From Candidatus Omnitrophica bacterium UBA6253 (GTDB taxonomy: Bacteria > Omnitrophota > Gorgyraeia > Gygaellales > Profunditerraquicolaceae): 64,000 nucleotides of DNA. The notes below the pieces were generated by a model. It made no database searches, was not told the DNA's origin, and saw only the letters and a list, made by a program, of their open reading frames with translations. Positions 1 through 64,000 of the stretch are shown one piece after another; positions within the stretch are counted from its first letter, which is position 1, and each line of letters starts with the position of its first letter. The stretch is from NCBI GenBank assembly GCA_002441245.1, contig DJVP01000008.1:106540-170539 (forward strand), written 5' to 3'. A program made the translations under genes and the position numbers.

Positions 1-75
1 GAGCCTACGGAGATAGGCCATGAAGCCAAGATTAAAGAGCGTCTGGAAAAAATACGCAAGGAAGATAAAGGATAA
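1..75 (+). CDS. 3' end of an upstream CDS (partial, enters from window start)
   Basis: Frame-1 reading runs in from the window edge (…KIRKEDKG) and stops at TAA 73-75. 24 residues are too few to assign a family. Confidence 0.3.
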   Translation, partial: EPTEIGHEAKIKERLEKIRKEDKG

Positions 76-81
76 GCAAAA

Positions 82-3000
82 ATGGTGTCGGCAATGTTAA
101 TATTGGCGGTTTTAGGCGTAGGGATGGTTATTTATGCTGTCTTTGGAGTATTTAGCTCGCCGAGTGAAACAGGGGTTAAAAAAAGCGATAAAAAGCCAAC
201 TCTATCAGATGACCCGAACAAAGAACAAAAAATACAACGACTGCAAAAGCAAGTCTCTGATTTAGAGAATGAATTAAGCCAGATTGAGATTGTGCATGAG
301 AAAGAAAAATACGAATTTATAGCAGCTAAAGAAAAAGAGGCTAGTTTTTCCGATGAGCTAAAACGCAGAGAAGAATGGGTGGCCAAAGCGGAAGCGGAAT
401 TATCCAAGATAAAGCCGGAGAACCTGGATTTAAAGAATAAATTTATCGCCAAAGAAAATGAATTGCAGGAGGAATTTGCTAAAAATGTTAACTTGTCACG
501 GGAGATCCGTGAAATCAAGGTTTCTTTAGAAGCAAAAGAAGCAGAGGCCAAGGCTAAGGAAGAGCAAGTGCAAATACAAAAGCATCAGATTGAAAAGCAG
601 ATAAAGGATATTAATGAGTATTTGGCAGTTATTGCCGAGTTTAAGCGCAAAGAGAAGATCAGCGAATGGATTCCTAAGTCAGAGTTTAATAAATTGAATG
701 AAGAATATACCCAATTAGAAAAGGATTTGGAGGCCAGCCAGGAAAGATTAAAGAGTTTTGCTGAAGAGATTGCACATCTTCGCCAAGGGTTAAAAACAAA
801 AGAACCTCCGGTGGAAGAAATTAAAAAAGAAGAAGCCCCGCAAAAAGAATCTCCAGCAGAAACAGTTCAGAAGGCAGAGGAGGCCCCAAAGGAGGAAACC
901 CCGGTAGAGATTGAGCAAGAATTATCAGGATCCTTAAAAGAAGAAGATCATCCTGTAATAGCTGAGCAAAAGGAAGAAGAGTCCAAGGTAAAGCCACAGG
1001 CAACCCCGCGTATAAGTCTGGACAAGGTAAGGAATATCGGGATCATGGCGCATATTGATGCTGGTAAAACTACTACTACTGAAAGGATACTTTTTTATAC
1101 CGGCCGGTCATATAAAATCGGTGAGGTGCATGATGGTGCTGCAACCATGGATTGGATGAAGCAGGAGCAGGAACGCGGCATAACTATTACTGCTGCAGCT
1201 ACTACCTGTTTTTGGAAAGATCACCGGATCAATATTATCGATACCCCCGGACATGTTGATTTTACAGTTGAAGTGGAACGTTCTTTGCGTGTTTTGGATG
1301 GGGCTGTCGCGGTATTTTGCGCCGTTGGCGGAGTGGAACCGCAATCAGAGACAGTATGGAGGCAGTCCGATAAATATCATGTTCCCAAAATTGCCTTTAT
1401 AAATAAAATGGACCGCACCGGCGCCGACTTTTTTAGCGTATTAAACGGTATCGAAAAAGATTTGGGGGCTAACGCTATCCCTTTAGAGATTCCTATAGGA
1501 AGTGAAGATAAATTCCGTGGCGTGATTGATTTAATCGACATGAAGGCTTATATTTACGATGAAACATCTTTGGGTAAAGAATTTACTGTCACTGAAATTC
1601 CAGAGGAGTACAGGGAGCAGGCGATAAAATACCGGCACATTATGGTAGAGCGTGCAGTCGGCTTAGATGAGAATCTTATGAAGAAGTTTTTGGAATCAGA
1701 AGAATCAATTACGCAAGCTGATTTGTATCAAGCTATCCGCCAGGGAACTATTTCCAATAAGATGGTTCCGGTTACCTGTGGGGCATCTTTTAAAAATAAG
1801 GGGGTACAGAAATTATTAGATACTATTGTTGCTTTCCTGCCTTCGCCGCTAGACCTGCCGCCGGTAGAAGGCGATGATGCAAATGATCTGCAAAAGAAAT
1901 TACAGCTTAAGGCGGATATCAAAGAACCTTTTTGCGGTCTGGCTTTTAAGGTGCAGGCTGATCAGCATATGGGTAAACTTGTTTATGTTCGGGTGTATTC
2001 GGGAATTTTATCTACAGGTACATATATTCTTAATGTGCTGAAAAATAAGAAAGAAAGAATCGGCCGCATTGTACAGATGCATGCTAACCAGCGTGAAAAT
2101 ATCGATTATGCCTTTGCCGGTGATATCGTGGCTGTGCCGGGGTTAGCTAACACTATAACCGGAGATACGCTTTGTGATGTGGATAATCCTGTAATTCTGG
2201 AAGCGATAAAATTTCCTACGCCTGTGATCTCTTTGAGCATTGTGCCTAAAAGCCGTGGCGATCAGGATAAATTGGGTAAGGGCTTGGCCAAACTCACAGA
2301 AGAAGATCCTACGTTTAAAGTAGAAACTGACGAAGAAACTAAAGAGGTTATTCTTACCGGAATGGGAGAGTTGCATTTGGAGATTATTGTTGATAGGTTA
2401 AAAGAAGAATTTGGGGTTGAGGCGATCGTAGGCCAGCCAAAAGTCGCTTATCGGGAAACTATTTTGAAGCCGGCAAGCGCGGAAAGCAAATACATTAAAC
2501 AATCCGGCGGGCGTGGTCAATATGGCCATGTAGTTTTAGAGATCGCTCCCAATAAAGCCGGAGAAGGGTTTGAGTTTATTGATAGTATTAAGGGGGGCGC
2601 AATCCCGCGTTCATTTATCCCAGCGGTTGAAAAAGGGGTAATTGAGGCCATGCAAAAAGGCGTCTATGGAGGATATCCGGTTGTGGATGTAAAAGTAGAA
2701 TTAGTCGATGGCTCATATCATGAAGTGGATTCATCAGAAATTGCCTTTAGAATGGCAGCCATATTTGGATTTAAAGATGCATTCATGAAGGGCAGCCCGG
2801 TTTTTCTTGAGCCCAGCATGAAGCTGGAGGTTTCAACTCCCGAGGAGTATGTAAATGGCTGTGTAGGGTTTATATGTTCGCACCGCGGGAAAATCTTAAA
2901 CATAGATGCTAAAGCCAATCAAAAGATCATCTCAGCTGAGGCGCCTTTAGCAGAGATGTTTGGATATGCTACTAATTTCCGTTCGCTTTCCAGCGGTCGG

Positions 3001-3105
3001 GCCAATGCTACTATGGAGTTTGATAAATACACCCAGGTTCCCGGTGAAATTGCCCAGAAAATTCTTCTAGAAAGGCAGAAACAAAAAGGAGCCACTGGGA
3101 GCTAA
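82..3105 (+). CDS. fusA: EF-G family translational GTPase with ~310-aa N-terminal extension (predicted TM helix + K/E-rich coiled coil)
   Basis: The C-terminal ~690 aa has G1 [10 protein letters not shown]3 [12 protein letters not shown], the EF-G domain IV loop SGGRGQYGH, and domain V. The N-terminus [24 protein letters not shown] is hydrophobic, followed by a long E/K-rich heptad region. The ORF is continuous with no stop. Confidence 0.8.
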
Positions 3106-3197
3106 TCACATCCGATATTGACAGGCATTGCCTTGGTGCGTGTTAGGTAGCTCAAATTGCGCGGGTGTTATCCATGTAGATAAAAGGAGGATAAGGC

Positions 3198-3737
3198 ATG
3201 AAGAAACTGTTTGTGGTTTTATTAACCTTGTGTTTGATTAACTGCTATGGAGGAATCTTGGCTATGGACGAAAAGACTGTGGTTTTAGAAACTAATCAAG
3301 GGAATATTGAGATTAAATTAAAAGTTGATGTTGCGCCCAAGGCGTGTGAGAATTTTGTTAAATTAACAGAAAAAGGTTATTATAACGGTTTAATCTTTCA
3401 TCGTGTAATTAAAGGTTTCATGATTCAAGGTGGAGATCCTACGGGAACCGGCATGGGCGGAGAGTCGATTTGGGGTAAGCCTTTTGAAGATGAAGTTACT
3501 CCGGCAGCTAAATTTGACAGCCCGGGGATCTTAGCCATGGCCAATTCTGGTCCAAACACAAACGGGAGTCAGTTTTTTATCACCTGCGCCAAAACCCCTT
3601 GGTTGAATATGCGCCATACTATATTCGGTGAAGTTATTTCAGGTTTAGAGGTTGTAGAAAAGATTGAAAATACTCCGGTTAATGCCGAAGACCGGCCGAT
3701 TACTGAGCAAAAGATCATTCGGGCTTATATTAAATAA
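3198..3737 (+). CDS. cyclophilin-type peptidyl-prolyl cis-trans isomerase, secreted (signal peptide)
   Basis: Contains FHRVIKGFMIQGGDP, GESIWG and SQFFIT cyclophilin motifs. The N-terminal hydrophobic segment is signal-like. RBS AAGGAGG lies upstream. Confidence 0.85.
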   Translation: MKKLFVVLLTLCLINCYGGILAMDEKTVVLETNQGNIEIKLKVDVAPKACENFVKLTEKGYYNGLIFHRVIKGFMIQGGDPTGTGMGGESIWGKPFEDEVTPAAKFDSPGILAMANSGPNTNGSQFFITCAKTPWLNMRHTIFGEVISGLEVVEKIENTPVNAEDRPITEQKIIRAYIK

Positions 3738-3770
3738 AATCCAGCCTTAAAATCTCCCCATAAACAAAAA

Positions 3771-3796
3771 GGGCCCTAACTGCTAGGGTCCTTTTT
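3771..3796 (+). terminator. rho-independent terminator after PPIase gene
   Basis: Stem gggcccta/tagggtcc (one G-U) with loop actgc, followed by TTTTT. Confidence 0.6.
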
Positions 3797-3913
3797 GGAG
3801 GGGATAATCCTCAATGGCTTTCGCTATCGCCGTCCTCCGCTTCAGTTAACAAAAAAGAGTAACCCAAGCATGCCACATAAAAAATAAAAATCAAGGGGGT
3901 TTTAAAGTTTTTT

Positions 3914-3927
3914 AGAAAGCGCTTTCT
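3914..3927. promoter_or_regulatory. 14-bp perfect palindrome AGAAAGCGCTTTCT upstream of giant gene (candidate operator)
   Basis: An exact inverted repeat in the 287-nt intergenic region, about 100 nt upstream of the 4025 start. Confidence 0.3.
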
Positions 3928-4024
3928 TAAAAAATAATTTTTAGCCTTGTAATCGCTTACCTATATAGCATACTTATCTTATTAAGGCCGATGAGCCGCT
4001 AGAGTTGTTAAAAAAGCTTAAATA

Positions 4025-7000
4025 ATGAAAAACAAATTTCCCAAGGTAGTTTATTTTTTACTTTGTTTTCTGCTTATCTTTGAGCAATCCGGATTTGCTC
4101 AAATAGCCGGACAGCTGGATATCTCCGGATATTTTACCGGTCTGCGTAATGTACTAAGCCAAGATAAATTTCGGCCTTTACACTTAAGATATCTTGCCTA
4201 CGACAATGTCAATAACAACTTTAAGCTGCTTTTAGATAAAGGCGATTTTGGCAAAGCGCAAGGATTATCTCAGGATGGGGCTGTTCCTGGGGAGAAGTTG
4301 GAAAGTTCAACCAAAGAGCTTTTAAACTATTTCTTTATCGGCATCTCTTTGCCTAATGATAGCTTTTGGGTTAACCTCCGGCCTGATTCTCCGGATAATA
4401 TTATAGATCCCTATTTGGCCCAGACTGATGTAGGCAAGATTCTTCTTGAGGCTGACTTGCAATTAAAAAAGGATACCGCAAGCTTTACTTCTCCGCAGAC
4501 CAGAGAAGGTAAAGAATATTGGGATAAACTCTACAAGAAGTCGGAAGAACTTTTTGGTGCAGAATCCATAACCATTCCTACTTTAACCAGGCCTTGGATA
4601 GTACCGAATGAGATAATTATAAGAGAGTCAACCGATAATGCGTATATTTACAAAGCAACTCTTAAAGTAATGCTGGAGCAGGATTATCTAAAAGACTCGA
4701 AAATCTACAATTTTACCGATGAAAGATTTAAACAGCTTAATGAATATGCATCTGGATTGATCAGGAAGAATATTCTCCCTAAGCTAAATAAAGATATAAA
4801 CACCGCCAAAAGATACGCACCTTTAAGGCAAGTTTATTATTCGCTTATCCTCGCGCAGTGGTTTAAACAGAAGTTTTCCGGCAGAAGCGGGCTTTATAGC
4901 AATCTTATCGACAAAATGAACTTAACCGGGCTTACTTCTAAAGATTCATGGTCTAAAGCCGTTTATTTTCAGGCTTATCAGAAATCATTCAAGGAAGGTG
5001 AATATAGCATTAAAGAGCCTGTCTATACCATTAAAGGGCAGACTATTAGAAGCTATATGAGCGGGGGCATAAGCCTTGGGGGAGAGGCTATGAGAGGAGC
5101 GATAAGATCTGGAGTGAAGATTGCAGGTAACCCACTCATGCCAATAGCTGTTATTAATCCTAAAGGAATTTCAGGTGAGTTCCTCCCGAGTGGCCAAATG
5201 CAAATCGATCCATATTCAGGAAGTATAAATATTGAATTTGAAAATGCCCCGCAAGCCAGCTCTCCGGTAATTGAACAGTTGCCGGTTACCCAAACTGATA
5301 TTAATATGGCCAAGTATATAATTGGCCATATTAACTCCCGACCTCTTGAGCCCGAATCAAGATATAGCTTGAATGCGGAATTAGAGAAAGAACCGACCCT
5401 TCCTTCTCACATTGTAGTTAGGCTTAAGGAAAATATAGGGGATGGCGGAGAGAAGATAGGCAGACGGGTATTGGATTTAGATGTAAGGGCGGGCGGCACA
5501 AGATTAATTATCGGCCCTTTTAATCTCTATAATCTTAGTGATAATGGTTTAGGTTCACAGATATTTGGTATCTTGGGCCAGGCAATAAAAGATAAAATTC
5601 CCGAAGTATTTGTTGGATATGTGACTAATAAGGAAACCCTGGAAAAGCTACGCATAGCAATAATTAGAGACGGCAAAGCAGAATATTTAGATAAAGAGGA
5701 TAATTGGAAGAAGGCAGAATATAAGGCAATGAATCGGGCTGCTGAAGATGAGATATTAAGCGAGGTAGTTGCCCAAACTCTTTGGGGTAGTTTATTAAAG
5801 CGGCTTGGTTTTGATAACTTTGACATCAGGGTTGACTTAAAAGGCAGAAGTATTACTGGCCTTCAGGCTCTTGGGTATATCCCCAGCCCGGAAGAGATGG
5901 AAAATAAACCAACGGCCATATTATCCATAACGGCCACAAAAAAATCTTCCAGTTCGCCAATTACAACTATAGATGTAATTCGTGACGATAATCAATTCCT
6001 TCCAAAAGGCAGAACAGAAATTTTAAAAGCCGATCTTAATGTATGTTTGGTCGTTGTGGCTATGGACAAAGACGGTAACAGGTTTATGGCACATTTTCTA
6101 CCTAGCGGCCATATTCAGGGGGGTCTTTCTAACCCGGATCTCGTTAGATACTATTTTGAAACTCATTTGGAAAAGATGTTGCAGGATATGCCGAAAGATA
6201 ATGTTAAGGTGGCAATAATTTCTTCAACAAAAGATGATAGTTTAAAAGGACTGTTAGCAGAGTTGGAAAAAAACGGTCCTGCCCCATATTTAATTACTCT
6301 TGAAGATATAGAAAACTTTCTTAAGAAGCGGAATATAAATGTTCCTTTGGAGCAGAAGGATGATAAGGAATACATGAAAACAGTTACGTTTGACCAGGAA
6401 GGTAATGTGAAGATTGTTTATTTGGATGCTAAAGGGAAAGATAAAGAAAGAATTATTCAGCTTGCGGGAGTAAGTTCCGCATCCTCACCAGTAGTTTATT
6501 CGGGAATCAGGGGTGCGGTAGAAAACTTACCCGCTTTTTCGTCGATTCAACAGTCAACAGCCAGCTCGCCGGTTAAAAAACAGAAGCTTGTTTCTTCCAA
6601 TCTCAATGAGTTGAGAGCTGAATTTAATGCCTATCTAAAGAACGAAGGGTTGGATCAGTATGGTAATCTCAAAGGTTTATTTTCAAATGAAACCATGGAA
6701 ATCTTAATAAATGACCGTTCAGCCAAGCCAGTTTTTTTACAGGTACTTGAAAAATCAGACACGGAGTCTTTGCAATTCAGGGACTTAGGGCCCGCAAGGC
6801 AATTATTGGGTTACCAGGATATTGAAAAAGTTAAAGAGTTAATTTCTTCTTACAGCGTTATTGGCATTGGAAGCGTCAAGCTAGCTAATGAATTGGCAGG
6901 AAAAGACAAGAAGGTTGTAGTTGGAATTACAGACCGTTATACCTCTGAGGAATTTACCTTGATTCCTAATTACCGGGTAGCAAACAACAGGAGATGTTAT

Positions 7001-10000
7001 ATCCCGCTTCCCGGAGGACTGTTTTTATCAATAAAAGGTTCAGGGCAAAATTCCTATAGCAATAGACCAGCGTATTATATTAATGACAGAAAAGGAAAAC
7101 GCGTTGAAGGCGCCGTTGGTATAGATGAAATCTCTGAATTAGGAAACTTAGCGGGTGTTAGTTTAAGAGAGTCTGGCATGTCCATGGATTTGGGTTATCT
7201 TCCCATCAATAATAAGTTGATCGGGTTGGAAGGCGCTAAGGAAGAAAATGTAGCGCTTGTGTTTAGCTTAAGCCTGGATTATCATCGCTTGTCAAAATTA
7301 CCCCAGATAATTGCAAATAACGGGTTAGGATTTTTATGTGAGAGGATATCCGCGGTATTGGATGCGATAGGAGAGTTAGATAATCTAACCGATAAAATGC
7401 ATATTAAATTATCATCAGACAGGATACTAAAGCCTGATCAGCTTATGTTGATAATAATGCTGAATATGGGCAAGACTGAGGGGTATAAACAGAACAATGG
7501 GCTGTATCATGAAACTCTTCACGATCAGGATGTTGATTTTACCGGAATTACTTATGATGTGGAAGAGCTTATTGGGACTCAATCCCCGGAAAATTCCGGT
7601 AAAAATAAGGAGCTGTATCTTAACGGAATTAGTCAAAGGGTTAAGATGTTATTAAGAATGCTTAATAACAAAGATACAGTGTTTTTATTCCCGAACCCGG
7701 TACAAACATTAAGAGTATTATTTAAAGGGTATTTTGAGAATTTAAGCGAAGAATACCTGAATCTGCTGGAAAATAATCAGAATGGCCTTGCTGAAATATT
7801 TCAGCCGTTGTCTAGCCAATACAGCCAGAAATGGTTTAGTATTTTCGGTAAAAATAGCCCAGAAGAGGTATCAGCTGAATTTAGCAAGCTATTAAAGGAA
7901 GAATTAGAAAGACGTGGTAGGGATATCTCTAAGGGGTCAAATCTCGCCAGCTCGCCGGTTACGGAATTGCGCGAGGCTGTGCAAAAATTGCACAACAAAG
8001 AATTTAATATTAATGGCGGGGTATATGTGATCAACATTGAAAAAGGCAATTCTATCTGGGATAGCAGGATTGTTTTAAAGAATAAAGATAATCTAGAGGT
8101 GGGGCATTTTGATCTTGATACAAAAAGAGACGCTATCAATAACGGCGGAATGTTAAATGTTGCGGAGGGGGAGAGAGGGAGGGGCTTTGCGGTATTTATC
8201 TTAAGTAAATTAAGAGAGGTCTTCCCTAAGGGTAAGGAGCTCATTACGGAAATTGTACACGAGGAATCTCTGGAATCCCTGAAGAATAATGGGTCAATTA
8301 ATGTGGTCCCGATAGTGCAATTATTCAATACTGCCGGCTGGGAACTTATCGCTGCCGGCTATTACGACGGTATCGGCCAGTATCATGAGAGAGATTTTGC
8401 CGAGCAGATGAGCGTGGATGAAAGCAATGGAGAAGGAGGAACCGTAATTGCCAGATTCAAACCTAAAATCGCGCAGGCATATTTACCCGGGTTTGATTAT
8501 CTTTCTTCCGCTTCTTCGCCGCTGGGGCCGGATACTCAGGTAAAGATTAATGAAGCAAAATTGTTTAATTCTAGGGAGTTTGGCCTTATTAGAAAACCCG
8601 GGATTTCCATTGATTTATCTCAACAATTTTCCAGACGACACGTTGTTATAGGGGATATCCATGGTGATTTTGAAGGTCTTAAACAGGACCTTAGAGATGC
8701 GGGGTTAGTAGATATGGGCGGAAACTGGATTGGCGGGGACACTGTGTTAATCCAGATGGGGGATATGATAGACCGCGGAGAACAGTCATTTGAGACTTAT
8801 CAGTATCTTTCTGAGCTAAGGTCAAAAGCCCGGTTTCAGGGTGGAGACGTGAAGATGTTGTTAGGCAATCATGAAAATATGTTTTTCCGGGGAATGTCGG
8901 GAGATAGCAAGCAGTTCTCTGATTGGATAAATAATCTTGGTAGTAGCGAGTTTAAGAATATTTTGCAGGATACAATAAAAAATAAAGGCATTGGAATAGC
9001 CAGGAGAATGATTTTGACCGGAGAATCCGGTGAGTTTGCAAAATGGAGGGAACTTTATCTTGGGTTCTCCGAAGATATTAAAAAAGGGGAAATTCAGGCA
9101 GCCTATGAGGAATCAGGGGTGTTGTTTGTTCATGGAGGAATAACAGCCAGGAATAAACATAGTGTTAGCGCTAAAGGAGAAGCAGATTTCTTGAACCGGC
9201 AGTTGGCGGTTAAGAACTTTGACGGGGTAAGGGGTGCGCTGTGGAATAGTTTTGGGTATGAGGTTGACGGCGAAGGAGTAGATTATTTACAAATAGTCGC
9301 TCATACTCCGGAATTGAGAGAGGGCGCACAGGTAAGAGTTTCTCCTAATGGTAGAGTTGTGAATGTTGATGTCGGGCATTGGAAGGGTTACGGTGGCAAC
9401 CGCGGATATGCTGAGATTAAAGGTAACAGGCTTCAGGCCTATGCTTTGGTAAAAGACGAAGCTGTTTCTTCTGCGGCAGACGTTTTTTTTGTAGATAAAG
9501 TCAATAGAGCTTTGTTAGAAAATCCCCAGTATCCGATGCGCATGGTTGAAGTTGCTAATCCTGAATACGGCCTGCGTAATCCTAACGAGGAAGGATTAGG
9601 TTTACACGGCACAGATTTGACTAAACTTAAAAACATCCTGGAGAAAGGGTTAGGCGTAGGTCAAGAGGCCAAGGCTGTTTTTCTGGGCGTTAATCAAAAA
9701 GGAGAGCCGTTTACCCGGAATGAAGCTTATTTATCTTTTGGTAATGTTAATTCTCCGGGGAAAGTAATCCTGGTTTTTGATGTTACTAATGTGGATGTTT
9801 TAAGTAAATGGGATTCGGGGAAAAGAATAGCCATAGGTATAGAACGTATTAATAAGGAAGCTGTAATTGGAATAATAGCAAACATAAAGGATAAAGAAGA
9901 GATTAAGGATATAGTCGGCAACAGGCGCATCCCGGTATATTTCTTTGAACCAAAATTCCCAGGGTTAAAGAGTTTATCTAGCGCCAAACTGCGGGACGTT

Positions 10001-12103
10001 ATTGAGAAAATAAATGAAATTGAACAAGAGAATTATATCTTGTCGCTTAAGGTTGGTTCTATGGAAGAGCAAAAGCGCATAGAGGGAGAACGCGGGGATA
10101 GGATGCGCGAACTGTTGGAGCAAATGACTCCGGAACAGCTAACAGCTTTATCGTCAGTTTCAGAAAGATCCTCCTCAGAAAAGACCGTTTCTTCTCCATT
10201 GGAAGAAATTATAGTATTGGCGCGTACTGTTTTCACCCGCGATCCCCAGGTTGAGTTAAATGGATTATTTGAAGATTATTCGAGCCAACGAAAGAGGTTG
10301 CTTAATTTATATGACGGAGTTGCAGGGATTGCTAAGAAAATCGCCAAGATGAATCCTGGCGTTGTGTTGTATCCGGCAAGTGGCAGTGATATTTCTGCCG
10401 CGGCATCCTATGCGGATACAATAGTAAGCATTGATAATCAGGATATTTTTACGGTTATTAATAATTTTAATTTATTTTTGGATAAAGAAGAAGCGCTTAA
10501 GGAGCAGATAAATAGCTATTTAGAGAAAAAGCTCGAGCTAGGTTTTAATTCCTCAGGCATCAGGCAGGGTTTTATCGAGTATCTTGCGGAATTAGTGTTG
10601 TTAGGAGCAGATTTAAGTACATTTAAGATAGCGGATGATCGATTCTTAGGCGATAATCGCGTTACTACAGTGGAATTTAGCATTGTGTATAACAATGGCT
10701 CAGAGCGTAAAATTCGCCATACGCATATTAAATATGTATTTGACGGCCAGCCTTTACCAGAGGATATATATGGCGAGTTAAAAAAAGTAATTGGGGACAG
10801 GGCAGATGTTTTATTATTATCTAAAGCTGGTGCTGACCTGGCTGGAGATAAGAAGTGGGTGGAGCCGATTAGCAATATATTGGCTCCGGGGACAACTATT
10901 GTTTCTGACTCTGTTTTAAATATCGCTTCTGCTAAGAAATTAGGTGTTTCTGGAAAAGATGTCGGGAACTTAGGTTTGTCGAGAAAGAATAACTATGGCT
11001 ACGCCGATAAATCAGAGAATTTAAATTTTTACGAGATACCGCTTGCCGCCTCTTCGGCTATCCAGCAGCCAAGGGTGGAGCCAAAAGAAGATCTAGGGTT
11101 TATTTCCATTAGTAATGGAGAAAAATTGTTCATGCGTAAAGGGCAGGAAGAAAATATAGTTTCAATAGCATTTGATAATAAGGATGGTGAACAAATTGGC
11201 TTTGTTGATATAATGCTTAGAGAGAGTCTTATAAATTACATATATATAGATCCAAGATTTAGAAGCGAGGGTTATTCCAAGATTATTTTGGATACCATTT
11301 TAAATAAATTACAGGATCAATCATTTATGGGCAGAGAATTTAGTTTTGTTACCTTGTATGTACAGAATCCCTTGTTAGTGGGGTATTTATTGGAAAGAAA
11401 ATTCATCCTGAATCCTTATACCCCGGATGAGCAGAAACTTATGATCGAAGTTATAATACCTAAAAAAGAAGCAAAAGAAATAAAGAACGAAGATAGTATT
11501 CCTTTATACGTGAAGGATCCTGCGAAAAGAGATGGTATTAGAGGCTACGTGAACAAGATGGGATTTAGATTAGTGGAACAACCTATTGAAGGCGAAACAA
11601 GCAACGTAACTATATATGTAAAATATACACTTTATTTCTCGGATAAAAATAGTAATACTCAAATTAACAGCGCTTCACCTGTTTATAACGAAGGACAGAG
11701 AACAGGCGGAATTGACTTTCGCGCGCTACCTATAGCCAGACAACCGGCATTGATTAAGCAAAAGGTCAACGAAAGCTTTATCCATTCGATTCCGTTAGCC
11801 CAGCTAAATAGCGAATGGCTTCAAATAGAGAATATGCTCGCGGCAGGTATTACGCCGTCAAGCGAAAGAATTAAAGAATATCTACAGTCCTGCTGTCAAA
11901 AACAGGATTTTAAGCCGGATATTGATAAAATACTGTCTTGTATTGCCGATATACTCAGGCTGGAAGAAGAACGAGTATCTAGTACGGATATATCTTTAAA
12001 AGAAATGTTGGCACTTTTAGAATCAGCTAAGCCGACTAATGAAATGCAACTTGCATTAACGCAGATTACGGTAGAAGCTAAAGAACCTGGATTAATAGAA
12101 TAA
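4025..12103 (+). CDS. giant secreted multidomain protein (2692 aa) with calcineurin-like metallophosphatase (PPP-type) domain and GNAT-like domains
   Basis: Signal peptide MKNKFPKVVYFLLCFLLIFEQSGFA. The central region has GDIHGD, GDMIDRG and GNHEN phosphoesterase motifs. GNAT motif-A-like RGRGFAVFIL and RSEGYSKIIL segments are present. A recurrent (A/S)SSPV motif is noted. Confidence 0.8.
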   Translation: MKNKFPKVVYFLLCFLLIFEQSGFAQIAGQLDISGYFTGLRNVLSQDKFRPLHLRYLAYDNVNNNFKLLLDKGDFGKAQGLSQDGAVPGEKLESSTKELLNYFFIGISLPNDSFWVNLRPDSPDNIIDPYLAQTDVGKILLEADLQLKKDTASFTSPQTREGKEYWDKLYKKSEELFGAESITIPTLTRPWIVPNEIIIRESTDNAYIYKATLKVMLEQDYLKDSKIYNFTDERFKQLNEYASGLIRKNILPKLNKDINTAKRYAPLRQVYYSLILAQWFKQKFSGRSGLYSNLIDKMNLTGLTSKDSWSKAVYFQAYQKSFKEGEYSIKEPVYTIKGQTIRSYMSGGISLGGEAMRGAIRSGVKIAGNPLMPIAVINPKGISGEFLPSGQMQIDPYSGSINIEFENAPQASSPVIEQLPVTQTDINMAKYIIGHINSRPLEPESRYSLNAELEKEPTLPSHIVVRLKENIGDGGEKIGRRVLDLDVRAGGTRLIIGPFNLYNLSDNGLGSQIFGILGQAIKDKIPEVFVGYVTNKETLEKLRIAIIRDGKAEYLDKEDNWKKAEYKAMNRAAEDEILSEVVAQTLWGSLLKRLGFDNFDIRVDLKGRSITGLQALGYIPSPEEMENKPTAILSITATKKSSSSPITTIDVIRDDNQFLPKGRTEILKADLNVCLVVVAMDKDGNRFMAHFLPSGHIQGGLSNPDLVRYYFETHLEKMLQDMPKDNVKVAIISSTKDDSLKGLLAELEKNGPAPYLITLEDIENFLKKRNINVPLEQKDDKEYMKTVTFDQEGNVKIVYLDAKGKDKERIIQLAGVSSASSPVVYSGIRGAVENLPAFSSIQQSTASSPVKKQKLVSSNLNELRAEFNAYLKNEGLDQYGNLKGLFSNETMEILINDRSAKPVFLQVLEKSDTESLQFRDLGPARQLLGYQDIEKVKELISSYSVIGIGSVKLANELAGKDKKVVVGITDRYTSEEFTLIPNYRVANNRRCYIPLPGGLFLSIKGSGQNSYSNRPAYYINDRKGKRVEGAVGIDEISELGNLAGVSLRESGMSMDLGYLPINNKLIGLEGAKEENVALVFSLSLDYHRLSKLPQIIANNGLGFLCERISAVLDAIGELDNLTDKMHIKLSSDRILKPDQLMLIIMLNMGKTEGYKQNNGLYHETLHDQDVDFTGITYDVEELIGTQSPENSGKNKELYLNGISQRVKMLLRMLNNKDTVFLFPNPVQTLRVLFKGYFENLSEEYLNLLENNQNGLAEIFQPLSSQYSQKWFSIFGKNSPEEVSAEFSKLLKEELERRGRDISKGSNLASSPVTELREAVQKLHNKEFNINGGVYVINIEKGNSIWDSRIVLKNKDNLEVGHFDLDTKRDAINNGGMLNVAEGERGRGFAVFILSKLREVFPKGKELITEIVHEESLESLKNNGSINVVPIVQLFNTAGWELIAAGYYDGIGQYHERDFAEQMSVDESNGEGGTVIARFKPKIAQAYLPGFDYLSSASSPLGPDTQVKINEAKLFNSREFGLIRKPGISIDLSQQFSRRHVVIGDIHGDFEGLKQDLRDAGLVDMGGNWIGGDTVLIQMGDMIDRGEQSFETYQYLSELRSKARFQGGDVKMLLGNHENMFFRGMSGDSKQFSDWINNLGSSEFKNILQDTIKNKGIGIARRMILTGESGEFAKWRELYLGFSEDIKKGEIQAAYEESGVLFVHGGITARNKHSVSAKGEADFLNRQLAVKNFDGVRGALWNSFGYEVDGEGVDYLQIVAHTPELREGAQVRVSPNGRVVNVDVGHWKGYGGNRGYAEIKGNRLQAYALVKDEAVSSAADVFFVDKVNRALLENPQYPMRMVEVANPEYGLRNPNEEGLGLHGTDLTKLKNILEKGLGVGQEAKAVFLGVNQKGEPFTRNEAYLSFGNVNSPGKVILVFDVTNVDVLSKWDSGKRIAIGIERINKEAVIGIIANIKDKEEIKDIVGNRRIPVYFFEPKFPGLKSLSSAKLRDVIEKINEIEQENYILSLKVGSMEEQKRIEGERGDRMRELLEQMTPEQLTALSSVSERSSSEKTVSSPLEEIIVLARTVFTRDPQVELNGLFEDYSSQRKRLLNLYDGVAGIAKKIAKMNPGVVLYPASGSDISAAASYADTIVSIDNQDIFTVINNFNLFLDKEEALKEQINSYLEKKLELGFNSSGIRQGFIEYLAELVLLGADLSTFKIADDRFLGDNRVTTVEFSIVYNNGSERKIRHTHIKYVFDGQPLPEDIYGELKKVIGDRADVLLLSKAGADLAGDKKWVEPISNILAPGTTIVSDSVLNIASAKKLGVSGKDVGNLGLSRKNNYGYADKSENLNFYEIPLAASSAIQQPRVEPKEDLGFISISNGEKLFMRKGQEENIVSIAFDNKDGEQIGFVDIMLRESLINYIYIDPRFRSEGYSKIILDTILNKLQDQSFMGREFSFVTLYVQNPLLVGYLLERKFILNPYTPDEQKLMIEVIIPKKEAKEIKNEDSIPLYVKDPAKRDGIRGYVNKMGFRLVEQPIEGETSNVTIYVKYTLYFSDKNSNTQINSASPVYNEGQRTGGIDFRALPIARQPALIKQKVNESFIHSIPLAQLNSEWLQIENMLAAGITPSSERIKEYLQSCCQKQDFKPDIDKILSCIADILRLEEERVSSTDISLKEMLALLESAKPTNEMQLALTQITVEAKEPGLIE

Positions 12104-12105
12104 TA

Positions 12106-12178
12106 AGGGGCGTCCTGCCTTTTAAGATCTCATCGGCCTTGAAGGGTATCCTTGAACGAACGCCCCTTTATTTATCTT
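12106..12178 (+). terminator. putative terminator/structured 3' element after giant gene
   Basis: An 8-bp stem aggggcgt/acgcccct encloses a long loop and is followed by the U-rich ttatttatctt. Confidence 0.35.
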
Positions 12179-12191
12179 CCCAATATTTGTC

Positions 12192-12219
12192 TTGCAATAA
12201 ACTCCTCAGAGGATAGAAT
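12192..12219 (+). promoter_or_regulatory. sigma70-like promoter for uvrD-like gene
   Basis: TTGCAA, a 16-nt spacer, then TAGAAT, about 20 nt before the ATG at 12240. Confidence 0.35.
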
Positions 12220-12239
12220 AATATGCACAAAATATCCTC

Positions 12240-14267
12240 ATGAATAAAAAAATAGATTATAAAAACGAACTTAATAAAGCGCAGCTGGAGGCGGTCGAAT
12301 CAATTAATGGCCCGTATTTGGTGATTGCCGGTGCTGGAAGCGGAAAAACACGCGTCTTAGTGCATCGGGTGGCCTATCTAGTTGAACAGGGGGTCAGGCC
12401 GGACCAGATCCTATTGCTTACCTTTACGCGCAGGGCAGCTGAGGAGATGCTGCGCCGGGCAAGCCTGCTTTTAGATGAGCGCTGCAAAAAGATATCCGGA
12501 GGCACCTTCCATTCTTTTGCAAATATGATCTTAAGGAAATATGCCAAGCTCCTGGAGATTAACAACAATTTTACTATTCTTGATCAGGCAGATGCTGAAG
12601 ATACGGTAAACTTAGTACGCACACAATTGGGTTATAATAAATCCGAAAAACGTTTTCCACGCAAACACGCAATCTTAGAAGTCATCTCTAAAAGCGTAAA
12701 TAAATCCGAAGATATCTCCGACGTACTTTATGATGAATACCCCCAGTTTATGGAGTTTGGCGAAGAGATTAAGAATATCCGCCAAGAATATAATAAATAT
12801 AAGCGTCAAAAATCACTCTTGGATTATGATGATTTGTTGGTTTTTTTGAAGAACCTGCTCAGCAAGCATGAGGATGTGCGCGCAAGCCTTTCTGTCAAGT
12901 ATAAATACATTATGGTTGATGAGTACCAGGATACCAATAAGCTTCAGGCGCATATTGCCTGTCTTTTGGCGGCAGACCATACTAACATTATGGTAGTTGG
13001 GGATGATGCCCAAAGCATTTATTCTTTCCGGGGGGCGAATTTTAAGAATATTATTGATTTCCCGAAGATCTTTAAAAATACCAAGGTTATTACTTTAGAA
13101 GAAAATTACCGTTCTACCCAGCCGATTTTAAACCTGACTAACGCCGTTATCAGTCAGGCTAAAGAAAAATTCGAAAAACACCTTTACACCAAAAAAAAGG
13201 AAGGCAATATGCCGATTTTCCTGGATTGCCCGGATGAAAATTCCCAATCCCGTTATGTCGCGAATAAAATACTTGAATTAAGGGAAGAAGGGGTAGGCTT
13301 AAAGGATATAGCCGTACTTTTCCGTTCAGGTTGGCATTCTAATGATTTAGAAATTGAACTTGCCAGCCGCAATATCCCTTTTGCAAAATATGGCGGCCAG
13401 AAGTTTGTGGAAGCAGCGCACATAAAAGACCTTTTAAGCTATCTGCGTATTGCCTATAATGCGCTCGACCAGGTGAGTTGGCTACGTGCTCTTTTGTTGA
13501 TTCCTAAAATAGGCCCTAAAACTGCAACTAAAATTATTGAGACGGTTATAGATGATACTAAAGACAAGGTGTGGCTGGATAAAAACGGGGAATTAGTCAG
13601 GTTGCTTGAATTGTTGCAAAGCGTAAATTGCCAGCGCGATGCACCGGCCAAAATAATCGAGAAATTTCTTAGCTATTATCAGCCATTATTAAAGATTAAG
13701 TACGATGATTTTAATAAACGGTTAAATGATCTGGATTCGTTATTGAGAATCGCTGATCGTTATAAAACAACAGAACAATTCCTGGTGGATATGGCTTTGG
13801 AGCCCCCGGAAAGAAGTCTGGTTGAGGCAGGCAAGAGAGATAGGGATGATTCCCCGCTTATTCTGTCAACCATACATTCAGCAAAAGGTTTGGAATGGCA
13901 TACGGTATTTTTAATTTATGTCGCTGAAGGCCATCTCCCTTCTTATCTATCGCTGGAGACAGATGACCAGATTGAAGAGGAGCGCCGTTTATTTTATGTC
14001 GCGGCTACGCGGGCCAAGGTAAATTTATTCCTATTAAAACCGCATATTGATAGATCCCCCAGGAGTTTTATGGATGGGGGCGGTTCAGTGTTTACCCAGG
14101 TTTCCCGTTTCCTGGATCAAGGCGGCCTGATTAATAAATTCGTAGATGTGCAGGGGGTTGGAGATTCAGGCGAATGGGATGACGTGGAATTGGAAGATAT
14201 TATTGGGGAAAAAACGAAAAGAAATAAAGAATTCTTTGAAACCATGGAGGAGTATTTCAGGGAATAA
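12240..14267 (+). CDS. uvrD: UvrD/PcrA-family ATP-dependent DNA helicase
   Basis: Walker A AGAGSGKT, DEYQDT (motif II), GDDAQSIY, and the C-terminal VATRAK motif. Confidence 0.85.
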   Translation: MNKKIDYKNELNKAQLEAVESINGPYLVIAGAGSGKTRVLVHRVAYLVEQGVRPDQILLLTFTRRAAEEMLRRASLLLDERCKKISGGTFHSFANMILRKYAKLLEINNNFTILDQADAEDTVNLVRTQLGYNKSEKRFPRKHAILEVISKSVNKSEDISDVLYDEYPQFMEFGEEIKNIRQEYNKYKRQKSLLDYDDLLVFLKNLLSKHEDVRASLSVKYKYIMVDEYQDTNKLQAHIACLLAADHTNIMVVGDDAQSIYSFRGANFKNIIDFPKIFKNTKVITLEENYRSTQPILNLTNAVISQAKEKFEKHLYTKKKEGNMPIFLDCPDENSQSRYVANKILELREEGVGLKDIAVLFRSGWHSNDLEIELASRNIPFAKYGGQKFVEAAHIKDLLSYLRIAYNALDQVSWLRALLLIPKIGPKTATKIIETVIDDTKDKVWLDKNGELVRLLELLQSVNCQRDAPAKIIEKFLSYYQPLLKIKYDDFNKRLNDLDSLLRIADRYKTTEQFLVDMALEPPERSLVEAGKRDRDDSPLILSTIHSAKGLEWHTVFLIYVAEGHLPSYLSLETDDQIEEERRLFYVAATRAKVNLFLLKPHIDRSPRSFMDGGGSVFTQVSRFLDQGGLINKFVDVQGVGDSGEWDDVELEDIIGEKTKRNKEFFETMEEYFRE

Positions 14268-14325
14268 ATATAAGGTGTCCGATTTTGAGCTTGAGATAGG
14301 CAGAAAACTGTGTTAAAATTTTATT

Positions 14326-14976
14326 ATGATTATTAGCCAACAAAAGCCATTGGGCGAACTACTAGACTGCCTGAAAGATTATAAGAAAATATTTCTGGTG
14401 GGGTGCGGTGAGTGCGCCACTACCTGTAAGAGCGGTGGCCAGCCTGAATTGGATAAAATGAAGGTATCTCTTGAGGCTGCAGGAAAGACGATTTCAGGTA
14501 TGTGTTTACCCGGGGCCCCTTGTATTGCTGCGCAGATCAAAACAGAACTAGCTAAGAATATGAAAGATTTTCGTAGTTCCGAGGCTGTTTTGGTTTTGGC
14601 CTGTGGTTTGGGGGTGCAGTCAGTAAAAGACAATAACCGTTTTAATCAGGAAATCATCCCGGCCAATAATACTATTTTTGGTGCAGTTATGGATGCGCAG
14701 GGCAATTTTTATGAAAAGTGTTCTATGTGTGCGGAGTGCGTTTTATCCCAGACGGCTGGAATCTGTCCGGTTACGCTTTGCCCCAAAGGGCTTTTAAACG
14801 GACCGTGCGGTGGGATGAATAATGGTAAATGTGAGGTGGATAGCGAAAAGGATTGTGCCTGGGTTTTAATTTACAGGGAATTAGAAAAAAATAACAAACT
14901 TGCGTCTCTTAGAGAAATCCGCGGCCCTAAAGATTTCAAGAAATCAGCCAGGCCGCATAAGTTGATCATGAAATAA
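14326..14976 (+). CDS. methylenetetrahydrofolate reductase C-terminal-domain-like (MetV-like) Cys-rich zinc-binding protein
   Basis: Cys-rich with GCGECATTC, and CPKGLLNGPCGG typical of the MTHFR_C family. The gene sits next to folate-related MTHFS. Confidence 0.5.
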   Translation: MIISQQKPLGELLDCLKDYKKIFLVGCGECATTCKSGGQPELDKMKVSLEAAGKTISGMCLPGAPCIAAQIKTELAKNMKDFRSSEAVLVLACGLGVQSVKDNNRFNQEIIPANNTIFGAVMDAQGNFYEKCSMCAECVLSQTAGICPVTLCPKGLLNGPCGGMNNGKCEVDSEKDCAWVLIYRELEKNNKLASLREIRGPKDFKKSARPHKLIMK

Positions 14977-14978
14977 AT

Positions 14979-15416
14979 ATGGCAGAGCAACTTCCTTATA
15001 GCGAAAAAGTTATGGATCATTTTACCAACCCCCGTAATGTCGGAGAGATACCTGATGCCAGTGGTACCGGAACTGTCGGGAATCCCGTCTGCGGGGACGT
15101 GATGAAGATGTATTTAAAAATAGAAAACGAGATAATTGTAGATATAAAATTTAAGACTTTTGGCTGTGGTGCGGCAGTTGCCACCAGCTCCATGGTTACG
15201 GAGATGGTTAAGGGGAAAACTATTGCTGAAGCGTTAACTATTACCAATAAAGCAGTCGCTGAAGCCCTGGGAGGCTTACCGGCTAAGAAAATGCATTGTT
15301 CGGTTTTAGCGGAAGAGGCCTTACGTTCGGCTTTAAAAGATTATTATAAAAAACAGGGGAAACCTGTTCCGTTTGATGATAAGGCCCACGCCCATGATGG
15401 GGAGGCTTGTTTATAA
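14979..15416 (+). CDS. nifU: NifU/IscU-like Fe-S cluster scaffold protein
   Basis: NPxNVG, GNPVCGD, FKTFGCGAA and HCS motifs of the IscU/NifU N-terminal domain. Confidence 0.85.
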   Translation: MAEQLPYSEKVMDHFTNPRNVGEIPDASGTGTVGNPVCGDVMKMYLKIENEIIVDIKFKTFGCGAAVATSSMVTEMVKGKTIAEALTITNKAVAEALGGLPAKKMHCSVLAEEALRSALKDYYKKQGKPVPFDDKAHAHDGEACL

Positions 15417-15423
15417 GGCGCTT

Positions 15424-15969
15424 ATGTTGACAAAAGCCCAAATACGTAGTAAAATTCTTTTGGCGTTAAAAACTCAGAAGGAGGAAGACCGAAACCGAAA
15501 AAGTAAGGTTATTCAGGGTAAACTTTTAAGGAATAAGGTTTTTAAAAAGGCAAAGATAGTGATGTTTTACGTTGCTTTTGGTGGTGAAGTAAGCACGGAA
15601 GAGATGATTAGGGAAGCCAAAAGAATAGGTAAGCTTATATGCGTGCCAGTTTGCAGAAAAGATAGAGAAGCTATGCAGCCAGCTATATTAGAAGACCATT
15701 CTAAATTAAAAAAAGGTCCTTACGGTGTTTTAGAACCCGTGTCAGAAACATTGGTTAAGCCAGAGGATTTGGACCTGATTGTTGTTCCAGGCCTTGCTTT
15801 TGATAAAAAGGGTAATCGCCTGGGCCGCGGCAAGGGCTGTTACGACCGTTTCTTAAGCACGCTTTCTAATAATACGCCTTCCATAGGCCTGGCTTTTGAT
15901 TTTCAAATCTTACCTTTAATACCTACCACCAATTACGACGTAAGCGTCAAGCAAGTTATCTTCTCCTAA
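15424..15969 (+). CDS. 5-formyltetrahydrofolate cyclo-ligase (MTHFS)
   Basis: VPGLAFDKKGNRLGRGKGCYDRFL C-terminal signature. The ORF track begins at 15373, overlapping nifU. The internal ATG at 15424 (MLTKAQIRSKIL) is the more likely start. Confidence 0.75.
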   Translation: MLTKAQIRSKILLALKTQKEEDRNRKSKVIQGKLLRNKVFKKAKIVMFYVAFGGEVSTEEMIREAKRIGKLICVPVCRKDREAMQPAILEDHSKLKKGPYGVLEPVSETLVKPEDLDLIVVPGLAFDKKGNRLGRGKGCYDRFLSTLSNNTPSIGLAFDFQILPLIPTTNYDVSVKQVIFS

Positions 15970-16016
15970 ATCTCCTATAGGCAGTTTAATAAGCAAGATC
16001 AACAGGGAGGATAGAA

Positions 16017-17573
16017 ATGATTCTTAATATAGTAATAATAATATTTATTGCTTTGGTTGCTACGTATTCCGGTTATTCCTTAAGGAAATATGTTGCCGAG
16101 AAAAAGCTGAAAAGCGCCGAGGCTGAAGCTGAGCATATTCTGGAGGTAGCCAATAAAGAAGTTTTGGACAAGCGCCGGGAAGCGGAGCTGGAAGCAAAAG
16201 ATCTTTTGCATCGCATGCGCCAGGATTTCGAGCATGAGACCAAAGATCGCAAGCAGGAGATTGTAAATCTTGAAAAAAGGTTAACGCAAAAAGAAGAGAA
16301 CATTGACCGCAGGCTGGATCTTTTAGAGAAAAAAGAAAAGGAAATTGACGCCCGCAACGACAACCTTAAAAAGCAGGAAGAAGCTTTAAAGTCAAAAGAC
16401 AATCAATTACATGCCTTGGTTGCAGAAGAAAAAGAAAGACTGCAGAAGATTTCTTCTCTTTCGGCTGAAGAGGCAAAGCAGATCTTGCTTGGCCGTCTTA
16501 ACGAAGAATTAAATAATGAGAAAGCGGTATTTATCAGGCGGCAGGAGGAAGAGGTGCGTAGTATCGCGGATAAAAAAGCCCGTGAGATTTTAAGCTTGGC
16601 TATCCAGCGTTGCGCAGCAGAGCATACCGTAGAGTCAACCGTAAGCGTGGTAACGTTGCCTAATGACGAAATGAAGGGCCGGGTTATCGGCCGGGAAGGC
16701 AGAAATATACGCGCTTTAGAGATGGCAACAGGCGTAGATGTAATTATTGATGATACTCCCGAGGCAGTTACTTTATCTGGTTTTGATGCTGTACGCCGGG
16801 AGATTGCCCGTTTAAGCCTGGAAAAACTTATCTCTGACGGAAGGATTCACCCCGGGCGCATTGAAGAGATTGTAGAGAAGACCAAGAAAGAGATGGATGA
16901 GAAAATACGCGAGGAAGGCGAACGGGCGGCTTTTGAAGCAGGGGTTAATGGCCTGCATCCTGAAATAATTAAACTTTTAGGAAGGCTTAAATACCGAACC
17001 AGCTATGGTCAAAATGCTTTGCAGCATTCCAAAGAAGTTTCCTTTTTATTGGGGATAATGGCTTCGGAGCTGGGGCTTGATTTTAAATTGGGTCGCAGGA
17101 TTGGCCTTTTACATGATATTGGTAAAGCGGTAGATCACCAGGTTGAAGGCACGCATGCTAAGTTAGGAGCGGATCTGGCGAAAAAATACAATGAAACACT
17201 TGAGGTTGTAGGGGCGATTGAATCGCACCACGAAGAAGCTGTGCCGCAGAGTTTATATGCGGTTTTAGCTGTAGCTGCAGATGCTGTCAGCGCCGCCCGC
17301 CCCGGAGCAAGGCGGGAAACCCTTGAAACGTATGTCAAGCGTTTAGATAAACTGGAGTCAATCGCCAACCTTTTTAAAGGGGTTGAAAAATCTTTTGCAA
17401 TTCAAGCCGGCAGAGAGATTCGCGTAATTGTCCAGCCGGAAAAGATAAATGATAATGATGCCACTGCTATGGCCAGGGATATACGCAAGAAGATCGAGGA
17501 AGGGATGGAATATCCGGGTCAGATTAAAGTCACAGTAATTCGCGAGATGCGCGCTATTGAGTACGCCAAGTAG
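16017..17573 (+). CDS. rny: ribonuclease Y
   Basis: N-terminal TM anchor, a coiled coil, a KH domain ([15 protein letters not shown]) and an HD domain (LHDIGK…H). Confidence 0.9.
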
Positions 17574-18353
17574 ATGAAAATACTTTTTATCGGGGATATT
17601 GTTGGCAGCCCAGGAAGAGAGGCAATTAAGAAATTAGTTGTTCCTCTCAAGCAGGAGTATTCGGCAGATTTTGTGATTGCTAACGCGGAAAATGCCTCCG
17701 GCGGATCAGGGATTACTTCTAGGGTTTCCGCTGAGCTTCTTGTTTCGGGAGTGGATGTGCTTACCTCCGGAGACCATATTTGGAAAAAGAGCGAGATCTT
17801 TGAGTTAATTAAGCAGGAAGAAAGGATTCTGCGGCCTTTGAATTTTCCTAGTGGAGCGCCTGGCCGGGGGGCAGCAGTGTTTAAATCCAGAAACGGGCTA
17901 AAAATCGGAGTAATTAATGTTAATGGCCGGGTTTTTATGGAAGCCCTGGACTGTCCTTTTAAAACTGTATTAAAGGCTGTCGAGGAGCTAGCGAAAGAAA
18001 CCAAGATTATTATAGTAGATATCCATGCAGAAGCAACTTCTGAAAAGATAGCCTTAGGCTGGTATCTGGATGGTAAGGTTTCTGCTGTTTTGGGCACGCA
18101 TACGCACGTCCAGACCGCTGACGAGAAAATCCTGCCCAAAGGTTCTGCCTATATAACTGATGTAGGTATGACCGGCCCTTATGATTCAGTGATTGGCAGG
18201 AGAGTAGAGGATGTGCTTACCCGCTTCTTAAGCTCTATTCCGGTTAAATTTGAAGTTGCGCAAGATAATATCCAATTGCATGGTGCACTTGTGGAGATAG
18301 ATGAGGAAACCGGTAGGGCGGTCTCTATCTTAAGGGTGCAGAAAAAACTTTAG
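17574..18353 (+). CDS. ymdB: YmdB-like (TIGR00282) metallophosphoesterase
   Basis: GDIVGSPG, ANAENASGG and HTH motifs. It lies immediately downstream of rny, as in other bacteria. Confidence 0.8.
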   Translation: MKILFIGDIVGSPGREAIKKLVVPLKQEYSADFVIANAENASGGSGITSRVSAELLVSGVDVLTSGDHIWKKSEIFELIKQEERILRPLNFPSGAPGRGAAVFKSRNGLKIGVINVNGRVFMEALDCPFKTVLKAVEELAKETKIIIVDIHAEATSEKIALGWYLDGKVSAVLGTHTHVQTADEKILPKGSAYITDVGMTGPYDSVIGRRVEDVLTRFLSSIPVKFEVAQDNIQLHGALVEIDEETGRAVSILRVQKKL

Positions 18354-20132
18354 ATGAATAAAAGGCAGCCAACTATACTGTATCGAATTTTATTATCTTT
18401 AGTCGTATTGCCGTTTCTTTGGGGTAATCTTTGTTTTGCTCAAACTCCTGATGAGCTAGAGATAAATTTAGATCTCGGCTCTTCTTCAACACCTCTTCCT
18501 GGAATATATAAAACAAATATTGATCTTAGCGGCCGGGGGGCACATCGCGATATAAGCTGGCCGCAAACACTGGCTGCCAAAGATGTCCTGGATATTTGGC
18601 AAAAGGATTTAGGTTTTAATTGTTTGTATCGTATTCAATATAACCTTTGGGAGATTGCCCAACTGGCCAAAGATGAATCTGCCCAGGCAAAACTTTTGGA
18701 AAACTATGAGGAGATTATTAAGAAAATCAGCGATAGCGGGGGGACGGTAATTCTTGATTTGTTCGGTACTCCTTCAGGTTTAGGCAGGGTGCTTGATAAA
18801 AACAGTTCTGTGTATAATTTAATGGCTTATAAAGAGCTTGTTAAAGATATAATACGTAAATTGAGCTGCAATAAAAAATATAATATCTGGTATGAGGTTT
18901 GGAATGCCCCTGACCTGGAAGATTTTTTCTTGGGAGAAAAGTCTGAATATTTTGCTCTCTATCGCGTTGTTGCTGAAGCAATAAAAGAACTGCGTCAAGA
19001 ATCCAGGATACATATTCCTTTAGGCGGTCCGTCAACGAGTTCTTGGTTTGCGAATATCGGAATTAATAACATTCTTTTTCCCGAACGCAGTTTGATTTAT
19101 GAATTGATAAAATATTGTTCTAATTATAAGCTGCCTTTGGATTTTATATCATGGCACGCATATTCTTCCGACCCAGCCCTTGAAAAACAGGAAACTATTT
19201 ACGGCAAATCCCTTGTTAAACTTATCCGTGAATGGTTAAGTTACTTTAATTTTCAAGGTAGCCTGCCTTTGGTTATCGATGAATGGAATTTTGACGCCGT
19301 TGCTAATATTTCTCCCAAGAGAGGCACAGACGCTTATATTGCCGCCAGCTACATCCCGGCACGTATAAAAAATATGCAGGAGTCTGGGATAGATTGTCAG
19401 ACATATTTCTGTCTCGAGGATTTTGCAGGCAATAAAGAAAAGGTAGCCAGAAATCTTGGGGTTTTTTATTTTGACGCTGAACGCTCAGGATATAAAGGAT
19501 ATGCCAAGGTTAGCTATAATGTTATGCGTATGCTTGGCCTACTGGGCAATGAATTATTACCGGCTCAGCTGGCGGATGAATTTGTTGGGATAATCTCTAC
19601 GAAGTCCCAGGATTATTTTGCCGTGCTCATCTATAATTATATTGATCCGGCGGCAGCGATTAATTATCTATCCCGTAATATCGTTTATTTAAACAGTGCA
19701 GAAAAAAAGGCCGTCTTGAATATAGTGAAATCTGACCGTATCGATAAAATTATTTCCGGACAGACTGATCTGTCTAATTTGCGCCTTAGCCCTAAGGTTA
19801 AAGATATGTTTACCCGGGCTATAGAGTTGAATAGTTCAGCTAAGAAGTTCTCAACAGCCAGCCGGAAAATAAAAATTTCTTTTAAAGGTGCAAAGGAAAT
19901 ATATTTGCTGAGCCGGTATTTGATTAACAGTAGCTGTAGCGGAGATTGTCCTTTTGAGGCTAAAGATGGAAAAGAAGTGGATTTTACCCAGGAATATATT
20001 GAGACACTGGAGATGAGCCCTTATTCGGTGCAGCTTCTGGTTTTTAAAAAGAAGCCCCTGCCTCCCCCCGTTGAGGTAAAACCAGAAGTTAGCGTAACCG
20101 AAGAACCGGTAAAAAATGCAGAAAACAAGTAG
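18354..20132 (+). CDS. secreted TIM-barrel glycoside-hydrolase-like protein (GH39/GH5-like)
   Basis: Signal peptide present. YEVWNAPD (NEP-like, but E replaced by A) and IDEWN segments; C-terminal Pro/Glu-rich tail. Confidence 0.45.
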   Translation: MNKRQPTILYRILLSLVVLPFLWGNLCFAQTPDELEINLDLGSSSTPLPGIYKTNIDLSGRGAHRDISWPQTLAAKDVLDIWQKDLGFNCLYRIQYNLWEIAQLAKDESAQAKLLENYEEIIKKISDSGGTVILDLFGTPSGLGRVLDKNSSVYNLMAYKELVKDIIRKLSCNKKYNIWYEVWNAPDLEDFFLGEKSEYFALYRVVAEAIKELRQESRIHIPLGGPSTSSWFANIGINNILFPERSLIYELIKYCSNYKLPLDFISWHAYSSDPALEKQETIYGKSLVKLIREWLSYFNFQGSLPLVIDEWNFDAVANISPKRGTDAYIAASYIPARIKNMQESGIDCQTYFCLEDFAGNKEKVARNLGVFYFDAERSGYKGYAKVSYNVMRMLGLLGNELLPAQLADEFVGIISTKSQDYFAVLIYNYIDPAAAINYLSRNIVYLNSAEKKAVLNIVKSDRIDKIISGQTDLSNLRLSPKVKDMFTRAIELNSSAKKFSTASRKIKISFKGAKEIYLLSRYLINSSCSGDCPFEAKDGKEVDFTQEYIETLEMSPYSVQLLVFKKKPLPPPVEVKPEVSVTEEPVKNAENK

Positions 20133-21348
20133 GCCAGAGAAACATATTTATACCGTTTTCGAGATAACTCAAGCGATTAAGGGGTTACTTGAGGATAAAA
20201 TTGGAGAGGTTTGGCTTGAAGGCGAGATCTCTAATTTTAAAGCAGCTACCAGCGGGCATTTTTATTTTTCATTAAAAGATCAAAGCGCTTTAATTTGGGC
20301 AGCAATGTTTGCCTATGCTAACAAAAATTTAAAGTTCAAACTTGAAGACGGTCTTAAAGTTATTTGTTTCGGAAAGATTGATGTTTATGGTCCCAGCGGG
20401 CAATATAAGATTATCGTTGAGAGGATAGAGCCTAAAGGTATCGGTGGGCAGCAATTAGCTTTTGAACAGCTGAAGAAAAAGCTGGGCCAGGAAGGCCTGT
20501 TTAATCCGGACCATAAGAAACCTTTGCCATTAATGGCTTTCTCAGTGGGCATTGTTACATCCAGTAAGGGGGCGGCAGTGCGTGATATCCTGCAGATCCT
20601 TAAAAAAGGCGCGCCATGCGTAGATATAGTTGTTCGTTCCGTGCGCGTACAGGGGGAGCATGCATCCGGAGAAATAGCCGCAGCGATAGAGGAATTAAAT
20701 TCTTTTGGTAAAAGTGATTTAATTATTGTCAGCCGCGGAGGCGGCAGCAGCGAAGACCTTTGGTCCTTTAACGAAGAAATTGTTGCCCGGGCAATTTATA
20801 ATTCCAGGCTTCCGGTTATTTCGGCAGTGGGGCACCAGATTAACATAACTCTTTCAGACCTGGCAGCTGATATTTTCGTAGAAACTCCTTCCTCCGCAGC
20901 AAAGATTATCGTAGACAGAAAGAATGCCCTGATTTCTGAGCTGGCTGGCCTTAGGCATAAACTTGATTTTTCCATTAACGATGCACTGGGCAATTTAAAA
21001 AACAGGCTTATCGCTCTTACCCACATGCTTAAAAGCCCGGCTGACCGCCTGTTAGAAAAACAGCAATTACTGGATGAGTTATCCTCTGGATTGAATTATA
21101 ATATGCGGCATTTCCTGGAACTAGCAAAGGAGCGCAGTGGTTCATTAATCCAGAGGCTGGGGGCATTAAGTCCTTTATCAATTTTGTCGCGTGGTTACAG
21201 CTTAAGCATGCTTGTCCCCCAGGGCGTAATACTTAAAGACGTCAGTCAAATAAAGAAGGGCGATCAACTGAAAACAGTTTTACATAAAGGTGCCTTTACG
21301 AGTTTAGTGCAGGAGGTATTTACAGATGAAAGAAAAACTGATGTTTGA
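20116..21348 (+). CDS. xseA: exodeoxyribonuclease VII large subunit
   Basis: OB-fold N-terminus. The catalytic region SRGGGS.EDLW is conserved. Confidence 0.85.
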   Translation: MQKTSRPEKHIYTVFEITQAIKGLLEDKIGEVWLEGEISNFKAATSGHFYFSLKDQSALIWAAMFAYANKNLKFKLEDGLKVICFGKIDVYGPSGQYKIIVERIEPKGIGGQQLAFEQLKKKLGQEGLFNPDHKKPLPLMAFSVGIVTSSKGAAVRDILQILKKGAPCVDIVVRSVRVQGEHASGEIAAAIEELNSFGKSDLIIVSRGGGSSEDLWSFNEEIVARAIYNSRLPVISAVGHQINITLSDLAADIFVETPSSAAKIIVDRKNALISELAGLRHKLDFSINDALGNLKNRLIALTHMLKSPADRLLEKQQLLDELSSGLNYNMRHFLELAKERSGSLIQRLGALSPLSILSRGYSLSMLVPQGVILKDVSQIKKGDQLKTVLHKGAFTSLVQEVFTDERKTDV

Positions 21349-21568
21349 AGAGGATTTAAAAAAGTTGCAGAAAATCGTTGAGGATCTTTCAGGGGGCAAG
21401 CTTACTTTGGGTGAGTCACTTAAGAAATATGAAGAAGGGGTTAAGCTTGCGCAATCCTGTTCATTAACTTTGGCTGATGCCGAGCGTAAGGTGGAATTGC
21501 TGATGAAGAAAGAGGGAAAGTTTTCTCTGGAAAAATTTGATGATACGGATGTAGCGGAAGAGAAATAA
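21326..21568 (+). CDS. xseB: exodeoxyribonuclease VII small subunit
   Basis: 80-aa helical protein with FEE.L..LE.IV..LE.G motif. It overlaps the end of xseA. Confidence 0.8.
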   Translation: MKEKLMFEEDLKKLQKIVEDLSGGKLTLGESLKKYEEGVKLAQSCSLTLADAERKVELLMKKEGKFSLEKFDDTDVAEEK

Positions 21569-21570
21569 AC

Positions 21571-23439
21571 ATGTTATTAGAAAAAATAAACTCATCAGAA
21601 GATTTAAAAAAGTTGAGTTTAGGTGAACTTAATTCTTTGGCTGTAGAGGTCCGCGCCAGATTAGTCGAAGTTGTTTCCCGCACCGGCGGACATCTGGCTT
21701 CAAGCCTGGGGGCCGTAGATTTGATTATCGCCTTGCATTATTGTTTAAATACCCCCAAAGATAAGATTATTTTTGACGTTGGGCATCAGGCTTATGCACA
21801 TAAGATATTGACCGGCCGTAATTCCATGTTCCATACACTTAGGCAATACCATGGTCTAAGCGGTTTTCCTTCCAAGGATGAATCAATTTATGATTCTTTT
21901 ACTACAGGCCACAGCTCAAATGCTGTTTCTTTAGGTTTAGGTCTTGCCTGCGCCAGGGATCTTTTGTCTAAGGAGGAGCAGTTTAAGGTTGTATGTGTAA
22001 TTGGTGACGGATCGCTAAGCGGCGGTCTTTGTTTTGAAGGCCTGAATAACACCGGCCACCTGAAAAAAGATATCTTAGTAATTTTGAACACCAACGAACT
22101 AAGCATTGCTCCAAATGTAGGGGCAATTAGTAACTATTTGAATAAGATTATTTCTCTGCCGGTTTACAACCGTTTTCATGACAACCTGGTTAATTTCTTG
22201 ACAACTCGCGTTCCTCGCGGAAGCCGCCTGATAAAACTTATGGCTAAATTTGAAGAAGGGTTGAAGGGGCTGTTTGTCCCGGGGATGTTTTTTGAGGAAT
22301 TGGGATTTCGTTACTTTGGGCCCATTGATGGTCATGATTTGGAGAAATTAATACCCACCTTGAAGAATATTATTAGCATAAAAGGGCCGCGGCTTTTGCA
22401 TGTGGTTACAAAAAAGGGCAAAGGCTGCTCTTTTGCCGAGGAGGACCCTGTAAAATTCCATGGCATCAGCTGTTTTGATATAAATACTGGTGAAGTTATT
22501 CCCAGAAGGAGGTATTCTTCTGAGTCAAAAAGTTATACAGAAATATTCCGTGATAAAATAGTGGAGTTGGCGCATAAGGATAGCCGGATTTTGGCAATAA
22601 CAGCAGCCATGCCGGAAGGATCCGGTCTTGATAAATTCCGCGATATCTTCCCGGGCAGATTCTTTGATGTGGGGATCGCCGAGGCCCATGCTGTTTGCTT
22701 TGCGGCTGGGCTTGCCAGGCAGGGGTTTAAACCGGTGGTGGCTGTGTATTCTACATTTTTGCAGCGCGCATATGACCAGATTATCCAGGAGGTTTCATTG
22801 CAGGAGCTGCCGGTAATATTTGCTGTTGACCGGGCTGGGATTGTAGGAGAAGATGGGGTTACGCACCAGGGCATATTTGACATTGCCTATTTGAAGAGTA
22901 TCCCGAATTTAGTGATTATAGCGCCAAAAGACGGCCGGGAATTTGAAGCAATGCTGGAATTTGCCGTTTCTTTGAATAAGCCGGTGGCAATAAGATATCC
23001 TCGCGCCAACACCTTTTTAAGCAGTGATTTGCCGCAACCATTGAAATTAGGCAAAGCAGAATTAGTTAAAGAGGGTAAGGATTTTACAATTATTGCCCTG
23101 GGTAGCATGGTATTGATTGCCAAGGATGCAATTGAGTTATTAAAAGGTGAAGGGTTATCCGGTAGCCTGATTAATGCCCGGTTTGTTGCCCCTTTAGATA
23201 TCGGGTTAATGAAAAGTGCTTGCGCAAAGACAAAATTGGTATTTACTATAGAAGAAGGGATCCGGGATGCGGGTTTTGGCAGTGCGGTTGCCCAGGAGTT
23301 AGGTAAGCAGGTTTTACGTATAGGACTGCCATCTGAATTTATCCCGCACGGGCAAAGAGAATTGCTTTTAGAAAAATATGGATTGACTGCCTTGGGGATT
23401 GCCGAAAATATCCGTCAGGCGCTAAAAAATAATGGCTAA
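21571..23439 (+). CDS. dxs: 1-deoxy-D-xylulose-5-phosphate synthase
   Basis: GGHL.S.LG, the TPP-binding GDG motif, and a transketolase-like C-terminus. Confidence 0.9.
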   Translation: MLLEKINSSEDLKKLSLGELNSLAVEVRARLVEVVSRTGGHLASSLGAVDLIIALHYCLNTPKDKIIFDVGHQAYAHKILTGRNSMFHTLRQYHGLSGFPSKDESIYDSFTTGHSSNAVSLGLGLACARDLLSKEEQFKVVCVIGDGSLSGGLCFEGLNNTGHLKKDILVILNTNELSIAPNVGAISNYLNKIISLPVYNRFHDNLVNFLTTRVPRGSRLIKLMAKFEEGLKGLFVPGMFFEELGFRYFGPIDGHDLEKLIPTLKNIISIKGPRLLHVVTKKGKGCSFAEEDPVKFHGISCFDINTGEVIPRRRYSSESKSYTEIFRDKIVELAHKDSRILAITAAMPEGSGLDKFRDIFPGRFFDVGIAEAHAVCFAAGLARQGFKPVVAVYSTFLQRAYDQIIQEVSLQELPVIFAVDRAGIVGEDGVTHQGIFDIAYLKSIPNLVIIAPKDGREFEAMLEFAVSLNKPVAIRYPRANTFLSSDLPQPLKLGKAELVKEGKDFTIIALGSMVLIAKDAIELLKGEGLSGSLINARFVAPLDIGLMKSACAKTKLVFTIEEGIRDAGFGSAVAQELGKQVLRIGLPSEFIPHGQRELLLEKYGLTALGIAENIRQALKNNG

Positions 23440-23635
23440 AATTATAATTAATCAGGATAGATGTAAAGGCTGTTTTTTATGCATGAGTTTTTGCCCAAAG
23501 GGATTGATTAAAAGAAGCCCAAAGTTAAATAAACGGGGCTTAAACTTTGTTGAGTTTGATCCGGTGGGTGAATGTATTGGTTGTATGCAATGCGCGCTAA
23601 TTTGCCCAGATTGCTGTATAGAGGTATATAAATAG
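23432..23635 (+). CDS. 2-oxoacid:ferredoxin oxidoreductase delta subunit (2x[4Fe-4S] ferredoxin)
   Basis: Two CxxCxxCxxxCP motifs; first gene of a 4-gene overlapping operon. Confidence 0.8.
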   Translation: MAKIIINQDRCKGCFLCMSFCPKGLIKRSPKLNKRGLNFVEFDPVGECIGCMQCALICPDCCIEVYK

Positions 23636-23637
23636 AT

Positions 23638-24705
23638 ATGTTAAAAAAAAGAATATTGATTTCCGGTAATGAAGCAATTGCCGAAGGGGCAATCCAGGCG
23701 GGGTGTAATTTCTATGCAGGCTATCCGATTACCCCGCAAAATGAGCTTATTGCTTATATGGCTAAACATATGCCTGTCTGCCGGCCAGACAGACAATCCG
23801 GGGGGGTTTTTATCCAGGCGGAGTCAGAGTTAGCTGCGATTAATATGGTTTATGGGGCATCAGCTGCAGGGGCTCGGGCAATGACTTCTTCTTCCAGTCC
23901 GGGCGTAAGTTTAAAACAAGAGGGGGTATCTTATATTTCCGGCTCTCAACTGCCGGCGGTAATCGTAAATATTATGCGCGGCGGGCCAGGCCTGGGCAAT
24001 ATCGCCCCTGCTCAATCGGATTATTTTCAGGCTACGCGCGGCGGAGGCCATGGGGATTATCGTTTGATAGTCTTGGCTCCTGCGGGCGTACAAGAGGCGT
24101 ATGATTTGACGCAAACAGGTTTTCGTTTAGCGGATAAATACCGCATTGCCGTTATGATCTTAGGGGATGGAATTTTAGGCCAGATGATGGAGCCGGTAAA
24201 GTTGTCTACCAAGAAAATAACCGCCAGCCCCCTAAGGCCCTGGGCGCTTACCGGTTGTAAAGACAGAAAGCCAAACATTGTTAAGTCATTTTTTCTTCGT
24301 GAAGGCGATCTCGAGAAGTTTAATCTTAAACTCCAGAAGAATTACCAAATTATCAAAGAAAATGAGGCGCGTTACGAAGGCTTATTATTGGATGACGCTA
24401 AAATTATCCTGGTTGCTTATGGGACAATGGCGCGTATTGCAAAAAGCGCCCTTAACCAATTAAGGCTGACGGGCAAGAAGGTCGGGTTGATTCGTCCGAT
24501 CAGCCTGTGGCCATTTCCGGAAAAAGCGTTCCAGTCGAGAAATAAGAAAGTTAAATATCTGGTAGTTGAGATGTCTTATGGCCAGATGGTTGAAGATGTA
24601 AAACTTGCAGTTAATGGTTCTGCGCAGGTAGATTTTCTCGGCCGTTCAGGCGGCGGGATACCCAGCGAAGAAGAGATTATTAACAGGGTGAATAAACTAA
24701 TATAA
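23638..24705 (+). CDS. 2-oxoacid:ferredoxin oxidoreductase alpha subunit
   Basis: POR/KOR alpha N-terminal signature GNEA.A.GA...G..F.AGYPITP. Confidence 0.85.
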   Translation: MLKKRILISGNEAIAEGAIQAGCNFYAGYPITPQNELIAYMAKHMPVCRPDRQSGGVFIQAESELAAINMVYGASAAGARAMTSSSSPGVSLKQEGVSYISGSQLPAVIVNIMRGGPGLGNIAPAQSDYFQATRGGGHGDYRLIVLAPAGVQEAYDLTQTGFRLADKYRIAVMILGDGILGQMMEPVKLSTKKITASPLRPWALTGCKDRKPNIVKSFFLREGDLEKFNLKLQKNYQIIKENEARYEGLLLDDAKIILVAYGTMARIAKSALNQLRLTGKKVGLIRPISLWPFPEKAFQSRNKKVKYLVVEMSYGQMVEDVKLAVNGSAQVDFLGRSGGGIPSEEEIINRVNKLI

Positions 24706-25433
24706 TGGAAAAAATATTTGCTCATCCAGAAGCGCTATATGATGTATCCACACATTATTGTCCGGGTTGCGGCCACGGCATTGCCCATCGTTTGGTTGCC
24801 GAAGTAGTTGATGATCTGGGCATAAGAGAGAAAACCATTGGTATAGCCCCGGTGGGTTGCGCTGTTGTTGCTTATGATTATTGGAAATTTGATTGTTCGG
24901 AGGCAGCCCATGGTCGGGCCCTGGCTGTTGCTACTGCCATAAAAAGGGTACGGCCGCAAAATGTCGTTTTTACTTATCAGGGAGACGGAGATTTGGCTGC
25001 CATAGGCACGAATGAGACTATCCATGCGGCTAACCGCGGAGAAAATCTGACCGTAGTTTTTATCAACAACGCGGTTTACGGGATGACCGGAGGCCAGATG
25101 GCCCCGACTACGCTATTAGGGCAGAAGACATCTACAACCGTTAACGGAAGGGAAAAAGCAAAGCACGGTTATCCCTTAAAGATATCTGAAATGTTAGCAT
25201 TGTTGCCCGGCGTCTGTTATGTTGAGAGGGTTTCTTTGCATAACCCGCAAGGGGTATTCAAGGCCAAGCAGGCGATAAAGCAGGCATTTAAAAATCAAAT
25301 GGATAATTCAGGTTTTTCTTTAGTGGAGGTACTTTCGCCTTGTCCGACTTATTGGGGCTTAAGCCCTAAAGAGGCGCTGGATTGGATCAGGGATGTGATG
25401 CAGAAAGAGTTTCCTTTAGGAAGGATTAAATGA
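24705..25433 (+). CDS. 2-oxoacid:ferredoxin oxidoreductase beta subunit (TPP-binding)
   Basis: CPGCGHG and GDGD.A.IG TPP-binding motifs. Confidence 0.85.
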   Translation: MEKIFAHPEALYDVSTHYCPGCGHGIAHRLVAEVVDDLGIREKTIGIAPVGCAVVAYDYWKFDCSEAAHGRALAVATAIKRVRPQNVVFTYQGDGDLAAIGTNETIHAANRGENLTVVFINNAVYGMTGGQMAPTTLLGQKTSTTVNGREKAKHGYPLKISEMLALLPGVCYVERVSLHNPQGVFKAKQAIKQAFKNQMDNSGFSLVEVLSPCPTYWGLSPKEALDWIRDVMQKEFPLGRIK

Positions 25434-25966
25434 TTGAAAGCGTAATTATTGCCGGCAGCGGCGGACAGGGTGTCATGCTTTTGGGTAAGGTTTTGGCTGA
25501 AGCGGTAATGCGCCAAGGTCAGCAGGTTATTTGGTTCCCTGCTTATGGCCCTGAAGTCCGCGGAGGGACCAGCCATTGTATGGTCACTATATCTGACCAG
25601 GAGATAGGCTCTCCTTATATTACTAAAGCCGATACGCTTATAATTTTAAATAACCCATCATTAGAGAGATTTAAAAGCAGGGTTAAGGATAAGGGTTTGT
25701 TGATTCTTAACTCCTCTTTAGCTAAAACCTCCGGTTTAGGAAAAATAAAAGTATTGCAGTTTCCTTTTACAGATATTGCTATAAGCTTGGGCAATATTAA
25801 AGTAGCTAATATGGTGGCCCTGGGCTGTTACTTAGGGGCTAAGAAGACCGTGAAGATTAAAGAGGTGCTGGAGGTATTTAAGTCTATGGTCCCTGCCGGG
25901 AAAACGGATATTTTAGAGATTAACCAGAAGGCTTTGCAGGAAGGAGTAAAGTTGATAGATGGTTAG
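25430..25966 (+). CDS. 2-oxoacid:ferredoxin oxidoreductase gamma subunit
   Basis: IAGSGGQGV N-terminus typical of POR gamma. Confidence 0.8.
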   Translation: MIESVIIAGSGGQGVMLLGKVLAEAVMRQGQQVIWFPAYGPEVRGGTSHCMVTISDQEIGSPYITKADTLIILNNPSLERFKSRVKDKGLLILNSSLAKTSGLGKIKVLQFPFTDIAISLGNIKVANMVALGCYLGAKKTVKIKEVLEVFKSMVPAGKTDILEINQKALQEGVKLIDG

Positions 25967-27251
25967 AGTAAGGTTTGCCCCAAGCCCCACAGGTAATTTA
26001 CATATCGGCGGCGGACGTACCGCTTTATTTAATTGGCTTTTCTCCCAGTCGCAAAAAGGAAAATTTGTTTTAAGGATTGAAGACACGGATAAAGAGCGCT
26101 CCAAGAAAGAATTTGTGGATGAGATACTTTTTAGCCTTAAATGGCTGGGTTTTAACTGGGATGAGCTTTATTACCAGAGCGAGCGTTTTGACAGGTACCG
26201 GGGGTATGCAGATAAACTGCTTAAATCCGGTTTAGCTTATATTGAGAAATCCCCCGAAGGCAAAGAAGCGGTGATCTTTAAGGTTACCGCGCAGAAGATA
26301 AGGGTTAACGATCTTGTCCGCGGCGAAATTGAATTTGATTCCAGCTTAATTAAGGACCAGGTATTAATTAAGTCCGACGGTACCCCAACTTATAATTTTG
26401 CCTGCGTAGTGGATGATGCGGAAATGAATATTACGCATATAATCCGCGGGGATGACCATATTTCAAACACTCCGAAACAGGTTCTTTTTTATGAGGCTCT
26501 AGGATTCCCCTTGCCTAATTTCGCGCACCTTCCTTTGATTATGGGGATGGATGGAGGCAGGCTTTCCAAGAGGACTGGGGCAACTGCGATCAGCGATTAC
26601 CGTAAGATGGGATATTTGCCGGAGGCGCTGGCAAATTATCTTTTACTGTTAAGCTGGGCCCCGGGTGGCAACCGCGAGATCGTTAACCTTAACGAGGCAA
26701 TAGGATTATTTGATATAAAGAATGTTAATAAGACAGCGGCTACCTTTGATTTAAAGAAGCTGGATTGGATGAATAACCAGTATTTAAAGAATGCTGATCC
26801 TCAAAAATTGCTTGATGAGCTTATGCCGTTGCTTGTTGAGAGGGGCTATATCGCAGAAAAACAATTCGACCGTGATTATGTGCTGGGGTTGATAAGGTTG
26901 TTCCAGCCGAGGCTGGCTCACTTAAATGATTTTGTTGATTGGGCGGATTTTTTCTTTATCGAAGAGATTAAAACTGACCCGCTTGCGCAAGAGAAGTTTT
27001 TGTCTAAAGATTTATCCAATGAATTCAAGCTTTTTATTGCCGAACTTGAGAGTTTAAGTAATTTTAATGTTGAGAATATTGAAAAAAGTTTCCGCGGCCT
27101 GGTGGCAAAGCTTAATACTGAAGCCAAGGTATTAATTCACCCGCTTAGGGTCGCTTTAACGGGCAAGACGATCGGTCCGGGGCTTTTTGAGTTGATATAT
27201 TATTTAGGTTTAGAGCGGACAAAAAGGAGGTTGTTAAAATGGACAAAATGA
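25959..27251 (+). CDS. gltX: glutamyl-tRNA synthetase
   Basis: RFAPSPTGNLHIGG (HIGH) and KMSKR-like LSKR motifs. Confidence 0.9.
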   Translation: MVRVRFAPSPTGNLHIGGGRTALFNWLFSQSQKGKFVLRIEDTDKERSKKEFVDEILFSLKWLGFNWDELYYQSERFDRYRGYADKLLKSGLAYIEKSPEGKEAVIFKVTAQKIRVNDLVRGEIEFDSSLIKDQVLIKSDGTPTYNFACVVDDAEMNITHIIRGDDHISNTPKQVLFYEALGFPLPNFAHLPLIMGMDGGRLSKRTGATAISDYRKMGYLPEALANYLLLLSWAPGGNREIVNLNEAIGLFDIKNVNKTAATFDLKKLDWMNNQYLKNADPQKLLDELMPLLVERGYIAEKQFDRDYVLGLIRLFQPRLAHLNDFVDWADFFFIEEIKTDPLAQEKFLSKDLSNEFKLFIAELESLSNFNVENIEKSFRGLVAKLNTEAKVLIHPLRVALTGKTIGPGLFELIYYLGLERTKRRLLKWTK

Positions 27252-27832
27252 GACTTTGCATCTTTTGCGCCGCTTTTCTTGCTTTTTGCCAAAGCTTAGT
27301 TCTTGGCGAGACCGTTTTACTTAAATCAGGACAAAAAGTTGAAGGCAGAATTATTGAAAATACAGACAAATATGTAAAATTAGATTTCCATGGGGTTGAA
27401 TTGACTTATTATAAAGATGAAGTAGCTTCTATTGCCCAGGGGGTTCAGGGGAGCGGGGATACCGTAAGCCCCCAATTAGAATCTCTTTATCAGGCTTATA
27501 CGTCTTCTTTGAGTATCCCCCAAAATAGACAAGAGGAAAAGACTGCGGAAATTCCGTTACCAGTTGTCCCGCAGCCTGCAGAGGCTAGTCAGGCAGCCTC
27601 TACGTTTACTCCAAGTGCGGATTTATCACAGCTGCCTCCTGAATACCAAAAGATGATTCAATCTATTATGCAGGGGGCTCATGTCAGCCAGCAGGCAGGT
27701 GGCAAGCCTATGGCGGCGATGCCAATAGGAATGGATCTTTCAAAACTTCCACCTGAATACCAGAAGGTTATAAAATCAACCATGACCAATCTTCAGGCCG
27801 CTAAATCCGATTCTGCAGGGGGAAATAAATAA
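27239..27832 (+). CDS. secreted protein with internal duplicated LPPEYQK repeat
   Basis: Signal peptide. The segment DLSQLPPEYQKMIQSIM / DLSKLPPEYQKVIKSTM is duplicated at both protein and DNA level. Confidence 0.6.
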   Translation: MDKMRLCIFCAAFLAFCQSLVLGETVLLKSGQKVEGRIIENTDKYVKLDFHGVELTYYKDEVASIAQGVQGSGDTVSPQLESLYQAYTSSLSIPQNRQEEKTAEIPLPVVPQPAEASQAASTFTPSADLSQLPPEYQKMIQSIMQGAHVSQQAGGKPMAAMPIGMDLSKLPPEYQKVIKSTMTNLQAAKSDSAGGNK

Positions 27833-27905
27833 TCAAGATAAAATATTTCCTTGAACCCCTTGAAATTTATAGTCAATTTGTGTTATATTTTATCAGTGAG
27901 ATGTA

Positions 27906-27984
27906 AGGCAAGGGGTAAACTACCAGCGGGCAGGCAATGCCCAGAAATAAAAGCCAATAAAATTTCCCCTTGCCTTTTATTTTA
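27906..27984 (+). terminator. extended hairpin (10-bp stem aggcaagggg/ccccttgcct with inner stem-loop) followed by U-rich tract; terminator or small structured RNA
   Basis: Inverted repeats seen directly; tttatttta follows. Confidence 0.4.
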
Positions 27985-28033
27985 TCCCGTTAGAAGTCAA
28001 CTTGAAAAAGTCCCAGTATAAATTATAAAAGTA

Positions 28034-28061
28034 TTGACTAGAGCTATTTATTGCATAGAAT
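28034..28061 (+). promoter_or_regulatory. sigma70-like promoter
   Basis: TTGACT, a 16-nt spacer, then TAGAAT. RBS AAGGGAGG and the ATG at 28106 follow. Confidence 0.5.
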
Positions 28062-28105
28062 AAAGCTATCAAGCATAAGTATTCCTAACAGTTAAGGGAG
28101 GAAAT

Positions 28106-28513
28106 ATGTGCAAGAAGGTTCTATGGCTGTGGTTGGTTATCCTGTTTCTTACCATAGGGTTAGCTTTTGCGGAGAATAAAAAATCAAATCCGCCAGTGGA
28201 TGATAGCTCTATCGCCTTGTTTTCGGGAGAGGATATAATTGAAGTTGATGATATAACCGTTTTTGACGTATTGCGTGCGATAACCTTCTGGCTTAGCCCG
28301 GTTATATTCTTTGTAGGATTACTTTTGGTACTTTACGGAAATTTCAGGAAGCTTGAAACAATTTTTTCCAAAGAACTAGGCATACGCAAGAAAGTCTTTC
28401 CCAAGCTGGAAGCCTATAACTTTACTTTTCATGAATGGCTTTTAGAGAGGAATGTTTTAGTGGGCCTAATTTGCATGGTTTGCGGGTTAATCTTCTTCTT
28501 TGTTTTAAGATAG
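28106..28513 (+). CDS. small membrane protein (signal/TM N-terminus, 2 further TM helices)
   Basis: Strong RBS; hydrophobic segments; no family recognised. Confidence 0.55.
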   Translation: MCKKVLWLWLVILFLTIGLAFAENKKSNPPVDDSSIALFSGEDIIEVDDITVFDVLRAITFWLSPVIFFVGLLLVLYGNFRKLETIFSKELGIRKKVFPKLEAYNFTFHEWLLERNVLVGLICMVCGLIFFFVLR

Positions 28514-28826
28514 CGTTATAATCAGGGGGGTGGGCATGTTTACTGCACTTGTAGTTTCAGCGTTAATGCTGGGTTTAATATTTGTTTTCATCGTCGATGT
28601 ATCATTTAACTTACGCCGGGTGAATAAAAACATTATGAAACTTTTGAAGAAGTATGAAGATGTCCATGGCACAATAAAAAAATAAGGGTAAATATTACAA
28701 TCTGCGTATAATTAAACCACCCTTTTTGACTTGGGAATACACAATTAATAAATATAAACCATAACTAGGAGAACAAACATTTTTATATTATCTAATTTTC
28801 TAATTGCAGCAGCGCATGTTTTAAAT

Positions 28827-29081
28827 ATGCTTCTTGGGATACTTTATTGGTTAATATTGATCCGCGCCCTGATGAGCTGGGTAAATCCGGATCCTTTTAA
28901 TCCGATAGTACAGTTTTTGGAAAAAACTACTGAACCCATACTGTACCCTATAAGAAAAATATTACCATTTAATTTTAAGTTAGGCATCGACATATCTCCG
29001 GTAATCGCATTCTTGGTAATTATGTTTCTGAAGTCTTTCTTGGTCAACACCTTATTGGATCTAGCTGTAAGATTAAAGTAA
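28827..29081 (+). CDS. yggT: YggT-family membrane protein
   Basis: The ILYWLILIRALMSWVNPDPFNP signature is typical of the YggT family. Confidence 0.7.
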   Translation: MLLGILYWLILIRALMSWVNPDPFNPIVQFLEKTTEPILYPIRKILPFNFKLGIDISPVIAFLVIMFLKSFLVNTLLDLAVRLK

Positions 29082-29321
29082 GCAATTTCCGCGTTATGGA
29101 CATAATTTGCAGCTATTTTCCTATCCCACCATAGACCTTTATAATCTTGCGTCCAGGAACGTTTTAATTCCCAGGCTATTTTACCCCGAATAGTGAACTT
29201 ATATTTGGAAAGATCAATAACGTTGATATCTGGGCATTTTTAAGAGTGCCGGTTACATAATAATTCTCCTTGATTTAGTTTTTTATCCACGATATACTTT
29301 TTATACTATTTAAAAATTAAC

Positions 29322-29395
29322 TGCCCTGTCGTCTAATGGTAGGACACAAGATTCTGGATCTTGTTGTCATGGTTCGAGTCCATGCGGGGCAACCA
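29322..29395 (+). tRNA. tRNA-Gln (anticodon CUG)
   Basis: Cloverleaf folded by hand: acceptor tgccctg/cggggca, D-arm gtct…ggac, anticodon stem caaga/tcttg with loop ttCTGga, T-arm catgg-ttcgagt-ccatg, discriminator A and encoded CCA. Confidence 0.85.
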
Positions 29396-29402
29396 TATAA
29401 AT

Positions 29403-29427
29403 CTCTCAAATTACAGATAGAGAGATA
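29403..29427. repeat. imperfect palindrome TCTCTC-N11-GAGAGATA immediately 3' of tRNA (candidate attL core)
   Basis: Seen directly. A similar AACTCTCT…AGAGAGATA site lies at 52583-52613. Confidence 0.35.
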
Positions 29428-29702
29428 ATGTAAACCCTGGTTAGCAACGCTAGCTAGGGTATTTTTTATGTCCCCACGTGCCAAAGAGTTAGGGCATTAT
29501 TTTTTCTACCGTTACATTGTAGTTAATTTTAAATTTTAATCCTGGCAAAGGTTCGCTAAAAATAGCCAATCAAATCTCCCCAGCCTATCTCTTTATCTCA
29601 GTATTGGCTATTAGTTTCTCAGATTTAGTGTCGCAGTTATATGGCAATATAATGGGAATTATTGGCTTAAAATTAGGTGAGAAACTGGAAATTAGGCGAT
29701 GA

Positions 29703-31346
29703 CTATTTTTTGCTTTCAATCAGGGTTTGCCACTGGGTCAGCTGTTTATGCCAGTCTACTTCTTTTAGGAGAGGTCGAATCTTAAACTCTGTGAGAGCAT
29801 TAATGACAGGGGTGTTGGAAGAGATGATTCCATTTTGAATCGCAGGACACAAGAAGAGTGTATTCATAACTTGATCCATGCGTGTTACGCTTAAATTAAG
29901 CCACTTACAGGCCTCGCGAGGGTGCTTAAATCTACCTTCATTAACGAACTGTTGGATTTGATGGGCTAAGATAAGCATTTTGCGTACTTGGGGTTCTTTT
30001 TCAATCTCCTCTTCTTTATGCCACTTATTTAAAGGCCGTACTTGTTTTAAATCAACTTCAAATTCAAGCCGTATGTCGCTGTCGTTAAGCATAAGCCCCA
30101 GTTTTTTACTGGTTGAGTCATAGTTAATCTCCTTGACTAACGCTTTAAGGATACGTCGTTTTTCTTCAGGATAAAGGGTATCCCAGATTGGAGATAGAAT
30201 AGCTTCCACTTCTTGTTTATTCGGATGGTCATTTTTCTTGTTGTTATCAATGAATACTTTCTTTAAGCAATCAACTGTAGCATCTTCAATTGCCTGGGCG
30301 TTAACAGATTTAGTTGGGCAAGAGTTATAGCCGCGTTTCTGAGCGTTTGAACAAACATAGTAGCGGTATTTGTGCGTTTTATGCTTTAAGGTATAGGTAT
30401 GGAACATAAAATGTCCGCAGATCTTACAGTGCAGTAAGTGGCTTAATAAGCCAGTACATTCGGTATTTTTGGTTGCTCTACGTTCTATGCGGTTATCTTT
30501 AAGTATTTCTTGGGTTTTTTTAAAGGTTTCTTCATCAATTATTGCCTCCTGTTGGCCGTCATAGATTTGGCCTGCGTAATACACCTTGCCGAGATAGAGG
30601 ACATTAGTAATCATGGAGCGAATATGGGTTATTCCAAACTTAATCCCGCCAAATGTTTTCCCGCCCTTAGAAGTAGCGCGTTTTGTCCTGAAGCCTTTCT
30701 CATTGATAATCTGTGCTACTTTAAGCAGGGAGTTGCCTTTAAGGTAAAGAGCGAAGATTTCACGAATTAACTTGGCATCTTCTTGGTTAACTACCAATTT
30801 TTTCGAGTCTTTCGTTATATCGTAGCCTAACGGCGGCCTGCCCCCCAGCCATTGCCCGCGTTTACGCGCGCTAGACATTTTATCTTTAGTTCTTTCAGAA
30901 ATTAATTCCCTTTCAAACTCGGCAAAGGAAGACAGAATATGCAACATTAGCTTGCCTGTAGAGGTGCTTGTATCAATTGGCTGGGTAATTGAGGCAAAGG
31001 CTACGTTATGTTCTTCAAATAATTTAAGGAGTTGGACAAAATCTGCAAGGCATCTGCTGAGTCGGTCTAATTTATAGGTAACCACCATGTTGACCTTGCC
31101 TGTCTTGATATCATTGATTAGTCTCTGCAGAGAAGGGCGGTTGGTGTTTGAGCCAGTGAATCCGTTATCATCGTATCTTTCGGGTAATGCTATCCAGTCT
31201 TCGTGTTTGTGGCTTGCGATAAAACTTAGGATAGCTTCGTGTTGGTTTTCAATTGATCCGAAGGTCTCATCCGCACGTTCTTCTACTGATTTGCGGCAGT
31301 AGGCTGCGCAGTAGACTCGTTTTTTACCTTCTTTTGTATCTATCAT
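29703..31346 (-). CDS. large serine recombinase (resolvase N-domain + recombinase + zinc-ribbon domains)
   Basis: N-terminal YCRKS…Q catalytic Ser motif with LDRLSR. A Cys cluster C..C…C..C lies in the C-terminal half. Length is 547 aa. Confidence 0.85.
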   Translation of the reverse strand: MIDTKEGKKRVYCAAYCRKSVEERADETFGSIENQHEAILSFIASHKHEDWIALPERYDDNGFTGSNTNRPSLQRLINDIKTGKVNMVVTYKLDRLSRCLADFVQLLKLFEEHNVAFASITQPIDTSTSTGKLMLHILSSFAEFERELISERTKDKMSSARKRGQWLGGRPPLGYDITKDSKKLVVNQEDAKLIREIFALYLKGNSLLKVAQIINEKGFRTKRATSKGGKTFGGIKFGITHIRSMITNVLYLGKVYYAGQIYDGQQEAIIDEETFKKTQEILKDNRIERRATKNTECTGLLSHLLHCKICGHFMFHTYTLKHKTHKYRYYVCSNAQKRGYNSCPTKSVNAQAIEDATVDCLKKVFIDNNKKNDHPNKQEVEAILSPIWDTLYPEEKRRILKALVKEINYDSTSKKLGLMLNDSDIRLEFEVDLKQVRPLNKWHKEEEIEKEPQVRKMLILAHQIQQFVNEGRFKHPREACKWLNLSVTRMDQVMNTLFLCPAIQNGIISSNTPVINALTEFKIRPLLKEVDWHKQLTQWQTLIESKK

Positions 31347-31355
31347 GATATTTTC

Positions 31356-31826
31356 CTACAAATTAAAGAATAAGTAGCCATTCCAGTGCGCTCCGGTTAC
31401 TTCTTTAGCAATAGCCGTGAGGGTCTTATATGTTTTGCTGTTATATTCAAATCCTGTATCCAACACTTTAACTTGAAGTGAAATACCCTTGTATTTCTTA
31501 GTAATAACTGTACCTGGAATTGGTAATCTATTATCCCGGCTAAGGCATTTCTTCTTAGGGCAATTTTCAGTGGCGGCATTAGGTCGAAAAGCTTTGTTAT
31601 TGATCGGATCATATTGTTGGATCAAATGTTGGATTTTACTTTGGGTTTCAGCGGAAATTCCGCCATATTCGAGCTCCTGTATCTTGTAAGCGATTTTACG
31701 CCAGAGAAATACCTTATTGTTAGATGGAGCATTCTTACCATCAAAAACCTCTTCATACCTCTTCTGTAGTTTGTTGAGCGGCAACTCTTTTAGCACCATT
31801 ATTTCGGTTAGGGTATTTTCACTCAT
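31356..31826 (-). CDS. DUF2924-like recombinase-associated protein
   Basis: LQKRYEEVFG…IAYKIQELEYGG pattern. It sits immediately upstream of the serine recombinase, as is common for DUF2924. Confidence 0.55.
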   Translation of the reverse strand: MSENTLTEIMVLKELPLNKLQKRYEEVFDGKNAPSNNKVFLWRKIAYKIQELEYGGISAETQSKIQHLIQQYDPINNKAFRPNAATENCPKKKCLSRDNRLPIPGTVITKKYKGISLQVKVLDTGFEYNSKTYKTLTAIAKEVTGAHWNGYLFFNL

Positions 31827-31977
31827 ATTTATCTCCTCCCATTAGGACATATATGTCCATACAATTAGAGATAAGTCAAGTCAATTAGGGAGGTATCTTT
31901 AGATTGTTTAAGATATCAAAAGGGGGTATAATTATTTTAACTTTACATTCGGTAAAAATTCATTAGAAGTATCCTTT

Positions 31978-32844
31978 GTGAGTAAATTACTTTTTAAAGA
32001 GCAAAGTATGAAAAAATCGCACGATAGAGACTATTTTTATAAATATGTTACTGCTGATGTAGCAAAGAACATTCTTAATACACTTAAGGTGAGGTGTAGC
32101 TCTCCAGTTCTTTTTAATGACCCTTTTGATAGTCAAATAGAAATTTGGCACAATGCAGAAAGTAAAGAAGATTTTATAAAAAAGAGCACTAAAATTATCT
32201 GTAATGTTTTGCAACCATTGCTAAAGAATAGAGATACTGAGCAGAATCATCAGTTCGTCTATAACGAAATACTAAAAGACAAAGATTTTGTAGATCAGCG
32301 CTATGTAGCTTTTGAAAAAATTTATAAAAGTGTAAATGAACTGATATGTAGTCTTTTAAAAGAAGATAGAATTTTCTGCGTTTCTGAGACAAATGATAAC
32401 CTATTGATGTGGGCTCATTACACCGATAATCACAAGGGGGCAGTAATAAAATTAAAATGTATTCCAGAAAAAGATACGGCTCTTTGCGTAGCAAAACCAG
32501 TACTATATTCAACAAATATGCCTTTATTAAAAGTCGAAGAGTTATTTAACAGTCCACAACAAATATCGCGAAAGATATTAGATGAAATTCTTTTTACCAA
32601 AAGTTTAGATTGGCAGCATGAAAATGAATGGCGAGTAATCCTTATGAAACAACAAGATGGCTGTGATTTTGATATGCGAGGAATATTTGAAGAAGAGCTT
32701 GATACTATTTACTTGGGATGCCGCATATCAGAATCTGATAAAAAAGACATCGCAGAGATTGTACGTACAAAGAGAAAGAATGTAAGAATTTTTTGTGCGC
32801 GAAAAAATGACCATGAATTCAAGCTTGATTTTGAAGAATTATGA
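31978..32844 (+). CDS. DUF2971-like protein
   Basis: N-terminal YKY.…L...LRCSSP.LFNDPFD motif. Confidence 0.5.
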   Translation: MSKLLFKEQSMKKSHDRDYFYKYVTADVAKNILNTLKVRCSSPVLFNDPFDSQIEIWHNAESKEDFIKKSTKIICNVLQPLLKNRDTEQNHQFVYNEILKDKDFVDQRYVAFEKIYKSVNELICSLLKEDRIFCVSETNDNLLMWAHYTDNHKGAVIKLKCIPEKDTALCVAKPVLYSTNMPLLKVEELFNSPQQISRKILDEILFTKSLDWQHENEWRVILMKQQDGCDFDMRGIFEEELDTIYLGCRISESDKKDIAEIVRTKRKNVRIFCARKNDHEFKLDFEEL

Positions 32845-33701
32845 TAGAACCAACAGAAGAATGGTTAATAGCAATAAATGAAAAGTTTCGCAAAGCAGAT
32901 ATTCCTCCAAAAGGAAGACCATTCCTTGCCCTTGAGGCCTTTTCTAAAGAATTTAAGTGTAGCATTATTATACCGTCTGAGACAATAAATACTATTTTTG
33001 AATGGTTTTACAAGAATACCAAAGAGGGATCGCATAGTATGGGGCCTTTATATCGTGGCGTTTATTACTTTGATTCATGTTTTTGGCCTGTCTATATTTT
33101 AGATCAATTCGGACAATGTAAAATTAATGCTTTTGATTCTTTGCAAACCATGCCTATAAACTTTAAAGAGCAAATTAAAGCTGATAAGAAGCAATCGTGG
33201 GATTTCTTTTTATTATGGGTTAATTGTTTAGATTATGCTTGGGGATATGAAGATATTATCGTGAAAAAGAAATTTCAAGGCCTATCTTTAAACTTTATTA
33301 AAAGCGCAGATAAAGAATTACGAGCCGCCGCCTCTTTATTATTGCAAGAAACCCCCGAAGTTAAAGCAATTGAGAGTGCAAGGATGGCGGTAGAGATGTT
33401 TCTCAAGGCAGTGCTGATTATAGCGAATAACTGGGGCGAAGATGAGATAAAAAAGAAAATAGGTCACAATCTTGTTAGGGCCGCGCAAGAAGCGTTTAAT
33501 AGCACGCAGAGTCAGGAAATTAAAGCGATAGAAAAATATCTCTCGATTTACCCTGAGATTCACGAAAGATACTCCGGAAAGGATTGGAAAGCCAGAGACC
33601 TCTGGAAAGGATATTGTATTGTTCAAGCTGTTGCTGCGACTTTTACACGATTATATTCTGAGAGAGATGCAAGGCAGCAGGTTTTTCGAAAAGGAGATTA
33701 G
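32841..33701 (+). CDS. hypothetical protein (island cargo)
   Basis: ORF translationally coupled to the previous gene; no family recognised. Confidence 0.5.
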   Translation: MIEPTEEWLIAINEKFRKADIPPKGRPFLALEAFSKEFKCSIIIPSETINTIFEWFYKNTKEGSHSMGPLYRGVYYFDSCFWPVYILDQFGQCKINAFDSLQTMPINFKEQIKADKKQSWDFFLLWVNCLDYAWGYEDIIVKKKFQGLSLNFIKSADKELRAAASLLLQETPEVKAIESARMAVEMFLKAVLIIANNWGEDEIKKKIGHNLVRAAQEAFNSTQSQEIKAIEKYLSIYPEIHERYSGKDWKARDLWKGYCIVQAVAATFTRLYSERDARQQVFRKGD

Positions 33702-33747
33702 GTATATAAATCTAGGTTAAATAATATGTTAAAAGGGAGGTAGAAAG

Positions 33748-34074
33748 ATGTCAGGATTTAAAATGGAAGGTTTTGACGAATTTAATAAGAAGTTAAATAA
33801 TCTACAGCAAAATATTGAAAACCTCAAAGGTGAACAGGAGGTTTCATTCAATGAACTTTTTACGCAGGATTTTATGAAAAAGAATAGCCGCTTCAAATCT
33901 CTTGAGGACATGTTTAAACAAAGTGGTTTTGTTATTAATTCTCAAGAAGATTTTAAGAAAATACCAGATGAGGAATGGGGTAATTTTATCACTAGCAATA
34001 CAAAATTTAAGAATTGGGAAGAGATGTATGGTGCTGCTATAAATGAATGGTTAAAAATTAAGTTAGGTTTGTAA
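33748..34074 (+). CDS. hypothetical small acidic protein
   Basis: RBS GGGAGG present; 108 aa. Confidence 0.45.
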   Translation: MSGFKMEGFDEFNKKLNNLQQNIENLKGEQEVSFNELFTQDFMKKNSRFKSLEDMFKQSGFVINSQEDFKKIPDEEWGNFITSNTKFKNWEEMYGAAINEWLKIKLGL

Positions 34075-34215
34075 AATAGGTGATTTGTGGATGCAATACA
34101 AAACCCCAAATTTGTCGAAAGAATATAAAGAATTCTAAAAATGTATAAGAAAATATAAAAAAGCATAAAATTGTATAATCCTCGTCGATAAGCAAAAAAA
34201 TATTTATTTTGCCCC

Positions 34216-34244
34216 TTGAAATCTCAAGAAAAACTGTGTATACT
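34216..34244 (+). promoter_or_regulatory. near-consensus promoter TTGAAA-17-TATACT
   Basis: Seen directly, about 250 nt upstream of the ParB/methylase gene. Confidence 0.5.
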
Positions 34245-34249
34245 TTTAC

Positions 34250-34407
34250 TGTAATTTGATCTTTCTCTCGTATAGACTTAAGACTAAAACCACAACGGAA
34301 AGACTCTTGAATAACTAGACCGTTGGGTGTAGCTTGAGGAATTGATTTTCTCGGAGGCGGCTACTGATAGCTTTGTGACGGACACGGCTATCGGGGCCGC
34401 TTTTTTT
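34250..34407 (+). ncRNA. candidate small RNA / leader transcript (promoter to intrinsic terminator, ~150 nt)
   Basis: Bounded by the promoter at 34216-34244 and a strong terminator at 34357-34407. The terminator hairpin is GCGGC-tact-GATAGC…GCTATC-gggg-GCCGC, followed by TTTTTTT. No ORF lies between. Confidence 0.4.
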
Positions 34408-34500
34408 GTTTTTCGGAGGTAAAACCACAGAAAGGAGGTTCGATATTAGCATTGATTTTAAGAAAAAGCAAACTTAACCTATTAAAACAAGGAGATTAAC

Positions 34501-35766
34501 ATGAAAAGAATAAAGATGGTGATTGAAGAACTTAAATATGCACCCTACAACCCGCGCACTATGAGAAAAGCAGTCTTTGAAAGACTCAAAGAAAACATCA
34601 GGTCTTTTAAAGTCTACTCACCGCTTATCGTCAATACGCAGACTAATCATGTTGTTGGTGGTAACCAGCGCTTGCGGGCACTACGTGAGCTCGGCTATAA
34701 GGAGGTAGACGTAGTTTTGGTTGATCTTCCGCTCGATAAGGAGATGTCTCTCAATTTAGCTTTAAACAAGCTGGTTGGAGAATTTGACAATCCAGCTCTG
34801 CCGGTGATCTTTCAAGAGCTTATGAAAGACCAGGAGCTACTTAGTTTAAGCGGCTTTGAGCTCCCTGAGGTTTTTAGCCTCATAGACATGCACACCATGC
34901 ATCCTGATGAGGACTTTGATCTTGAGAAAGAGATTTCAGAGATTGAAAAACCCATAACCGCTCCAGGCGATCTGGTAGAGCTTGGGCCCCACAAAATAAT
35001 CTGCTCAGACACAGCCAAGAAGGATACCTTGGACAGGCTACTTGGTGATGAAAAAATTGCGCTTCTGCATATGGATCTACCATATGGTTGCGTTTATAAT
35101 TCTTGCAACCGGCCAAAGTCTCCTCAGAAGAGGAAACAAAAAGCTATGTGGAAGCCCATCGAAAATGATGATTTGGTAGGTGAAGAGTATTTAAAATGGT
35201 TCAGGGAAGTGGTTATAACGGCCAAGCCGTTTCTTATTGATGGCGCTCCGGGTTATTTCTGGGGTGGATTCCGTAACTTTGGCATGATGACGCAGGTTTT
35301 GGAGGAAGAAGGATTTTACGTTGCCAATGTGATAACAGGGGTTAAGCCTAGAGCCTGTCCGGGATTCGGGGATTATAACTTTGCCTCGGAATTCTTGTTG
35401 TATGCATGGCTTAAGGGCAACGGCCAGCATCGCTGGTTTGGTCCCAAAAATGAGACCAATGTCTGGGAATTTAACCGCGATGAAGCTTCTGGACGCCTGC
35501 ACCCTACGGCAAAACCTGTATCTCTTGCCCGCCGCATCCTGGCTAACAGCAGTCAAAAAAATAACATCGTATTTGATGGTTGTACTGGTGCCGGATTTAA
35601 CCTTATCGCCTGCCAACAAATGGGAAGAATATTCCGGGGATGCGAGATTGAACCTTTGTATCTGGATATCTGCATTAAAAGGTACATCCGCGCTTTCGGC
35701 ATGAATTCGGTTTCACCGGAAGTGAGGCAAAAGTATTTTGGAGGAGGCAACCATGGCAAAAAATAA
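34501..35766 (+). CDS. ParB-like nuclease N-domain fused to N6/N4 DNA methyltransferase
   Basis: N-terminal ParB-N-like segment. LHMDLPYG (DPPY-like motif IV) and the C-terminal HPTAKP motif are characteristic of N4/N6 methylases. Confidence 0.7.
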   Translation: MKRIKMVIEELKYAPYNPRTMRKAVFERLKENIRSFKVYSPLIVNTQTNHVVGGNQRLRALRELGYKEVDVVLVDLPLDKEMSLNLALNKLVGEFDNPALPVIFQELMKDQELLSLSGFELPEVFSLIDMHTMHPDEDFDLEKEISEIEKPITAPGDLVELGPHKIICSDTAKKDTLDRLLGDEKIALLHMDLPYGCVYNSCNRPKSPQKRKQKAMWKPIENDDLVGEEYLKWFREVVITAKPFLIDGAPGYFWGGFRNFGMMTQVLEEEGFYVANVITGVKPRACPGFGDYNFASEFLLYAWLKGNGQHRWFGPKNETNVWEFNRDEASGRLHPTAKPVSLARRILANSSQKNNIVFDGCTGAGFNLIACQQMGRIFRGCEIEPLYLDICIKRYIRAFGMNSVSPEVRQKYFGGGNHGKK

Positions 35767-36394
35767 AAATCCCTCTGAAAAACCCACAGCCTTCTACATC
35801 CAGGGCATTCAGAGTGGCACAGTTAGGGTTTCGAGCCTTCCTGTCGAAACAATTGAGGAAATTGTTGCTGTTCTGTACGCTGAAGGGTCTTCTGTGTCTC
35901 AGATAGCCCAACTCTTAAATAAATCAGATCGCACTGTGTACAGATATCTTGAAGAAATCCGCAGGAAGAACGCTCTTACGCCAAGCTTAAAACAGGCCCA
36001 GGAGTTTATGGGCGAACTGGTTCAAAAGGCAAGGTCAAGCCATTCATATCTTATGCGGCTTGCCCGTTCAAAGGACGGTTCAATTTCCGAGAAAACCCAG
36101 GCTGAATTTGCCGCCTGGAGAATAATCAAGGAGCTAACCGAGAAACTTCAGAGTCTCGGACTCTTGCCGCTAAAAGAGCAGGCTCTCACAGGGGATTTCT
36201 TTCACCACTTTTCTACCTCGGATGGACAGGCGATGTGTGATGAGATAAAGAATAGCATCAAGGATATTGAAGTCATTGCCAGCCAAACCGGCGGAATCGC
36301 ACCAGATGATCAGGAGAAGATAAAGAAAATCCAGTCAGAAATTGAAAATTTTGAGAAGGGAGTAACCCAGGAACAGGAGGATAAAAATGAATAA
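35738..36394 (+). CDS. terminase small-subunit-like DNA-binding protein (HTH)
   Basis: HTH VSQIAQLLNKSDRTVYRYLEE. It lies immediately upstream of terL and overlaps it. Confidence 0.5.
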   Translation: MEEATMAKNKNPSEKPTAFYIQGIQSGTVRVSSLPVETIEEIVAVLYAEGSSVSQIAQLLNKSDRTVYRYLEEIRRKNALTPSLKQAQEFMGELVQKARSSHSYLMRLARSKDGSISEKTQAEFAAWRIIKELTEKLQSLGLLPLKEQALTGDFFHHFSTSDGQAMCDEIKNSIKDIEVIASQTGGIAPDDQEKIKKIQSEIENFEKGVTQEQEDKNE

Positions 36395-38054
36395 TACCCA
36401 ACTATATCAAATAAAAAACGAGGCAATAAAGTTACGGCGCTATTTTGGAAAGAACTTTGAGTCTTTTAGAAAATATTATTTTCCACTTTACCATTCTATT
36501 CCCGATGCGCCATTCCACCGGGATATAGGAGCGTTATTAGCGGAAGCATCCAGGAAGCGCGGGTTTCGTATTGCCTTAGCTGCTCCGCGTAACAGTGCTA
36601 AAAGCACCATTGTGTCCCTTGAGTTTGTAGCTTATTGTATTTGCTACCACTTGGAAGAGTTTGTAGTGATTATTTCCAACACTAAGGAACAGGCTGAGAG
36701 TTTCCTAACCAATATCAAGTTTGAGCTTGAGACTAACCCTCGCCTTAAGGAGGATTTTCCTGATGTTTGCGAAATAGGCGAAAAACCAAAGCCGCCACGC
36801 TGGAGACAGGATGACATTATCACCAAAAATGGCATCGAAGTTCTTGCGCTTGGCTATAACCAGCAGATCAGGAGCCGTAAGTACAAACAATCACGGCCGA
36901 GCCTGATCATTCTTGATGACCTTGAGGCGGGTAATGCTATTCAGTCTGCCGAAAACTTCGAAAGACTTTACGATTATCTTACCCGGTCAGTATTGAAATC
37001 CGGCACAAACGCAACCAATGTAGTCTTTCTTGGGACAATCCACAATTACGGTTCACTCTTGGCGCAATTTACAAGTTCCGACGCACATCCCGGCTGGGAA
37101 AAGCGCATCTATCGTTCGATCATATCGTGGTCTGTGCATCCTGAGCTGTGGGAGAAATGGGAAAGGATATATAGTTGCCAAGATGCCTTTGAAGGGAACG
37201 AAGGGCCTGAAGCGGCGCTAAAGTTCTTTGAGCAAAACAAAGCCCCAATGCTTGAGGGGACTCAAGTTCTTTGGGAAACAAAGTACAGTTATTATGAGCT
37301 TATGGTTATGCGTTTAGAGGAAGGAACAGCAAGTTTTGACAGTGAAATGCAGAATGAGCCAGTAAATCCCAGGGATCGGATATTTGATGTTGATAGTTAC
37401 GGTTATTTAGAGGATAAACATTCTAGTACAGAAAATCTACTGGTAAATTTAGGCGAAAAGAAGAGGATATATGGCGGTTGCGACCCTAGTCTTGGAAAAG
37501 AGAGCAAAAGGAGCGATTATGCTGCTATTGTAACCGTAGTAAAAGACACTGAAAAAGGAACTCTTTATGTTGTTGACGCGGACGTGGCGAAGCGTAAACC
37601 CGATAACATAATTGAGACGATTATGTCGTACCATAAGATACGCGGTTACATGAAGTTCGGGGTTGAGACGAACCAGTATCAGGAGTTTCTTGCTACTGAG
37701 TTGAAAAGGCGTAGTGAGTTAGCGCAGATTTATGTGCCAGTTGTGGGTATTACGAATACCACGGATAAGCTGGGGCGCTTTCAATCGCTTCAGCCTCTCT
37801 TTGCCAGTGGGGTAATCCAACTTAGCAGGAGACTCCATATTCTGCTTGAACAAATGAAGCATTGTCCGAAAGGCGCGCACGATGATGCCTTGGATGCTTT
37901 GTATCTAGCTGTAAAATTGGCTCTGGAGGACAATCACTTTCAGTTTTGGTTTGCCGGTGATGGCAATAAACCACCTTATAATCCCGATATATATCCGGAT
38001 GCAACCGGAAGAACACCTTATGGCTGGTATTCTTGGCACAGGCGATCTTACTAG
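36387..38054 (+). CDS. terL: phage terminase large subunit
   Basis: ATPase Walker-A-like AAPRNSAKST and Walker B IILDDLE. C-terminal RNaseH-like nuclease region (GCDPS…DYAAIV…VDAD). Confidence 0.8.
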   Translation: MNNTQLYQIKNEAIKLRRYFGKNFESFRKYYFPLYHSIPDAPFHRDIGALLAEASRKRGFRIALAAPRNSAKSTIVSLEFVAYCICYHLEEFVVIISNTKEQAESFLTNIKFELETNPRLKEDFPDVCEIGEKPKPPRWRQDDIITKNGIEVLALGYNQQIRSRKYKQSRPSLIILDDLEAGNAIQSAENFERLYDYLTRSVLKSGTNATNVVFLGTIHNYGSLLAQFTSSDAHPGWEKRIYRSIISWSVHPELWEKWERIYSCQDAFEGNEGPEAALKFFEQNKAPMLEGTQVLWETKYSYYELMVMRLEEGTASFDSEMQNEPVNPRDRIFDVDSYGYLEDKHSSTENLLVNLGEKKRIYGGCDPSLGKESKRSDYAAIVTVVKDTEKGTLYVVDADVAKRKPDNIIETIMSYHKIRGYMKFGVETNQYQEFLATELKRRSELAQIYVPVVGITNTTDKLGRFQSLQPLFASGVIQLSRRLHILLEQMKHCPKGAHDDALDALYLAVKLALEDNHFQFWFAGDGNKPPYNPDIYPDATGRTPYGWYSWHRRSY

Positions 38055-38066
38055 GTCAACTCAGTG

Positions 38067-38109
38067 TTAGAATAAGCGCCACGATTGTTAACCGTGGCGC
38101 TTATTCTAA
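38067..38109. terminator. bidirectional terminator: 17-bp perfect stem ttagaataagcgccacg / cgtggcgcttattctaa, loop attgttaac
   Basis: Seen directly, between convergent terL (+) and the XRE regulator (-). Confidence 0.65.
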
Positions 38110-38119
38110 ATAGGTAATT

Positions 38120-38335
38120 TTATTTGAAATTCAACAACTTTGGTAGGGAGGTATTGAACGCTTTGGCTAATTTTTGTAAGGTGTTTAAGGTGGGCGAAGA
38201 AGGCCTCTTGCTCTCAAGACGCTGAATATATTTGTATTCTAACTCAGCCAAATAAGCAAGTTCCTCCTGGGTTATCTTCTTTTTTCTGCGTAGTTCTTTT
38301 AAGCGTTTCCCAAATGCGATATTGATATTTTCCAT
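38120..38335 (-). CDS. XRE-family helix-turn-helix transcriptional regulator
   Basis: ITQEELAYLAELEYKYIQRLE HTH; 71 aa. Divergent from the defence-like operon. Confidence 0.8.
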   Translation of the reverse strand: MENINIAFGKRLKELRRKKKITQEELAYLAELEYKYIQRLESKRPSSPTLNTLQKLAKAFNTSLPKLLNFK

Positions 38336-38365
38336 TGCTATAATCTTCTCACAATATTCTATATC

Positions 38366-38394
38366 TTGACACCTACGATAGTGGGTGTTATAAC
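38366..38394 (+). promoter_or_regulatory. promoter TTGACA-17-TATAAC with embedded inverted repeat ACACC-N10-GGTGT (candidate XRE operator)
   Basis: Seen directly in the divergent intergenic region. Confidence 0.5.
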
Positions 38395-38461
38395 TATTTT
38401 TAGACTTGCTATTTGCTATGATTTATGGCAATGATTACCATGAGAGGAACTTTTACCGGAG

Positions 38462-39514
38462 GTGACCATGGATATAGAAAAGCGCAATGTGTGGCAGGTT
38501 GGGACTGGCAGTCATGAACGTTCTTATGGGGATATCTTCTTAAAATATGATGTAATGGCAGTAGGGCCGGGAGATAGGGGGCTTTATAATGAGAAAGTAT
38601 ATTCTCATTATGGTGATATTAAGAACAGTATTAGGCGTTTTTATCAAAATGCCAAGAAGGGCGATTTAGTAGTTTTACGGCTAGGCACCGGTCAGGTGCT
38701 TGCACTTGGCGAGATAGCAGATGACGGTCCTGTTATAAATGAAGAATTTGGTGACATTGACGATTATCACTTACAGCATGTCCGCAGAGTAAGGTGGTTT
38801 CCCTGTACGGCGAAAGGTTTTCCTGTAAGAACGCTTGGCGGTCAGGTAAGGACTTTTGCAGGAGTTAATACTTCTAGCGTACTTCGTTGGATAGAAAGGG
38901 TGAGGGTTTCTCCCAAGGCACTACATAGGAAATTAAGGCATCTTCCTAAACCATCAGTTAGTCTGTCGTCTCAGGAGTTAAAAAGAGAACTTATTGCCGC
39001 TGGTTTGACTGTGGAGCTAACTAATAAGGTGGTTGCTAGACTCAATTCTTTGCGAATGATAGCGCAATGGTATCAAGATGAAGAAAAGAGGCTCGGGAAA
39101 CGGCCTTCCGAACATGAAACGATTGCTTACATGGTTATTCCATTCCTCCAGTCATTAGGCTGGGCGCGCGAGAATGCTGCTATTGAATGGAACGGGATTG
39201 ATATTGCCCTTTTTGATCGACTGCCGTCCAAGGATGCGTTTCTTCGTTATATAGTGGAAGCAAAGGTTTTTAGGAGCTCAGTCTTTAAGCCATTTGAACA
39301 GGCTGCTGATTATGCGCGAGTAAAAGGGCGTGAGCATTGCAAGAGATTGATTGTCACAGATGGCATACGCTACACATATTTTAAAAAACAGAGTGGCGGG
39401 TTTAGCCCCCAGGTTAGGCCTCAAGCTTATTTGAATATTCTGCACATGAGAAAACATTATCCTCTATATGGTTGTGGCGGAGCCGTGGAAGCGATTATAG
39501 GGATGGTTAAATAG
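38462..39514 (+). CDS. hypothetical protein with C-terminal PD-(D/E)xK nuclease-like motif
   Basis: C-terminal half has IDIALFD…YIVEAKVF (D…ExK). The N-terminal ~170 aa is unassigned. No nucleotidyltransferase GS…DxD motif was found. Confidence 0.6.
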   Translation: MTMDIEKRNVWQVGTGSHERSYGDIFLKYDVMAVGPGDRGLYNEKVYSHYGDIKNSIRRFYQNAKKGDLVVLRLGTGQVLALGEIADDGPVINEEFGDIDDYHLQHVRRVRWFPCTAKGFPVRTLGGQVRTFAGVNTSSVLRWIERVRVSPKALHRKLRHLPKPSVSLSSQELKRELIAAGLTVELTNKVVARLNSLRMIAQWYQDEEKRLGKRPSEHETIAYMVIPFLQSLGWARENAAIEWNGIDIALFDRLPSKDAFLRYIVEAKVFRSSVFKPFEQAADYARVKGREHCKRLIVTDGIRYTYFKKQSGGFSPQVRPQAYLNILHMRKHYPLYGCGGAVEAIIGMVK

Positions 39515-39525
39515 GTATAATTAGA

Positions 39526-39553
39526 TTGACAAGGTATCGTTTAGCGCTACAAT
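39526..39553 (+). promoter_or_regulatory. near-consensus promoter TTGACA-16-TACAAT upstream of MBL/E2-E1-JAB/patatin operon
   Basis: Seen directly. Confidence 0.5.
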
Positions 39554-39622
39554 TATTACAGTGCTAAATTTTGGTAAGTGGTGCAGTTTGAAGGGGGAAC
39601 CTCCACTTTAAAATAAGAAAAA

Positions 39623-39661
39623 CCTTCGTTTGCTTAATAAGCGGACGGAGGTTTTTTGTTT
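39623..39661 (+). terminator. intrinsic terminator-like hairpin inside the operon leader (possible attenuator)
   Basis: 11-bp stem ccuucguuugc/gcggacggagg (with G-U pairs), loop uuaauaa, then UUUUUUGUUU. It sits between the promoter and the ATG at 39691. Confidence 0.45.
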
Positions 39662-39690
39662 ATCGGACTTAACTGAAAAAGGAGATTAAT

Positions 39691-40797
39691 ATGCATAAAC
39701 TAACATTTTACCCCTTAGGGAATGCGGATTGTTGTTTAATTGATCTAGAGAACAAAAAGAAGATTTTGTTTGATTATGCGAATTGTAAGAATCCAGATGA
39801 TGATGAGGATAAGCGGGTAGATCTAGTTTCTGCTCTTAAATCTGATCTCGAGAAAGATAAAAGAGATTATTATGATGTTGTTGCTTTCACCCATGCGGAT
39901 GATGACCATATAGGAAAGTTTTCGGAATTTTTCTATCTTCAGCATGCTGAAAAATATCAAGAAAAAGGAAGAATTAAGATTAATGATTTATGGGTGCCAG
40001 CGGCCTTGATAATTGAAGAGGGGTTGGAGGGTGAAGCTGCGATACTAAGGGCGGAGGCTAGATATAGGTTAAAAGAAGGAAAAAATATCATGGTATTTTC
40101 ACGACCAGATCGTCTTAAGGATTGGCTTGAGAAGGAAGGGATAAAACCCGAAGAAAGAGAAAGTCTTATTACAGATGCAGGACGACTTGTTCCAGGTTTT
40201 GATAAATTGACAGAAGGAGTAGAGTTCTTTGTACATTCTCCTTTTGCTGTCCGACAGGAAGATAAGCTGATCGATCGCAATGAAGCCTCTTTAATAATGC
40301 AGGCAGTTTTCAGCTATGACAATGTCGATACCAGGCTTTTTCTAAGCAATGATGGTACTTATGAAATTCTGTCTGATATTGTTAACATAACTAGGGGGCA
40401 CAAAAGGGCTGATAGATTGGGATGGGATATTATGAAGATACCCCATCATTGTAGTTATTTATCCTTAAGTGATGAAAAAGGTAAAGAAATAACTGAACCT
40501 GTAGAAGAAGTTAAATTTTTATTTGATCAGGGAGGAGAGAAGGGGTTGCTTGTTTCTACTAGTGATATTATTCCCGATACAGATGAAGAGCAGCCACCAC
40601 ATAAACAGGCAGCTAGTTATTATAAGAAAAGGGCTGATGAAATTAAAGGAGAATTTGTTGTTACTATGGAACATCCTAACAAGGTAAACCCCCAACCTAT
40701 TGTTATCAACGTAGACAGTTATGGCGCTACCTTAAGAAAATCAATTGCTGTTGGTGGTTTTGATGTTATCAATCGATCTGCTCATCGCGCAGGTTAA
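39691..40797 (+). CDS. ComEC-type metallo-beta-lactamase-fold hydrolase (putative nuclease)
   Basis: GNADCCLIDL followed by THADDDHIG (HxDxDH variant, as in the ComEC C-terminal MBL domain). The C-terminus ends …SAHRAG. Confidence 0.65.
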   Translation: MHKLTFYPLGNADCCLIDLENKKKILFDYANCKNPDDDEDKRVDLVSALKSDLEKDKRDYYDVVAFTHADDDHIGKFSEFFYLQHAEKYQEKGRIKINDLWVPAALIIEEGLEGEAAILRAEARYRLKEGKNIMVFSRPDRLKDWLEKEGIKPEERESLITDAGRLVPGFDKLTEGVEFFVHSPFAVRQEDKLIDRNEASLIMQAVFSYDNVDTRLFLSNDGTYEILSDIVNITRGHKRADRLGWDIMKIPHHCSYLSLSDEKGKEITEPVEEVKFLFDQGGEKGLLVSTSDIIPDTDEEQPPHKQAASYYKKRADEIKGEFVVTMEHPNKVNPQPIVINVDSYGATLRKSIAVGGFDVINRSAHRAG

Positions 40798-40809
40798 TTT
40801 ATTAAGATT

Positions 40810-43038
40810 ATGGATTTTCCTCTACCATCGAAGATAGTTAACGCAAACGATCTTGTTATTCCTAGGGCGCGCGATATTGCTTTTTCCATGCAATCTGGAG
40901 TTTTGGCTTATGTTAAACTTCTAGAATGTCGTTCTCTTAACGCAGGATTTGAGAGCATTATTTTTGATGTAGAAGTTGAGCTCGGACAAAAGAATAACGT
41001 ATATGCAATCGAAAAAATAGAAAAAATAGCTATAATCTTTGATCCAAGGGATAGCTCTGTTCCGCTGGTTATTTCTTTGCGCAATAATTTTCCTAAAGCG
41101 CCGCATACAACTCTCGGAGATGAACATTTTCCTGCCAGCCTATGTCTTTATGACCAGCCTTTTAGCGAAATTAAGATTTATCTTACTCCTACAAGGCTAA
41201 TAGAGCGAATTCGTCAATGGCTTGCCGATACAGCAAGAGGAAAGCTGCACGGAGAAGATCAGCCTCTCGAACCCCTGTTTCTTGAAGCAAATAAACAGCT
41301 TATTATTCCATTTGATCTATTTGATTGTTTTAATCCCGATAATCCTCCCAAATTAGAAGTTTATATAACAGAGTTTAACAAGACGCATACTTTTATCGCT
41401 GAGAAAGAGGGAAATGGTTCAGTCAGAAAAAAGGCTAATTTTACCGCGGTTATCTTTCAATGTTCTCCTCAAGTTCATGGCGCTATTTCAAATATACCTA
41501 GAAACCTATACTCACTTCATCAATATACTTCTTCTCTGGGGTTTGATTTATTAAAGAAACTTAGGTCTATTTTACAGAAGTGGCATATTGAAAAGAAACT
41601 TTCTAGTATTCAGACTAATTATCTTATGTTGATAATCGCTTTCCCTAAAACAAGAAGTAAAGGAAAAGCGATAGAAGCTACAGATGTATGGGGATTTTTA
41701 TTGGAAGCGGATATTAAGGGCATCGGTATCGAATTGGGTTTATGGGAAGACCTCAATGGTGTTTTAGGAATGCTTTTCCCTGTTGATGAAAATAAAAAAG
41801 GAGAAGCAATTCTTCTGGACATGTGTCGTACTATGTATTCTTTTTCTCGAGAAATGGCCGCCGGACAAAATGGCCTGACAATAATTAACAAAAACAAAAT
41901 TTGCTTAATTGGCGTTGGTTCTCTTGGATCTCAAGTTTTTCTAAATTTAATAAGAGCAGGATTTGGGGAGTGGACATTAATTGATAATGATTTATTTTTA
42001 CCACACAATCTTGCTCGACACATCCTTGATAGGAATGCTATAGGATATGCAAAGGCACAATACTTAGAATGGATAGCAAACAATATGATCGATGGGGAAC
42101 CTATAGCGAGGGCCATCCTGAAGGATGTTCTAAAGACAGATGATTACGCGGATGATTTAAAAATAGCGCTATCTCAGGCAGATGTTATTCTTGATTGTTC
42201 TGCGTCATCCGCTGTTGCTAGGCTTATTGCTCGTGATTTGTCTTCGACAGCCCGAAGGATGTCGTTATTCTTTACTCCATTAGGGAACGATTCTGTATTA
42301 TTGGCAGAGGATTCTAAACGTGAAATTACTTTAGATCATGTCGAAATGCAATATTATAGACTTCTTGTTTATGAAAAAGATTTAGAGGGACATTTATCCG
42401 TGCCTGGTATTCAACTGCGGTACGGGAATTCGTGCCGTGATATTAATACCTCTTTGTCTCAGGAACTTGCTGCTTTACATTCCGCGATAGGGGCTAGAGC
42501 TTTTAGGAATATTTTCTTAGAAACAAGTGCAAAAATCTTAATTTGGAGGACAAATCCAGCTGACTTAAGTGTTAAAGCATTAGCTTTTTCTCCAGGGAAA
42601 CTATCTGAAATCAAGACTTTAAATTGGACTATTTGTGTTGATCCGTGGGTAGTCGAGAAGATTCTTGCTGCTAGAATTTCTAAGCTTCCCAATGAAACCG
42701 GAGGAATATTAGTCGGTTCATTTGATTTACAAAGAAGAGTTGCATATATTCTTGACACGGTATTATCTCCTCCAGATAGTAAAGAATGGCCTACTGTATA
42801 TATCCGCGGATGTCAAGGGTTAGCTAATAGGATGAAAGAAATAGGTGATATAACTATGGGAAGATTAGAATATATGGGTGAGTGGCATGCCCATACTGGA
42901 TCATGCTGTTCCCCTAGTGAAGAGGACAAGCTCGCTTTTTCATGGCTTTCAAATTGGCGTCTACTTGATGGGCTTCCTGCTGTAATGTTAATTGCTGCTG
43001 AAGGCAAATATGCTATTTACATCGAAGCTATGAACTAG
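40810..43038 (+). CDS. E2-like / E1 (ThiF) / JAB(JAMM) triple-domain ubiquitin-like conjugation enzyme (Cap2+Cap3-like fusion)
   Basis: Central ThiF Rossmann motif LIGVGSLGSQVFLNLIRAGFGEWTLIDND…NLARH. C-terminal JAMM motif E…GEWHAHTGSCCSPSEED (HxH-x7-S-x2-D), preceded by ETGGILVGS. The N-terminal ~300 aa has candidate E2 Cys in HFPASLCLYD. Confidence 0.75.
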   Translation: MDFPLPSKIVNANDLVIPRARDIAFSMQSGVLAYVKLLECRSLNAGFESIIFDVEVELGQKNNVYAIEKIEKIAIIFDPRDSSVPLVISLRNNFPKAPHTTLGDEHFPASLCLYDQPFSEIKIYLTPTRLIERIRQWLADTARGKLHGEDQPLEPLFLEANKQLIIPFDLFDCFNPDNPPKLEVYITEFNKTHTFIAEKEGNGSVRKKANFTAVIFQCSPQVHGAISNIPRNLYSLHQYTSSLGFDLLKKLRSILQKWHIEKKLSSIQTNYLMLIIAFPKTRSKGKAIEATDVWGFLLEADIKGIGIELGLWEDLNGVLGMLFPVDENKKGEAILLDMCRTMYSFSREMAAGQNGLTIINKNKICLIGVGSLGSQVFLNLIRAGFGEWTLIDNDLFLPHNLARHILDRNAIGYAKAQYLEWIANNMIDGEPIARAILKDVLKTDDYADDLKIALSQADVILDCSASSAVARLIARDLSSTARRMSLFFTPLGNDSVLLAEDSKREITLDHVEMQYYRLLVYEKDLEGHLSVPGIQLRYGNSCRDINTSLSQELAALHSAIGARAFRNIFLETSAKILIWRTNPADLSVKALAFSPGKLSEIKTLNWTICVDPWVVEKILAARISKLPNETGGILVGSFDLQRRVAYILDTVLSPPDSKEWPTVYIRGCQGLANRMKEIGDITMGRLEYMGEWHAHTGSCCSPSEEDKLAFSWLSNWRLLDGLPAVMLIAAEGKYAIYIEAMN

Positions 43039-43065
43039 CAAAGAAAAGTTGCAATAGGCGGAATA

Positions 43066-44097
43066 ATGGGAGACCAAATGAACAAAAGAGGAATTGGTTT
43101 AGCTCTCTCTGGTGGAGGGAGTAGAGCGATAGCTTTTCATTATGGGGTTTTGGAAGCTATGCATGAACTCGGAATTGACCAGAAAATAGATGTAGTTTCT
43201 GCCATATCAGGTGGAGCTGTTATTGGCGCATTATGGAATTTGTACTCTAAAGACTGGTCATGTTTTTCATCAAAGATAGAACTAATTCTCAGGGATGGGC
43301 TAGAAACCTCAATATTAAGCAGATTAATACATCCAAAATTAATTTTTGCAACGATATGTCAGTTGGGGGTTGATTGTGATATTATGGCAGATGTTTTGGA
43401 CAAAAAGGTGTTAGATTATATTAAACTTAATGAGATTCCAGAAAAGCCGTTATTGATTTTAAATGCCACCGAACTAAAAACCGGAACTAATTTCAAATTT
43501 TCCAAGACTATTTGTGGTTCATATAGATCATCAGGTTGTGTATCTGGTTTACGTTTAAGCCAAGCGGTAGCTTGTTCAGCAGCTTATCCGTTAGTATTTG
43601 CTGTAAAAAAACTTATTTTAGATTCCGCTGATGATGTTTATTTGACGGATGGTGGAGCTTATGATTGTATTGGAGCTAATGCTTTAATGCCAGATAAAGG
43701 CGAAACGTCTATTCTAGTGCAAAATTGTGAGACGATTATTATTAGCGATGCTTCATTCCCATACATTGAGAATCGGCCAAGATTAACTAGGAGTATTGTA
43801 GATGGACTTTTAGCTTCTTATGGGGCATCATCAAACAGAAACAGAGCACTTATCTATAATAAACTTTATATGCTAAATAAAAGTGGCGAAATTCCCTTTC
43901 TGGGGACCATAAAAATGGATAGCAAACATCCTGATTTAACTACTGGCTGGAATAAGAAAGAGTTAGAATTGATAAATAACTATAAGACTAATTTTAAACC
44001 GGTTACCGGTAATGCATTGGTAAGTTTAAAAAATCGCGGTAAGGAATCGGCAAAAATCATTATTACTAAGTATCTCAGCCATCTTTTAAATAATTAG
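43066..44097 (+). CDS. patatin-like phospholipase (CapE-like effector)
   Basis: Oxyanion motif LSGGGSRAIAF, nucleophile region SAISGGA and DGG catalytic Asp motif LTDGGAYD. Confidence 0.75.
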   Translation: MGDQMNKRGIGLALSGGGSRAIAFHYGVLEAMHELGIDQKIDVVSAISGGAVIGALWNLYSKDWSCFSSKIELILRDGLETSILSRLIHPKLIFATICQLGVDCDIMADVLDKKVLDYIKLNEIPEKPLLILNATELKTGTNFKFSKTICGSYRSSGCVSGLRLSQAVACSAAYPLVFAVKKLILDSADDVYLTDGGAYDCIGANALMPDKGETSILVQNCETIIISDASFPYIENRPRLTRSIVDGLLASYGASSNRNRALIYNKLYMLNKSGEIPFLGTIKMDSKHPDLTTGWNKKELELINNYKTNFKPVTGNALVSLKNRGKESAKIIITKYLSHLLNN

Positions 44098-44106
44098 GAG
44101 GCAGAC

Positions 44107-45054
44107 ATGTCGTTTATTAAAATACATATGCTTGATGTTGGGAAAGCAGATTCTATTATTGTCGAGTTAGCTGATGCTTTTGGAAATACTACTACTTTAT
44201 TAATTGATGGTGGAAAAAAGGAAAATTCCAAAAAAATTATCAGCTATTTTAATGAAATGAAGAAATTTCCCGAATGCATTATTTGTACTCACTTAGATCG
44301 GGATCACGTTGGTGGTTTATCTTCTATTGTAGAAGAATTTAAAGAAAAGATTAGATGTATTTGGACTCATGTTCCGGCAAGACACAACAAAACTCTTAAA
44401 AGTGCTCTTTATGAAAAGATCAAGGTAGACGGAAGATCGAGAATCATTTTTTCTTCTATTGAAGATCTCGAAGGTTTTGTGAATATCGCTGAAAAATATG
44501 GAATTCCTATTTTTGAACCGTTTTCGGATTATTCCGATGAAAAAATTAAGAAATTTTGTTCGGTTTTTGGAATTAGGATATTAAGCCCTTCGCGAGAGTT
44601 TTATAATGGTCTTTTAGAAAAGATGAAAGAAGATTTTGGAATTATTAGCAGTAGGTCAATCAGAGACGCTATTGAATATGTGTCTGCGGCAACTTCTGAC
44701 CCATGTTCTGTAATTGGCATAGATGGTGCTGATACTCCTGAAAATGAATCTTCTGTAGTTTTTGAAATTAACATTTTTGCTAAGAAATTTTTGTTTACTG
44801 GAGACGCTGGAATTTTAGCTTTTGATAAGATTCGACACGATCTTAAAGAAGTATACTGGTTAAAAGTCCCACATCATGGAAGCATAAAGAACCTAGACGG
44901 GGATTTGGTAGAAAGATTGAGACCCAAAGTTGCATTTATTTCTGCCGATGGGTCTTCTCATCATCCAGATAGTTCACTTTTAGCTTGCCTTGAAAAACAT
45001 CAAGTTAAGGTCAGAAGTACTAATTCTGAAGGCAATATAACAATAGAAGTATAA
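44107..45054 (+). CDS. second ComEC-type metallo-beta-lactamase-fold hydrolase
   Basis: VGKADSIIVEL followed by THLDRDHVGG (HxDxDH); later PHHGS motif. A paralog of the 39691 gene. Confidence 0.65.
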   Translation: MSFIKIHMLDVGKADSIIVELADAFGNTTTLLIDGGKKENSKKIISYFNEMKKFPECIICTHLDRDHVGGLSSIVEEFKEKIRCIWTHVPARHNKTLKSALYEKIKVDGRSRIIFSSIEDLEGFVNIAEKYGIPIFEPFSDYSDEKIKKFCSVFGIRILSPSREFYNGLLEKMKEDFGIISSRSIRDAIEYVSAATSDPCSVIGIDGADTPENESSVVFEINIFAKKFLFTGDAGILAFDKIRHDLKEVYWLKVPHHGSIKNLDGDLVERLRPKVAFISADGSSHHPDSSLLACLEKHQVKVRSTNSEGNITIEV

Positions 45055-45163
45055 TAGATTTGAAATATAGCTATCTAGAAGAAAGTCATGTGGACTTTTT
45101 CTCCACAAGACAAATGAAATAAAGATTCTTCGTTTATTTTTATTTAAAACGAAAGGAATTACG

Positions 45164-45703
45164 GTGCCTCCAAATAAGCGTTTAAATAGACATATGTTTC
45201 TTCTTAAACTGGCTAAAGAGTATATAAAGGAATCAATAGATAATTTTGAAGATAAAAAGAACATAACTCCTATGCCAGAAGATTATCATAAGTTGCATTA
45301 CAGCATTGATTATCATATATTTACATTTAGCCAGCTTATGTATTGTATCTTTGAAAGATTAGAGAGTGACTATCCTGGCGATAAGAAAGAAATAGAGAAG
45401 TTTTTTAAGAAAAAAGGTAGCGCCATTTATGGCACAATTATAATCGCCAATAATATTAAGCATGGTGAACTTGATTTAGCTCCAATAGAGGCAATAACAG
45501 TTCAAGTAGATAGATATGACAAGCCCATCAAAGTAACTAGACATAAGGCAGACCGTATTCTCACCGTTAATGATAAAAATAATACAAAGTTAGAGCTTTC
45601 TTTAGAAAATAAAGAATTAAAAGGCGCAAAAATAAGTAAAATATTCGAAAAATCGTATGAAGAACTGATAAATTTTTTGGATCTTAAGAAGTATGATTAT
45701 TAG
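45164..45703 (+). CDS. hypothetical protein (GTG start)
   Basis: ORF with RBS AAAGGA; no family recognised. Confidence 0.45.
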   Translation: MPPNKRLNRHMFLLKLAKEYIKESIDNFEDKKNITPMPEDYHKLHYSIDYHIFTFSQLMYCIFERLESDYPGDKKEIEKFFKKKGSAIYGTIIIANNIKHGELDLAPIEAITVQVDRYDKPIKVTRHKADRILTVNDKNNTKLELSLENKELKGAKISKIFEKSYEELINFLDLKKYDY

Positions 45704-45712
45704 CTGCTTTCT

Positions 45713-46393
45713 GTGAAATTAATAAAGATGAAGAAATGCCCTTTTTGCGCTGAAGAAATCCAAGAAGAAGCCATTAAGTGTCGCTATTGTGGCGAGTTTT
45801 TAGATCAAAGATCTCTCCAGGAAGCCTCAGTAATTAAGAAAACCGACCGGCAAGTCTTTAATGAAAAGGAAGTAGCTGATTATTTGCGCGTACCAGCAAA
45901 AACAATAAGTGGCTGGGTTAAGCGTAAAGCCATGCCTTTCTCACAGCTTTCAAAGAATAGGATTATCTTTCGTAAAGGGGTTATAGATAAATGGATTTCA
46001 GAGAATAACATAACTGAATATCAAAGGTTTGTTTTTGATAAGAAGACTATAGATGATCTCCTACCAACTGCCTATAAACCTGTTACAGAAGATGAAATGT
46101 TAATGGATTATGTCAGAGAGCTTAGAGAGAAGTATATCCTTAAGCATTGTAAGAGGTATGGCGTAAACGAAGAGGAACATGCAAGGGGCTTAAAAAAGGC
46201 ATTTTCTACTTTATCCACAAGAGCGCCAGATAAGACAAGGATTAAATTCGAGTGGGATTTCAGGAAAAGGAAATATCTTCTTGCAGAAGGCGAGGAAGCG
46301 TATAAGCACTATTTAAAGAAAGATAAAGGATTTGATGGCGCCTTGTTTGAAATGACAGTGCTTATGCAGTATTTATGTGCTTGTTATAAGTGA
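45713..46393 (+). CDS. zinc-ribbon + excisionase/MerR-like HTH DNA-binding protein
   Basis: CPFCAEE…CRYCGEF zinc ribbon, then an HTH_17-like segment KEVADYLRVPAKTISGWVKRKAMPF. Confidence 0.55.
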   Translation: MKLIKMKKCPFCAEEIQEEAIKCRYCGEFLDQRSLQEASVIKKTDRQVFNEKEVADYLRVPAKTISGWVKRKAMPFSQLSKNRIIFRKGVIDKWISENNITEYQRFVFDKKTIDDLLPTAYKPVTEDEMLMDYVRELREKYILKHCKRYGVNEEEHARGLKKAFSTLSTRAPDKTRIKFEWDFRKRKYLLAEGEEAYKHYLKKDKGFDGALFEMTVLMQYLCACYK

Positions 46394-46502
46394 ATAACTA
46401 AAGTATCCATTAGCATTTTAAAGTAACAAATAAACTTTAAATAATTGCCAATATTGTTTCTAAGAGCTATAATTAATCAAACGTATATTCTCAAATCAAA
46501 AT

Positions 46503-47381
46503 ATGCCTAAAAAACGCCAAGCCTTTAAACATAATATCGTTGCGATAATCTATGATTTTGATGGGACTCTAACTGAGAAGCCCATGCAAGAATATACCGT
46601 CCTTCCAAAGATTGGCATACCTGCAAAGAAATTCTGGGATACAGTGAACGAAGAAACAAAAAAGACGAAAGGCGAGCAGATAGTTACTTACATGCGATTG
46701 ATGCTGAAATACGCCGATAATAAAGACATAGCTATCAAGCCTGCAGATTTTCGTAAGCTCGCAAAAAACATAAAATATTATCCTGGAGTAGAAAAATTCT
46801 TTGAAAGGATCAATAAATTTGTTGATTCCTTATCAAACGGTAAGGTTGAATTAAGACATTATATTATTTCTGCAGGATTGAAAGAAATCCTTAACGGTAT
46901 CCCATTTAAAAATAAATTTCATAATATCTTTGCTTCTGAATATCATTATGATAAGTATTACCATGCTGATTTTCCCAAAATTATAGTGAATGATACCCTA
47001 AAAACACAGTTTATTTTTAGAATTAATAAAGGAAGAGAAAAAATGCATGAAAGCATAAATACACATATGTCTCATCTTGATCGCGCCATTCCTTTCCGAA
47101 ATATGTTGTATATTGGAGATGGAGAAAGTGATGTTCCCTGTATGACAGTTATAAAGAAAGAGGGGGGATATGCTATAGCCGTTTGTAAAAAAGGAAGTTC
47201 CAAGGGGATAAATAAGGCAAAAGATTTATTAAAGGCAGAGAGAGTAGATTTTATAACTAGAGCAGATTATAGTAAAAATAGCGAATTAGAAAAAATAGTT
47301 AAGATTATTTTGCGTAATATTGTTGAGGGAATAACATTTAGGAAAGAAATTTTTAAACAATATCTTACTTATATAGCATAA
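46503..47381 (+). CDS. HAD-superfamily hydrolase/phosphatase
   Basis: Motif I IYDFDGTLT and motif IV IGDGESD. Confidence 0.7.
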   Translation: MPKKRQAFKHNIVAIIYDFDGTLTEKPMQEYTVLPKIGIPAKKFWDTVNEETKKTKGEQIVTYMRLMLKYADNKDIAIKPADFRKLAKNIKYYPGVEKFFERINKFVDSLSNGKVELRHYIISAGLKEILNGIPFKNKFHNIFASEYHYDKYYHADFPKIIVNDTLKTQFIFRINKGREKMHESINTHMSHLDRAIPFRNMLYIGDGESDVPCMTVIKKEGGYAIAVCKKGSSKGINKAKDLLKAERVDFITRADYSKNSELEKIVKIILRNIVEGITFRKEIFKQYLTYIA

Positions 47382-47393
47382 GGAGAATTAACT

Positions 47394-47555
47394 ATGAATA
47401 AGAATGCGAATTCAGATTCTAGGGGTTCGGTTTCGACAAAGAGGGAAAATGCAAAATCTTCAGAACACTCTCAATCTAAAAAAACCGAAGACGCTTATTT
47501 TAATTCTTCAAGAGGAGAACCAGCCCAAGTAACAGCTGCATCTTATAACAGATAG
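47394..47555 (+). CDS. small hydrophilic protein (53 aa)
   Basis: Good RBS AAGGAGA 7 nt upstream of the ATG. The product is low-complexity and Ser/Lys/Glu-rich. Confidence 0.3.
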   Translation: MNKNANSDSRGSVSTKRENAKSSEHSQSKKTEDAYFNSSRGEPAQVTAASYNR

Positions 47556-47594
47556 CCAGAGGTCAGTATTCTTAAGCCAAGGAAAGGGGGCTGT

Positions 47595-48227
47595 ATGTAT
47601 CGCAGGATTAAAATGGGGATTATTATGATAGTTGCAGCTTTATCATTAGCAGGTTGTTGTAAAGTCATTCCTTGTATGCCTTGGTGTCCTCCTCCTGAGC
47701 CTCCCAAGCCTACTCCTCCACAGATTGAAGCTAGGCTGGCAATTATGAGAAACCGGGAAGTGGCAGAATCGAAAGTTTTGGCAATTAAGGAAAGGTTTAA
47801 AGGTAAAGAAACAGAAGCAGCTTATGTCGAAGCCAGCGATCTATACGCCAAAGCTATGAGTGAGAATAATGCTTGGCTGTCAGTGCTTACCACGAGTATA
47901 GAAAACAACGAGAATTTGGAAGGCATAAAGTCTTACGAAAAGCAGTCAATAGTAGCGACCGATGCTACAGAAGCCTTCGTGAAATATGGAAAAGAAATAT
48001 TGGTTGGGAAACCAAGTACGGGTATAGTAGCGGCCAACCTTCCATCAAAGGGTTTGGAGTTATCGCCTATCGGTGATTTTATAACGGCACTTGTGAATAA
48101 TGGGATAACTATATATAAAGAGTATGTGGCTTTGCAAGCCCAACAGAGAAAAAATAAAGCAGAGGTTATTAGGAAAGAATTAATCTGGAAGATGTGGACA
48201 GATATTAAGCAGGCAGGAGCTAAATAG
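47595..48227 (+). CDS. lipoprotein (lipobox LAGC) with Pro-rich linker
   Basis: Signal peptide plus Cys lipobox; no family recognised. Confidence 0.55.
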   Translation: MYRRIKMGIIMIVAALSLAGCCKVIPCMPWCPPPEPPKPTPPQIEARLAIMRNREVAESKVLAIKERFKGKETEAAYVEASDLYAKAMSENNAWLSVLTTSIENNENLEGIKSYEKQSIVATDATEAFVKYGKEILVGKPSTGIVAANLPSKGLELSPIGDFITALVNNGITIYKEYVALQAQQRKNKAEVIRKELIWKMWTDIKQAGAK

Positions 48228-48471
48228 CTTTATTGTAGCTTAGGCTAGATTATGATTATAGCTAAAAGTAGGTAATATAGCGGTGCAGCTTGATGAGATA
48301 AGTCTGCCACTCTAATGTAACATCAACCTTCGTTGGCCTTTATGTGGCTGGCGAAGGTTTTTGTTTTTAGGTCTGGTCATTATACTGTTTTCAGAAAACA
48401 ATATTATTTGCAACTCTGTTTGATTCTATAATAGAAGAAATACAACTTTTTGTGATGTAGGGAGAAAGACA

Positions 48472-49860
48472 ATGACCAAGATTATTATATGTCTTTTTAT
48501 TACTGTAGGTACGTTAACATTTATTGTTAGCGATGCCCCATCTATTTATGGGCAAACATATTCGGATACTGGTTATGGGGATTATCCTTGCCCAAGATGT
48601 GGAAAATACACACCCTATACTCCGACCAGCCATCCTGCGTACTGTAAATGGTGCGGCGCACCTCTTTTTGGTTCATCCGAAAGTTCTAACTCATCTGAAA
48701 ATTATGAAAATAGTTACATTTCTTATGTCCTGAGAAATAAGATATTGGGACTTGATATTTTTGATGTGCAAAGTGATTTGCAAACCTCGCGCAATGATGA
48801 AATGGTTGCACGGCGTTCAATGGAAGAGTGGAAAGAGGCAGCAGAGAGTTCATCAAAATTATTAGCTCAACGTAAGAGTGCCTTGTCAAAGAAAGATTCT
48901 AAGGATCGGGAAGAAATTTCAAACGAAATGGATCGTAATAGGAAGCTGCTATCAAGATTGTCTGCCCTACAAAAGCTTTTAGAAGGTTTAACCGTGGATA
49001 CTGCTTCGCTTGTACCGGGCACCGAGATAAGATTTCTTTGCGCTCCTAGATTAGATGATGAGATGATTTCTAAAGGAATAAATCCCGTTTTTTTTGTTAA
49101 TCCCTCAATATGCAAGCAATTCTTCCGTTATCGGGATATCCTTCGAAAGAGAATAGAAGAAAATACTAAACTAATGCATCAGTTTTATTGGGATATTGAT
49201 ATACAACAAAGAGATATGCTTTACGCTCGTATAAATAAAATACAACTCTTTCGTGATTTTGGGTCAATTGCATTAAAGATGTTAACAGACCCTATGGCTG
49301 AATTAGAAAAATATGGCTTTCCTCCAGAAAAGCTGAAGCAATTAAATGAGGCTTTTATCTCAGCGAACCTTATATTTTCCGAAGTCGGAACTATTGCAGC
49401 ACCAAATGATAAAGAAGCGAAAGACAAGGTTCGCGATTGTCTCAAGCATATGATTAATGCCGGAATAGTTTTGAAATCTGGTAAGTCTTCACCTGAATTG
49501 GAAAAAATAAATAATGCAGCGTGGGGTCTTCTAAAGCTTGATGCTGATTCTAAGGGGCTTATTTTTCAAGATGACAAAAAAGTTATGAAGGTGATTGAGG
49601 ATAAGCTTGACATGGGGGGAATCTTCTACCGGCCTATTTATATAGTCTCCGGTTTTGTTGGCTTAACTCGATTACGAGAAGACTATGTTGATTTAAGCTA
49701 TCAATCAGAATATATAGAAAAAACGATGGGGCGTGATTTGGATTGTCTGAAGCTTACTAGACGGTTGTTATCAGATGATCAGTCTTACATGGACGAGGTT
49801 GAAAGGATGATTGGTTTATGTGACTATGCAAAATGTGGCGTAGAGGAAACTACTAAATGA
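48472..49860 (+). CDS. membrane-anchored double zinc-ribbon protein with coiled-coil/helical C-terminal domain
   Basis: N-terminal TM segment, then CPRCG…CKWCG. Confidence 0.5.
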   Translation: MTKIIICLFITVGTLTFIVSDAPSIYGQTYSDTGYGDYPCPRCGKYTPYTPTSHPAYCKWCGAPLFGSSESSNSSENYENSYISYVLRNKILGLDIFDVQSDLQTSRNDEMVARRSMEEWKEAAESSSKLLAQRKSALSKKDSKDREEISNEMDRNRKLLSRLSALQKLLEGLTVDTASLVPGTEIRFLCAPRLDDEMISKGINPVFFVNPSICKQFFRYRDILRKRIEENTKLMHQFYWDIDIQQRDMLYARINKIQLFRDFGSIALKMLTDPMAELEKYGFPPEKLKQLNEAFISANLIFSEVGTIAAPNDKEAKDKVRDCLKHMINAGIVLKSGKSSPELEKINNAAWGLLKLDADSKGLIFQDDKKVMKVIEDKLDMGGIFYRPIYIVSGFVGLTRLREDYVDLSYQSEYIEKTMGRDLDCLKLTRRLLSDDQSYMDEVERMIGLCDYAKCGVEETTK

Positions 49861-52520
49861 AGAAGACTCTCTTAATGATCCTCCGATATGGCATATTGAT
49901 GGCAATGGTGATGGTTAACTCTGGTTGTGCCATTGCTCGTTATATTATGAATACTCAAAGGATAAATTCACAGGATAGGAAGAATCAGCTATATTCTGAA
50001 GCATATCAGTATCGGCAGCAATATGAAAATAATCAGAAAGAATTGCGTTTAATCGATCATGACGCTGCTTTGCCATCCACAAAGATTATGTATCATAATG
50101 AGAATGTTGTTCTAGAGGATAATATACATAAATTAGAGGATAAGATAGATAAGTTACAGATTAAATTGGCTGAGGCTGAACGAATGAGGGGGAATGGTCT
50201 TAGTATTTTTGGCAAGACGTTATCTGAAGAAGGTTTTAAGAAAGTCTTATCTGAGCGAGTGTTTTTGAACAATCTAGAGAAAGAGTGTGAAAAAAAGCAA
50301 AGAGAACTTTCTGCAAGGTCATCAAATCCGGAAGAGCTCGCTCGTTACGAAGAGATTATTCGTTGCGAAGCGTTGGTGGACTTGATTGTGGAAGCGTTAG
50401 ATACATTCGAGATTCCTTTGAAGGAAAAAGATCTTAAGCGATCTGTTTTAAATAATCAAGGATGTCAAGACTTAAGTCGGTTATACGATTGCTATGAGAA
50501 TGTTAGGAATCTTTCAGCCTATGCAGAAGGGGGAAGTGAATTTGCTAATCTCTATAAGGCGGCCAAGGATTTACTAGAGCCTAGTAAACAGACAGAGGTA
50601 GTTTTAATCCAGGGGGAACTCTTGCAGGCCGTAGCCGATCTTTCTGCCGCCGGCGAAAAAATTTGCCATAAGTTAAAACTATTATTAAGTACTCAAAAAG
50701 TAGAGAGAAGCGATAATAACGGGATGCTAGATATTAATCCTATTCCTGCCACGATGGTTTTGGAGAGCGCGGCTGGTGAAGAAAGCTCGCTTTGGGCTTT
50801 ACGGTATCGGTTGACAATACAAAATATTATGATGTCTATGGCATGGTGTTTAGGCAAAGATTGGTCAGCTGATTCTTATCTTCACAAGCAGGCAAGCAAA
50901 ATCCAGGAAGCCAAATTGGCGAATCGAAAGATTATTGAAGGGTATCATGAAAAAATACAGGCTAATGTTCGACCGTTAGCATTGACAACAAGATTTTTAA
51001 GACAACCATCAGGCGTAGCATATGGGGGTCGGTTCAAATATTTTAATGGCTCCGTTTATGTTTACGGTATAAGCGGTGTAAAAAATGAATATGAATTTAC
51101 TAAAATAATTGCAAAGTATAATATTCTTTCGAAGAATAAAGGCGTCTCGCCGATGTGGATTGCAAAGTTATCTGAATTAGATCGGTCATGGGGCATTGAT
51201 TGTATTAGCGTTGCGCATGATGGTTTATATTTGGCGACTCTAGTCGATACTGGTGGCCATAAATATGACAAGTGGTTGTTAGCAAAGTATCCTTTTGGTA
51301 CTAAATTTAATTGTTCCGTTAATAAGGAATGGTCTCGTTATATTCTGGAATATCGAAAAACTTTAGCATATTCTAATATTAATAGTAGTCTAATGGGTTT
51401 AATGGTTGTTAATGAGAATAATATTGATTATGTCTATGTGGTTGGAGGCAAACAGGGTTCATTTTGTATTTCGAAAGTTGCTGGTGATGGTACGGTTGTA
51501 TGGGAGCGTATGAATCCAGAGGGTTCAGGATATGGTATTGCGATTATGGATGGAGCTGTTTATACGGGGGGTGTTTCTTCTTGTCACCCTTATTTGCAAA
51601 AATATGATACCAATGGTTCACTGATTTGGGCACGCACGAGCGATCCTTTAGGATATTATGAGAGCTTGATAGTTATGGGGAAAACGATTTATGCTGTAGG
51701 CAAGAATGGTCTTGCTAAATCCGATTTATTAATAGAAAAATGGGATGAAAATGGCAATAAAATCTGGTCCCGTATATATGATTGTAATTATAATTACAAT
51801 CATTCTGGGGGAGCAATAAATGTAAATGGACATTTGTTTATTTTGTCTTCTATGGAATCAGTGATAATAGGTGGTAAAATATTTCTTATAGAGATTGATC
51901 CTGAAATTGGGGAAATACTTTCTGTAACATCTTGCGGTGAAGGTATCGCTACGCTGGATGCAGGTGATGAACACCTCTACATTATGCTAACTAGGAATGA
52001 CGGTAAAACGATAATCTTAGAATATCCCTTACAGGCTTCGCTGGGCAAGAACGATGAAAAGAATTCCCCAATCCAGAAATATAAGCGTAATGAGAGTATG
52101 TTGGTTAAATCTGATCAGAATAATATCTTCACAGAATCTACTAATTTAGGATCCATTTTATCCACCGTTACTAAAGGATTAATCTCATCTACAGAAAGCG
52201 ACGTATTTTATGATACTAATCTGAATATGGAAGAAACGGCAAATGAATATATTTTTAAGATGAATATTGTAGGCTTGGACAAAAATAAAGTTCGTGTGAA
52301 AATTAATGGAAGTTCAATTACTGTAACTGGAAACTATTCTAGTAAGACAGAACAAAAAAATCCGTGGAGTATTTATAGTTCACAGACAACCAGTTCTTTT
52401 ACGAAAACAGTTTCATTACCGGAAAATGCCAATCTCAAGAATATTAAATCGGAAACCAAAGGCGATACATATATTATTCATATTGGTAAAAAAGTCATTG
52501 GGAGTTTTCGGCAGATATAA
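49857..52520 (+). CDS. lipoprotein with coiled coil, beta-propeller (PQQ-like repeats) and C-terminal Hsp20/alpha-crystallin-like domain
   Basis: Lipobox NSGC. Repeated …G.V.W / …G..IW.R. strands (VVWERM, SLIWART, NKIWSRIY). The C-terminus FKMNIVGLDKNKVRVKINGSSITVTG is Hsp20-like. Confidence 0.55.
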   Translation: MKKTLLMILRYGILMAMVMVNSGCAIARYIMNTQRINSQDRKNQLYSEAYQYRQQYENNQKELRLIDHDAALPSTKIMYHNENVVLEDNIHKLEDKIDKLQIKLAEAERMRGNGLSIFGKTLSEEGFKKVLSERVFLNNLEKECEKKQRELSARSSNPEELARYEEIIRCEALVDLIVEALDTFEIPLKEKDLKRSVLNNQGCQDLSRLYDCYENVRNLSAYAEGGSEFANLYKAAKDLLEPSKQTEVVLIQGELLQAVADLSAAGEKICHKLKLLLSTQKVERSDNNGMLDINPIPATMVLESAAGEESSLWALRYRLTIQNIMMSMAWCLGKDWSADSYLHKQASKIQEAKLANRKIIEGYHEKIQANVRPLALTTRFLRQPSGVAYGGRFKYFNGSVYVYGISGVKNEYEFTKIIAKYNILSKNKGVSPMWIAKLSELDRSWGIDCISVAHDGLYLATLVDTGGHKYDKWLLAKYPFGTKFNCSVNKEWSRYILEYRKTLAYSNINSSLMGLMVVNENNIDYVYVVGGKQGSFCISKVAGDGTVVWERMNPEGSGYGIAIMDGAVYTGGVSSCHPYLQKYDTNGSLIWARTSDPLGYYESLIVMGKTIYAVGKNGLAKSDLLIEKWDENGNKIWSRIYDCNYNYNHSGGAINVNGHLFILSSMESVIIGGKIFLIEIDPEIGEILSVTSCGEGIATLDAGDEHLYIMLTRNDGKTIILEYPLQASLGKNDEKNSPIQKYKRNESMLVKSDQNNIFTESTNLGSILSTVTKGLISSTESDVFYDTNLNMEETANEYIFKMNIVGLDKNKVRVKINGSSITVTGNYSSKTEQKNPWSIYSSQTTSSFTKTVSLPENANLKNIKSETKGDTYIIHIGKKVIGSFRQI

Positions 52521-52582
52521 AAATATACTCGCAGTTTTATTCATATTATCAGATGTCACCTATCTTGGAGATGGCATCGGTT

Positions 52583-52613
52583 AACTCTCTGTTTATCAAT
52601 AAGTTAGAGAGAT
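52583..52613. repeat. AACTCTCT-N15-AGAGAGATA imperfect palindrome (candidate attR core)
   Basis: Shares the 9-mer AGAGAGATA and its CTCTC partner with the site at 29403-29427. Confidence 0.3.
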
Positions 52614-52833
52614 ATGTCTCTAAGAAAAGGTGACAAAAGTGACATTAAATCTATCTCTTATAGCCTATAACTTCTTGATATTTGCTTAATTTCCTATATA
52701 ATTAGCCTGTGCGTATTGAGAGATATTGTTATTACCTATAGCTTCGCGCGCAACCAGTTTAAACCTTGATTATTAACACTAGTCAGGGTATTTTTTTATA
52801 TGCTGATGTGCCAATTAACATGTACTATTTGGT

Positions 52834-52862
52834 TTGGAATTGTGACGAAAATGTTATATAAT
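52834..52862 (+). promoter_or_regulatory. promoter TTGGAA-17-TATAAT upstream of moxR operon
   Basis: Seen directly. Confidence 0.45.
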
Positions 52863-52943
52863 ACAAAGTAATATTTTCCGATGAGTTATTAATAGGCTTG
52901 ATTTGCTATCCTGCACAGAGCGGGTAAATTAAGGAGGCAGCTG

Positions 52944-53870
52944 ATGGGCAATGAAGATATCTATAAACTAGTTGCAAACATAGAAAAAGTTATTGTTGGT
53001 AAGACTGAAACAGTAAAGATGCTGATTATAGGGTTATTGACTAACGGCCATGTTTTAATTGAGGATATTCCCGGCATGGGAAAAACAATGCTTGCATTGA
53101 CGTTAGCGAAATCTATAAGCGGAGAGTTTAAAAGGATACAGGCTACTCCGGATTTATTGCCTACGGACATCACCGGTGGGTTTGTTTACAGCCCCAAGAC
53201 AGGAGAATTTGATTTTAAAAAAGGCCCGGTGTTTGCACATATTCTTTTGGTTGACGAAATTAACAGGACCACGCCGCGTACGCAATCTGCGCTTCTGGAA
53301 TGTATGCAGGAGTATAAAGTCACCGTTGAGGGGCTTACATATTCGCTACCAACTCCTTTTATGACCATTGCCACACAGAATCCTATTGAATACCAGGGTA
53401 CGTATGCCTTGCCCGAAGCCCAGATAGATAGGTTTTTGATGAAAATAAACATAGGGTATCCGTCTCTAGTAGAAGAAATAAAGGTTATTTCTGACCAAAA
53501 GATTAAGCATCCCGTGGAAAGCGTTATGCCGGTTATGACCCTCGAGGGAGTTTTAAAGCTCCAGGAACAGGTAAAAAGAGTTCAAGTTTCATCTGAGGTA
53601 ATGGAATACATCGTCAAATTGGTATCTTCAACCCGTAAGTCCGATGTAGTAAAGCAGGGCGCCAGCCCACGTGCATCGATTGCCATCATGAAAGCAAGTT
53701 GTGCCTGGGCATTCATCGAGGGCAGGGATTATGTTGTACCCGACGATGTTATTAAACTCCTTCCGCGCGTCTTGAAACATAGGATTGTATTGCATCCAAA
53801 GGCGATAATTTCCGGAATGACGCCCGAATTAGTCGTAGAAGGTATATTGAAGCAAATCCCAATTTCCTAA
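52944..53870 (+). CDS. MoxR-family AAA+ ATPase
   Basis: Walker A GMGKT, Walker B LLVDEINR, and overall MoxR length. Confidence 0.85.
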   Translation: MGNEDIYKLVANIEKVIVGKTETVKMLIIGLLTNGHVLIEDIPGMGKTMLALTLAKSISGEFKRIQATPDLLPTDITGGFVYSPKTGEFDFKKGPVFAHILLVDEINRTTPRTQSALLECMQEYKVTVEGLTYSLPTPFMTIATQNPIEYQGTYALPEAQIDRFLMKINIGYPSLVEEIKVISDQKIKHPVESVMPVMTLEGVLKLQEQVKRVQVSSEVMEYIVKLVSSTRKSDVVKQGASPRASIAIMKASCAWAFIEGRDYVVPDDVIKLLPRVLKHRIVLHPKAIISGMTPELVVEGILKQIPIS

Positions 53871-53877
53871 CCTAAGC

Positions 53878-55101
53878 ATGTATAAGAAATTTCTGGGAAA
53901 GTGGATTCTTTTCCTTATTCTTCTGGCTTTTAGCCTTTTTATGAGCCTGAAGACCTCTTTTATTATCTTTTATTTCTTCTTTTGGATCCTCCTGTCTATT
54001 TTAACAATAAGTTCTTTATGGCTGATTTTGATGTATTTTTGCAAAAGGCTATATTTGGAACGAAAAATAACGCTTAAGATAGAAGAAGATGATGCCTTGG
54101 AAATCGCCTTAGAAATAAAGAACAAAAGTTTCTTGCCTATTTTTGATGTTGTTTTGGAAGATTATTTAAGTTGCGCGTATGCCCAAGAAAGGAAAAAGTT
54201 TATTATGCTGGATTTATTAATGCCTCATTCAGCAAGTAAGCTTAAATACCGTTGTATTTGCCCTCAGAGAGGCAGATATGAAATAGGCCCATTGGTTGCT
54301 TATTTTTTTGATCCGCTGGGCCTGTTTTATTTTAAGAAAGCGTACCCGGTGTATTCGGAAGTTTATGTTTATCCGCGGACATTTAACATTCATAAATTCC
54401 CAGCTTTAAACAAGGGCAGTTCTCCGTTTCTTGGCGTTGAAACATCGCGCGTAAGCGGTGATGATGACGATTTTTATGGGGTGCGGGAATATAAAAGAGG
54501 GGATCCATTAAAAAAAATACATTGGATGGTCTCTGCGCGTAAAAACCAGTTGATTGTAAAGGAGTTTCAACGTCAAAGTTTCTTTAGGGCGACGATAATG
54601 TTCAATTTGGAAAAAGAAGGTAACCTTGGGCAAGGCAGAGAATCCGTTGGAGAATATACCATAAAGATCGTAGCATCAATTGCCAAATACCTTATTAATT
54701 TGGGTGTATCCGTTGAGATAATTTCTCACGCAGGCGAAGTAGTCCATATGCCATTTAACAAAGGGGCAGATCATTTGGAAGAGATACTTAAATTTCTGAC
54801 TATTGCGCAAGCAGAGAGCAGGATAACATTATTTGAGCTCTTTGCTACCTTCCAGCGCGATATTCTGGAAGATTCGAGCTTGATTGTTGTAATGACGGAT
54901 AAGAATAAAGTATTTTTGCCTGCGATGCTTTCTTTGGGGGTCAGAAATGTATCTCTGGTGCCCATATTCCTCAAATCTTCGACATTTCTTAATGACCCCG
55001 GACAAAAAAATACTGAAGATTATGACATTGGCATATCTGAAAATATAAACCTTAAACCTATTTATATTTCGTGCAGAGATAATTTAGAAGAGAAATTCTA
55101 A
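53878..55101 (+). CDS. DUF58 (vWA-like) protein, MoxR partner
   Basis: DDFYGVREYKRGDPLKKIHW signature. Two N-terminal TM helices. Confidence 0.8.
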   Translation: MYKKFLGKWILFLILLAFSLFMSLKTSFIIFYFFFWILLSILTISSLWLILMYFCKRLYLERKITLKIEEDDALEIALEIKNKSFLPIFDVVLEDYLSCAYAQERKKFIMLDLLMPHSASKLKYRCICPQRGRYEIGPLVAYFFDPLGLFYFKKAYPVYSEVYVYPRTFNIHKFPALNKGSSPFLGVETSRVSGDDDDFYGVREYKRGDPLKKIHWMVSARKNQLIVKEFQRQSFFRATIMFNLEKEGNLGQGRESVGEYTIKIVASIAKYLINLGVSVEIISHAGEVVHMPFNKGADHLEEILKFLTIAQAESRITLFELFATFQRDILEDSSLIVVMTDKNKVFLPAMLSLGVRNVSLVPIFLKSSTFLNDPGQKNTEDYDIGISENINLKPIYISCRDNLEEKF

Positions 55102-55109
55102 GGTAGGCT

Positions 55110-57809
55110 ATGGAAACCAAAGACCGTTATTTTAATCTGGAATATTTTTTGACGTTTTTACTTTTTCTTCCGCTATTGTTTTTATTCCCTGAAGAAGCAG
55201 CGCCTCTACGCATTTTTCTCGTTGGAGGAACCATCCTAGGCGCTTCTGTTGCGTATATTAGTCGTAATCAGTTTTATTCATTTAGGAAATTATCGACCTT
55301 GCTGGCCAGCCTGTTGATTTTGGCGGGAACAGTTTACTTTGTGCTTAAATCTACCTTTCTCTACAGAGAGGTAATTGTTATCTGCATCAAAAGTTTATCG
55401 CTTTTAATAGTAGCCAATAGCTTCAGTTCGTGCATGCAGGGCTACCTAAATTCCATGCAGATTTTTAGTATTTTATTATTTCTTTGCATCTGTGCGCTGA
55501 CTAAAGGCTACAACAACTTTTTTTTGATTCTGTCCTCGGGGTTTGTTTTTAATCTCTTGGCAGTGGTAAGGATAAAGTTTTATATTCTTTTCAACGATCC
55601 AAAGAAAGCGCGGGAAAAACATCAAGGGATTAATACGCTTTTTATTATAGTTCTTGTTTTGTCGGCACTATTAGCCTGGGCATTATTTATTAATTTACCC
55701 CTGGGGAAGATTAAAACATTGGAGTATCTGAAAGAAGATGATTTAAGCTCGATGGAGCAGCAGGAAGCAGAAAAAGGTGCTTCTCTTTCGGAAGAAGAAA
55801 TCCAAAAAGAATTGACCGAATTGACATTTAAGCTGTCCTCTACCGATGAAATGCATCTGGTGCTTGCAGCAATCCAGGATTTATTGATTAAGGAGAAGCC
55901 CTTTGCTTATGAAGTGAACAAGGCACAAAAAGATATATTAGAGGTGATCAATAATCCAATTTTAGCCCAGGATGAAAAGAAAACGAAAGAATTACGTGAT
56001 TTAATCAAAGCGTATGTAGGTAGAAAGATATCAAATAACCTGGTCCGGATAAAGAGCGGTATAGATAAAGTTATTGAGGATAACCGTCTTGGCTTGTGGC
56101 ATAGGTTTGCAATATTAAGTCCGGTCAACAAATTAGGATACAGTAACTCTTTGGAGGAAATCGATAAATATAGTGAGCAGTTAAGGACTGCTGTTAATGA
56201 TGAATCTATTCCTGGTGAAGCAAGGAAGCAATTAAAACAACTTAATAACCAGCTCAAGGAATGGAAGGCTTATCAAACCTATTCTGAGAAATTAGATTCT
56301 TTTCAAATGAGAATTAATGCTTTGGATGAAAATAAAAAACAGGATTTTAATAATTTGGCCCAGCAAATCAGTGATGTGAATACGATTTCTGATTCTAATA
56401 TGGTAGATAAGTTGATTGAAAGAATGCGCAAGGAATCGTTTTTAGAGGACGATAAGCTAATTGATGAGGGGCAACAGCTGCTTAAATTAAAGAAAATTAT
56501 GCTTGCATCAAAGGAAATTAGCCAGTTACGCAAGAAGTTAGAAGAATCCGGGCAGTCAGTAGATAGGCCGCCTGAACTTGAAGATGCGCTTAATGCCATT
56601 GAGGAATCCAGGGATGCGCAGGAGATCTTGAGAAAAATATCCAAGCTTCTTGATCGCATGCGTGAAGAAAGTTATTTTCAGATTCCCAAGGAAGCAAAAG
56701 ACGTGTTGGAGGAAAGCATAGAAAACCTGATTAAGGAATCGGTCGAAGCCTTTAAGAAACAAATCCAGGAAAATAACCTTCCGGATTCCGGAGAAACTCT
56801 TTTAGAAGGTTTAAAGATGATGGACTTGGAGCGCACAAAAGATGGAGTAGCTGTTGCTTCTGAACAAATGCAGAAATCGCTGGAAGTATTTTACAGACAA
56901 GGCAGCATTACTAAAGAAGCCAGGGATAATCTAATAAAGGAAACGAAAGAAATAGAACGGCTTTTTATCACTAGGCTGGAATTGGAAAATATGGGTAAGC
57001 AGGAGAGGTCTGCGGATAGGGAGAGCTCCTTGGATTATAAGGAAAAAGTAATTAAGCTTATGCAGGATCTAGCTGTCGAAGATGAGCAGAAGGAACGGAT
57101 TAAAAAACTTATGGATAAGCTGGAGGATGCGCAAACAGTTTCTCAGGTTGAGGATATACTTGAAGTTATTAATCAGGGAATAGACGCATTGGCCAAGAGA
57201 GAGAATGCCAGGGGTATTGAAGAAATAAAAGAGCTTATACAGCAGGCATCTGAGAAGAAAAAGATGTTTATCCTGGAAAAAGACAGCTGTAATTTACGTA
57301 GAGAGATTGAGGCTTTAAAAAGTGCATTACCCCAACAGGCAGCTTTCTTAGAAAATAAATTAGATAAAATAAGGGAAAGCAAAACCGAACAGGATTTATT
57401 AAAGAACGCAAGTTCACTTAAAGAATTATCCGAATTAAAGCAGTTTGAGAATAAGTTTAAAAAAGATGAATCTTTAGAGGTCTCTGAGAATACCGAGCAG
57501 CAAGAGGGGTTAAAAATAGACCTGTTGCCCAGTTACGCCGTTCTGCCTCTTAAATCAAGTGTTTCTTTTAAAAGTGTAGCAATTTACAGTAACTTTGTAA
57601 AAGAAATTTCTCCTGAGTTGGAATGGTTTTCTTCGAATCCATCCGTAGCTTTTGTTAATCAACTTGGCGTGGTTTATGCCAGGGGTTTAGGTGAGGCAGA
57701 GATAGCCTGCCGGTACGGAGGGAAGGAAAGCAGGAAATGCAAGGTTACGGTAGTTGAGATGCTCCCTGATTCTGAAACCTTGTTTATCAAGAAGGAATTA
57801 GGAATATAG
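55110..57809 (+). CDS. polytopic membrane protein with very long coiled-coil and C-terminal Ig-like (BIG2) domain
   Basis: About 6 TM helices in the first 200 aa, then a K/E-rich coiled coil. Third gene of the MoxR/DUF58 operon. Confidence 0.6.
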   Translation: METKDRYFNLEYFLTFLLFLPLLFLFPEEAAPLRIFLVGGTILGASVAYISRNQFYSFRKLSTLLASLLILAGTVYFVLKSTFLYREVIVICIKSLSLLIVANSFSSCMQGYLNSMQIFSILLFLCICALTKGYNNFFLILSSGFVFNLLAVVRIKFYILFNDPKKAREKHQGINTLFIIVLVLSALLAWALFINLPLGKIKTLEYLKEDDLSSMEQQEAEKGASLSEEEIQKELTELTFKLSSTDEMHLVLAAIQDLLIKEKPFAYEVNKAQKDILEVINNPILAQDEKKTKELRDLIKAYVGRKISNNLVRIKSGIDKVIEDNRLGLWHRFAILSPVNKLGYSNSLEEIDKYSEQLRTAVNDESIPGEARKQLKQLNNQLKEWKAYQTYSEKLDSFQMRINALDENKKQDFNNLAQQISDVNTISDSNMVDKLIERMRKESFLEDDKLIDEGQQLLKLKKIMLASKEISQLRKKLEESGQSVDRPPELEDALNAIEESRDAQEILRKISKLLDRMREESYFQIPKEAKDVLEESIENLIKESVEAFKKQIQENNLPDSGETLLEGLKMMDLERTKDGVAVASEQMQKSLEVFYRQGSITKEARDNLIKETKEIERLFITRLELENMGKQERSADRESSLDYKEKVIKLMQDLAVEDEQKERIKKLMDKLEDAQTVSQVEDILEVINQGIDALAKRENARGIEEIKELIQQASEKKKMFILEKDSCNLRREIEALKSALPQQAAFLENKLDKIRESKTEQDLLKNASSLKELSELKQFENKFKKDESLEVSENTEQQEGLKIDLLPSYAVLPLKSSVSFKSVAIYSNFVKEISPELEWFSSNPSVAFVNQLGVVYARGLGEAEIACRYGGKESRKCKVTVVEMLPDSETLFIKKELGI

Positions 57810-57817
57810 GTATACTA

Positions 57818-59974
57818 ATGAAAATAAAGAAAATCTTTTTAGTGGTTGTTTTAATCAATTTATTCTGTTACGGGTTTGGTTGTGCAGAACAAGTATATCA
57901 AGAGAAGATAATCTCTCAGGGAAAGGTTATCTACGGGCTTAGGGAGGAGGAGGCGCTTAATAAATATGGGTTACCCGCAGCTATTAAAGATAATTTGTGG
58001 TATTATGACAGCCCAGAAAAATTATATATTTATTTGGAAGATCCCCTTGTGGTGTACCTTTATCCTCGTTTTATTAAAGGATATGTAGATTTACCTATAG
58101 AGTTAAGGGCGCTCGCAGGATCACAAGAAATAACCGATGTAACATCTAAATCTGAAATTCTTTTAAGTGAGCCAGATAGTTTCAATATAGTTGGACAGGG
58201 GGTCCTGGTACCTAAAAAACCCGGCGACTATCAAATTATAGCTATGTACAGGGACCACTATAGTAATGCCAGTTTTATATCAGTGACTGAGGCTAAAAAA
58301 GTGGCTGAGGAAGAGGAGCGGTTAATTGACATAGACATCTTCCCTCATAAACCTTATGTGAATCCAAATGCTACGGTTTATTTCTATGCTTTTGGAACCT
58401 TTGTTTTTAAAGGCCGTTATACAGTAAGAGAGATAACCAGGCAGGCAGAATGGTTTAGCGAGCAGAATGGTCAAACCTTGAAACTAAAAGACTCGAAAGT
58501 TGCATTATTGCCGCCAGGAAAGTCAAAAGTATTTTGTAGATATAAAGGATTGCAGGGTATCCCTCAGGATGTTGAGGTAGGCAAAAGTCCTGTCCAGCTT
58601 AACCATTTTCTGAAGCAAGTTTCTATTGTCCCTGGAGATGTAGCCATAGCCAGCCAAGCCAGCGTAGCCTTCCATGCCTTCGCTACTTATGAAGATAATA
58701 GCGTAGAAGAAGTGACCAAAAGGATAGGTTGGGTTATTAAGGACAAGGCAATTCTAGAAAGGGAATCAGATGACTTATTTGTCGCAAAACTTGTAGGGGT
58801 AACCGAGCTGCAGGGGGTGTTGGATAATTTACGCAGCTTGCCCGTTAAGGTTGTAGTTTCAAGTTCTCCGGTTAATAAGGGTCAAGTGGATAAAGCAAAT
58901 AAGCAAAAAAAAGACCTTGGGGATTTGTTTGAAGATATTAAGGGTGATATAAAAAATTTAAACCGGAAAATTACGGAGGAGAAAAAGTTTAAGTATATAA
59001 AAATAGTTCCAGACTATTGCGATATTTCAGTGGGAGATCAAAAGCAGCTTTCTGCTTTTGGCTTGCGGCAGGATAGTACCGAAGAAGATATAACCATATT
59101 AGGTAATTGGAAGGTCCTCGATGATAATCTTGCTACTGTAAAAAGCGGATTAATTAATGCTATCTCTGCCGGAGAGACAAAGGTTTGCGTCCAATACAAA
59201 AACATAGAAAATCAATGTATCCCGGTTATCGTAAGAGAAGCAAAATTAATTTCAATAGCGGTTTCTCCGCCACAATTAAAAATAGCTAAAGGCGAGCATC
59301 TGGGCTTGAAGGCGGAAGGATATTTTGGGGATTCATCCCATAGGGATATTACTCTTTTGGTTGACTGGTTATGCGTTGATTCAGGTATAGCAAAAATGGA
59401 CAAAAACGATGTTTTGCCTATAAGGGCCGGTCAAACGCAAATATATGCTGAGTATTTAGGGGCACGGAGCCTTCCGGTGGATGTAGAGGTGGTACAAGAG
59501 AAGTACTGGATATTAAAACTTATTGCGAAAATAATATCTTTTATATTTTTAGCTGCACTCATGCTGTATTTTTATTTCTATATATTAACTGAGAAAGTTA
59601 AAAAGCATATTCTGAGCCTGTATTCTAGCCCGAGAGATTTAACCATTGCCCTTTATAGGAATCTTAGTAAAATAATTTCTATTTTTGGCATACAGCAGAA
59701 ATTTTATATGCCGCCATTATTTTTAGCCGGCTTGAGCGATGAAAAATATGCCATAAAGGACAACTTGTTTTTTAAATTTGCGCAACGATATGAAGAAGCA
59801 AAATACAGCTCCCATATTTTCCCCCCAGAAACATCTCGTTCGGTGATGGATGCATATAACCATATATTGAAAACAGTTTTTGCGCAGCAAAAAAAAAGAA
59901 TATTGGTATATAGGCATTTGAAGGCCGTAATAAGCAGGACGCCATTTTTTATATACAAAATACAGCCAAGTTAA
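57818..59974 (+). CDS. secreted multi-BIG2 (bacterial Ig-like) domain protein with C-terminal TM anchor
   Basis: Signal peptide. Repeated units of about 90 aa with the ..G.T.I.A.Y pattern. TM segment KLIAKIISFIFLAALMLYFYFYIL. Confidence 0.6.
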   Translation: MKIKKIFLVVVLINLFCYGFGCAEQVYQEKIISQGKVIYGLREEEALNKYGLPAAIKDNLWYYDSPEKLYIYLEDPLVVYLYPRFIKGYVDLPIELRALAGSQEITDVTSKSEILLSEPDSFNIVGQGVLVPKKPGDYQIIAMYRDHYSNASFISVTEAKKVAEEEERLIDIDIFPHKPYVNPNATVYFYAFGTFVFKGRYTVREITRQAEWFSEQNGQTLKLKDSKVALLPPGKSKVFCRYKGLQGIPQDVEVGKSPVQLNHFLKQVSIVPGDVAIASQASVAFHAFATYEDNSVEEVTKRIGWVIKDKAILERESDDLFVAKLVGVTELQGVLDNLRSLPVKVVVSSSPVNKGQVDKANKQKKDLGDLFEDIKGDIKNLNRKITEEKKFKYIKIVPDYCDISVGDQKQLSAFGLRQDSTEEDITILGNWKVLDDNLATVKSGLINAISAGETKVCVQYKNIENQCIPVIVREAKLISIAVSPPQLKIAKGEHLGLKAEGYFGDSSHRDITLLVDWLCVDSGIAKMDKNDVLPIRAGQTQIYAEYLGARSLPVDVEVVQEKYWILKLIAKIISFIFLAALMLYFYFYILTEKVKKHILSLYSSPRDLTIALYRNLSKIISIFGIQQKFYMPPLFLAGLSDEKYAIKDNLFFKFAQRYEEAKYSSHIFPPETSRSVMDAYNHILKTVFAQQKKRILVYRHLKAVISRTPFFIYKIQPS

Positions 59975-60016
59975 ATTATAACAGTCGTTTGCTAAATTAA
60001 ATTACCATAGTTTAAA

Positions 60017-61114
60017 GTGAAAAAAATCCTGTTGATAATTTTGTTTTGCTTGAGCATTTCCTTAGCAGATGCTTGGGCTCAAGAATCTTCTCGGCCAAGC
60101 TTACATCCAGCAAGTTATTGGCGGACTATAAAAAATACCACTTTGCAATGTCTTCTGTGTCCGCGCAAATGCGTTCTTGCCCCTGGGCAGCGTGGCGTCT
60201 GTACTGTGCGTATAAACAAGGAAGGGAGGCTTTACAGCCTTGGTTATGGCAATCCGATAGCTATTCATATTGATCCTATTGAAAAAAAACCGTTTTTCCA
60301 TGTTTCTCCGGGTTCTTCAGTTTATTCGCTTGCCGTTGCCGGATGTAATATGCGTTGCGTATTTTGTCAGAATTGGCAGATATCCCAATCTAAACCCGAT
60401 GAATCCAGAAATTATAATCTTTCTCCGGAGGAAGTCGTTAATCAAGTTATCCAAAGTAATTGTCGTTTTATTGCTTTTACCTATACAGAACCAACTGTAT
60501 TCTATGAATATATGCTGGATATTTCAAAGATTGCTAAGGCCAAGGGGATAAAAAATACAATGCATACCTGTGGTTATATAAATCAGGAACCGTTAAAGGA
60601 ATTATTGAAATATATGGATGCGGTTAATGTTGATCTCAAAGGTTTCTCCCCGGAGATTTACGCTAAAATCTCAGAGATGGCCAAACTTGAACCAGTTTTA
60701 GAAACTCTTAAAACAATCAAGAATGCAGGAATTTGGCTTGAGATAACCTGTTTGATCATTCCCGGATTAAATGATGAAGCTATCAAGATTAAAGAAATGT
60801 GTTTATGGATAAAGGAAAACTTGGGTGAGGAGGTGCCGGTGCATTTTAGCCGTTTTATGCCGGCTTTTCGTTTAATAAGTCTTCCCCCTACTCCGCTAGA
60901 GAAGCTCGATGAAGCATATAAAATCGCAAAAAACGTAGGATTAAAATATGTTTATATTGGGAATGTTCCTGGTCATGCTGGAGAAAGCACGATTTGCCCG
61001 AATTGTGGAAAGATTGCCATAAAGAGAATAGGGTATGAAATCTTAGAGAATAATATCAAAGACGGTAAATGCGGATTCTGTGGTAATAAGATAGCCGGCA
61101 GATGGGACCTTTGA
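60017..61114 (+). CDS. AmmeMemoRadiSam-system radical SAM enzyme
   Basis: CLLCPRKCVLAPGQRGVC, radical SAM CNMRCVFCQNW, and the C-terminal Cys pair CPNCG…CGFCG. GTG start. The first ~27 aa look like a signal peptide and may be a mis-start. Confidence 0.75.
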   Translation: MKKILLIILFCLSISLADAWAQESSRPSLHPASYWRTIKNTTLQCLLCPRKCVLAPGQRGVCTVRINKEGRLYSLGYGNPIAIHIDPIEKKPFFHVSPGSSVYSLAVAGCNMRCVFCQNWQISQSKPDESRNYNLSPEEVVNQVIQSNCRFIAFTYTEPTVFYEYMLDISKIAKAKGIKNTMHTCGYINQEPLKELLKYMDAVNVDLKGFSPEIYAKISEMAKLEPVLETLKTIKNAGIWLEITCLIIPGLNDEAIKIKEMCLWIKENLGEEVPVHFSRFMPAFRLISLPPTPLEKLDEAYKIAKNVGLKYVYIGNVPGHAGESTICPNCGKIAIKRIGYEILENNIKDGKCGFCGNKIAGRWDL

Positions 61115-61761
61115 TTTATTTTCAACTTTTTGGTATTGGTTTAAGTTTTGGCGTTGCCGGACCATGTTTTTTATCCTGCACACCTTTTTTTATCACATAT
61201 CTTGCCGGCAAGCAGCTTAAATGGAACCAGGGATTAATAGAGGCATTGGCATTTCTTTCCGGCAGGCTGTTTGCCTATCTTATTTTAGGATATCTTGCTG
61301 GTTTATCGGCAACGCTGCTTAGGCAATTCTGCAGTTTGAACTTTGTCTTGTTTTTAAAACCTATAAGCGGGGTAATTATTATTATGCTGGGAATTATTAA
61401 CCTGTTTTTTAGGTGGTCGGATTGTTGCGGGGGTAAGTTTTTAGCAAATAGGCTAATGACTTTTGGTGGCTTGTTCATTTTAGGTTTTATTATTGGGATG
61501 TCTCCGTGTGTGCCACTTTTGGCGCTGCTTTTTGAAATTACGGTTATCTCAAAAACGGCATTTCAAGGATTACTTTGTGCTTTGTCATTCGGTTTAGGCA
61601 CATTTATTTCAGGTTTTATGGTTATTGCCGGATTATCAGGGGTGATTACCTGGCTTCCGGGAAAAGCCCTGAAATCAAGTTTAGCCTTATTGATATTTCG
61701 TATTATTTTTTGCGTACTTTTAATTTTACTGGGATTAAGCCTTATTTTATCAAAAACCTAA
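61102..61761 (+). CDS. CcdA/DsbD-family thiol:disulfide interchange membrane protein
   Basis: Six TM helices. Cys motifs AGPCFLSC and MSPCVPLL, the latter resembling the CcdA SPC(V/I)LP motif. Confidence 0.55.
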   Translation: MGPLIYFQLFGIGLSFGVAGPCFLSCTPFFITYLAGKQLKWNQGLIEALAFLSGRLFAYLILGYLAGLSATLLRQFCSLNFVLFLKPISGVIIIMLGIINLFFRWSDCCGGKFLANRLMTFGGLFILGFIIGMSPCVPLLALLFEITVISKTAFQGLLCALSFGLGTFISGFMVIAGLSGVITWLPGKALKSSLALLIFRIIFCVLLILLGLSLILSKT

Positions 61762-61773
61762 TAAATATTTAAA

Positions 61774-64000
61774 ATGGCAATCTTATTTTCTATTTTTTTA
61801 ATCGGCTTTACCGCTATGGCAGCGCAAATTGTTATTCTGCGCGAGCTGCTAATTGTTTTCTACGGCAATGAGATATCTATTGGTTTTATTCTTGGCAGTT
61901 GGCTTATCTGGGGAGCTGTAGGGAGTTGGTTGCTGGGGAGGTTTGCCGATAAGGCTAAGTCAAGGCTAAGTTTATTTTCAATCTGCCAACTTGTTTTAAG
62001 CCTCCTTCTTATTTTTAGTATTCCAGTGATCAGATTAATAAAGCATTACTTTGGGCTTGCTCCGGGGGAAATTATCGGATTTATGCCGATGGTTATATCT
62101 AGTTTCCTTGTCCTAGCGCCAATCTGTATGCTTTTAGGTTTTATGTTTTCTTTAGGCTGCAGGGTATATCAAACAAAATCTTCTGAAATGGCGGAAAATA
62201 TTGGCATGGTCTATGCCTGGGAGTCTATAGGTGCTATGTTTGGAGGGGCCCTTTCAAGCTTTATCTTTATTCGACTGCTGAATTCCATTAACATCTGCGT
62301 AATCCTTGGCTTATTGAATATTCTTTCCGCTATTTGTTTACGGCGAATGTTAAGAAAGAGTAGGATGGGAGCTTTATTTACAAGTGCGCTCATGGTTATT
62401 TTCTTTGCGGCGCTCGTTTTATGGTTTTATAAAGGCTGGGATAACCTCGATGAATATTTACGTAAAAAGCAGTGGCAGGGGTACCAAATTCTAGAAACAA
62501 AAAATTCAATTTACGGAAATATCATGGTAACAAAACGGGATAGTCAGTATTCTTTTTTTAATAACGGCCTGCATCTTTATAGTTTACCGGATAAATTAAC
62601 TTCTGAAGAAGCAGTGCATTTTGTCCTCCTGGAACATAATAATCCGCAGAATTTGCTTTTAGTGGGGGGTGGCATAGGAGGGTTGGTAGCTGAAATGCTC
62701 AGGCAGCCGGTAAAAAGCATTGATTATCTTGAGCTTGATCCTGTAATCATAGAAATGGCTGCAACGTATCTTCCTGCAAAGGAATATGAGCCTTTAAGAA
62801 ATGCAAAAGTTTCAATCTATAATTTAGATGGAAGGTTTTTTATCAAAAGCACGCATAAAAAATATGATTGCGTAATTACGCATCTTGGAGACCCGTATAC
62901 AGCGCAGGTAAATAGATATTATACCGTTGAATTTTTCAAAGAAGTGAAGAATATTTTAAATGAGGGGGGAGTCTTTTCTTTTGCCTTAAGTTCTTCGGAA
63001 AGTTACGTCAGCCCGGAACTGGGGGAATATTTAAGGTCTGTTTACCTGGGGCTAAAAAAGGTGTTTAAAGACGTTTTGGTCATTCCCGGAGATACCGCAT
63101 ATTTCTTGGCTTGCGATAAAACAGGCATTCTTACTTATGATTATAATATCTTGATGTCTAGAGAAAAAGAAAGAAACTTGGATTTAAAATACGTACGGGA
63201 ATATTATCTATTTTCTAAATTATCCCCTCGTCTTTTGGCCTATACCGAAGGCCTGTTGTTACAAGAAGGTCACGTGAAGTTAAACCGGGACTTCCAGCCG
63301 AGTACCTATTATTACAATATGGCTTTTTGGGCAGCGCGTCTTGGCGATTCGTTTTTTAGGAAAGTTCTTAAAGCCGTAAGTTTCAAGAAAGTTCTTTATG
63401 CTATATTTGGTATTTGTTTTTTGATTATTTTAGCGGGCTTAATTAAAATAAACGGAAGTAATGATTTTTATAAATATGCCGGCCTTATGGCGCTTATGGC
63501 TACAGGTTTTTCTGCGATGGCTATACAAATAATAATATTGCTAGCTTTTCAGATTATTTACGGGTATGTGTTTTATAAAATTGGTTTTCTGCTTACGGTT
63601 TTTATGGCAGGTTTAGCGATAGGCAGTTTTTTGATGACAATATTTATGAGACAATTCAAGGGAGCGATAAATGTTTTAATGCGAACGAGTTTCCTGTTTT
63701 GTATGTTATCATTGGGGCTTCCAGTATTTTTCTCCTGGCTCCTACTCTCTAACAAAGAAATTGTATCTGAATTAGGGGTAAATATTATATTTCCGCTATT
63801 ATCGGTTGCCGCTGGCTTGCTTGCAGGCGTACAATTTCCTTTGGTGAATAAAATATATCTGGGGAATAAACAGGAGAAAGGGCAAATTGCTGGGTTGACT
63901 TATGGGGTTGATCTGGCAGGCTCTTGCCTTGGCGCATTCCTGACCGGTATTTTCTTGATTCCTATCCTTGGAATAGTTTGGAGTTGTCTTGCAATTGCGG
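61774..64000 (+). CDS. membrane-fused spermidine synthase-like (polyamine aminopropyltransferase) protein, 3' partial
   Basis: Open frame from the ATG at 61774 to the window end. Multi-TM N- and C-terminal domains flank LLLVGGGIGGLVAEMLR…DYLELDP, an AdoMet-binding motif of the SpeE family. The gene is absent from the ORF track, presumably because no stop falls inside the window. Confidence 0.65.
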   Translation, partial: MAILFSIFLIGFTAMAAQIVILRELLIVFYGNEISIGFILGSWLIWGAVGSWLLGRFADKAKSRLSLFSICQLVLSLLLIFSIPVIRLIKHYFGLAPGEIIGFMPMVISSFLVLAPICMLLGFMFSLGCRVYQTKSSEMAENIGMVYAWESIGAMFGGALSSFIFIRLLNSINICVILGLLNILSAICLRRMLRKSRMGALFTSALMVIFFAALVLWFYKGWDNLDEYLRKKQWQGYQILETKNSIYGNIMVTKRDSQYSFFNNGLHLYSLPDKLTSEEAVHFVLLEHNNPQNLLLVGGGIGGLVAEMLRQPVKSIDYLELDPVIIEMAATYLPAKEYEPLRNAKVSIYNLDGRFFIKSTHKKYDCVITHLGDPYTAQVNRYYTVEFFKEVKNILNEGGVFSFALSSSESYVSPELGEYLRSVYLGLKKVFKDVLVIPGDTAYFLACDKTGILTYDYNILMSREKERNLDLKYVREYYLFSKLSPRLLAYTEGLLLQEGHVKLNRDFQPSTYYYNMAFWAARLGDSFFRKVLKAVSFKKVLYAIFGICFLIILAGLIKINGSNDFYKYAGLMALMATGFSAMAIQIIILLAFQIIYGYVFYKIGFLLTVFMAGLAIGSFLMTIFMRQFKGAINVLMRTSFLFCMLSLGLPVFFSWLLLSNKEIVSELGVNIIFPLLSVAAGLLAGVQFPLVNKIYLGNKQEKGQIAGLTYGVDLAGSCLGAFLTGIFLIPILGIVWSCLAIA

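Follow-up and report, generated by a model that had tools for sequence, protein, structure and literature searches.

EF-G is a textbook freely diffusing translation factor, and the gene at positions 82–3105 of the plus strand of the DNA stretch analysed here (64,000 nucleotides in total, referred to as the window) raises the question of whether a bacterium can keep such a factor on its membrane. The gene is a complete coding sequence that starts with ATG and, according to the list of open reading frames, encodes 1007 amino acids plus a stop codon. The AHIDAGKTT motif of its EF-G part starts at residue 323. The sequence-only reading had remarked on a hydrophobic helix and in-frame residues ahead of this motif, and both are indeed present: 322 residues precede it, and the mean Kyte–Doolittle hydropathy across 19 of them (residues ~6–24) is 2.63. 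Two explanations had been offered, a membrane-tethered EF-G paralog, possibly for localized translation or ribosome rescue at the membrane, and a start-site artefact. The context of the ATG (positions 67–81, plus strand, read from the sequence) comprises an SD-like AAAGGA at 67–72, the rarA/mgsA stop codon at 73–75 and a 6-nt spacer; the gene preceding the EF-G frame was identified as MgsA/RarA in locus L001. The open frame reaches 324 codons upstream in the window, and the homologs, of 986–1092 amino acids, covered 97–100% of the query.

If the start were an artefact, the true product would be an EF-G of ~697 amino acids initiated at an internal non-ATG codon, and the 930 nucleotides upstream would be non-coding or belong to a separate gene. 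In support of that, the NCBI pipeline PGAP calls EF-Gs of 696–716 amino acids in the MAG of the window gene and in several related MAGs. The start of the 697-aa "elongation factor G" MDD5690446.1 corresponds to the ATA codon of I311 (1012–1014, plus strand), the database homolog P0037 covers 69% of the query with 100% identity, and in JAQUMA010000002.1 this choice of start leaves 936 nt after rarA without annotation. Moreover, in the homolog L131 the reading frame is interrupted by two TAA codons where the extension meets the EF-G body. However, the frame was open about 290–400 codons upstream in ~141 homologous loci, nearly all of them labelled Omnitrophota, and ~140 of these loci are independent. 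The architecture was found again in 78/80 loci from GTDB species-representative genomes, with 311–409 open codons upstream of AHID and mostly an ATG start, and in a further ~63 metagenome loci, a recurrence that speaks against a chance reading frame. Stops at the junction occurred in L131 alone (1/~141 long loci), where comparison with L037, a near-identical contig, traces them to a paired −1/+1 indel.

The junction itself does not look like a translation start either. As had been noted from the sequence, there is no ATG at the expected EF-G start: in-frame ATG, GTG or TTG codons are absent from 30 to 7 codons before AHID, and the sole nearby ATG is M322, within the β1/P-loop segment NIGIMAHID. 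Start codons at the junction numbered 0.54 per locus, against a background expectation of 0.67. A start codon with an SD sequence near the junction, the internal start that had been envisaged, was seen in 4/78 loci, the window not being among them. The starts chosen by PGAP vary from MAG to MAG (ATA here; MAEQ..., MPVPQ... and MPQT... in others), and the junction of the long forms reads x-Pro-[K/R/Q], in contrast to Met-[A/S/T/P]-Arg at the start of short EF-Gs. P309, which lies directly ahead of the EF-G body and is invariant, aligns with residue 2 of the short forms; the fusion point is the former EF-G start codon.

The dN/dS ratios, calculated by the NG86 method for 10 sequence pairs, were 0.04–0.14 for the coiled coil, 0.08–0.36 for the transmembrane and basic segments, mostly 0.2–0.5 for the linker, and 0.02–0.08 for EF-G, and twelve residues of the extension are invariant. 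Judged from these ratios, purifying selection maintains the entire length of the protein, extension included. The open frame, this selection and the lack of a conserved start or SD sequence at the junction led us to reject the internal start, which we consider highly improbable. The gene encodes one polypeptide, in which a complete, catalytically intact EF-G is joined to a module predicted to anchor it in the membrane. The NCBI pipeline shortens such genes to canonical EF-G length by means of non-ATG starts, and the architecture is thus invisible in many public annotations.

The extension begins with a transmembrane helix (residues 2–24; 85–153, plus strand), recognized by hydropathy, by the AlphaFold2 model, in which helices span residues 2–24, 48–193 and 200–236, and by comparison with homologs, 135/141 of which have it. 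In the 141 long forms, the mean number of lysine and arginine residues was 0.0 ahead of this helix and 4.8 within 20 residues downstream of it. By the positive-inside rule these charges predict an N-out/C-in orientation with the remainder of the protein in the cytoplasm. A hydrophobic stretch at the extreme N-terminus could also be a cleavable signal peptide of an exported protein. However, the distribution of charges is the opposite of that in a Sec signal peptide, with no K/R before the hydrophobic core and a K/R cluster after it, and we know of no substrate outside the cytoplasm for a GTP- and ribosome-dependent factor. Of all the readings weighed here, export is the least credible.

The membrane helix is followed by a basic juxtamembrane segment that contains KKSDKK (residues 25–47; 154–222, plus strand), disordered as judged from a pLDDT below 50 across residues 25–46, and by the first helix of a coiled coil (residues 48–193; 223–660, plus strand; pLDDT 71–85), in which E92, W99 and H168 are invariant. 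The heptad pattern that had been read from the sequence was confirmed: hydrophobic positions in residues 46–245 recur with a 3.5-residue period at 30–34 times the median spectral power. The best-conserved block of the extension, 26 residues long (residues 192–217; 655–732, plus strand), shows 80–99% column identity among 78 species. It includes the conserved helix break or kink SEWIPK (residues 194–199) and invariant W196, P198, K199, F202, L205, N206 and E208, and its W-x-P-K motif is present in 134/141 long forms. The second helix (residues 200–236; 679–789, plus strand) was identified in the AlphaFold2 model. The coiled coil had been estimated at ~280 amino acids; its existence was upheld, but not this length, as it comprises ~190 residues in total (48–236) and then gives way to a disordered linker. 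This P/E/K-rich linker of ~75 amino acids (residues 237–310; 790–1011, plus strand; pLDDT ~30) varies in length and sequence, with low column identity and many gaps, and the spacing between the W motif and the beginning of EF-G ranges from 98 to 202 amino acids among homologs. Apart from P309, it contains no obvious conserved motif for cleavage. The strong conservation of the stalk motifs suggests that the stalk is more than a passive tether, and the kink motif probably mediates either stalk oligomerization or the binding of a partner common to the stand-alone proteins described below.

Searches of the extension against Pfam and NCBIfam gave nothing but sub-threshold generic coiled-coil matches. 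The extension proved homologous, over residues ~5–220, to an uncharacterized family of stand-alone transmembrane and coiled-coil proteins of ~225 amino acids (e.g., P0350, P0345 and P0419). Matches of 210–260 amino acids obtained with phmmer carry the same two Trp motifs, and an HMM built from an alignment of the family (A2) matches the extensions of long EF-Gs near full length with E values of 1e-39 to 1e-42. W99 and W196 of the extension correspond in the alignment to W101 and W198 of the family, which are nearly invariant. The transmembrane helix, the basic patch, the coiled coil and the two Trp motifs, "EW" and "W-[VI]-x-K-x-E-[YF]", are common to both, which together with the profile match places the extension in this family. 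The stand-alone proteins differ in that they stop soon after the second Trp motif and have neither linker nor EF-G, and the genes around them (Hpt upstream, aminotransferase downstream) have nothing to do with translation. They too have no Pfam family, only sub-threshold generic coiled-coil matches, and the anchor module was not found fused to any other domain. Matches of >340 amino acids with a P-loop were considered as other fusions and rejected as contig-end fragments of long EF-Gs. A word-indexed search with the family profile returned only 7 matches. The long EF-G provides this coiled-coil family with a Rosetta-stone link to the ribosome.

The stand-alone homologs with shared motifs suggest that a membrane scaffold existed before the fusion, and in some Omnitrophota loci (L097, L072, L029 and L112) a stand-alone paralog is encoded close to the long gene. 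The EF-G module could be mainly a ribosome-binding handle on a coiled-coil scaffold, serving to dock, sequester or recycle ribosomes at the membrane, for instance in hibernation or with RRF. If docking were its only role, one would expect the residues needed for translocation to be under relaxed constraint.

Residues 311–1007 (1012–3102, plus strand) form a full canonical EF-G according to Pfam, TIGR00484 and the AlphaFold2 model. The Pfam domains on the plus strand (G, 1024–1845; II, 1927–2178; III, 2212–2433; IV, 2437–2793; V, 2803–3060) correspond to PF00009, PF22042/PF03144, PF14492, PF03764 and PF00679, every one above its cut-off. The model has the EF-G fold, and its secondary structure agrees with a layout of five domains (G including G', II, III, IV and V). 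The TIGR00484 equivalog scored 1039.7 bits (cut-off, 659.4), with profile positions 5–689 of 691 matching residues 311–998. Among solved EF-Gs, those of T. thermophilus (1dar), E. coli and S. aureus gave 879, 845 and 844 bits, respectively, while T. thermophilus EF-G-2 (1wdt) gave 400. The EF-G2 and EF-G-like families remained below their cut-offs (NF009377, 503 vs. 890; NF058620, 470 vs. 1000; NF009892, 185 vs. 640), as did the tetracycline ribosomal protection family NF012153 (383.5 vs. 775 bits). In a 70-sequence alignment, the GTPase motifs (P-loop, DTPGH and NKMD) and the domain-IV tip motifs, including SYHEVDSS (a pattern ending in [DE]VDSS), were invariant; the invariant columns are A323–T331, D387–H391, N441–D444, G809–H816 and H880–S885. 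Long and short forms are discriminated by only seven residues, all conservative substitutions and none catalytic. Conservation of the G' domain is somewhat lower in long forms (0.70) than in short ones (0.83), a point in favour of a docking function, and this could mean an altered interaction with L7/L12. Against such a function stands the invariance of the GTPase and domain-IV tip residues, and we consider it unlikely that the module is mainly an anchor for ribosomes rather than a working translocase.

The phylum also has ordinary EF-Gs of 698 amino acids, and the long forms stand apart from these as a clade of their own. The split between the two had a neighbour-joining bootstrap of 99/100, with all long forms on one side. 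The short homologs (>120, mostly labelled Omnitrophica/Omnitrophota) share 75–85% identity with one another. In four cases both forms lie on one contig: the complete chromosome CP070797.1 (L070; short EF-G at 6307–8403, long at 9998–13153), L093, L095, and the 303-kb contig Ga0222627_1000003 (L094 and L165). All four involve deep-branching long forms outside the large clade to which the window belongs. The clean split and the same-contig pairs indicate that the long form is an ancient paralog of the ordinary EF-G, and on this tree the fusion arose a single time. Thus, the suggestion of a membrane-tethered EF-G paralog has gained support both from anatomy (one open reading frame, purifying selection and positive-inside charges) and from evolution (the short clade and the shared contigs), while the localized translation or rescue proposed along with it gained none. 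Judged from the loci collected, the fusion is conserved in the ultra-small Omnitrophota. We considered whether the short clade is the fusA of the str operon and rejected it, as the 10 readable short genes are stand-alone, have their own SD and lack rpsG upstream. Operons of S12-S7-EF-G-EF-Tu have been reported in some complete Omnitrophota genomes (preprint 10.64898/2026.06.07.730766), and a third EF-G copy, in the str operon, is possible.

A second EF-G was not found for the clade of the window by accession-block and WGS-prefix matching, a search of such low power that its failure says little. Specifically, none of 13 short EF-G accessions lies near MDD5690446.1, the protein of the window gene (also a low-power test), 0/6 WGS prefixes of short EF-Gs (JAZDHZ, JBDRPW, JAIPGM, JBDRJV, JBDRMM and JAQTSA) equal a long-form prefix, and low-power matching of this kind demonstrated no second EF-G in GCA_028718365.1, the assembly taken as the genome of the window. 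The result would fit a tethered precursor or reservoir, that is, the principal or sole EF-G of the lineage, freed by proteolysis of the linker and held at the membrane for storage, regulation or partitioning. The linker, never missing despite its poor conservation, and also long and disordered, would suit this role, as would the invariant P309 immediately before the EF-G body and the housekeeping-level constraint on EF-G seen in its dN/dS. However, the ancestor of all long-form lineages possessed both copies, the linker shows no conserved site for cleavage other than P309, and the stalk is conserved far above the need of a disposable pro-region. We regard a precursor as just as doubtful as the docking function. 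It is somewhat less probable still that the clade of the window lost its free EF-G and that the anchored protein is its sole translocase. If this were true, a membrane-tethered factor would serve every elongating ribosome in ultra-small cells, and translation would be membrane-proximal overall, plausibly having co-evolved with giant membrane and secreted proteins.

The best explanation of the long form, to which we assign a probability of about 0.6, is that it is a working translocase tethered near the inner membrane, its function being read from its anatomy. The EF-G part would still function on ribosomes as a translocase and a GTPase for recycling. The ~27-nm stalk and the flexible linker would keep it in a shell that lies within a few tens of nanometres of the inner membrane. 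Its preferred clients there would be ribosomes that are docked at the membrane or lie near it, for example those making the many very long membrane and secreted proteins of the phylum. Most Omnitrophota are ultra-small (PMC10066038), and 94% of their long proteins carry a transmembrane segment or a signal peptide (preprint 10.64898/2026.06.07.730766). In cells ~200–300 nm across, such a shell would make up a large share of the cytoplasm. A tethered copy kept by selection across the phylum suggests that the place of elongation or of ribosome recycling matters in such cells. It may offer a handle on localized bacterial translation, on how ultra-small cells organize their few ribosomes, and on the synthesis, at the membrane, of proteins tens of thousands of residues long.

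An EF-G fused to a membrane anchor, stalk and linker appears to be undescribed. Full-text literature searches, and Omnitrophota genome papers searched with EF-G terms, did not turn up any natural EF-G that carries an integral membrane anchor, and nothing on EF-G was found in the supplements of the metaproteome paper that includes Velamenicoccus. With canonical fusA (TIGR00484) the long form shares the five domains, every G motif and the loops at the tip of domain IV, but it has 310 extra N-terminal residues and lies outside the str operon. It resembles the known paralogs EF-G2 (Thermus, Bacteroidota), mtEF-G1 and mtEF-G2/RRF2 in being a duplicated EF-G that is retained, at least in some genomes, beside a canonical copy. 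In sequence, the long form is far closer to EF-G1 than to EF-G2, and its functional residues have not diverged. Mitochondrial EF-Gs also bear an N-terminal extension, a targeting peptide, but theirs is a cleaved presequence, whereas the long form is predicted to keep its extension permanently, as a membrane anchor and stalk. Engineered N-terminal L9-EF-G chimeras appear among PDB entry names (4wpo and related), several of which are 70S ribosome entries. These chimeras, which we take to have been solved bound to the 70S ribosome, indicate that the N-terminus of EF-G tolerates fusion, and by analogy an N-terminal fusion should be compatible with ribosome binding. The chimera is, however, an artificial crystallographic tool, while the long form is natural, conserved in the phylum and membrane-anchoring. 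The same design, a single N-terminal transmembrane helix followed by a coiled-coil stalk and a cytoplasmic domain, is found in RNase Y and EzrA. The RNase Y family PF12072 did not match the extension, so that there is no sequence relationship, and the cargo differs, being a translation GTPase in the long form, an RNase in RNase Y and a division regulator in EzrA.

The neighbourhood of the gene does not include a dedicated partner. No Sec, SRP or YidC gene recurs as a conserved operon partner among the long-form loci, the 64-kb window contains no EF-Tu or other translational GTPase, and the long EF-G does not lie between rpsG and tuf. The order at the locus is infC-rpmI-rplT-trk-pheST-rarA-[gene]-cyclophilin. 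The rarA gene is directly upstream in 37/77 loci, and pheT-rarA is found upstream in the wider clade of the window. The downstream genes vary (cyclophilin, uvrD, a giant protein, nifU and RNase Y), with a loose block of DUF5981, nifU, 5-FTHF cyclo-ligase, rny and ymdB. In the window, the RNase Y gene is located at 16017–17573; in eight other loci it lies at most ~2 kb from the long EF-G gene.

The long EF-G open reading frame (82..3105, plus strand) starts with an ATG 6 nt after the stop codon of the upstream gene (73-75), with AAAGGA 9 nt 5' of the ATG as read from the sequence, and encodes 1007 aa. Residues 315-993 comprise the five EF-G domains (Pfam), and residues 311-998 align with positions 5-689 of 691 of TIGR00484, the NCBIfam EF-G equivalog, with a score of 1039.7 bits versus a cut-off of 659.4; the NCBIfam models of EF-G2, Tet(M)-type, RF3, LepA and BipA proteins all stayed under their own cut-offs. 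Against PDB sequences, the EF-G part (residues 311-1007) scored 879 bits with T. thermophilus EF-G and ~845 bits with E. coli and S. aureus EF-G, but only 400 bits with T. thermophilus EF-G-2. No curated Pfam or NCBIfam family matched the extension (residues 1-310). The AlphaFold2 model, built from a 70-sequence alignment (mean pLDDT 72.9), consists of a helix (2-24), a disordered segment (25-47), a helix (48-193), a break at SEWIPK (194-199), a further helix (200-236), a disordered stretch with a pLDDT of ~30 (237-312), and the EF-G fold from residue 313 onward. Hydrophobic positions of residues 46-245 recur every 3.5 residues, and the spectral power at this period is 30-34 times the median. 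Thus, the N-terminal helix and the coiled coil that the sequence-only reading placed before EF-G are confirmed, but not the ~280-aa length of the latter: the coiled coil spans ~190 aa, and the other 75 aa form a flexible P/E/K-rich linker.

A protein search returned >100 clusters of 965-1059 aa (query coverage 97-100%, identity 62-100%); those with a source organism name were labelled Omnitrophica/Omnitrophota. A scan of genomes, one for each GTDB species, yielded 548 relatives. Among the best 80, almost all labelled Omnitrophota and some mislabelled or generically labelled, 78 have 311-409 open codons upstream of AHIDAGKTT, usually an ATG start, and products of 975-1092 aa. A metagenome scan added ~63 further long forms. 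Several contigs with this Omnitrophota-type gene are titled 'uncultured Planctomycetales' or 'Planctomycetales bacterium' (e.g., L003, L004, L013, L033), and one cluster member (P0247) is labelled Portnoybacteria, likely through taxonomic mislabelling or mis-binning. An N-terminal segment with a 19-residue hydropathy of at least 1.6 was present in 135/141 long forms, and in the remaining 6 an ATG had been imposed downstream of a GTG or TTG start. No long form (0/141) has K or R before this segment, and the following 20 residues contain on average 4.8 K/R. By the positive-inside rule, such a charge distribution marks an N-out/C-in anchor; it is the reverse of that of a signal peptide, which it makes very unlikely across the 141 long forms.

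The extension is also constrained. Nei-Gojobori dN/dS values for ten species pairs were 0.04-0.14 in the coiled coil, 0.08-0.36 in the TM plus basic segment, 0.2-0.5 in the linker (with a single noisy value of 1.3) and 0.02-0.08 in EF-G. Twelve extension residues are invariant (E92, W99, H168, W196, P198, K199, F202, L205, N206, E208, E229 and L233), and the block KISEW[IV][20 protein letters not shown] is 80-99% identical between species. In one contig (L063, JAPLLS010000080.1, ~7871-9124), the long-form gene stops at ~413 aa, where a premature stop or a frameshift interrupts the G domain, likely an assembly error or a pseudogene.

Public annotation often presents a different protein. In JAQUMA010000002.1 (L001; MAG GCA_028718365.1), the PGAP product is a 697-aa 'elongation factor G' (MDD5690446.1) with the N-terminus [10 protein letters not shown], whose start is the ATA codon of I311 read as M (1012-1014 in the window), leaving 936 nt of conserved coding sequence after rarA/mgsA unannotated (L001 9065-10000). 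In related MAGs, PGAP starts vary (MAEQPLKEE..., MPVPQTALEK..., MPQTALEK... or M322), and for the same clusters JGI and ENA call genes of ~1000 aa. Because the PGAP starts are arbitrary and differ, Omnitrophota MAGs annotated by PGAP systematically conceal the long architecture. The short EF-Gs of the phylum (ordinary ~698-aa proteins without the extension) all start with M-[A/S/T/P]-R-x-[I/V]-x-L-x-K-[V/L]-R-N-I-G, whereas the equivalent positions of the long forms read x-P-[K/R/Q]-[I/Y/F]-x-L, which places the fusion join exactly at the old EF-G start codon. The long forms share no conserved Met, Val or Leu codon at the junction. In-frame ATG, GTG or TTG codons occur at codons -30 to -7 in 31/78 loci, that is 0.54 per locus, where the remainder of the extension predicts 0.67, and only 4/78 loci combine such a start with an SD-like motif. 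The window has neither such a codon in this range nor the combination, in agreement with the earlier remark that no ATG sits at the expected EF-G start. The suggestion made with it, that the extension is a start-site artefact with a non-ATG internal start and a short product, is rejected by the open frames, the dN/dS values and the lack of a conserved junction start or SD. A stop or frameshift between the coiled coil and the G domain, sought in homologs, appeared solely in L131 (Ga0194127_10005598, 4870-4900), where the linker-EF-G junction itself contains two in-frame TAA codons. Compared with L037, which is identical over the rest of this stretch, one base has been lost and, 12 nt away, one gained, which creates the two stops and is most likely an assembly or sequencing error. 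Clearly, long EF-G is one polypeptide with a charge-predicted N-out/C-in anchor, a constrained motif-bearing coiled-coil stalk, a flexible linker and an intact EF-G.

Residues 1-310, searched exhaustively with phmmer against 1.84 billion representative proteins, had 157 matches. The matches of >340 aa that contain a P-loop are pieces of long EF-Gs cut off at contig ends. Most of the remainder are 210-260 aa long, and their alignment runs from residue 5 of the matched protein to query residue ~220 with 22-28% identity; no match fuses the anchor module to other domains. These stand-alone proteins, for which Pfam has no model, share with the extension the TM helix, a basic patch, an 'EW' motif and a C-terminal 'W-[VI]-[AS]-K-x-E-[YF]' motif. 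An HMM of 22 of them matched long EF-G extensions over nearly the full profile length (E 1e-39 to 1e-42), and detected stand-alone paralogs 1-2 kb downstream of long EF-G in some Omnitrophota loci (L097 9750-10625, L072 14020-14904, L029 6437-6958 and L112 13975-14775). The conserved kink motif common to both groups probably serves stalk oligomerisation or binding of a common partner. The gene context of the stand-alone family, Hpt upstream and an aminotransferase downstream, has no bearing on translation. This flanking, seen in two unrelated contigs (L089 7625-8705, L090 632-5668), may be a conserved context of the family.

Long and short forms coexist. On the complete 1.5-Mb Omnitrophota chromosome CP070797.1 (L070), a canonical EF-G of 698 aa (6307-8403) is encoded together with a long form of 1051 aa (9998-13153). 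Its short EF-G has >120 close homologs of ~698 aa, called alike by JGI, ENA and NCBI; the named ones are mostly Omnitrophica/Omnitrophota, with a few Aureabacteria, Spirochaetes or Susulua. Both forms also occur in L093 (short 436-2532, long from 4384), in tandem in L095 (short 2435-4534, long from 4674), and ~250 kb apart on the 303-kb contig Ga0222627_1000003 (L094 long, L165 short). The EF-G domains of the last pair are 79.7% identical, compared with 71-72% for other long-short pairs, which may reflect gene conversion between paralogs. Mean identity over the EF-G domain is 73% among long forms, 77% among short forms and 68% between them, and in NJ trees one split parts all short from all long forms (bootstrap 99/100). 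Since the extensions of L070 and the window are homologous as well, the fusion arose once and, given the same-contig pairs, the ancestor of the long-form lineages carried both genes. Long EF-G is thus an ancient paralog, confined to a single phylum. On all four contigs with both forms the long one is deep-branching, and the window falls in a large derived clade, for which, as for MAG GCA_028718365.1, the low-power matching of accession blocks and WGS prefixes found no second EF-G. That long EF-G is a releasable reservoir, or the sole EF-G, seems unlikely. The short clade is not the str-operon gene, as its genes stand alone with their own SD in the ten cases with readable context. S12-S7-EF-G-EF-Tu operons are reported in some complete Omnitrophota genomes (2026 preprint 10.64898/2026.06.07.730766), so a third EF-G copy may exist beside the two forms. 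Stand-alone short EF-G genes very often lie within ~100-300 nt of a contig end (L083, L084, L153, L159, L161, L162, L174, L176), which suggests that the upstream region is hard to assemble or strain-variable.

In the 70-sequence alignment, the P-loop, DTPGH, NKMD and both domain-IV tip loops of the EF-G part are invariant. At the 85% level, long and short forms are distinguished by only seven positions (R/H518, K/E534, A/I677, V/A683, F/Y845, N/G925 and K/Q948), none of them catalytic. Per-domain conservation is alike in both clades, being lowest in G' (0.70 in long versus 0.83 in short forms). Against solved EF-Gs the short form outscores the long one by 3-7%, which indicates a modest extra divergence of the latter. 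Given the invariant GTPase and tip-loop residues, a role as a ribosome-docking scaffold appears unlikely. Chimeras of L9 and EF-G have reportedly been solved bound to the ribosome. Like long EF-G, they carry a foreign module at the EF-G N-terminus, in their case an engineered one; the PDB holds such fusions of ribosomal protein L9 in several 70S ribosome entries (4wpo and related entries), and by analogy they indicate that an N-terminal appendage would be compatible with ribosome binding.

At 0.15 nm per helical residue, the two stalk helices would measure ~22 nm and ~5.5 nm, and the linker would add several nm on average, up to ~25 nm at full extension. This would hold the GTPase in a shell of a few tens of nm beneath the inner membrane, a reach that should be ample to contact a ribosome docked at the translocon at its factor-binding site; a cell only ~0.2-0.3 µm wide would have a large share of its cytoplasm inside this shell. 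In view of this reach, we favour long EF-G as a functioning translocase and recycling factor for membrane-proximal ribosomes. Such a dedicated enzyme would be attractive because 94% of very long Omnitrophota proteins are membrane or secreted (preprint 10.64898/2026.06.07.730766). No account of a membrane-anchored EF-G came up in full-text literature searches, nor is one mentioned in the Omnitrophota genome papers that were searched for EF-G terms; the catalytic core belongs to a known family and the architecture is new.

The gene order around long EF-G is infC-rpmI-rplT-trkA-trkA-trkH-x-pheS-pheT-rarA-[long EF-G]-cyclophilin-2692-aa protein-uvrD-DUF5981-nifU-5-FTHF cyclo-ligase-RNase Y-ymdB-GH39-xseA-dxs-PFOR. 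RarA is encoded directly upstream in 37/77 loci, and downstream neighbours vary; in other Omnitrophota lineages, the DUF5981-nifU-5-FTHF cyclo-ligase-rny-ymdB block lies directly 3' of long EF-G. The neighbour genes of the 77 loci indicated no specific partner. RNase Y (16017-17573, plus strand) resembles long EF-G in joining an N-terminal TM helix and a coiled coil to an enzyme. The 2692-aa protein (4025-12103, plus strand), homologs of which follow long EF-G in 11/77 loci, has a hydrophobic N-terminus and one Metallophos domain. Its six copies of an '[AS]SSP[VIL]' motif (residues 411, 642, 819, 846, 1308 and 1496) seem to punctuate segment boundaries.

Follow-up and report, generated by a model that had tools for sequence, protein, structure and literature searches.

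The window analyzed here is a 64-kb stretch of DNA taken at its full length. At positions 4025..12103 (+) it contains an open reading frame that starts with ATG and codes for 2692 amino acids. A preliminary description of this DNA had introduced the ORF with the remark that giant ORFs are rare in bacteria; the remark does not apply in Omnitrophota, where 2692 aa is an ordinary size. The ORF itself, as then delimited, is real: six contigs of independent assemblies carry the identical protein, and an assembly artefact is therefore ruled out as its origin. The MAG GCA_028718365.1, labelled Candidatus Omnitrophica, encodes it. The neighboring genes code for EF-G, cyclophilin and UvrD, the UvrD helicase gene being the one downstream; there are no transporter genes nearby.

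The protein begins with a predicted Sec signal peptide (4025..4099, +; aa 1-25, MKNKFPKVVYFLLCFLLIFEQSGFA, followed by Q), recognized by sequence features: a lysine-rich n-region, the protein's only hydrophobic stretch (aa 8-27), and G-F-A just before Q26. A signal peptide had been named at the outset, and it is conserved in the family of relatives described below, in which the whole signal peptide is near-invariant and its c-region, FEQSGFAQ, almost invariant. There follows the family-defining N-terminal domain of ~320 aa, the N-cap (4100..5065, +; aa 26-347), which 119 of 119 homologs share at 60-80% identity and which is modeled by AlphaFold with a pLDDT of ~85 (aa 47-347). No match to it was found in Pfam or NCBIfam, and no fold match in the PDB or BFVD. 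The N-cap gives way to a disordered spacer (5066..5254, +; aa 348-410; AlphaFold pLDDT 28-36) that is not conserved among homologs.

The other end of the protein is similarly constant. A conserved linear motif, GGIDFRALPIARQP (11705..11746, +; aa 2561-2574), has the family form GGIDFRxLPIxTQP, in which (43 sequences) G27, G28 and D30 are invariant and I29, R32, L34, P35 and Q39 nearly so; its AlphaFold pLDDT of 50-60 places it outside any fold. Beyond it lies the C-cap (11795..12064, +; aa about 2591-2680), a five-helix bundle with 3 conserved cysteines, a pLDDT of ~95 (AlphaFold) and conservation in at least 109 of 119 homologs. It, too, has no fold match in the PDB or BFVD, and no credible match in Pfam. 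(A technical note: that the two caps have no known fold is a statement about Foldseek comparison with the PDB and BFVD.) The entire protein contains only 7 cysteines.

The cargo modules

Between the caps lie eight cargo modules, M2 to M9, all on the + strand. Pfam recognizes nothing in the 2692-aa protein outside the phosphatase and GNAT regions; an NCBIfam scan of the whole protein finds matches at the PPP region only, all of them to PPP-type phosphatase models. Neither database identifies a protease or peptidase domain.

The most securely assigned module is M6 (8525..9463; aa 1501-1813), which had been picked out initially as a PPP-type phosphatase. It carries the signatures GDIHGD (aa 1543), GDMIDRG (aa 1579) and GNHEN (aa 1614) and matches Pfam Metallophos at 40 bits against a cut-off of 21.5 (E 7.7e-10). 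Its best solved relatives are the Shewanella PPP-type structures 2zbm, 2z72 and 1v73 (E 2e-12 to 8e-12, over the N-terminal half of the domain only); PP2A catalytic subunits match at E 0.004-0.02. M6 is accordingly confirmed as a predicted PPP-family phosphatase with intact active-site motifs. It shares GDxHG, GDxxDRG and GNHE with the Shelph-type PPP phosphatases (PDB 1v73, 2z72, 2zbm), but these are stand-alone proteins of about 340 aa, whereas M6 is one bead in a modular protein of 2692 aa.

At least two GNAT-like modules had also been proposed, and here only the weak similarity stands: Pfam gathering scores are reached at neither. M5 (7961..8509; aa 1313-1495), which has R-x-x-G-x-A at aa 1384-1389, has the GNAT chain 3bln as its top PDB profile match, at a weak E of 0.057, and no Pfam match. 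M9 (11063..11668; aa 2347-2548) is matched by three GNAT Pfam models at E 1e-3 to 2e-3 (18.6-19.6 bits, against gathering scores of 20.7-27), and its R2413-x-x-G-x-S is a partial match to acetyl-CoA motif A (R/Q-x-x-G-x-G/A). HHalign relates M5 to M9 with 86% probability over 51 columns.

The other modules are known by their distribution and conserved residues. M2 (5270..5947; aa 416-641) is an orphan: searches of 1.84 billion representative proteins and of the local set turned up no homolog, and it has no Pfam match. M3 (5963..6478; aa 647-818), also without a Pfam match, recurs at differing positions in P0002, P0008 and P0013; a CheD-like reading of its sequence gained no support from the Pfam search. 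The conserved, enzyme-like M4 (6575..7945; aa 851-1307) has about 75 representative homologs, some of them stand-alone proteins of 450-550 aa, and its invariant residues include R139, G157, G179 and D319 (module numbering). M7 (9479..10186; aa 1819-2054) has no Pfam match and is common to P0007, P0014 and others. M8 (10202..11047; aa 2060-2341) has ten local homologs, in which H172-T-H174 and S206-K-A are invariant. Neither M4 nor M8 has a match in Pfam or the PDB, and sequence-based readings of M4 as kinase-like and of M8 as methyltransferase-like are unsupported by Pfam or PDB profile searches.

The junction motif

The pentapeptide [AS]SSP[VIL] occurs six times in the protein (starting at aa 411, 642, 819, 846, 1308 and 1496), and a seventh copy reads VSSPL; the seven copies counted in the preliminary description are thus all present. 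From the composition of the protein, 0.019 copies would be expected by chance, and 2000 shuffles generated at most one. In order along the + strand, the copies are ASSPV at 5255..5269 (aa 411-415); SSSPI at 5948..5962 (aa 642-646), where homology to P0008 and P0013 begins; ASSPV at 6479..6493 (aa 819-823); ASSPV at 6560..6574 (aa 846-850), with homology to P0003 and P0004 beginning exactly at aa 846; ASSPV at 7946..7960 (aa 1308-1312); ASSPL at 8510..8524 (aa 1496-1500); and VSSPL at 10187..10201 (aa 2055-2059). Three decayed copies occupy other module junctions: VSSAA at 9464..9478 (aa 1814-1818), with homology breakpoints at aa 1808-1822 and with VSSPV in P0006 and ASPV in P0005 at this junction; ASSAI at 11048..11062 (aa 2342-2346; breakpoints at aa 2340-2349); and SASPV at 11669..11683 (aa 2549-2553), which precedes the C-cap and is replaced by xSSP[VIL] or a close variant in most homologs.

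The placement of the motif between modules rather than inside folds, as originally suggested, is borne out by low pLDDT and by the breakpoints: AlphaFold pLDDT is ~30 just ahead of the first copy and below 50 in the SASPV stretch, and 49% of homology breakpoints fall within 10 aa of a motif, against 7% for random positions. Conservation in homologs, a check that the preliminary description had proposed, also favors it. When orthologous junctions are compared, the sequence on either side has diverged and acquired indels but the SSP(V/I/L) core persists, even where the flanking domains are only 35-60% identical, and homologs read SSPV at the degenerate copies of the 2692-aa protein. Across the family the motif is observed 214 times against 2.4 expected, an enrichment of about 90-fold. 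Linker position, breakpoints and conservation together are therefore the opposite of the outcome that had been named as fatal to the idea, in which non-conserved copies would lie inside folded domains. The (A/S)SSP(V/I/L) pentapeptide is a junction element: every module, like the C-cap, is directly preceded by one copy, which lies behind a variable disordered spacer. The pentapeptide is kept by selection at the protein level while its surroundings drift.

What of the DNA that encodes it? The copies at 6560 and 7946 are specified by an identical 15-mer, GCCAGCTCGCCGGTT; the identity had been noticed already, with the first copy placed one nucleotide off (its correct position is 6560-6574), as had the near-identical copy at 5255-5269, which differs from GCCAGCTCGCCGGTT by two bases. 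The DNA flanking the identical 15-mers is unrelated, and the seven copies use mixed codons; selection therefore acts on the protein. Motif codons at 37 loci are biased (TCG, 31/75 against a background of 0.12; GCC, 25/44 against 0.25). TCG precedes proline in 41% of cases in the motif and 27% at other Ser-Pro pairs (p 0.012); because these other pairs prefer TCG too, most of the TCG bias can be put down to codon-pair preference at Ser-Pro in general.

The motif is neither universal in the family nor exclusive to it. Between 38 and 60 of 120 members (about a third to a half) lack it, so that the core mechanism of the family does not need it; these members share no single alternative motif and have scattered variants such as AASPV and SSAV. 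Conversely, the motif is also present in proteins whose N-cap is divergent or missing, and P0144 carries it in a linker repeated 7-fold in tandem. In 28 kaa of neighboring genes it does not occur. Genome-specific motif density gave p 0.12, on few data. In all six frames of the 64-kb window, just one other real ORF contains the motif: it codes for an exported protein with Ig-like repeats, and the motif is located at a domain junction.

A family of Omnitrophota proteins and its analogs

The 2692-aa protein belongs to a large family of paralogs found almost exclusively in Omnitrophota. A family search matched 537 proteins with conserved head and tail and variable middle (1480-4489 aa long among the matches listed); 430 loci are in species-representative genomes, with several paralogs per genome, and of the best 80 of these 430 loci, 62 carry the label Omnitrophota or Omnitrophica. 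All members share one layout: the signal peptide and N-cap come first, the conserved C-terminal tail comes last, and enzyme modules that can be exchanged independently form a variable string in between. The conserved signal peptide, N-cap, GGIDFR motif and C-terminal helical bundle by which members are recognized are all present in the 2692-aa protein, and its modular anatomy is consistent with its having been called polyprotein-like. The N-cap and the C-cap occur exactly once per protein and never in its interior; internal caps derived from fused tandem genes were looked for in the family and not seen. Concerted evolution of the caps can be rejected, because paralogs from one genome differ from each other as much as do paralogs from different genomes (N-cap identity 66% and 63%, respectively). 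A second, divergent N-cap subfamily is found in the same phylum. Cargo recognized by Pfam in paralogs includes kinases, Fic, methyltransferases, GGDEF, HATPase, DnaJ and hexokinase. The neighbors at 80 family loci are housekeeping genes (rsmI/glmS, dnaN-gyrB-gyrA, cyclophilin), among which no conserved protease, glycosyltransferase or secretion partner was found.

Giant genes with ORFs of more than 20 kb have been described in Omnitrophota (bioRxiv 10.1101/2023.11.21.568195; Nat Microbiol 2023, PMC10066038), as have very long multi-enzyme proteins, whose class 1 comprises proteins of at least 10,000 aa (bioRxiv 10.64898/2026.06.07.730766). The multi-enzyme giants resemble the present protein and its family in phylum, in a predicted signal peptide and in a repertoire of many tiled enzyme domains (methyltransferase, HATPase, GNAT, HAD and HD); processing into smaller polypeptides has also been proposed for giants, by C39 or S8 peptidase domains of their own (bioRxiv 10.1101/2023.11.21.568195). 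Yet they are at least 10,000 aa long, a length of which the 2692-aa protein falls short. No mention of conserved caps or of a junction motif was found in either preprint, and the word "linker" is absent from both. The family is previously undescribed; the literature on polyproteins yielded nothing relevant.

Among better-known systems, the MARTX toxins of Vibrio and relatives offer a close parallel: conserved termini likewise frame an exchangeable mosaic of enzymes that differs between close relatives, and short inter-module linkers likewise carry a defined site. The differences are nonetheless substantial. The glycine-rich RtxA repeats found at both ends of MARTX toxins, and their internal autoprocessing cysteine protease domain, have no match in the 2692-aa protein (Pfam, NCBIfam); MARTX toxins have a C-terminal type I secretion signal and a linked transporter, in place of which there is here an N-terminal Sec-type signal and no transporter nearby; and the Omnitrophota family, whose caps are unrelated and have no Foldseek match, has several copies per genome and is hardly found outside one phylum. 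Polymorphic toxins (Rhs, CdiA) also combine a conserved trafficking part with fast-exchanged enzymatic cargo in several paralogs per genome, but in these a single C-terminal toxin is followed by an immunity gene; here the modules lie between two conserved ends, the C-terminus is a conserved cap, and the next gene codes for a UvrD helicase. Cellulosomal scaffoldins and glycoside hydrolases, and Neisseria-type glycosylation regions, are comparable as exported multi-module proteins with Ser/Pro-rich disordered linkers; they differ in that the cargo here is not carbohydrate-active and each junction has one strict pentapeptide instead of a low-complexity tract.

Export and the role of the motif

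The features of its N-terminus suggest that the protein is exported by Sec. It might instead be a cytoplasmic multi-enzyme scaffold, anchored to the inner membrane through an N-terminal helix that stays uncleaved, and acting on substrates of its own cell: the cargo enzymes of the family use cytosolic cofactors (ATP, SAM, acetyl-CoA or GTP), and no secretion system is linked to the gene. However, the hydrophobic segment has lysines in front of it and acidic or neutral sequence behind it, which by the positive-inside rule puts the bulk of the protein outside; the small-residue G-F-A site is conserved, and the cysteine content is very low. Export or membrane association is also what the 2026 preprint predicts for the multi-enzyme giants of the phylum (bioRxiv 10.64898/2026.06.07.730766). 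We regard retention in the cytoplasm as improbable. For an exported protein, the dependence of its cargo on cytosolic cofactors suggests action inside another cell, and the cargo repertoire, together with predicted export, leads us to infer that the modules act there as effectors. A parasitic or predatory lifestyle has been proposed for Omnitrophota, with which action inside another cell agrees.

What, then, does the motif do? Our leading interpretation, held with a little less than even confidence, is that it serves an exported multi-effector protein as a site of processing or recognition. It would be recognized by a factor acting in trans, most likely a site-specific endoprotease cutting after the aliphatic residue (P2 = Pro, P1 = V/I/L), and the cut would set each module free with its N-terminus clean. 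Proline at P2 and V, I or L at P1 are typical of the classic substrates of subtilisin and elastase, and the motif resembles protease substrates of the Ala-Ala-Pro-Val type. Against cleavage speak the lack of any protease domain match in the 2692-aa protein (Pfam, NCBIfam), the housekeeping neighbors at 80 loci with no conserved protease among them, the 38-60 of 120 members that do without the motif, and the residues after it, at the would-be P1', which show no preference across the family. One can also think of the motif as a passive hinge or module header, a structural cap (Ser-Ser-Pro, then an aliphatic anchor) at the N-terminal edge of the module that would be inherited with it upon duplication or transposition and recognized by nothing. 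This possibility, on the doubtful side but a serious one, draws on the position of the motif directly ahead of the conserved module start with a varying spacer upstream, on the many members that do without it, on the tolerance of VSSAA, ASSAI and SASPV in the 2692-aa protein, and on the lack of a linked partner gene at 80 loci. But the same pentapeptide precedes unrelated modules (phosphatase, GNAT-like, unmatched folds, C-cap) as would not be expected of a cap specific to one fold; it survives indels and flanking-domain identities of 35-60%, and it occurs in proteins whose N-cap is divergent or absent, including the tandem array in P0144. A general O-oligosaccharyltransferase might, alternatively, modify a motif serine after export and so stiffen the long linkers and shield them from proteases. 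Bacterial PglL-type enzymes target serines within Ala/Ser/Pro-rich low-complexity regions, and O-glycosylation is frequent on linkers of secreted modular enzymes; an Ala/Ser/Pro-rich site in linkers that are disordered and rich in Ser and Ala, within a protein predicted to be exported, suits glycosylation as well as it does cleavage, and the other copy of the motif in the window, at the junction in the Ig-like-repeat protein, fits too. Nevertheless, there is one copy per junction, at its downstream edge, where a protective role predicts several sites along the linker; the aliphatic residue required after the proline is not known as a property of PglL-type sites; and no transferase was identified, nor is one linked at the 80 loci. 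We think O-glycosylation unlikely. Finally, selection might have acted on DNA, with GCC AGC TCG CCG GTN serving as microhomology for module swaps and the peptide a by-product. The identical 15-mers, the non-random codons at 37 loci (TCG and GCC enriched) and the fast turnover of cargo, always at motif positions, between close orthologs speak for such a recombination joint; the many different codons among copies, the dissimilar flanks, the mostly codon-pair origin of the TCG preference, the lack of concerted evolution of N-caps, and the length of 15 nt, which is short for homologous recombination, make it very improbable indeed.

Omnitrophota are widespread, uncultured and ultra-small bacteria for which a life on other cells is suspected. 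No feature of theirs is more striking, or less well understood, than the long multi-enzyme proteins, and the present family gives tractable access to these: its members are of 1.5-4.5 kaa, are spread over hundreds of species and have two sharply defined orphan domains. The junction rule divides any motif-bearing member into testable modules; the motif by itself is useful for domain parsing, including that of modules without homologs, in proteins of which domain databases leave ~85% blank. More speculatively, and with rather small probability, Omnitrophota may have evolved, independently of MARTX, a Sec-exported effector polyprotein: the two orphan-fold caps would form a delivery device or dock to one, the enzymes would enter a host or prey cell, a protease would cut at the motif, and the family would be the main effector arsenal of these bacteria. 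If the motif is indeed a processing site, it would represent a polyprotein strategy that is rare in bacteria and would provide a catalogue of candidate effectors.

A modular family between two caps

The giant ORF opens with an ATG and occupies 4025-12103 of the forward strand, encoding 2692 aa. It is not an artefact of assembly, because the identical protein is recorded on six contigs, NCBI MAG GCA_028718365.1 and independent run assemblies among them. Among about 5.8 billion proteins searched, 537 relatives emerged, and wherever the source is named the label is Candidatus Omnitrophica or Omnitrophota; the listed 120 of the 537 range in length from 1480 to 4489 aa. Only two segments of the query are near-universal in these relatives: aa 1 to ~350-410 (50-80% identity), the head, and the last ~140 aa, the tail. 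Head and tail occur exactly once in each protein (no internal copy of either was found within the family proteins), while the parts that lie between are each common to three to ten relatives. The architecture of the family is modular: two conserved caps and a changing cargo.

The first 26 residues are near-letter-identical across the family (a K-rich start, a hydrophobic core, then FEQSGFAQ) and contain the sole hydrophobic segment of the query. They bear out, at the level of sequence, the signal peptide of the preliminary description: probably a signal for Sec export, with cleavage after G-F-A. In the AlphaFold2 model (31-sequence alignment), aa 47-347 form an ordered alpha/beta domain (pLDDT ~85), and aa 348-410 are disordered (pLDDT ~30) right up to the first copy of the junction motif. 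In the tail, the conserved linear motif GGIDFRxLPIxTQP is followed by ~25 aa of variable sequence and then by a five-helix bundle (pLDDT ~95) with three conserved cysteines.

The cargo includes the PPP-family phosphatase that had been recognized at the outset: aa 1501-1813, with intact signatures and with Shewanella cold-active phosphatases as its closest relatives. The two GNAT-like modules proposed with it fare less well: the likeness is there, at aa 2347-2548 and 1313-1495, but at sub-threshold level only. For the module at aa 851-1307 there is a family of about 75 representatives, as yet without a name, in which stand-alone proteins occur, some with signal peptides. The orphan 226-aa module at aa 416-641 (window 5270-5947) finds only the query's own cluster among 1.84 billion representative proteins, and modules aa 647-818, 1819-2054 and 2060-2341 gained no identity from all of Pfam, or, for aa 2060-2341, from a PDB profile search. 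To judge by these sequences cargo turnover is quick, because P0002, the closest orthologue among the 120 of 537 relatives listed, sits at the same cyclophilin-linked locus and has just four of the eight cargo modules, in another order and with other spacing. Precomputed Pfam domains in paralogues comprise methyltransferases, HATPase, GGDEF, HD, protein kinases, Fic, FHA, DnaJ, M48 and M23 peptidases, guanylate kinase, hexokinase, NUDIX and HEAT repeats, a repertoire also reported for Omnitrophota proteins of at least 10,000 aa (bioRxiv 10.64898/2026.06.07.730766).

A scan of one genome per species located 430 family loci. The best 80 of these carry 62 Omnitrophota/Omnitrophica labels, 14 of 'uncultured Planctomycetales' MAGs, three of 'bacterium' and one of Thermodesulfovibrionia, and many occupy conserved housekeeping positions: 25 follow rsmI/glmS, 18 follow dnaN-gyrB-gyrA and 7 follow a cyclophilin gene, as in the window. 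No secretion, protease or immunity genes were found linked to the query gene or to these best 80 of 430 loci. Several genomes have two or three copies. Head identity is 66% between paralogues of one genome and 63% across genomes; since divergence within genomes equals that between them, a gene-conversion family is excluded and the paralogues are, on sequence grounds, old and stable. A second subfamily, of the same phylum where named, has a head just ~30% identical (profile E-values 1e-48 to 1e-73). This divergent head (P0124-P0196) leads many other modular proteins of 800-3000 aa, with signal peptide, in which BLAST found no C-cap; in one of them, P0143, a GGIDLT persists close to the C-terminus, and the motif occurs five times.

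The junction motif

The pattern [AS]SSP[VIL] occurs at aa 411, 642, 819, 846, 1308 and 1496 of the query. With VSSPL (aa 2055-2059) this makes up the seven copies originally counted, where composition predicts 0.019 (maximum one copy in 2000 shuffles). SASPV, just before the tail, is a tenth copy, and VSSAA and ASSAI are degenerate ones. That these sites would lie in linkers, at positions conserved in homologues, has held. Alignments with relatives begin or end at aa 635-642, 823-846, 1301-1309, 1492-1499 and 2055-2062, that is, at the motif: 49% of 88 internal breakpoints are no more than 10 aa away from one of the seven copies, as against 7% for random positions (maximum 19% in 2000 trials). 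The others cluster at aa 1808-1822 and 2327-2349, the places of VSSAA (VSSPV in P0006, a homologue) and ASSAI. At orthologous junctions the upstream spacer varies in sequence and length and the motif core is retained (DYLSS-ASSPL, NYPAL-ASSPL, NH--P-ASSPL and SAGFSVSS-SSPV at junction 1496); the conserved part of the next module starts immediately afterwards.

The 120 listed proteins hold 214 strict copies (2.4 expected), or 474 by a broader pattern (18 expected). At least two copies are present in 44 of the 120 (72, broad) and none in 60 (38, broad). Most often the first copy comes after the head (aa 330-420); the last stands ~10-15 aa upstream of GGIDFR. Not one copy occurs in the 28 kaa encoded by neighbour genes at motif-rich loci, and a six-frame scan of the 64-kb window places the motif in just one real ORF besides the giant one. 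Omnitrophota modular proteins with a divergent head or without one also have it. In P0144, of the headless kind, GTSARSASSP(I/L), part of a 20-aa unit, recurs seven times at exact 20-aa spacing (aa 2208-2340): it seems that amplification has affected the linker element itself. The window's other motif-bearing ORF (57818-59974, forward strand) encodes an exported protein with a C-terminal membrane segment, apparent Ig-like repeats and only a weak Pfam match, HL_N-beta; its SSSPV ends one repeat and precedes a charged linker, and so also appears to mark a domain junction.

Is it the DNA or the peptide that is kept? The identical 15-mer GCCAGCTCGCCGGTT does encode two copies, at 6560-6574 (one base from the coordinate first assigned) and 7946-7960, and the near-identical copy at 5255 differs from it by two bases. 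Flanking DNA is mutually unrelated and codons are mixed, though not random: over 37 loci and the window copies, GCC encodes Ala in 25 of 44 cases and TCG the second Ser in 31 of 75, both being over-used. TCG is generally preferred at Ser before Pro (27% outside the motif, 41% within it, p 0.012), and this codon-pair effect accounts for most, perhaps not all, of the bias. With mixed codons and that general preference, we conclude that selection is mainly on the peptide; the motif is conserved at the protein level, and on this view the 15-mers are identical by chance, an outcome that codon context favours.

Other loci of the window

An EF-G ORF (82-3105, forward strand; annotated as 1007 aa in one source and 697 aa in another) has a ~310-aa N-terminal extension, with a hydrophobic helix (aa 5-24) and a long Glu/Lys-rich coiled-coil-like stretch preceding the GTPase domain: it could be a membrane-tethered paralogue or an over-extended start. 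The segment 29322-38054 (tRNA-Gln(CTG), a large serine recombinase and DUF2924 on the minus strand, then a ParB-DNA methylase fusion, an HTH protein and the terminase large subunit) looks like a phage-like element integrated at a tRNA gene. An operon-like block at 39691-45054 is reminiscent of defence or conflict systems based on ubiquitin-like conjugation. Its single 742-aa E2-E1(ThiF)-JAB fusion has two metallo-beta-lactamase-fold proteins (LmuA-like in PADLOC) and a patatin phospholipase on its flanks; a cyclase was not among the proteins detected in the block. The MoxR AAA ATPase and DUF58 genes at 52944-57809, followed by an 899-aa protein without Pfam match, are a typical MoxR-DUF58-type cluster with a large partner.

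Working and relation to known systems

The protein would be exported by Sec, and its cofactor-dependent cargo enzymes would act in the cytoplasm of another cell. A trans-acting factor would recognize the motif. What might that factor do? Cleavage after the aliphatic residue is favoured: each junction has a single copy, that copy directly adjoins the N-terminal end of the module, and a Pro with V/I/L after it is reminiscent of classic substrates of serine proteases. The case is a weak one, because no protease partner is linked and many members lack the motif. The Ala/Ser/Pro composition would suit O-glycosylation equally well, and such a site would serve as well for a passive hinge. What also inclines us to cleavage is that processing of Omnitrophota giant proteins has already been proposed (bioRxiv 10.1101/2023.11.21.568195).

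MARTX toxins are the nearest known system in logic, but their defining features (repeats, protease domain, type I secretion) have no counterpart in the query. Long multi-enzyme Omnitrophota proteins have been described (PMC10066038; bioRxiv 10.1101/2023.11.21.568195 and 10.64898/2026.06.07.730766); we found no account there of this family of smaller, capped proteins, of the two orphan domains in it or of a junction motif. Action in another cell would accord with the host-dependent way of life that has been proposed for these bacteria (PMC10066038). At two loci, L043 (46-6144 and 6141 onward) and L063 (644-9970 and 10001 onward), a family member is immediately preceded by a long ORF of 2032 or 3108 aa, and the two ORFs overlap or almost meet. 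Such pairs may be family members in tandem, and the loss of one stop codon would generate a much longer fused protein.

Follow-up and report, generated by a model that had tools for sequence, protein, structure and literature searches.

The locus behind a tRNA-Gln gene of Candidatus Omnitrophica bacterium UBA6253 combines a serine integrase and terminase genes with defence-like cargo, and raises the question of which kind of mobile element it represents. The window analyzed (the whole stretch of DNA, to which all coordinates refer) comprised 64,000 nucleotides. A first-pass annotation had described a discrete island at 29322-52943, with candidate palindromic att cores and resembling either PICI-like satellites or a decayed prophage.

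Junctions and ends of the island

The tRNA-Gln gene (anticodon CTG, 29322-29395, + strand) was identified by ARAGORN and the Rfam tRNA model (61 bits). Two contigs of the same species (L008 and L125) contain this site without the island, and their alignment to the window ends at 29401 and restarts at 52750. The sole sequence common to both junctions is GCAACCA, which forms the final 7 nt of the tRNA gene (left copy, attL, 29389-29395, + strand) and recurs at 52750-52756 (right copy, attR, + strand), from which point the window and the empty site do not differ. Thus, the element is a 23,361-bp island spanning 29396-52756 instead of 29322-52943, and attL and attR reduce to an attB with this 7-bp core in both empty-site contigs. 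The existence of a discrete tRNA-Gln island was thereby verified, whereas its earlier outer limits had to be corrected. The junction sequences indicate that the serine recombinase inserted the element into the last 7 nt of tRNA-Gln(CUG).

The site is polymorphic, being occupied or empty in near-identical hosts, and occupied copies were found in at least three MAGs and several metagenomes. A variant island (L005/L015) has the same site, integrase, and ends but different cargo; three mini-derivatives (L132, L133, and L141) retained ends and lack the integrase; and a relative on contig Ga0172381_10000017 likewise lies at tRNA-Gln. The reconstructed attP junction of the excised circle gave zero matches in JGI metagenome contigs. 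Dyad symmetry of attP and attB was weak, with best scores of 10-11 of 24 positions that did not clearly exceed chance; a CA centre inside the core was among the top-ranked candidates in both. The GC content along the island is mosaic (32-46%).

Both ends of the element are conserved non-coding sequences. The left end (29396-29702, + strand; P' side of attP) was recognized by its recurrence in related contigs and is kept in L132 and L141. It contains the inverted repeat ATCTCTC (29401-29407)/GAGAGAT (29420-29426), which corresponds to the left palindrome of the first-pass annotation and lies inside the element, 5 nt in and beside the core. An intrinsic terminator at 29434-29467, detected by a terminator scan and showing covariation in its stem, provides tRNA-Gln with a replacement terminator. 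Inverted repeat and terminator follow the CCA of tRNA-Gln in some 20 metagenome contigs from related species, six of which have an integrase gene approximately 300 bp downstream. The right end (52573-52749, + strand; P side of attP) is ∼99% shared with variant L005 and kept in L132 and L133. Its features are the right palindrome (52583-52613, 136-167 bp inside the right end), a GTGACA direct repeat (52630-52644), and GAGAGAT (52718-52724).

The two palindromes indeed share the 9-mer AGAGAGATA (29419-29427 and 52606-52614), which occurs in four copies in the window versus 0.77 expected; four copies were reached in 1 of 100 shuffles. At the right end, the 9-mer is not conserved and reads TATAGAGATA in L005 and TAGATATATA in L133. 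Its assumed role as att core or boundary did not hold: comparison with the relatives lacking the insertion gave boundaries that do not coincide with the 9-mer repeats, and located the crossover in the 7-bp core GCAACCA with which the tRNA gene ends.

Backbone genes and absent functions

The large serine recombinase (29703-31346, − strand), the stop codon of which is located 307 bp from the tRNA end, contains a resolvase catalytic domain (Pfam Resolvase, 4e-39), a Recombinase domain (7e-17), and a zinc ribbon (Zn_ribbon_recom, 1e-12), all above the Pfam cut-off, and matches phrog_95 integrases (4e-114). The nucleophile motif YxRxS is found near the N-terminus (AAYCRKS...SIENQ). The nearest phage relatives are AcaML1 (36%) and gp31 of Wolbachia phage WO (31%). 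A DUF2924 protein (31356-31826, − strand; Pfam DUF2924, 3e-38) is encoded in an operon with the integrase and adjoins it in 11 related loci; it is a candidate accessory or directionality factor. The Pfam domains and the short spacing agree with the earlier assignment of a serine recombinase with a DUF2924 partner beside the tRNA 3' end.

Three genes on the + strand constitute the packaging trio. The first (34501-35766) encodes a fusion of ParB_N and N6_N4_Mtase domains (Pfam; phrog_498, 2e-88), immediately precedes TerS/TerL in 50 loci of the family, and matches PADLOC type II MTase models (2e-64). Its homologues in true phages, which have portals, also sit just upstream of the terminase. The product of the second gene (35738-36394, overlapping both neighbours) has an HTH at its N-terminus and a long helical hairpin after it. 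Matches of this TerS-like protein to Terminase_5 (E = 0.002) and phrog_7067 TerS (E = 0.001) were both weak, and fold searches with the all-alpha AF2 model (pLDDT 82) gave only weak TerS matches (G20c TerS, E = 0.08). From its position, size, HTH, and conserved synteny, the protein is considered a putative TerS. The third gene (36387-38054) encodes TerL, a large terminase subunit belonging to the Mu-like clade (phrog_38, 1e-89; Terminase_6C). In a search for its phage family, Mu-like phages (Mushu, DMS3/MP38, and those of Ralstonia) had TerLs with full-length similarity (36-37% identity). Across homologues, the Walker A and Walker B motifs and the acidic residues of the nuclease are invariant. 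TerL is under purifying selection (dN/dS 0.14), and the TerS-like gene gave a dN/dS of 0.085. The previously annotated ParB/methylase-TerS-TerL module is thus supported by Pfam and PHROGs, with TerS itself being only an HTH protein in the TerS position. The phage synteny of the ParB-methylase and the Mu-like affinity of TerL point to a phage origin of the trio.

Two putative regulators were assigned. An Xre-type HTH protein (38120-38335, − strand), matching PHROGs transcriptional regulators and the PADLOC capH and control protein models, may act as repressor of the element or as a control protein; its gene is divergent from the next gene and recurs just after TerL in six related loci. A protein with zinc-ribbon and HTH_17 (excisionase/MerR-type) domains (Pfam; 45713-46393, + strand) is a candidate regulator or directionality factor. 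It is encoded by a backbone gene (dN/dS 0.077) that separates cargo slots 2 and 3 and is kept at 77% amino acid identity in the related locus L020 and at 85% nucleotide identity in variant L005, whereas the flanking genes differ.

The packaging operon is preceded by a non-coding leader (34140-34500, + strand; promoter/terminator scan, fold z-score −5.1) in which a promoter-like site and the motif GGTGTAGCTTGAGG (34326-34339) are combined with a strong intrinsic terminator; despite being non-coding, it is 82% identical to L020. A second cassette of promoter, leader motif (39580-39593), and terminator is located at the edge of cargo slot 2 (39515-39690, + strand; fold z-score −4.7) and is 93% identical to L020 (13231-13329), which is above the value of its flanking genes. 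Alignment and fold analysis identified a third leader cassette in cargo slot 3 (48225-48400, motif at 48282-48295).

In accordance with the first-pass annotation, no portal, capsid, or tail family was detected by Pfam and PHROGs in any ORF. HMMs for portal and capsid proteins, constructed from the closest true phages, gave no match at E ≤ 1 when the window and 1.16 Mb of family loci were searched. The delimited 23.4-kb element contains no portal, capsid, tail, or lysis genes and no pseudogene remains of them, and a six-frame HMM search was likewise negative. As a control, phage TerLs of 36-39% identity have a portal directly after them. Primase, helicase, and Rep families were absent from all ORFs in Pfam, PHROGs, and NCBIfam searches.

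Cargo slots and related loci

Three exchangeable cargo slots are located between the backbone genes, and their + strand genes bear out the defence-like and lipoprotein cargo proposed before, as judged from PADLOC/NCBIfam matches and lipoboxes. Slot 1 (31978-34074; PADLOC, PHROGs) contains a DUF2971/PDC-S31 defence candidate (31978-32844; PADLOC PDC-S31, 5e-48), a 286-aa protein without assigned function (32841-33701), and a phrog_2211-like 108-aa protein (33748-34074); its genes differ in four relatives (L020, L108, L161, and L163). Downstream of the trio, a DUF8426 protein (38462-39514, + strand; AF2 pLDDT 94) comprises a YTH/EVE-like reader and a PD-(D/E)xK nuclease domain. Foldseek matched it to YTHDF2 (E = 6e-4, probability 1.0), the McrB N-terminal domain, and the HsdR nuclease. 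As a reader is combined with an intact nuclease motif (D247 and E266-x-K268 are invariant), the protein is predicted to be a modification-dependent (type IV-like) restriction enzyme.

Next comes a 6A-MBL anti-phage system (39691-43038, + strand), the two genes of which lie side by side and encode an MBL-fold protein (39691-40797) and a Cap2/Cap3-like E2-E1-JAB fusion (40810-43038; Pfam Prok-E2_A, ThiF, Prok-JAB; Cap2 structures, 1e-10). Both proteins pass the NCBIfam equivalog cut-offs (NF058524, 410 bits versus 220; NF058523, 588 bits versus 320). This system is listed among the known jumbo-phage defences (bioRxiv 10.1101/2025.09.30.679545); here, it is followed by a patatin-like phospholipase (43066-44097; Pfam Patatin, 9e-14) and a second MBL-fold protein (44107-45054; Pfam Lactamase_B), and then by a 179-aa protein without assigned function (45164-45703), all on the + strand. 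The cargo at 43066-45703 is defence-like (PADLOC LmuA-like, 5e-36; PDC-M48B, 4e-31). Slot 3 (46503-52520; PADLOC, Pfam, lipoboxes) harbours a HAD-family PDC-S34 defence candidate (46503-47381; PADLOC PDC-S34, 2e-95), a 210-aa lipoprotein (47595-48227), a secreted or membrane protein of 462 aa (48472-49860), and a second lipoprotein of 887 aa (49857-52520) that has an Hsp20 domain (Pfam HSP20) at its C-terminus; lipoboxes (LAGC and NSGC) are found in the 210-aa and 887-aa proteins. In variant L005, slot 3 holds LpoB/DUF1425/CsgG/TPR genes instead.

The trio is not confined to this island. From 80 genome loci fetched, in which it was syntenic in about all non-Firmicutes ones, a family of ∼60 loci was obtained that share the ParB-methylase/TerS/TerL trio, often together with a serine integrase, in Omnitrophota, Planctomycetota, Elusimicrobiota, and other phyla. 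The complete list of conserved gene clusters comprises TerL (62 loci), ParB-MTase (50), TerS (37), integrase (28), Xre (13), and DUF2924 (8). Methylase and TerL co-occur strictly, and the TerLs of the family group in a single clade (bootstrap 85/100) with affinity to those of Mu-like phages. Among the 25 loci with full 10-kb flanks, only 11 had an integrase within range. The flanks carry RM, Dnd/Ssp-like, CBASS, TIR, OLD, nSTAND, and AbiU2 genes, and several genomes contain two to three element copies. Exchange of cargo is evident from loci L161/L162 and L163, which have an identical TerS protein and different upstream cargo. In these three loci, host-like genes stand right after TerL, suggesting that elements may be as small as ∼9 kb. 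Family members were nearly absent from IMG/VR, where only one (L164) was found, giving no support for encapsidation.

Nature and transfer of the element

In its outline, the element resembles PICIs such as the SaPIs and EcCICFT073: it is a site-specifically integrated island with accessory or defence cargo and without virion or lysis genes, it has its own candidate packaging-specificity gene (TerS-like), an integrase, and Xre and HTH_17/excisionase-type regulators, and several copies per genome are possible. It differs in size (23 kb versus a PICI median of ∼9.5 kb), integrase type (serine versus tyrosine), and hosts (Omnitrophota/Planctomycetota versus Proteobacteria/Firmicutes), and no primase-replicase or capsid-morphogenesis gene was detected in it. 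PICIs are by definition devoid of TerL (PMC10085698), whereas a full-length TerL is encoded here. With cfPICIs, the element has in common that TerL and, putatively, TerS are both encoded and that a helper would be needed for the rest of the particle. However, the capsid, portal, protease, and head-tail adaptor/connector genes by which cfPICIs are defined (PMC10085698) were all absent in searches with Pfam, PHROGs, and portal/capsid HMMs. The element fits neither class. The former label of a PICI-like element is therefore applicable only loosely; a satellite-like reading is reasonable, but TerL is present and no primase-replicase was found.

Mu-like phages (Mushu and the DMS3/MP38/D3112 group) are similar in TerL, and Wolbachia phage WO is similar in the integrase (gp31, aligned over 96-98% of the length) and has a small gene upstream of it. 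These are complete viruses in which TerL is followed by portal, MuF, protease, and capsid genes, whereas genes for transposase, portal, capsid, tail, and lysis are all missing from the element. As in P4-like satellites, pipolins, and SCCmec-linked serine-recombinase islands, backbone genes separate variable anti-phage slots, a recombinase is located at one end, and insertion occurs at a tRNA gene; the backbone differs in having the terminase trio where those have Psu/Sid/primase (P4), PolB (pipolins), or Ccr alone.

We see an even chance that the locus is a helper-dependent, self-packaging, satellite-like defence island. Its backbone would then consist of the integrase with DUF2924, the trio of ParB-methyltransferase, TerS-like protein, and Mu-type TerL, and the Xre and zinc-ribbon/HTH_17 regulators, while the three promoter-leader-terminator cassettes would render operons conditionally expressed. 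The element itself would be unable to build particles. Once excised, it may rely on its own TerS and TerL for packaging its DNA into helper-phage procapsids, by which the defence genes would be spread. No helper phage was identified.

A decayed prophage, as considered in the first-pass annotation, would have had its head, tail, and lysis genes deleted or replaced, with the terminase genes as leftovers in what was kept as a defence island. The phage homologues of all backbone genes, the mosaic GC content, and the integrase-DUF2924 pairing, which Wolbachia phage WO also shows, would fit such an origin. We nevertheless judge it improbable because the layout breaks off right after TerL in ∼60 virion-less loci from several phyla with a single TerL clade, because purifying selection is evident (dN/dS 0.08-0.14) and the catalytic residues are invariant, and because cargo is swapped on near-identical backbones. 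The presence/absence polymorphism in near-identical hosts and the possibly ∼9-kb elements with host-like genes after TerL argue in the same direction. Alternatively, the trio itself might be a defence or addiction module instead of a transfer device, with the integrase merely moving a defence island. Such a module could be RM-like, the methylase marking self DNA and the terminase-derived ATPase-nuclease cutting unmarked DNA, or could act as a decoy terminase, disrupting the packaging carried out by invading phages. In favour of it, defence genes surround the trio in every case, its methylase strictly accompanies the nuclease-ATPase and resembles type II MTases, and the searches revealed no sign of replication, a helper, or a pac site. 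On the other hand, TerL, integrase, and DUF2924 matched no PADLOC model, the true defence systems are swapped around a conserved trio, TerL has full-length similarity to working phage TerLs with all catalytic motifs kept, and true phages with portals have the same order of methylase and terminase; we consider a defence role of the trio unlikely, though not negligible.

The terminase might also act on the integrated element, as in Mu-like or lateral transduction, starting at a pac near terS and packaging headfuls into the neighbouring DNA. Adjacent cargo and host genes, and not the complete excised element, would then mainly be mobilized into helper capsids. Mu-like transposable phages, to which TerL is nearest, package integrated DNA; the missing replication genes and the defence cargo, which follows TerL in transcriptional direction, are also consistent with this mode. 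The precise junctions and the conserved integrase point instead to transfer as a whole unit, and in L161-L163, where TerL is apparently the last gene, rightward packaging would carry host DNA only. Packaging in situ is thus given little chance.

For the family as a whole, we propose, with somewhat less than even confidence, a multi-phylum, single-clade group of satellites that encode a methylase and a complete terminase (TerS and TerL) while lacking genes for capsid, portal, and replication. As satellites, they would be the first to be proposed for Omnitrophota/Planctomycetota; they would exploit helpers in a new way (own motor, stolen shell) and serve as the main vehicle of defence exchange in these phyla. 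No described family with a terminase-trio backbone was found in the searchable literature. To our knowledge, known phage satellites have no terminase, TerS only, or a whole capsid-plus-terminase set. A widespread lineage keeping just methylase, TerS, TerL, and serine integrase would therefore represent a new satellite architecture, and a terminase-derived defence module would likewise be new. The exact attB, attL, and attR sites make the integrase directly testable, and a serine integrase targeting the conserved tRNA-Gln end could serve as a tool. The mobile elements of Omnitrophota, Planctomycetota, and Elusimicrobiota are little described in the literature found. The trio beside a serine integrase would provide a simple genetic marker for defence cargo in these phyla, and the element family would suggest a route by which defence systems move in them.

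Integration junctions and gene content of the island

A search of public assemblies for the exact MoxR and YggT proteins yielded many occupied copies of the integration site and one empty contig from ENA (L008), in which the tRNA is directly followed by moxR with no element in between. A second empty contig (L125) was found by scanning JGI metagenomes for the tRNA 3' end. L008 was 99.7% identical to the window up to position 29401 and 99.85% identical from 52750 onward, and the overlap of its two matches consisted of GCAACCA only. The comparison with relatives lacking the insertion, a check proposed in the first-pass annotation, thus gave the exact junctions with GCAACCA as core: the empty site (attB) reads ...CATGCGGG-GCAACCA-GTTTAAACC..., the left junction (attL) ...CATGCGGG-GCAACCA-TATAAATCTCTC..., the right junction (attR) ...GCTTCGCGC-GCAACCA-GTTTAAACC..., and the junction of the excised circle (attP) was reconstructed as ...CTATAGCTTCGCGC-GCAACCA-TATAAATCTCTC.... 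Serine integrases require such a short core; dyad symmetry of the att sites was weak and uninformative. The insertion point of the 23,361-bp element (29396-52756) lies within the last 7 nt of the tRNA, and the tRNA is left intact. A terminator-like direct repeat (29431-29467 versus 52760-52796, 81% identity) was rejected as the junction: the inverted repeat between CCA and the left terminator copy is absent from the empty site. Occupied and empty sites occur with a flank identity of >99%; since the reconstructed attP junction had no match in the assembled JGI metagenome contigs, we infer excision from this polymorphism.

The target, tRNA-Gln(CTG) at 29322-29395, was identified by ARAGORN and Rfam as the single tRNA found. 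Approximately 2 kb upstream of it lies a gene for a class Ic aminoacyl-tRNA synthetase of the Glu/Gln type (tRNA-synt_1c and Anticodon_2, 25959-27251). Within the island, the minus-strand gene for the large serine recombinase (29703-31346) encodes all three Pfam domains, and the DUF2924 gene (31356-31826) lies 9 nt upstream of the recombinase gene. Next comes a series of plus-strand genes, including those for a ParB_N/N6_N4_Mtase fusion (ParB-methyltransferase, 34501-35766), a TerS-like HTH protein (35738-36394) and the large terminase subunit TerL (36387-38054; phrog_38 at 1e-89 and Terminase_6C). The HTH gene overlaps both neighbors in an operon-like manner. No island ORF matched portal, capsid, protease, tail or lysis families in Pfam or PHROGs. 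The first-pass annotation had described this island, its recombinase, DUF2924 partner and terminase trio, and the lack of virion families correctly, whereas its assignment of the att cores to two palindromes sharing AGAGAGATA failed in the empty-site alignment; its interpretation as a phage satellite-like element or a decayed prophage retained as a defence island is partly supported.

The 9-mer AGAGAGATA is present at 29419-29427 and 52606-52614, with four copies in the window versus 0.77 expected, and the empty-site alignment ruled out either of these two copies as the crossover. An inverted repeat, ATCTCTC-N12-GAGAGAT (29401-29426), starts 5 nt past the core, and the left copy constitutes one of its halves. 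In about 20 contigs from related species, the CCA end of tRNA-Gln is followed by the inverted repeat, a terminator hairpin and TATTTTTTATGTGTCGATGTGTCAA, with an integrase gene approximately 300 bp downstream in six of them; more distant versions retain an ATCTC/GAGAT palindrome at different spacing, and the stem of the left-end terminator shows compensatory changes. Because this arrangement recurs and the stem is compensated, the left palindrome is, as judged from sequence conservation, a real feature of the element's P' arm (left end). The 7-mer GAGAGAT is enriched in the window (16 copies versus 8.6 expected), with four copies within about 230 bp around attP, and may represent an accessory site. 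The right palindrome forms the inner edge of a non-coding right end of approximately 170-190 bp that is common to a variant island (L005) and two mini-derivatives (L132, L133); the right 9-mer was not conserved there. At 52630-52663, the conserved right end contains a direct repeat, GTGACAAAAGTGACA, followed by ATTAAATCTATCTCT, which resembles the core-adjacent P'-arm sequence ATTAAATCTCTC; this might serve as a site for an accessory protein or represent a pseudo-att site.

Leader cassettes and exchangeable defence cargo

Three plus-strand operons, encoding the trio, a 6A-MBL system and two proteins of 462 and 887 aa, are each preceded by a cassette in which a promoter-like site and a small hairpin are combined with a strong intrinsic terminator (34322-34412, 39576-39668 and 48278-48366, respectively). 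The hairpin motif GGTG[CT]AG[CT]T[CT]GA[AGT]G is present at 34326, 39580 and 48282, and fold z-scores ranged from -4.5 to -5.1. The middle cassette (39577-39673) was 93% identical to that of the relative L020, exceeding the flanking genes in conservation. No Rfam match was obtained for the cassettes, and the motif was confined to the close subfamily, which excluded it as a family-wide signal. These features suggest a shared conditional read-through (antitermination leader) or a common operator.

Several cargo genes were assigned to defence families. Both proteins of the 6A-MBL system (39691-43038) scored above the NCBIfam cut-offs; assignment of the E2-E1-JAB gene to CBASS was rejected, as no cyclase is present and NCBIfam places the gene pair in 6A-MBL. 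Directly downstream are genes for a patatin-like phospholipase and another MBL-fold protein (43066-45054; PADLOC LmuA-like/PDC-M48B). A DUF2971 protein matched PDC-S31 (5e-48) and a HAD protein PDC-S34 (2e-95); the 210-aa and 887-aa proteins contain lipoboxes. The DUF8426 protein (Pfam PF28530, 38462-39514), whose gene is preceded by an Xre/control-protein-like gene, was modeled with high confidence (pLDDT 94): a reader of modified bases with a YTH/EVE-like fold is joined to a PD-(D/E)xK nuclease with invariant D247, E266 and K268 (D...ExK). Hundreds of homologues were found, among others in Nitrospira and Thiorhodococcus, and the island encoding the protein additionally has an N6/N4 methylase. 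From this reader-nuclease model and the invariant residues, the protein is likely a type IV-like, modification-dependent restriction enzyme; the same domains led us to reject the possibility that the gene has a concealed function in the virion or in replication.

The cargo is exchanged at a conserved backbone. At the same site as the window element, JGI metagenome 3300037067 carries a variant island whose left end and integrase (contig L015) are 97% identical to those of the window and whose right end (L005) is the same, with an HTH_17 gene of 85% identity; its other cargo is distinct (DUF3800, LpoB, DUF1425, CsgG, TPR). The relative L020/L025, with a TerL of 89% identity and likewise located at tRNA-Gln (L142), retains the order ParB-methyltransferase, TerS, TerL, Xre, DUF8426 ... 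Zn-HTH_17, and its cargo slots are filled by an E2_E/ThiF system, a helicase, an nSTAND protein of 1277 aa and a PRTase. An identical TerS protein is encoded in L161/L162 and L163, yet the upstream cargo differs; host-like genes directly after TerL in these loci suggest elements as small as approximately 9 kb. In related species, the tRNA-Gln integration site is also occupied by integrase-less mini-elements of 1.5-4.3 kb (L132, 2727-4278; L133, 4.3 kb; L141, 2437-4558). All three possess the ~300-bp left end, L132 and L133 also a right end of ~120-190 bp, and they may be non-autonomous derivatives mobilisable in trans. In a further contig (L129, 6901-7388), two tRNA-Gln 3' ends lie 464 bp apart; the P'-arm-like palindromes and terminators that follow them differ, and downstream of the second there is a serine integrase gene, which suggests stacked or tandem insertions at one site.

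A clade of virion-less terminase loci

When genomes were scanned with a TerL profile, 80 loci were obtained. Outside Firmicutes, about all loci (Omnitrophota, Planctomycetota/Phycisphaerae, Elusimicrobiota, Goldbacteria and Zixibacteria) encode homologues of the ParB-methyltransferase and TerS directly upstream of TerL. A serine integrase gene was found near the trio in 28 loci, accompanied by DUF2924 in Omnitrophota and Elusimicrobiota, and directly 3' of TerL on the same strand in many Planctomycetota loci. All-against-all ORF clustering revealed no further conserved gene family in more than five loci. Pfam annotation of both flanks in seven contexts identified RM, Dnd/Ssp-like, CBASS, TIR, OLD/Gabija-like, nSTAND, HEPN-AbiU2 and MBL genes and no virion genes. 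As a control, in Firmicutes prophages and IMG/VR phages whose TerLs show 36-39% identity, a portal gene comes immediately after TerL; portal and capsid HMMs built from them, applied to the whole window and to 1.16 Mb of family loci, gave no hit at E<=1. In a neighbor-joining tree, 60 trio-linked TerLs and four from loci truncated upstream formed one clade (bootstrap 85/100), with 47 phage/prophage TerLs placed outside. The element thus belongs to a large virion-less clade.

Several genomes contain two to three family copies. The planctomycetotal contig CAVXOA010000001.1 carries three TerL loci at 272, 338 and 399 kb (L048, L050 and L056; ~60 kb apart), each directly followed by a serine recombinase gene on the same strand; the full trio was detected in L048 and L050, only TerS and TerL in L056. 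IMG/VR was discarded as a source of complete-phage relatives, with best TerLs of <=39% identity and a single family member. This 7.6-kb sequence (L164, IMGVR_UViG_3300045256_000490) encodes ParB-methyltransferase, TerS, TerL, serine integrase and a 6A-MBL MBL-fold protein in this order. The MBL-fold protein is 50% identical to its counterpart in the window, so that this defence system is also present on a distant member of the family.

Class of the element and proposed role of the terminase

No conjugation, replication or virion genes were recognised in the element, leaving the terminase set as its sole recognisable transfer-related function. The terminase would serve horizontal transfer via the procapsids of a helper phage. 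ParB-methyltransferase homologues are encoded just before the terminase in true phages, and the trio is therefore a phage-derived unit; the HTH protein is a putative TerS, its model (AF2 pLDDT 82, good locally) showing an N-terminal HTH and a helical hairpin with weak, none decisive, TerS matches in PDB and BFVD fold searches. Sequence searches of the PDB with TerS, TerL and DUF8426 were uninformative.

A phage-derived trio may also be read as the remnant of a decayed prophage. The Walker A, Walker B and nuclease aspartates are invariant across 18 TerL homologues, and dN/dS values between the window and L020 were 0.14 (TerL), 0.085 (TerS) and 0.077 (HTH_17 protein); the trio is conserved and selected, and the defence cargo around it exchangeable, which speaks against this reading. 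Alternatively, the trio may itself be a defence module derived from a terminase, of RM-like or decoy type. A third rival is in situ packaging, Mu-like or lateral: a check on the phage family of TerL, also proposed in the first-pass annotation, identified transposable Mu-like phages as nearest (Mushu, DMS3/MP38 and Ralstonia phages, 36-37% identity).

Transfer through helper procapsids would resemble a satellite lifestyle. By published definitions (PMC10085698), the element differs from PICIs in lacking a primase-replicase and having its own TerL, and from cfPICIs in lacking capsid, portal and connectors. It is a satellite-like integrative defence island with a serine integrase, exact junctions and no virion genes anywhere within it. 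No paper describing the family was found in the searchable literature, mostly without subscription journals, and such absence is unproven. The family, which is both broad and coherent, has apparently gone unrecognised; its key predictions are directly testable.

Follow-up and report, generated by a model that had tools for sequence, protein, structure and literature searches.

A cluster of genes for conjugation enzymes, MBL-fold proteins and a patatin-like phospholipase raises the question whether a new kind of bacterial defence system is present here, or a known one in an extended form. The cluster lies within a window, i.e., the whole stretch of 64,000 nucleotides that was analysed, and occupies the cargo slot of a serine-recombinase island adjoining tRNA-Gln; the host is an Omnitrophota MAG. 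An initial annotation had treated six genes under an XRE repressor as one unit and had called the system novel and uncatalogued. Neither of these claims stood. The cluster belongs to the known system 6A-MBL and is not a new kind of system. What may still be new is the extended architecture, in which the core is joined by a patatin and a second MBL.

Extent of the operon and its leader

The open reading frames, their coordinates and the gaps of 9–27 nt between the last four genes were as first annotated, and the E2-E1-JAB, patatin, MBL and XRE domains were borne out by Pfam. The last four genes are all located on the + strand and encode MBL1, the 6A-MBL system MBL-fold enzyme (39691–40797, 368 aa; NF058524), the E2-E1-JAB triple fusion named 'cap2_3' (40810–43038, 742 aa; Pfam and NF058523), a patatin-like phospholipase (43066–44097, 343 aa; Pfam Patatin) and MBL2, a second ComEC-type MBL-fold hydrolase (44107–45054, 315 aa; Pfam Lactamase_B). 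According to the ORF coordinates, the gaps are 12 nt between MBL1 and the fusion, 27 nt between the fusion and the patatin and 9 nt between the patatin and MBL2, and a scan of 37900–47600 revealed no notable promoter or terminator in the latter two gaps. Between the upstream DUF8426 gene and MBL1, a gap of 176 nt is present, which contains the region's best match to a sigma-70-like promoter together with a terminator-like hairpin. The proposed six-gene unit breaks at this gap, and the unit is rather likely a four-gene operon of ~39.53–45.05 kb, that is a 6A-MBL member extended by two effector-type genes.

The XRE gene (38120–38335, − strand; Pfam HTH_3) and the DUF8426 gene (38462–39514, + strand, 350 aa) are part of the island backbone and stand outside the operon. 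In locus L083, the same backbone, consisting of a ParB-methylase, HTH, terminase, XRE and DUF8426, carries an nSTAND NTPase as cargo, and the pair of XRE and DUF8426 is absent from 80 of 80 related loci. A function of XRE as repressor of the operon was rejected as unsupported, since XRE accompanies DUF8426 and not the 6A-MBL core.

The DUF8426 protein is an EVE domain fused to a PD-(D/E)xK nuclease. The nuclease motif, which had been pointed out from the start, is real, with D245, E264 and K266 being invariant in 31 homologs. PDB sequence searches with the protein gave no match, and fold comparison revealed that the nuclease part matches the HsdR nuclease domain. A modified-base reader is combined here with a nuclease whose catalytic motif is intact, which is the composition of type IV-like modification-dependent restriction. 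The protein was also considered as a divergent CD-NTase and rejected as such in view of the EVE and PD-(D/E)xK fusion.

The defence candidates PDC-S31, PDC-S34 and the EVE-nuclease protein are found among the neighbours in the island. As attachment-site repeats of the island, only one shared 12-mer (29456 and 52785) was found, which is about chance level.

The cluster might serve the mobile element instead of defence, for example in the handling of DNA while it is transferred or packaged, or in maintenance. Members of the family often lie on conjugative plasmids and ICE-like elements (with 133 conjugative among 286 plasmid records), TraU and TraH adjoin the cluster in L086, the ComEC-type fold is tied to DNA uptake and the island encodes a terminase. 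However, curated naming and citations designate an anti-phage system, the neighbours are other defence candidates, with an nSTAND protein in the same slot elsewhere, and the position of the cluster within the elements is not conserved. A service to the element is therefore considered highly improbable. The initial view of a defence-type operon with Cap2/Cap3-like enzymes inside a mobile island is supported.

The predicted promoter (39526–39553, + strand; TTGACA-16-TACAAT) agrees with the consensus at 11 of 12 positions, is the best match within 37900–47600 and lies just past the stop codon of the DUF8426 gene. From its sequence, transcription of the operon itself probably begins at this site. 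It is followed by a conserved, terminator-containing leader (39575–39660, + strand), which is predicted from its fold, nhmmer and compensatory changes. The first part of this leader is a hairpin bearing the conserved sequence GAAGGGGGAAC, followed by an A-rich linker. The second part consists of a terminator-like hairpin (AAACCTTCG...GGAGG) and an ensuing T-run, and the 3' end lies ~30 nt 5' of the MBL1 start codon. The predicted fold has a z of −3.45, and the pairing of the terminator helix is preserved via compensatory changes.

Using nhmmer, the same leader was found 5' of the operons in L083, L086, L087, L088, L001/L002 and L108; the window itself holds another copy (48276–48364). Promoter-like hexamers also precede the leader in L083, L108 and L002. 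No Rfam family matched within 38000–47600 at E up to 1. The leader search pattern with the correct spacer is GAAGGGGGAACNNNNACNTTAAAA. A metagenome scan using a pattern whose spacer was one base longer than that of the leader yielded 17 matches, all of them by chance and without the terminator; in a looser viral scan, 7 further matches were rejected by the leader profile and L108 alone was genuine. The conserved promoter-proximal terminator leader 5' of the window operon as well as of other cargo operons suggests that expression of the operon is governed by transcriptional read-through of this leader.

The 6A-MBL core

The operon type "6a", combining E2, E1 and JAB with an MBL, was predicted in 2006 by Iyer, Burroughs and Aravind (PMC1779556), and the likeness to these neighbourhoods had been recognised correctly in the initial annotation. 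Both core proteins are named by NCBIfam equivalog models. MBL1 reaches 409.8 bits against NF058524 'anti-phage 6A-MBL system MBL-fold protein' (cut-off 220), and the fusion reaches 588.5 bits against NF058523 '6A-MBL system cap2_3 protein' (cut-off 320), covering model positions 3–665 of 665. Van den Berg et al. (Cell Host Microbe 32:1427) reportedly named 6A-MBL in 2024 and tested its anti-phage activity. Two articles count 6A-MBL among the known defence systems, with experimental validation in 2024 (PMC13276650; bioRxiv 10.1101/2025.09.30.679545). Due to the NCBIfam models and this literature listing, the core pair has to be regarded as largely catalogued. Neither a mechanistic study of 6A-MBL nor a description of the arrangement of core, patatin and second MBL was found in the literature searched, which did not reach the primary 2024 report.

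The fusion protein contains the Pfam domains Prok-E2_A (1.9e-20), ThiF (7e-15) and Prok-JAB (3.1e-08), in that order. The nearest solved structure is Cap2 (7to3/7tsq), and C112 and C542 of the fusion correspond by position to the catalytic cysteines C109 and C548 of Cap2. Both residues, C112 of E2 and C542 of E1, as well as the JAMM residues E629, H693, H695, S703 and D706, are invariant across 17 diverse homologs. The PADLOC models for E1-E2 (9.8e-28) and JAB (7.3e-20) match the fusion, and the Cap3 model NF050170 matches at 3.2e-07, which is under the cut-off of that model.

MBL1 displays the metal motif T-H-A-D-D-D-H and a further motif, PHHCS, and H68, D72, H73, H182, D221, H252 and H253 are invariant among its homologs. 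The catalytic residues of E2, E1 and JAB and the metal ligands of MBL1 are all intact. PDB sequence searches with MBL1 gave no match, and fold comparison revealed a ComEC-like hydrolase. This fold, as modelled, most likely points toward a nuclease or phosphodiesterase and not a synthase. The C-terminal tail ends with ...HRAG and is disordered in the structure model. Here, the glycine of an (A/S)PR(A/V)G motif is the exact C-terminus in 50 of 72 MBL1 homologs, and the other 22 keep the motif and continue for 2–9 extra residues, as does the homolog in L003 (...PRAGGTNVY). In type II CBASS, conjugation of cGAS requires the C-terminal glycine of cGAS, and Cap3 cuts immediately past the last residue. 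By analogy, the conserved PRAG motif closing a disordered tail, with the glycine mostly in last position, suggests that MBL1 itself is the conjugated substrate, as cGAS is in type II CBASS.

Conservation of the gene order, one of the checks initially proposed, was found for the core: in ~78 of 80 loci, drawn from many phyla, the MBL1 gene is the direct 5' neighbour of the fusion gene. Furthermore, the pairwise identities of MBL1 and the fusion correlate (Spearman 0.56, permutation p 0.0005), so that both proteins co-evolve.

The cluster lacks a cyclase, as had been claimed: no PADLOC, Pfam or NCBIfam model for a CD-NTase or cyclase matches any ORF from 28 to 52.5 kb, the ORFs of cluster and island included. 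With the same three resources, no Ubl gene was detected among the cluster or island ORFs. The gaps of 12, 27 and 9 nt contain no small ORF and leave no room for a hidden Ubl gene.

With the described 6A-MBL system, the cluster shares the triple fusion with a specialised MBL-fold protein encoded immediately 5' of it, the lack of both a Ubl and a cyclase and the location on a mobile element. In contrast to the described and modelled two-component system, the operon in the window and its closest relatives further include a patatin as well as a second MBL of the ComEC type; the window comes from an Omnitrophota MAG and not from a proteobacterium, and a conserved terminator-containing leader stands in the place of a WYL or XRE regulator beside the core. 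With type II CBASS, the cluster has in common that Cap2 is the nearest solved relative of the conjugation enzyme, that the JAB domain matches Cap3 models, that the putative substrate enzyme has a disordered, glycine-ended tail and that a patatin follows 3'. Unlike in type II CBASS, an MBL hydrolase takes the place of the CD-NTase, E2, E1 and JAB are present in one protein with an E2 domain of the Prok-E2_A type, and the patatin probably stands outside the CapV/CapE family. The Bil and Bub systems also combine E1, E2 and JAB-type enzymes of bacteria within defence islands, but their Ubl, E1 and E2 are encoded as individual proteins, the E1 and E2 being members of other families, whereas the cluster has a fusion and no Ubl. 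In addition, Bub employs serine instead of cysteine chemistry, which is not the case in the cluster.

The slot after the fusion gene

The patatin (Pfam 8.9e-14) has intact motifs, namely the GGGxR oxyanion motif, the nucleophile S48 (AISGG) and the catalytic D195 (DGG), all of which are kept in 20 patatins found 3' of fusion genes. It is a candidate membrane-damaging effector. The assignment as a patatin held; membership in the CapV/CapE family is doubtful: the PADLOC CBASS phospholipase model matches residues 12–59 only (5.1e-05), a partial match, and none of the NCBIfam CBASS lipase models matches the protein.

MBL2 matches Pfam Lactamase_B (7.9e-11) and the PADLOC models LmuA (4.5e-36) and PDC-M48B (4.1e-31), as well as ComEC structures and NCBIfam models. 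It contains the motifs THLDRDH and PHHGS, and the C-terminal glycine tail is absent. In L086 and L088, orthologs with 44% identity accompany the core, at a different position in each, so that the full set of MBL1, fusion, patatin and MBL2 is also present in these two loci in different gene orders.

Among 75 genome loci, 45 have an effector-type gene co-oriented right after the fusion gene. This slot is filled by a patatin in 16 loci, a small multi-pass membrane protein in 27 and/or a PDC-M48B-like MBL in 14, and L086, L087 and L088 are additional cases of a patatin directly 3' of the fusion gene. The start codons of the slot genes often overlap the stop codon of the fusion gene. The two core genes stand alone in ~30 of the 75 loci and likewise in the enterobacterial (E. 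coli) plasmid version, which indicates that the core functions without add-ons.

These two-gene forms would also fit a situation of two adjacent systems, a complete two-gene 6A-MBL and an independent patatin/MBL2 module related to PDC-M48, in which the patatin replaces a small membrane protein and merely the cargo slot, perhaps also the transcript, is held in common. The NCBIfam models cover two components only, and the pair of PDC-M48A and PDC-M48B is a separate PADLOC candidate, which in L007 and L010 follows the core as a complete block. The window resembles such 6A-MBL loci by its MBL2, but has the patatin in the PDC-M48A position, and no ORF of the window matches PDC-M48A in PADLOC. Furthermore, the patatin identities show no correlation with the identities of MBL1 and the fusion (r about 0; p 0.49 and 0.67). 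This suggests that the patatins were acquired by repeated swapping and not by co-inheritance. The result is also compatible with mere co-location. Against two separate systems argue the gaps of merely 27 and 9 nt without a notable promoter or terminator, the overlapping start and stop codons in many loci and the MBL2 orthologs that remain linked to the core despite their changed position. Very different patatins have, moreover, been recruited repeatedly to the position after the fusion gene, at a frequency of 16/75 compared to a chance of about one neighbour in a thousand. Taken together, two adjacent systems retain a modest chance of being the correct reading.

The kinds of genes in the slot, i.e., patatins, membrane proteins and nuclease-type hydrolases, are also those of CBASS effectors. 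A CBASS-like signalling without a cyclase was considered, in which MBL1, primed by conjugation, would make or release a small diffusible product upon infection, e.g., a nucleotide-derived fragment, and this product would activate the patatin, the membrane protein or MBL2 and lead to abortive infection. Corbett and colleagues class the MBL among 'signaling enzymes', and CBASS-type regulators are found in related 6A-MBL loci (WYL proteins; an ECF sigma factor with an S24 peptidase). However, Pfam and NCBIfam revealed no ligand-sensing domain in the patatin of 343 aa, a separate effector is missing from the two-gene systems, and the ComEC-type fold favours a nuclease or phosphodiesterase over a synthase. 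This makes such a signalling quite unlikely.

Proposed mechanism and its meaning

Taken as a whole, a 6A-MBL core with add-on effectors, conjugation of MBL1 and read-through of the leader is the explanation we favour, with moderate confidence. By analogy with type II CBASS, in which Cap2 and Cap3 act on cGAS, the ThiF domain would adenylate Gly368 of MBL1, which would then be handed as a thioester to C542 and next to C112. Subsequently, the C-terminus of MBL1 would be joined to a lysine or amine of a target, and this conjugation might prime or localise the MBL1 hydrolase, most likely a nuclease or phosphodiesterase. The JAB domain would strip the conjugates and, in homologs with extensions past the glycine, trim the precursor. 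The patatin and MBL2 would act as co-transcribed add-on effectors belonging to the exchangeable slot after the fusion gene, by which the membrane and probably nucleic acid are attacked. Transcription would start at the operon's own promoter and read through the terminator-containing leader.

A broader reading, which we regard as rather doubtful, would be that the 6A-MBL core is a general cyclase-free sensor or priming module, whose conjugated MBL controls exchangeable effectors via a signal or a conjugation event whose chemistry would be new to bacterial immunity, and that a leader RNA not described before, common to several cargo operons of mobile elements, in addition gates the operon. On this reading, the four-gene form found in the window would be a natural test case.

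For the 6A-MBL family, the ubiquitin-like glycine tail of MBL1, with precursor-type extensions in about a third of the homologs, results in a precise prediction of conjugation and JAB processing. The variable slot of membrane-attacking proteins and second hydrolases suggests that the core is a regulatory or sensing module like cGAS-Cap2-Cap3, and not a nuclease alone.

Identity of the conserved core

The six open reading frames proposed in the initial annotation were recovered at the same coordinates. Using Pfam, the 71-aa product of the divergent gene (38120–38335, minus strand) was identified as an XRE-type HTH protein, the 742-aa fusion protein (40810–43038) displays Prok-E2_A, ThiF and Prok-JAB domains, and the 343-aa (43066–44097) and 315-aa (44107–45054) proteins are a patatin and a Lactamase_B protein (MBL2), respectively, these last three genes lying on the plus strand. 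For the 368-aa protein (MBL1, 39691–40797, plus strand) and the 350-aa protein (38462–39514) the local Pfam copy gave no match. The window derives from a Candidatus Omnitrophica MAG, and a fusion protein identical to that of the window is already recorded under this name.

A search with the fusion protein revealed several hundred full-length relatives of about 740–770 aa with the same three domains, and 80 genomic loci from many phyla were fetched. In about 78 of these an MBL1 homolog is encoded directly upstream of the fusion gene (full-length copies, E 1e-97 to 1e-163). Both proteins are matched by NCBIfam equivalog models: MBL1 by NF058524, "anti-phage 6A-MBL system MBL-fold protein" (409.8 bits vs. 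a cut-off of 220), and the fusion by NF058523, "anti-phage 6A-MBL system cap2_3 protein" (588.5 bits vs. 320). The core, MBL1 plus fusion, is the known and named system 6A-MBL. Iyer, Burroughs and Aravind (2006) classed this arrangement as operon type 6a; a 2026 review (PMC13276650) names van den Berg et al. (2024) as the source of 6A-MBL, and the list of known jumbo-phage defences in a 2025 preprint (bioRxiv 10.1101/2025.09.30.679545) includes it. The observations of the initial annotation were largely right, whereas its proposal of a novel system does not hold, since both core proteins score far above the 6A-MBL cut-offs. As it had stated, no CD-NTase is recognizable: no model for this family matched any island ORF in a PADLOC search. 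The gaps among the four operon genes measure 12, 27, and 9 nt and therefore leave no space for a Ubl gene between them.

With the fusion protein as tblastn query (E up to 1e-20), 286 plasmid records were matched, 167 of them from Klebsiella; query coverage reaches 80% or more in only 119 of these matches, and some may therefore not be 6A-MBL. On an E. coli plasmid (pKMi029_1, 91237–95640) and a Hymenobacter plasmid, the two-gene core is accompanied by a divergent WYL-domain regulator, which resembles CapW of CBASS. In a Firestonebacteria locus (L001/L002), upstream of the core lie genes for an ECF sigma factor and an S24 peptidase. The conjugative element of locus L086 contains, about 2 kb downstream of its 6A-MBL cluster, separate genes at 14409–16149 for a 308-aa ThiF-only protein and a 270-aa protein with a weak JAB domain, which may represent a second conjugation-type module.

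The MBL1 C-terminus as a putative conjugation site

Among 72 full-length MBL1 homologs from the fetched loci, an (A/S)PR(A/V)G motif is conserved at the C-terminus. Fifty of them stop exactly at the motif glycine, and the other 22 keep the motif followed by 2–9 extra residues, e.g., PRAGGTNVY or PRAGRRG; MBL1 of the window ends in ...SAHRAG. The AlphaFold model of MBL1 (pLDDT 87.6, pTM 0.88) is confident except for residues 352–368, which are disordered. This tail pattern is the same as in ubiquitin-like proteins and in the cGAS of type II CBASS. For the latter, it has been reported that Cap2 adenylates and transfers the C-terminus of cGAS, that the C-terminal glycine is required, and that Cap3 cuts exactly after the last cGAS residue (bioRxiv 10.1101/2022.03.31.486616).

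Among solved structures, Cap2 is closest to the fusion protein, and its catalytic C109 (E2) and C548 (E1) match C112 and C542 of the fusion in position. Both cysteines as well as the JAMM motif are invariant in the family. Furthermore, MBL1 and the fusion co-evolve (Spearman 0.56, permutation p 0.0005). By analogy with type II CBASS, MBL1 looks like a conjugated substrate, and it is from this likeness that we infer conjugation.

Patatin, MBL2 and the position after the fusion gene

The catalytic motifs of patatin and MBL2 are both intact. MBL2 resembles ComEC and is matched in PADLOC by LmuA (4.5e-36) and PDC-M48B (4.1e-31); it is related to MBL1 at motif level only and carries no glycine tail. 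In the closest relatives of the window core, the surroundings vary. The order is MBL1-fusion-MBL2 ortholog-patatin-another MBL in L086 (fusion identity 66%), MBL2 ortholog-MBL1-fusion-patatin in L088 (61%), MBL1-fusion-patatin in L087 (61%) as well as in the Firestonebacteria locus (51%), and MBL1-fusion-PDC-M48B-like MBL in L116 (79%).

In a survey of 75 genome loci whose sequence extends 1.5 kb or more past the fusion gene, a co-oriented patatin, small membrane protein and/or MBL follows directly in 45. A patatin is among these co-oriented genes in 16 loci, a PDC-M48B-like MBL in 14 and, in 27, a small protein for which two or more membrane helices are predicted. Stop and start codons frequently overlap here, and in two loci (L007, L010) a PDC-M48A and PDC-M48B pair lies right after the core. 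Our reading is that this position represents a swappable effector slot. A serious rival is that patatin and MBL2 form a second module merely co-located with the 6A-MBL core: the patatins share just 22–28% identity with each other, their identities do not follow those of the cores (r about 0), and many loci, like the enterobacterial plasmid form, consist of two genes only. However, the MBL2 orthologs of L086 and L088 (44% identity to MBL2 of the window) stay linked to the core despite the rearranged order, and a linkage that outlasts rearrangement argues for a functional tie.

The mobile island and a conserved leader

The cluster lies in a mobile island (about 29322–52800) that adjoins a tRNA-Gln (29322–29395) and is flanked by housekeeping genes on both sides; the sole sequence shared by its ends is a 12-mer at 29456 and 52785. 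A large serine recombinase (29703–31346, minus strand) is followed by a DUF2924 protein, a DUF2971 protein (31978–32844), a ParB-N6 methylase (34501–35766), an HTH protein (35738–36394) and a large terminase (36387–38054), next to which the cluster begins. Since no virion genes other than this terminase were recognized in the island, it looks like a satellite or prophage remnant with defence cargo. Downstream of the operon (45164–46393), a 179-aa ORF is without any match, and a 226-aa zinc-ribbon and HTH_17 protein shows weak likeness to MAD1 of the methylation-associated defence system. A HAD-family protein (46503–47381; PDC-S34, 1.8e-95) and the DUF2971 protein (PDC-S31, 5.2e-48) are PADLOC single-gene defence candidates. 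Three further ORFs up to about 52.5 kb gave no PADLOC match and, except for a C-terminal HSP20 domain, no Pfam match. This domain belongs to an 887-aa ORF, which overlaps a 462-aa ORF; the two span 48472–52520 and may be further island cargo. Outside the island, a 2692-aa ORF is present (4025–12103, plus strand).

The XRE gene and the 350-aa "PD-ExK protein", initially counted as operon members, belong to the island backbone. In another Omnitrophota MAG (L083), a 1277-aa nSTAND NTPase, in place of 6A-MBL, comes after the same backbone (ParB-methylase, HTH, terminase, divergent XRE, DUF8426). Precomputed annotation places the 350-aa protein in the conserved Pfam family DUF8426, which is absent from all 80 6A-MBL loci and stands alone in other genomes (L084, L085). 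Its model (pLDDT 90.9) has two halves, an EVE/YTH-like reader domain fused to a PD-(D/E)xK nuclease, and D245, E264 and K266 of the D..ExK motif are invariant among homologs. The protein is a plausible candidate for a stand-alone modification-dependent nuclease (restriction enzyme).

The promoter-like sequence with the best match in the region, TTGACA-16-TACAAT, lies in the 176-nt gap 5′ of MBL1. Behind this sigma-70-like promoter lies a leader of about 85 nt (39575–39660, plus strand). Its first hairpin contains the invariant GAAGGGGGAAC and is joined by an A-rich linker to a strong second hairpin, AAACCTTCG...G(G/A)AGG, which resembles an intrinsic terminator and has a T-run behind it. In a profile search, copies were always found on the coding strand upstream of an operon: before MBL1 in L086 (5746–5846) and L087 (5766–5843), before the nSTAND gene in L083 (6181–6267), before ECF sigma factor-S24 peptidase-MBL1-fusion-patatin in the Firestonebacteria locus (L002, 7617–7706), before a DNA methylase on a viral contig (L108, 3372–3450), and, as a second copy in the window (48276–48364), before the 462-aa and 887-aa ORFs. 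In L088 (2455–2531) it heads a longer operon, whose last genes are MBL2-MBL1-fusion-patatin, from a position about 3.4 kb upstream. Pairing in the terminator helix is preserved by compensatory changes, and no Rfam match was obtained. The CCTTC arm of the terminator is a potential pairing partner of GAAGG, so that the element may act by anti-termination; it can be regarded as a candidate for an attenuator, a riboswitch-like leader or a small RNA.

Four aspects may be new: the extension to four genes by a lipase and a second hydrolase, the effector slot across the family, the glycine-tail evidence for MBL1 conjugation, and the leader.
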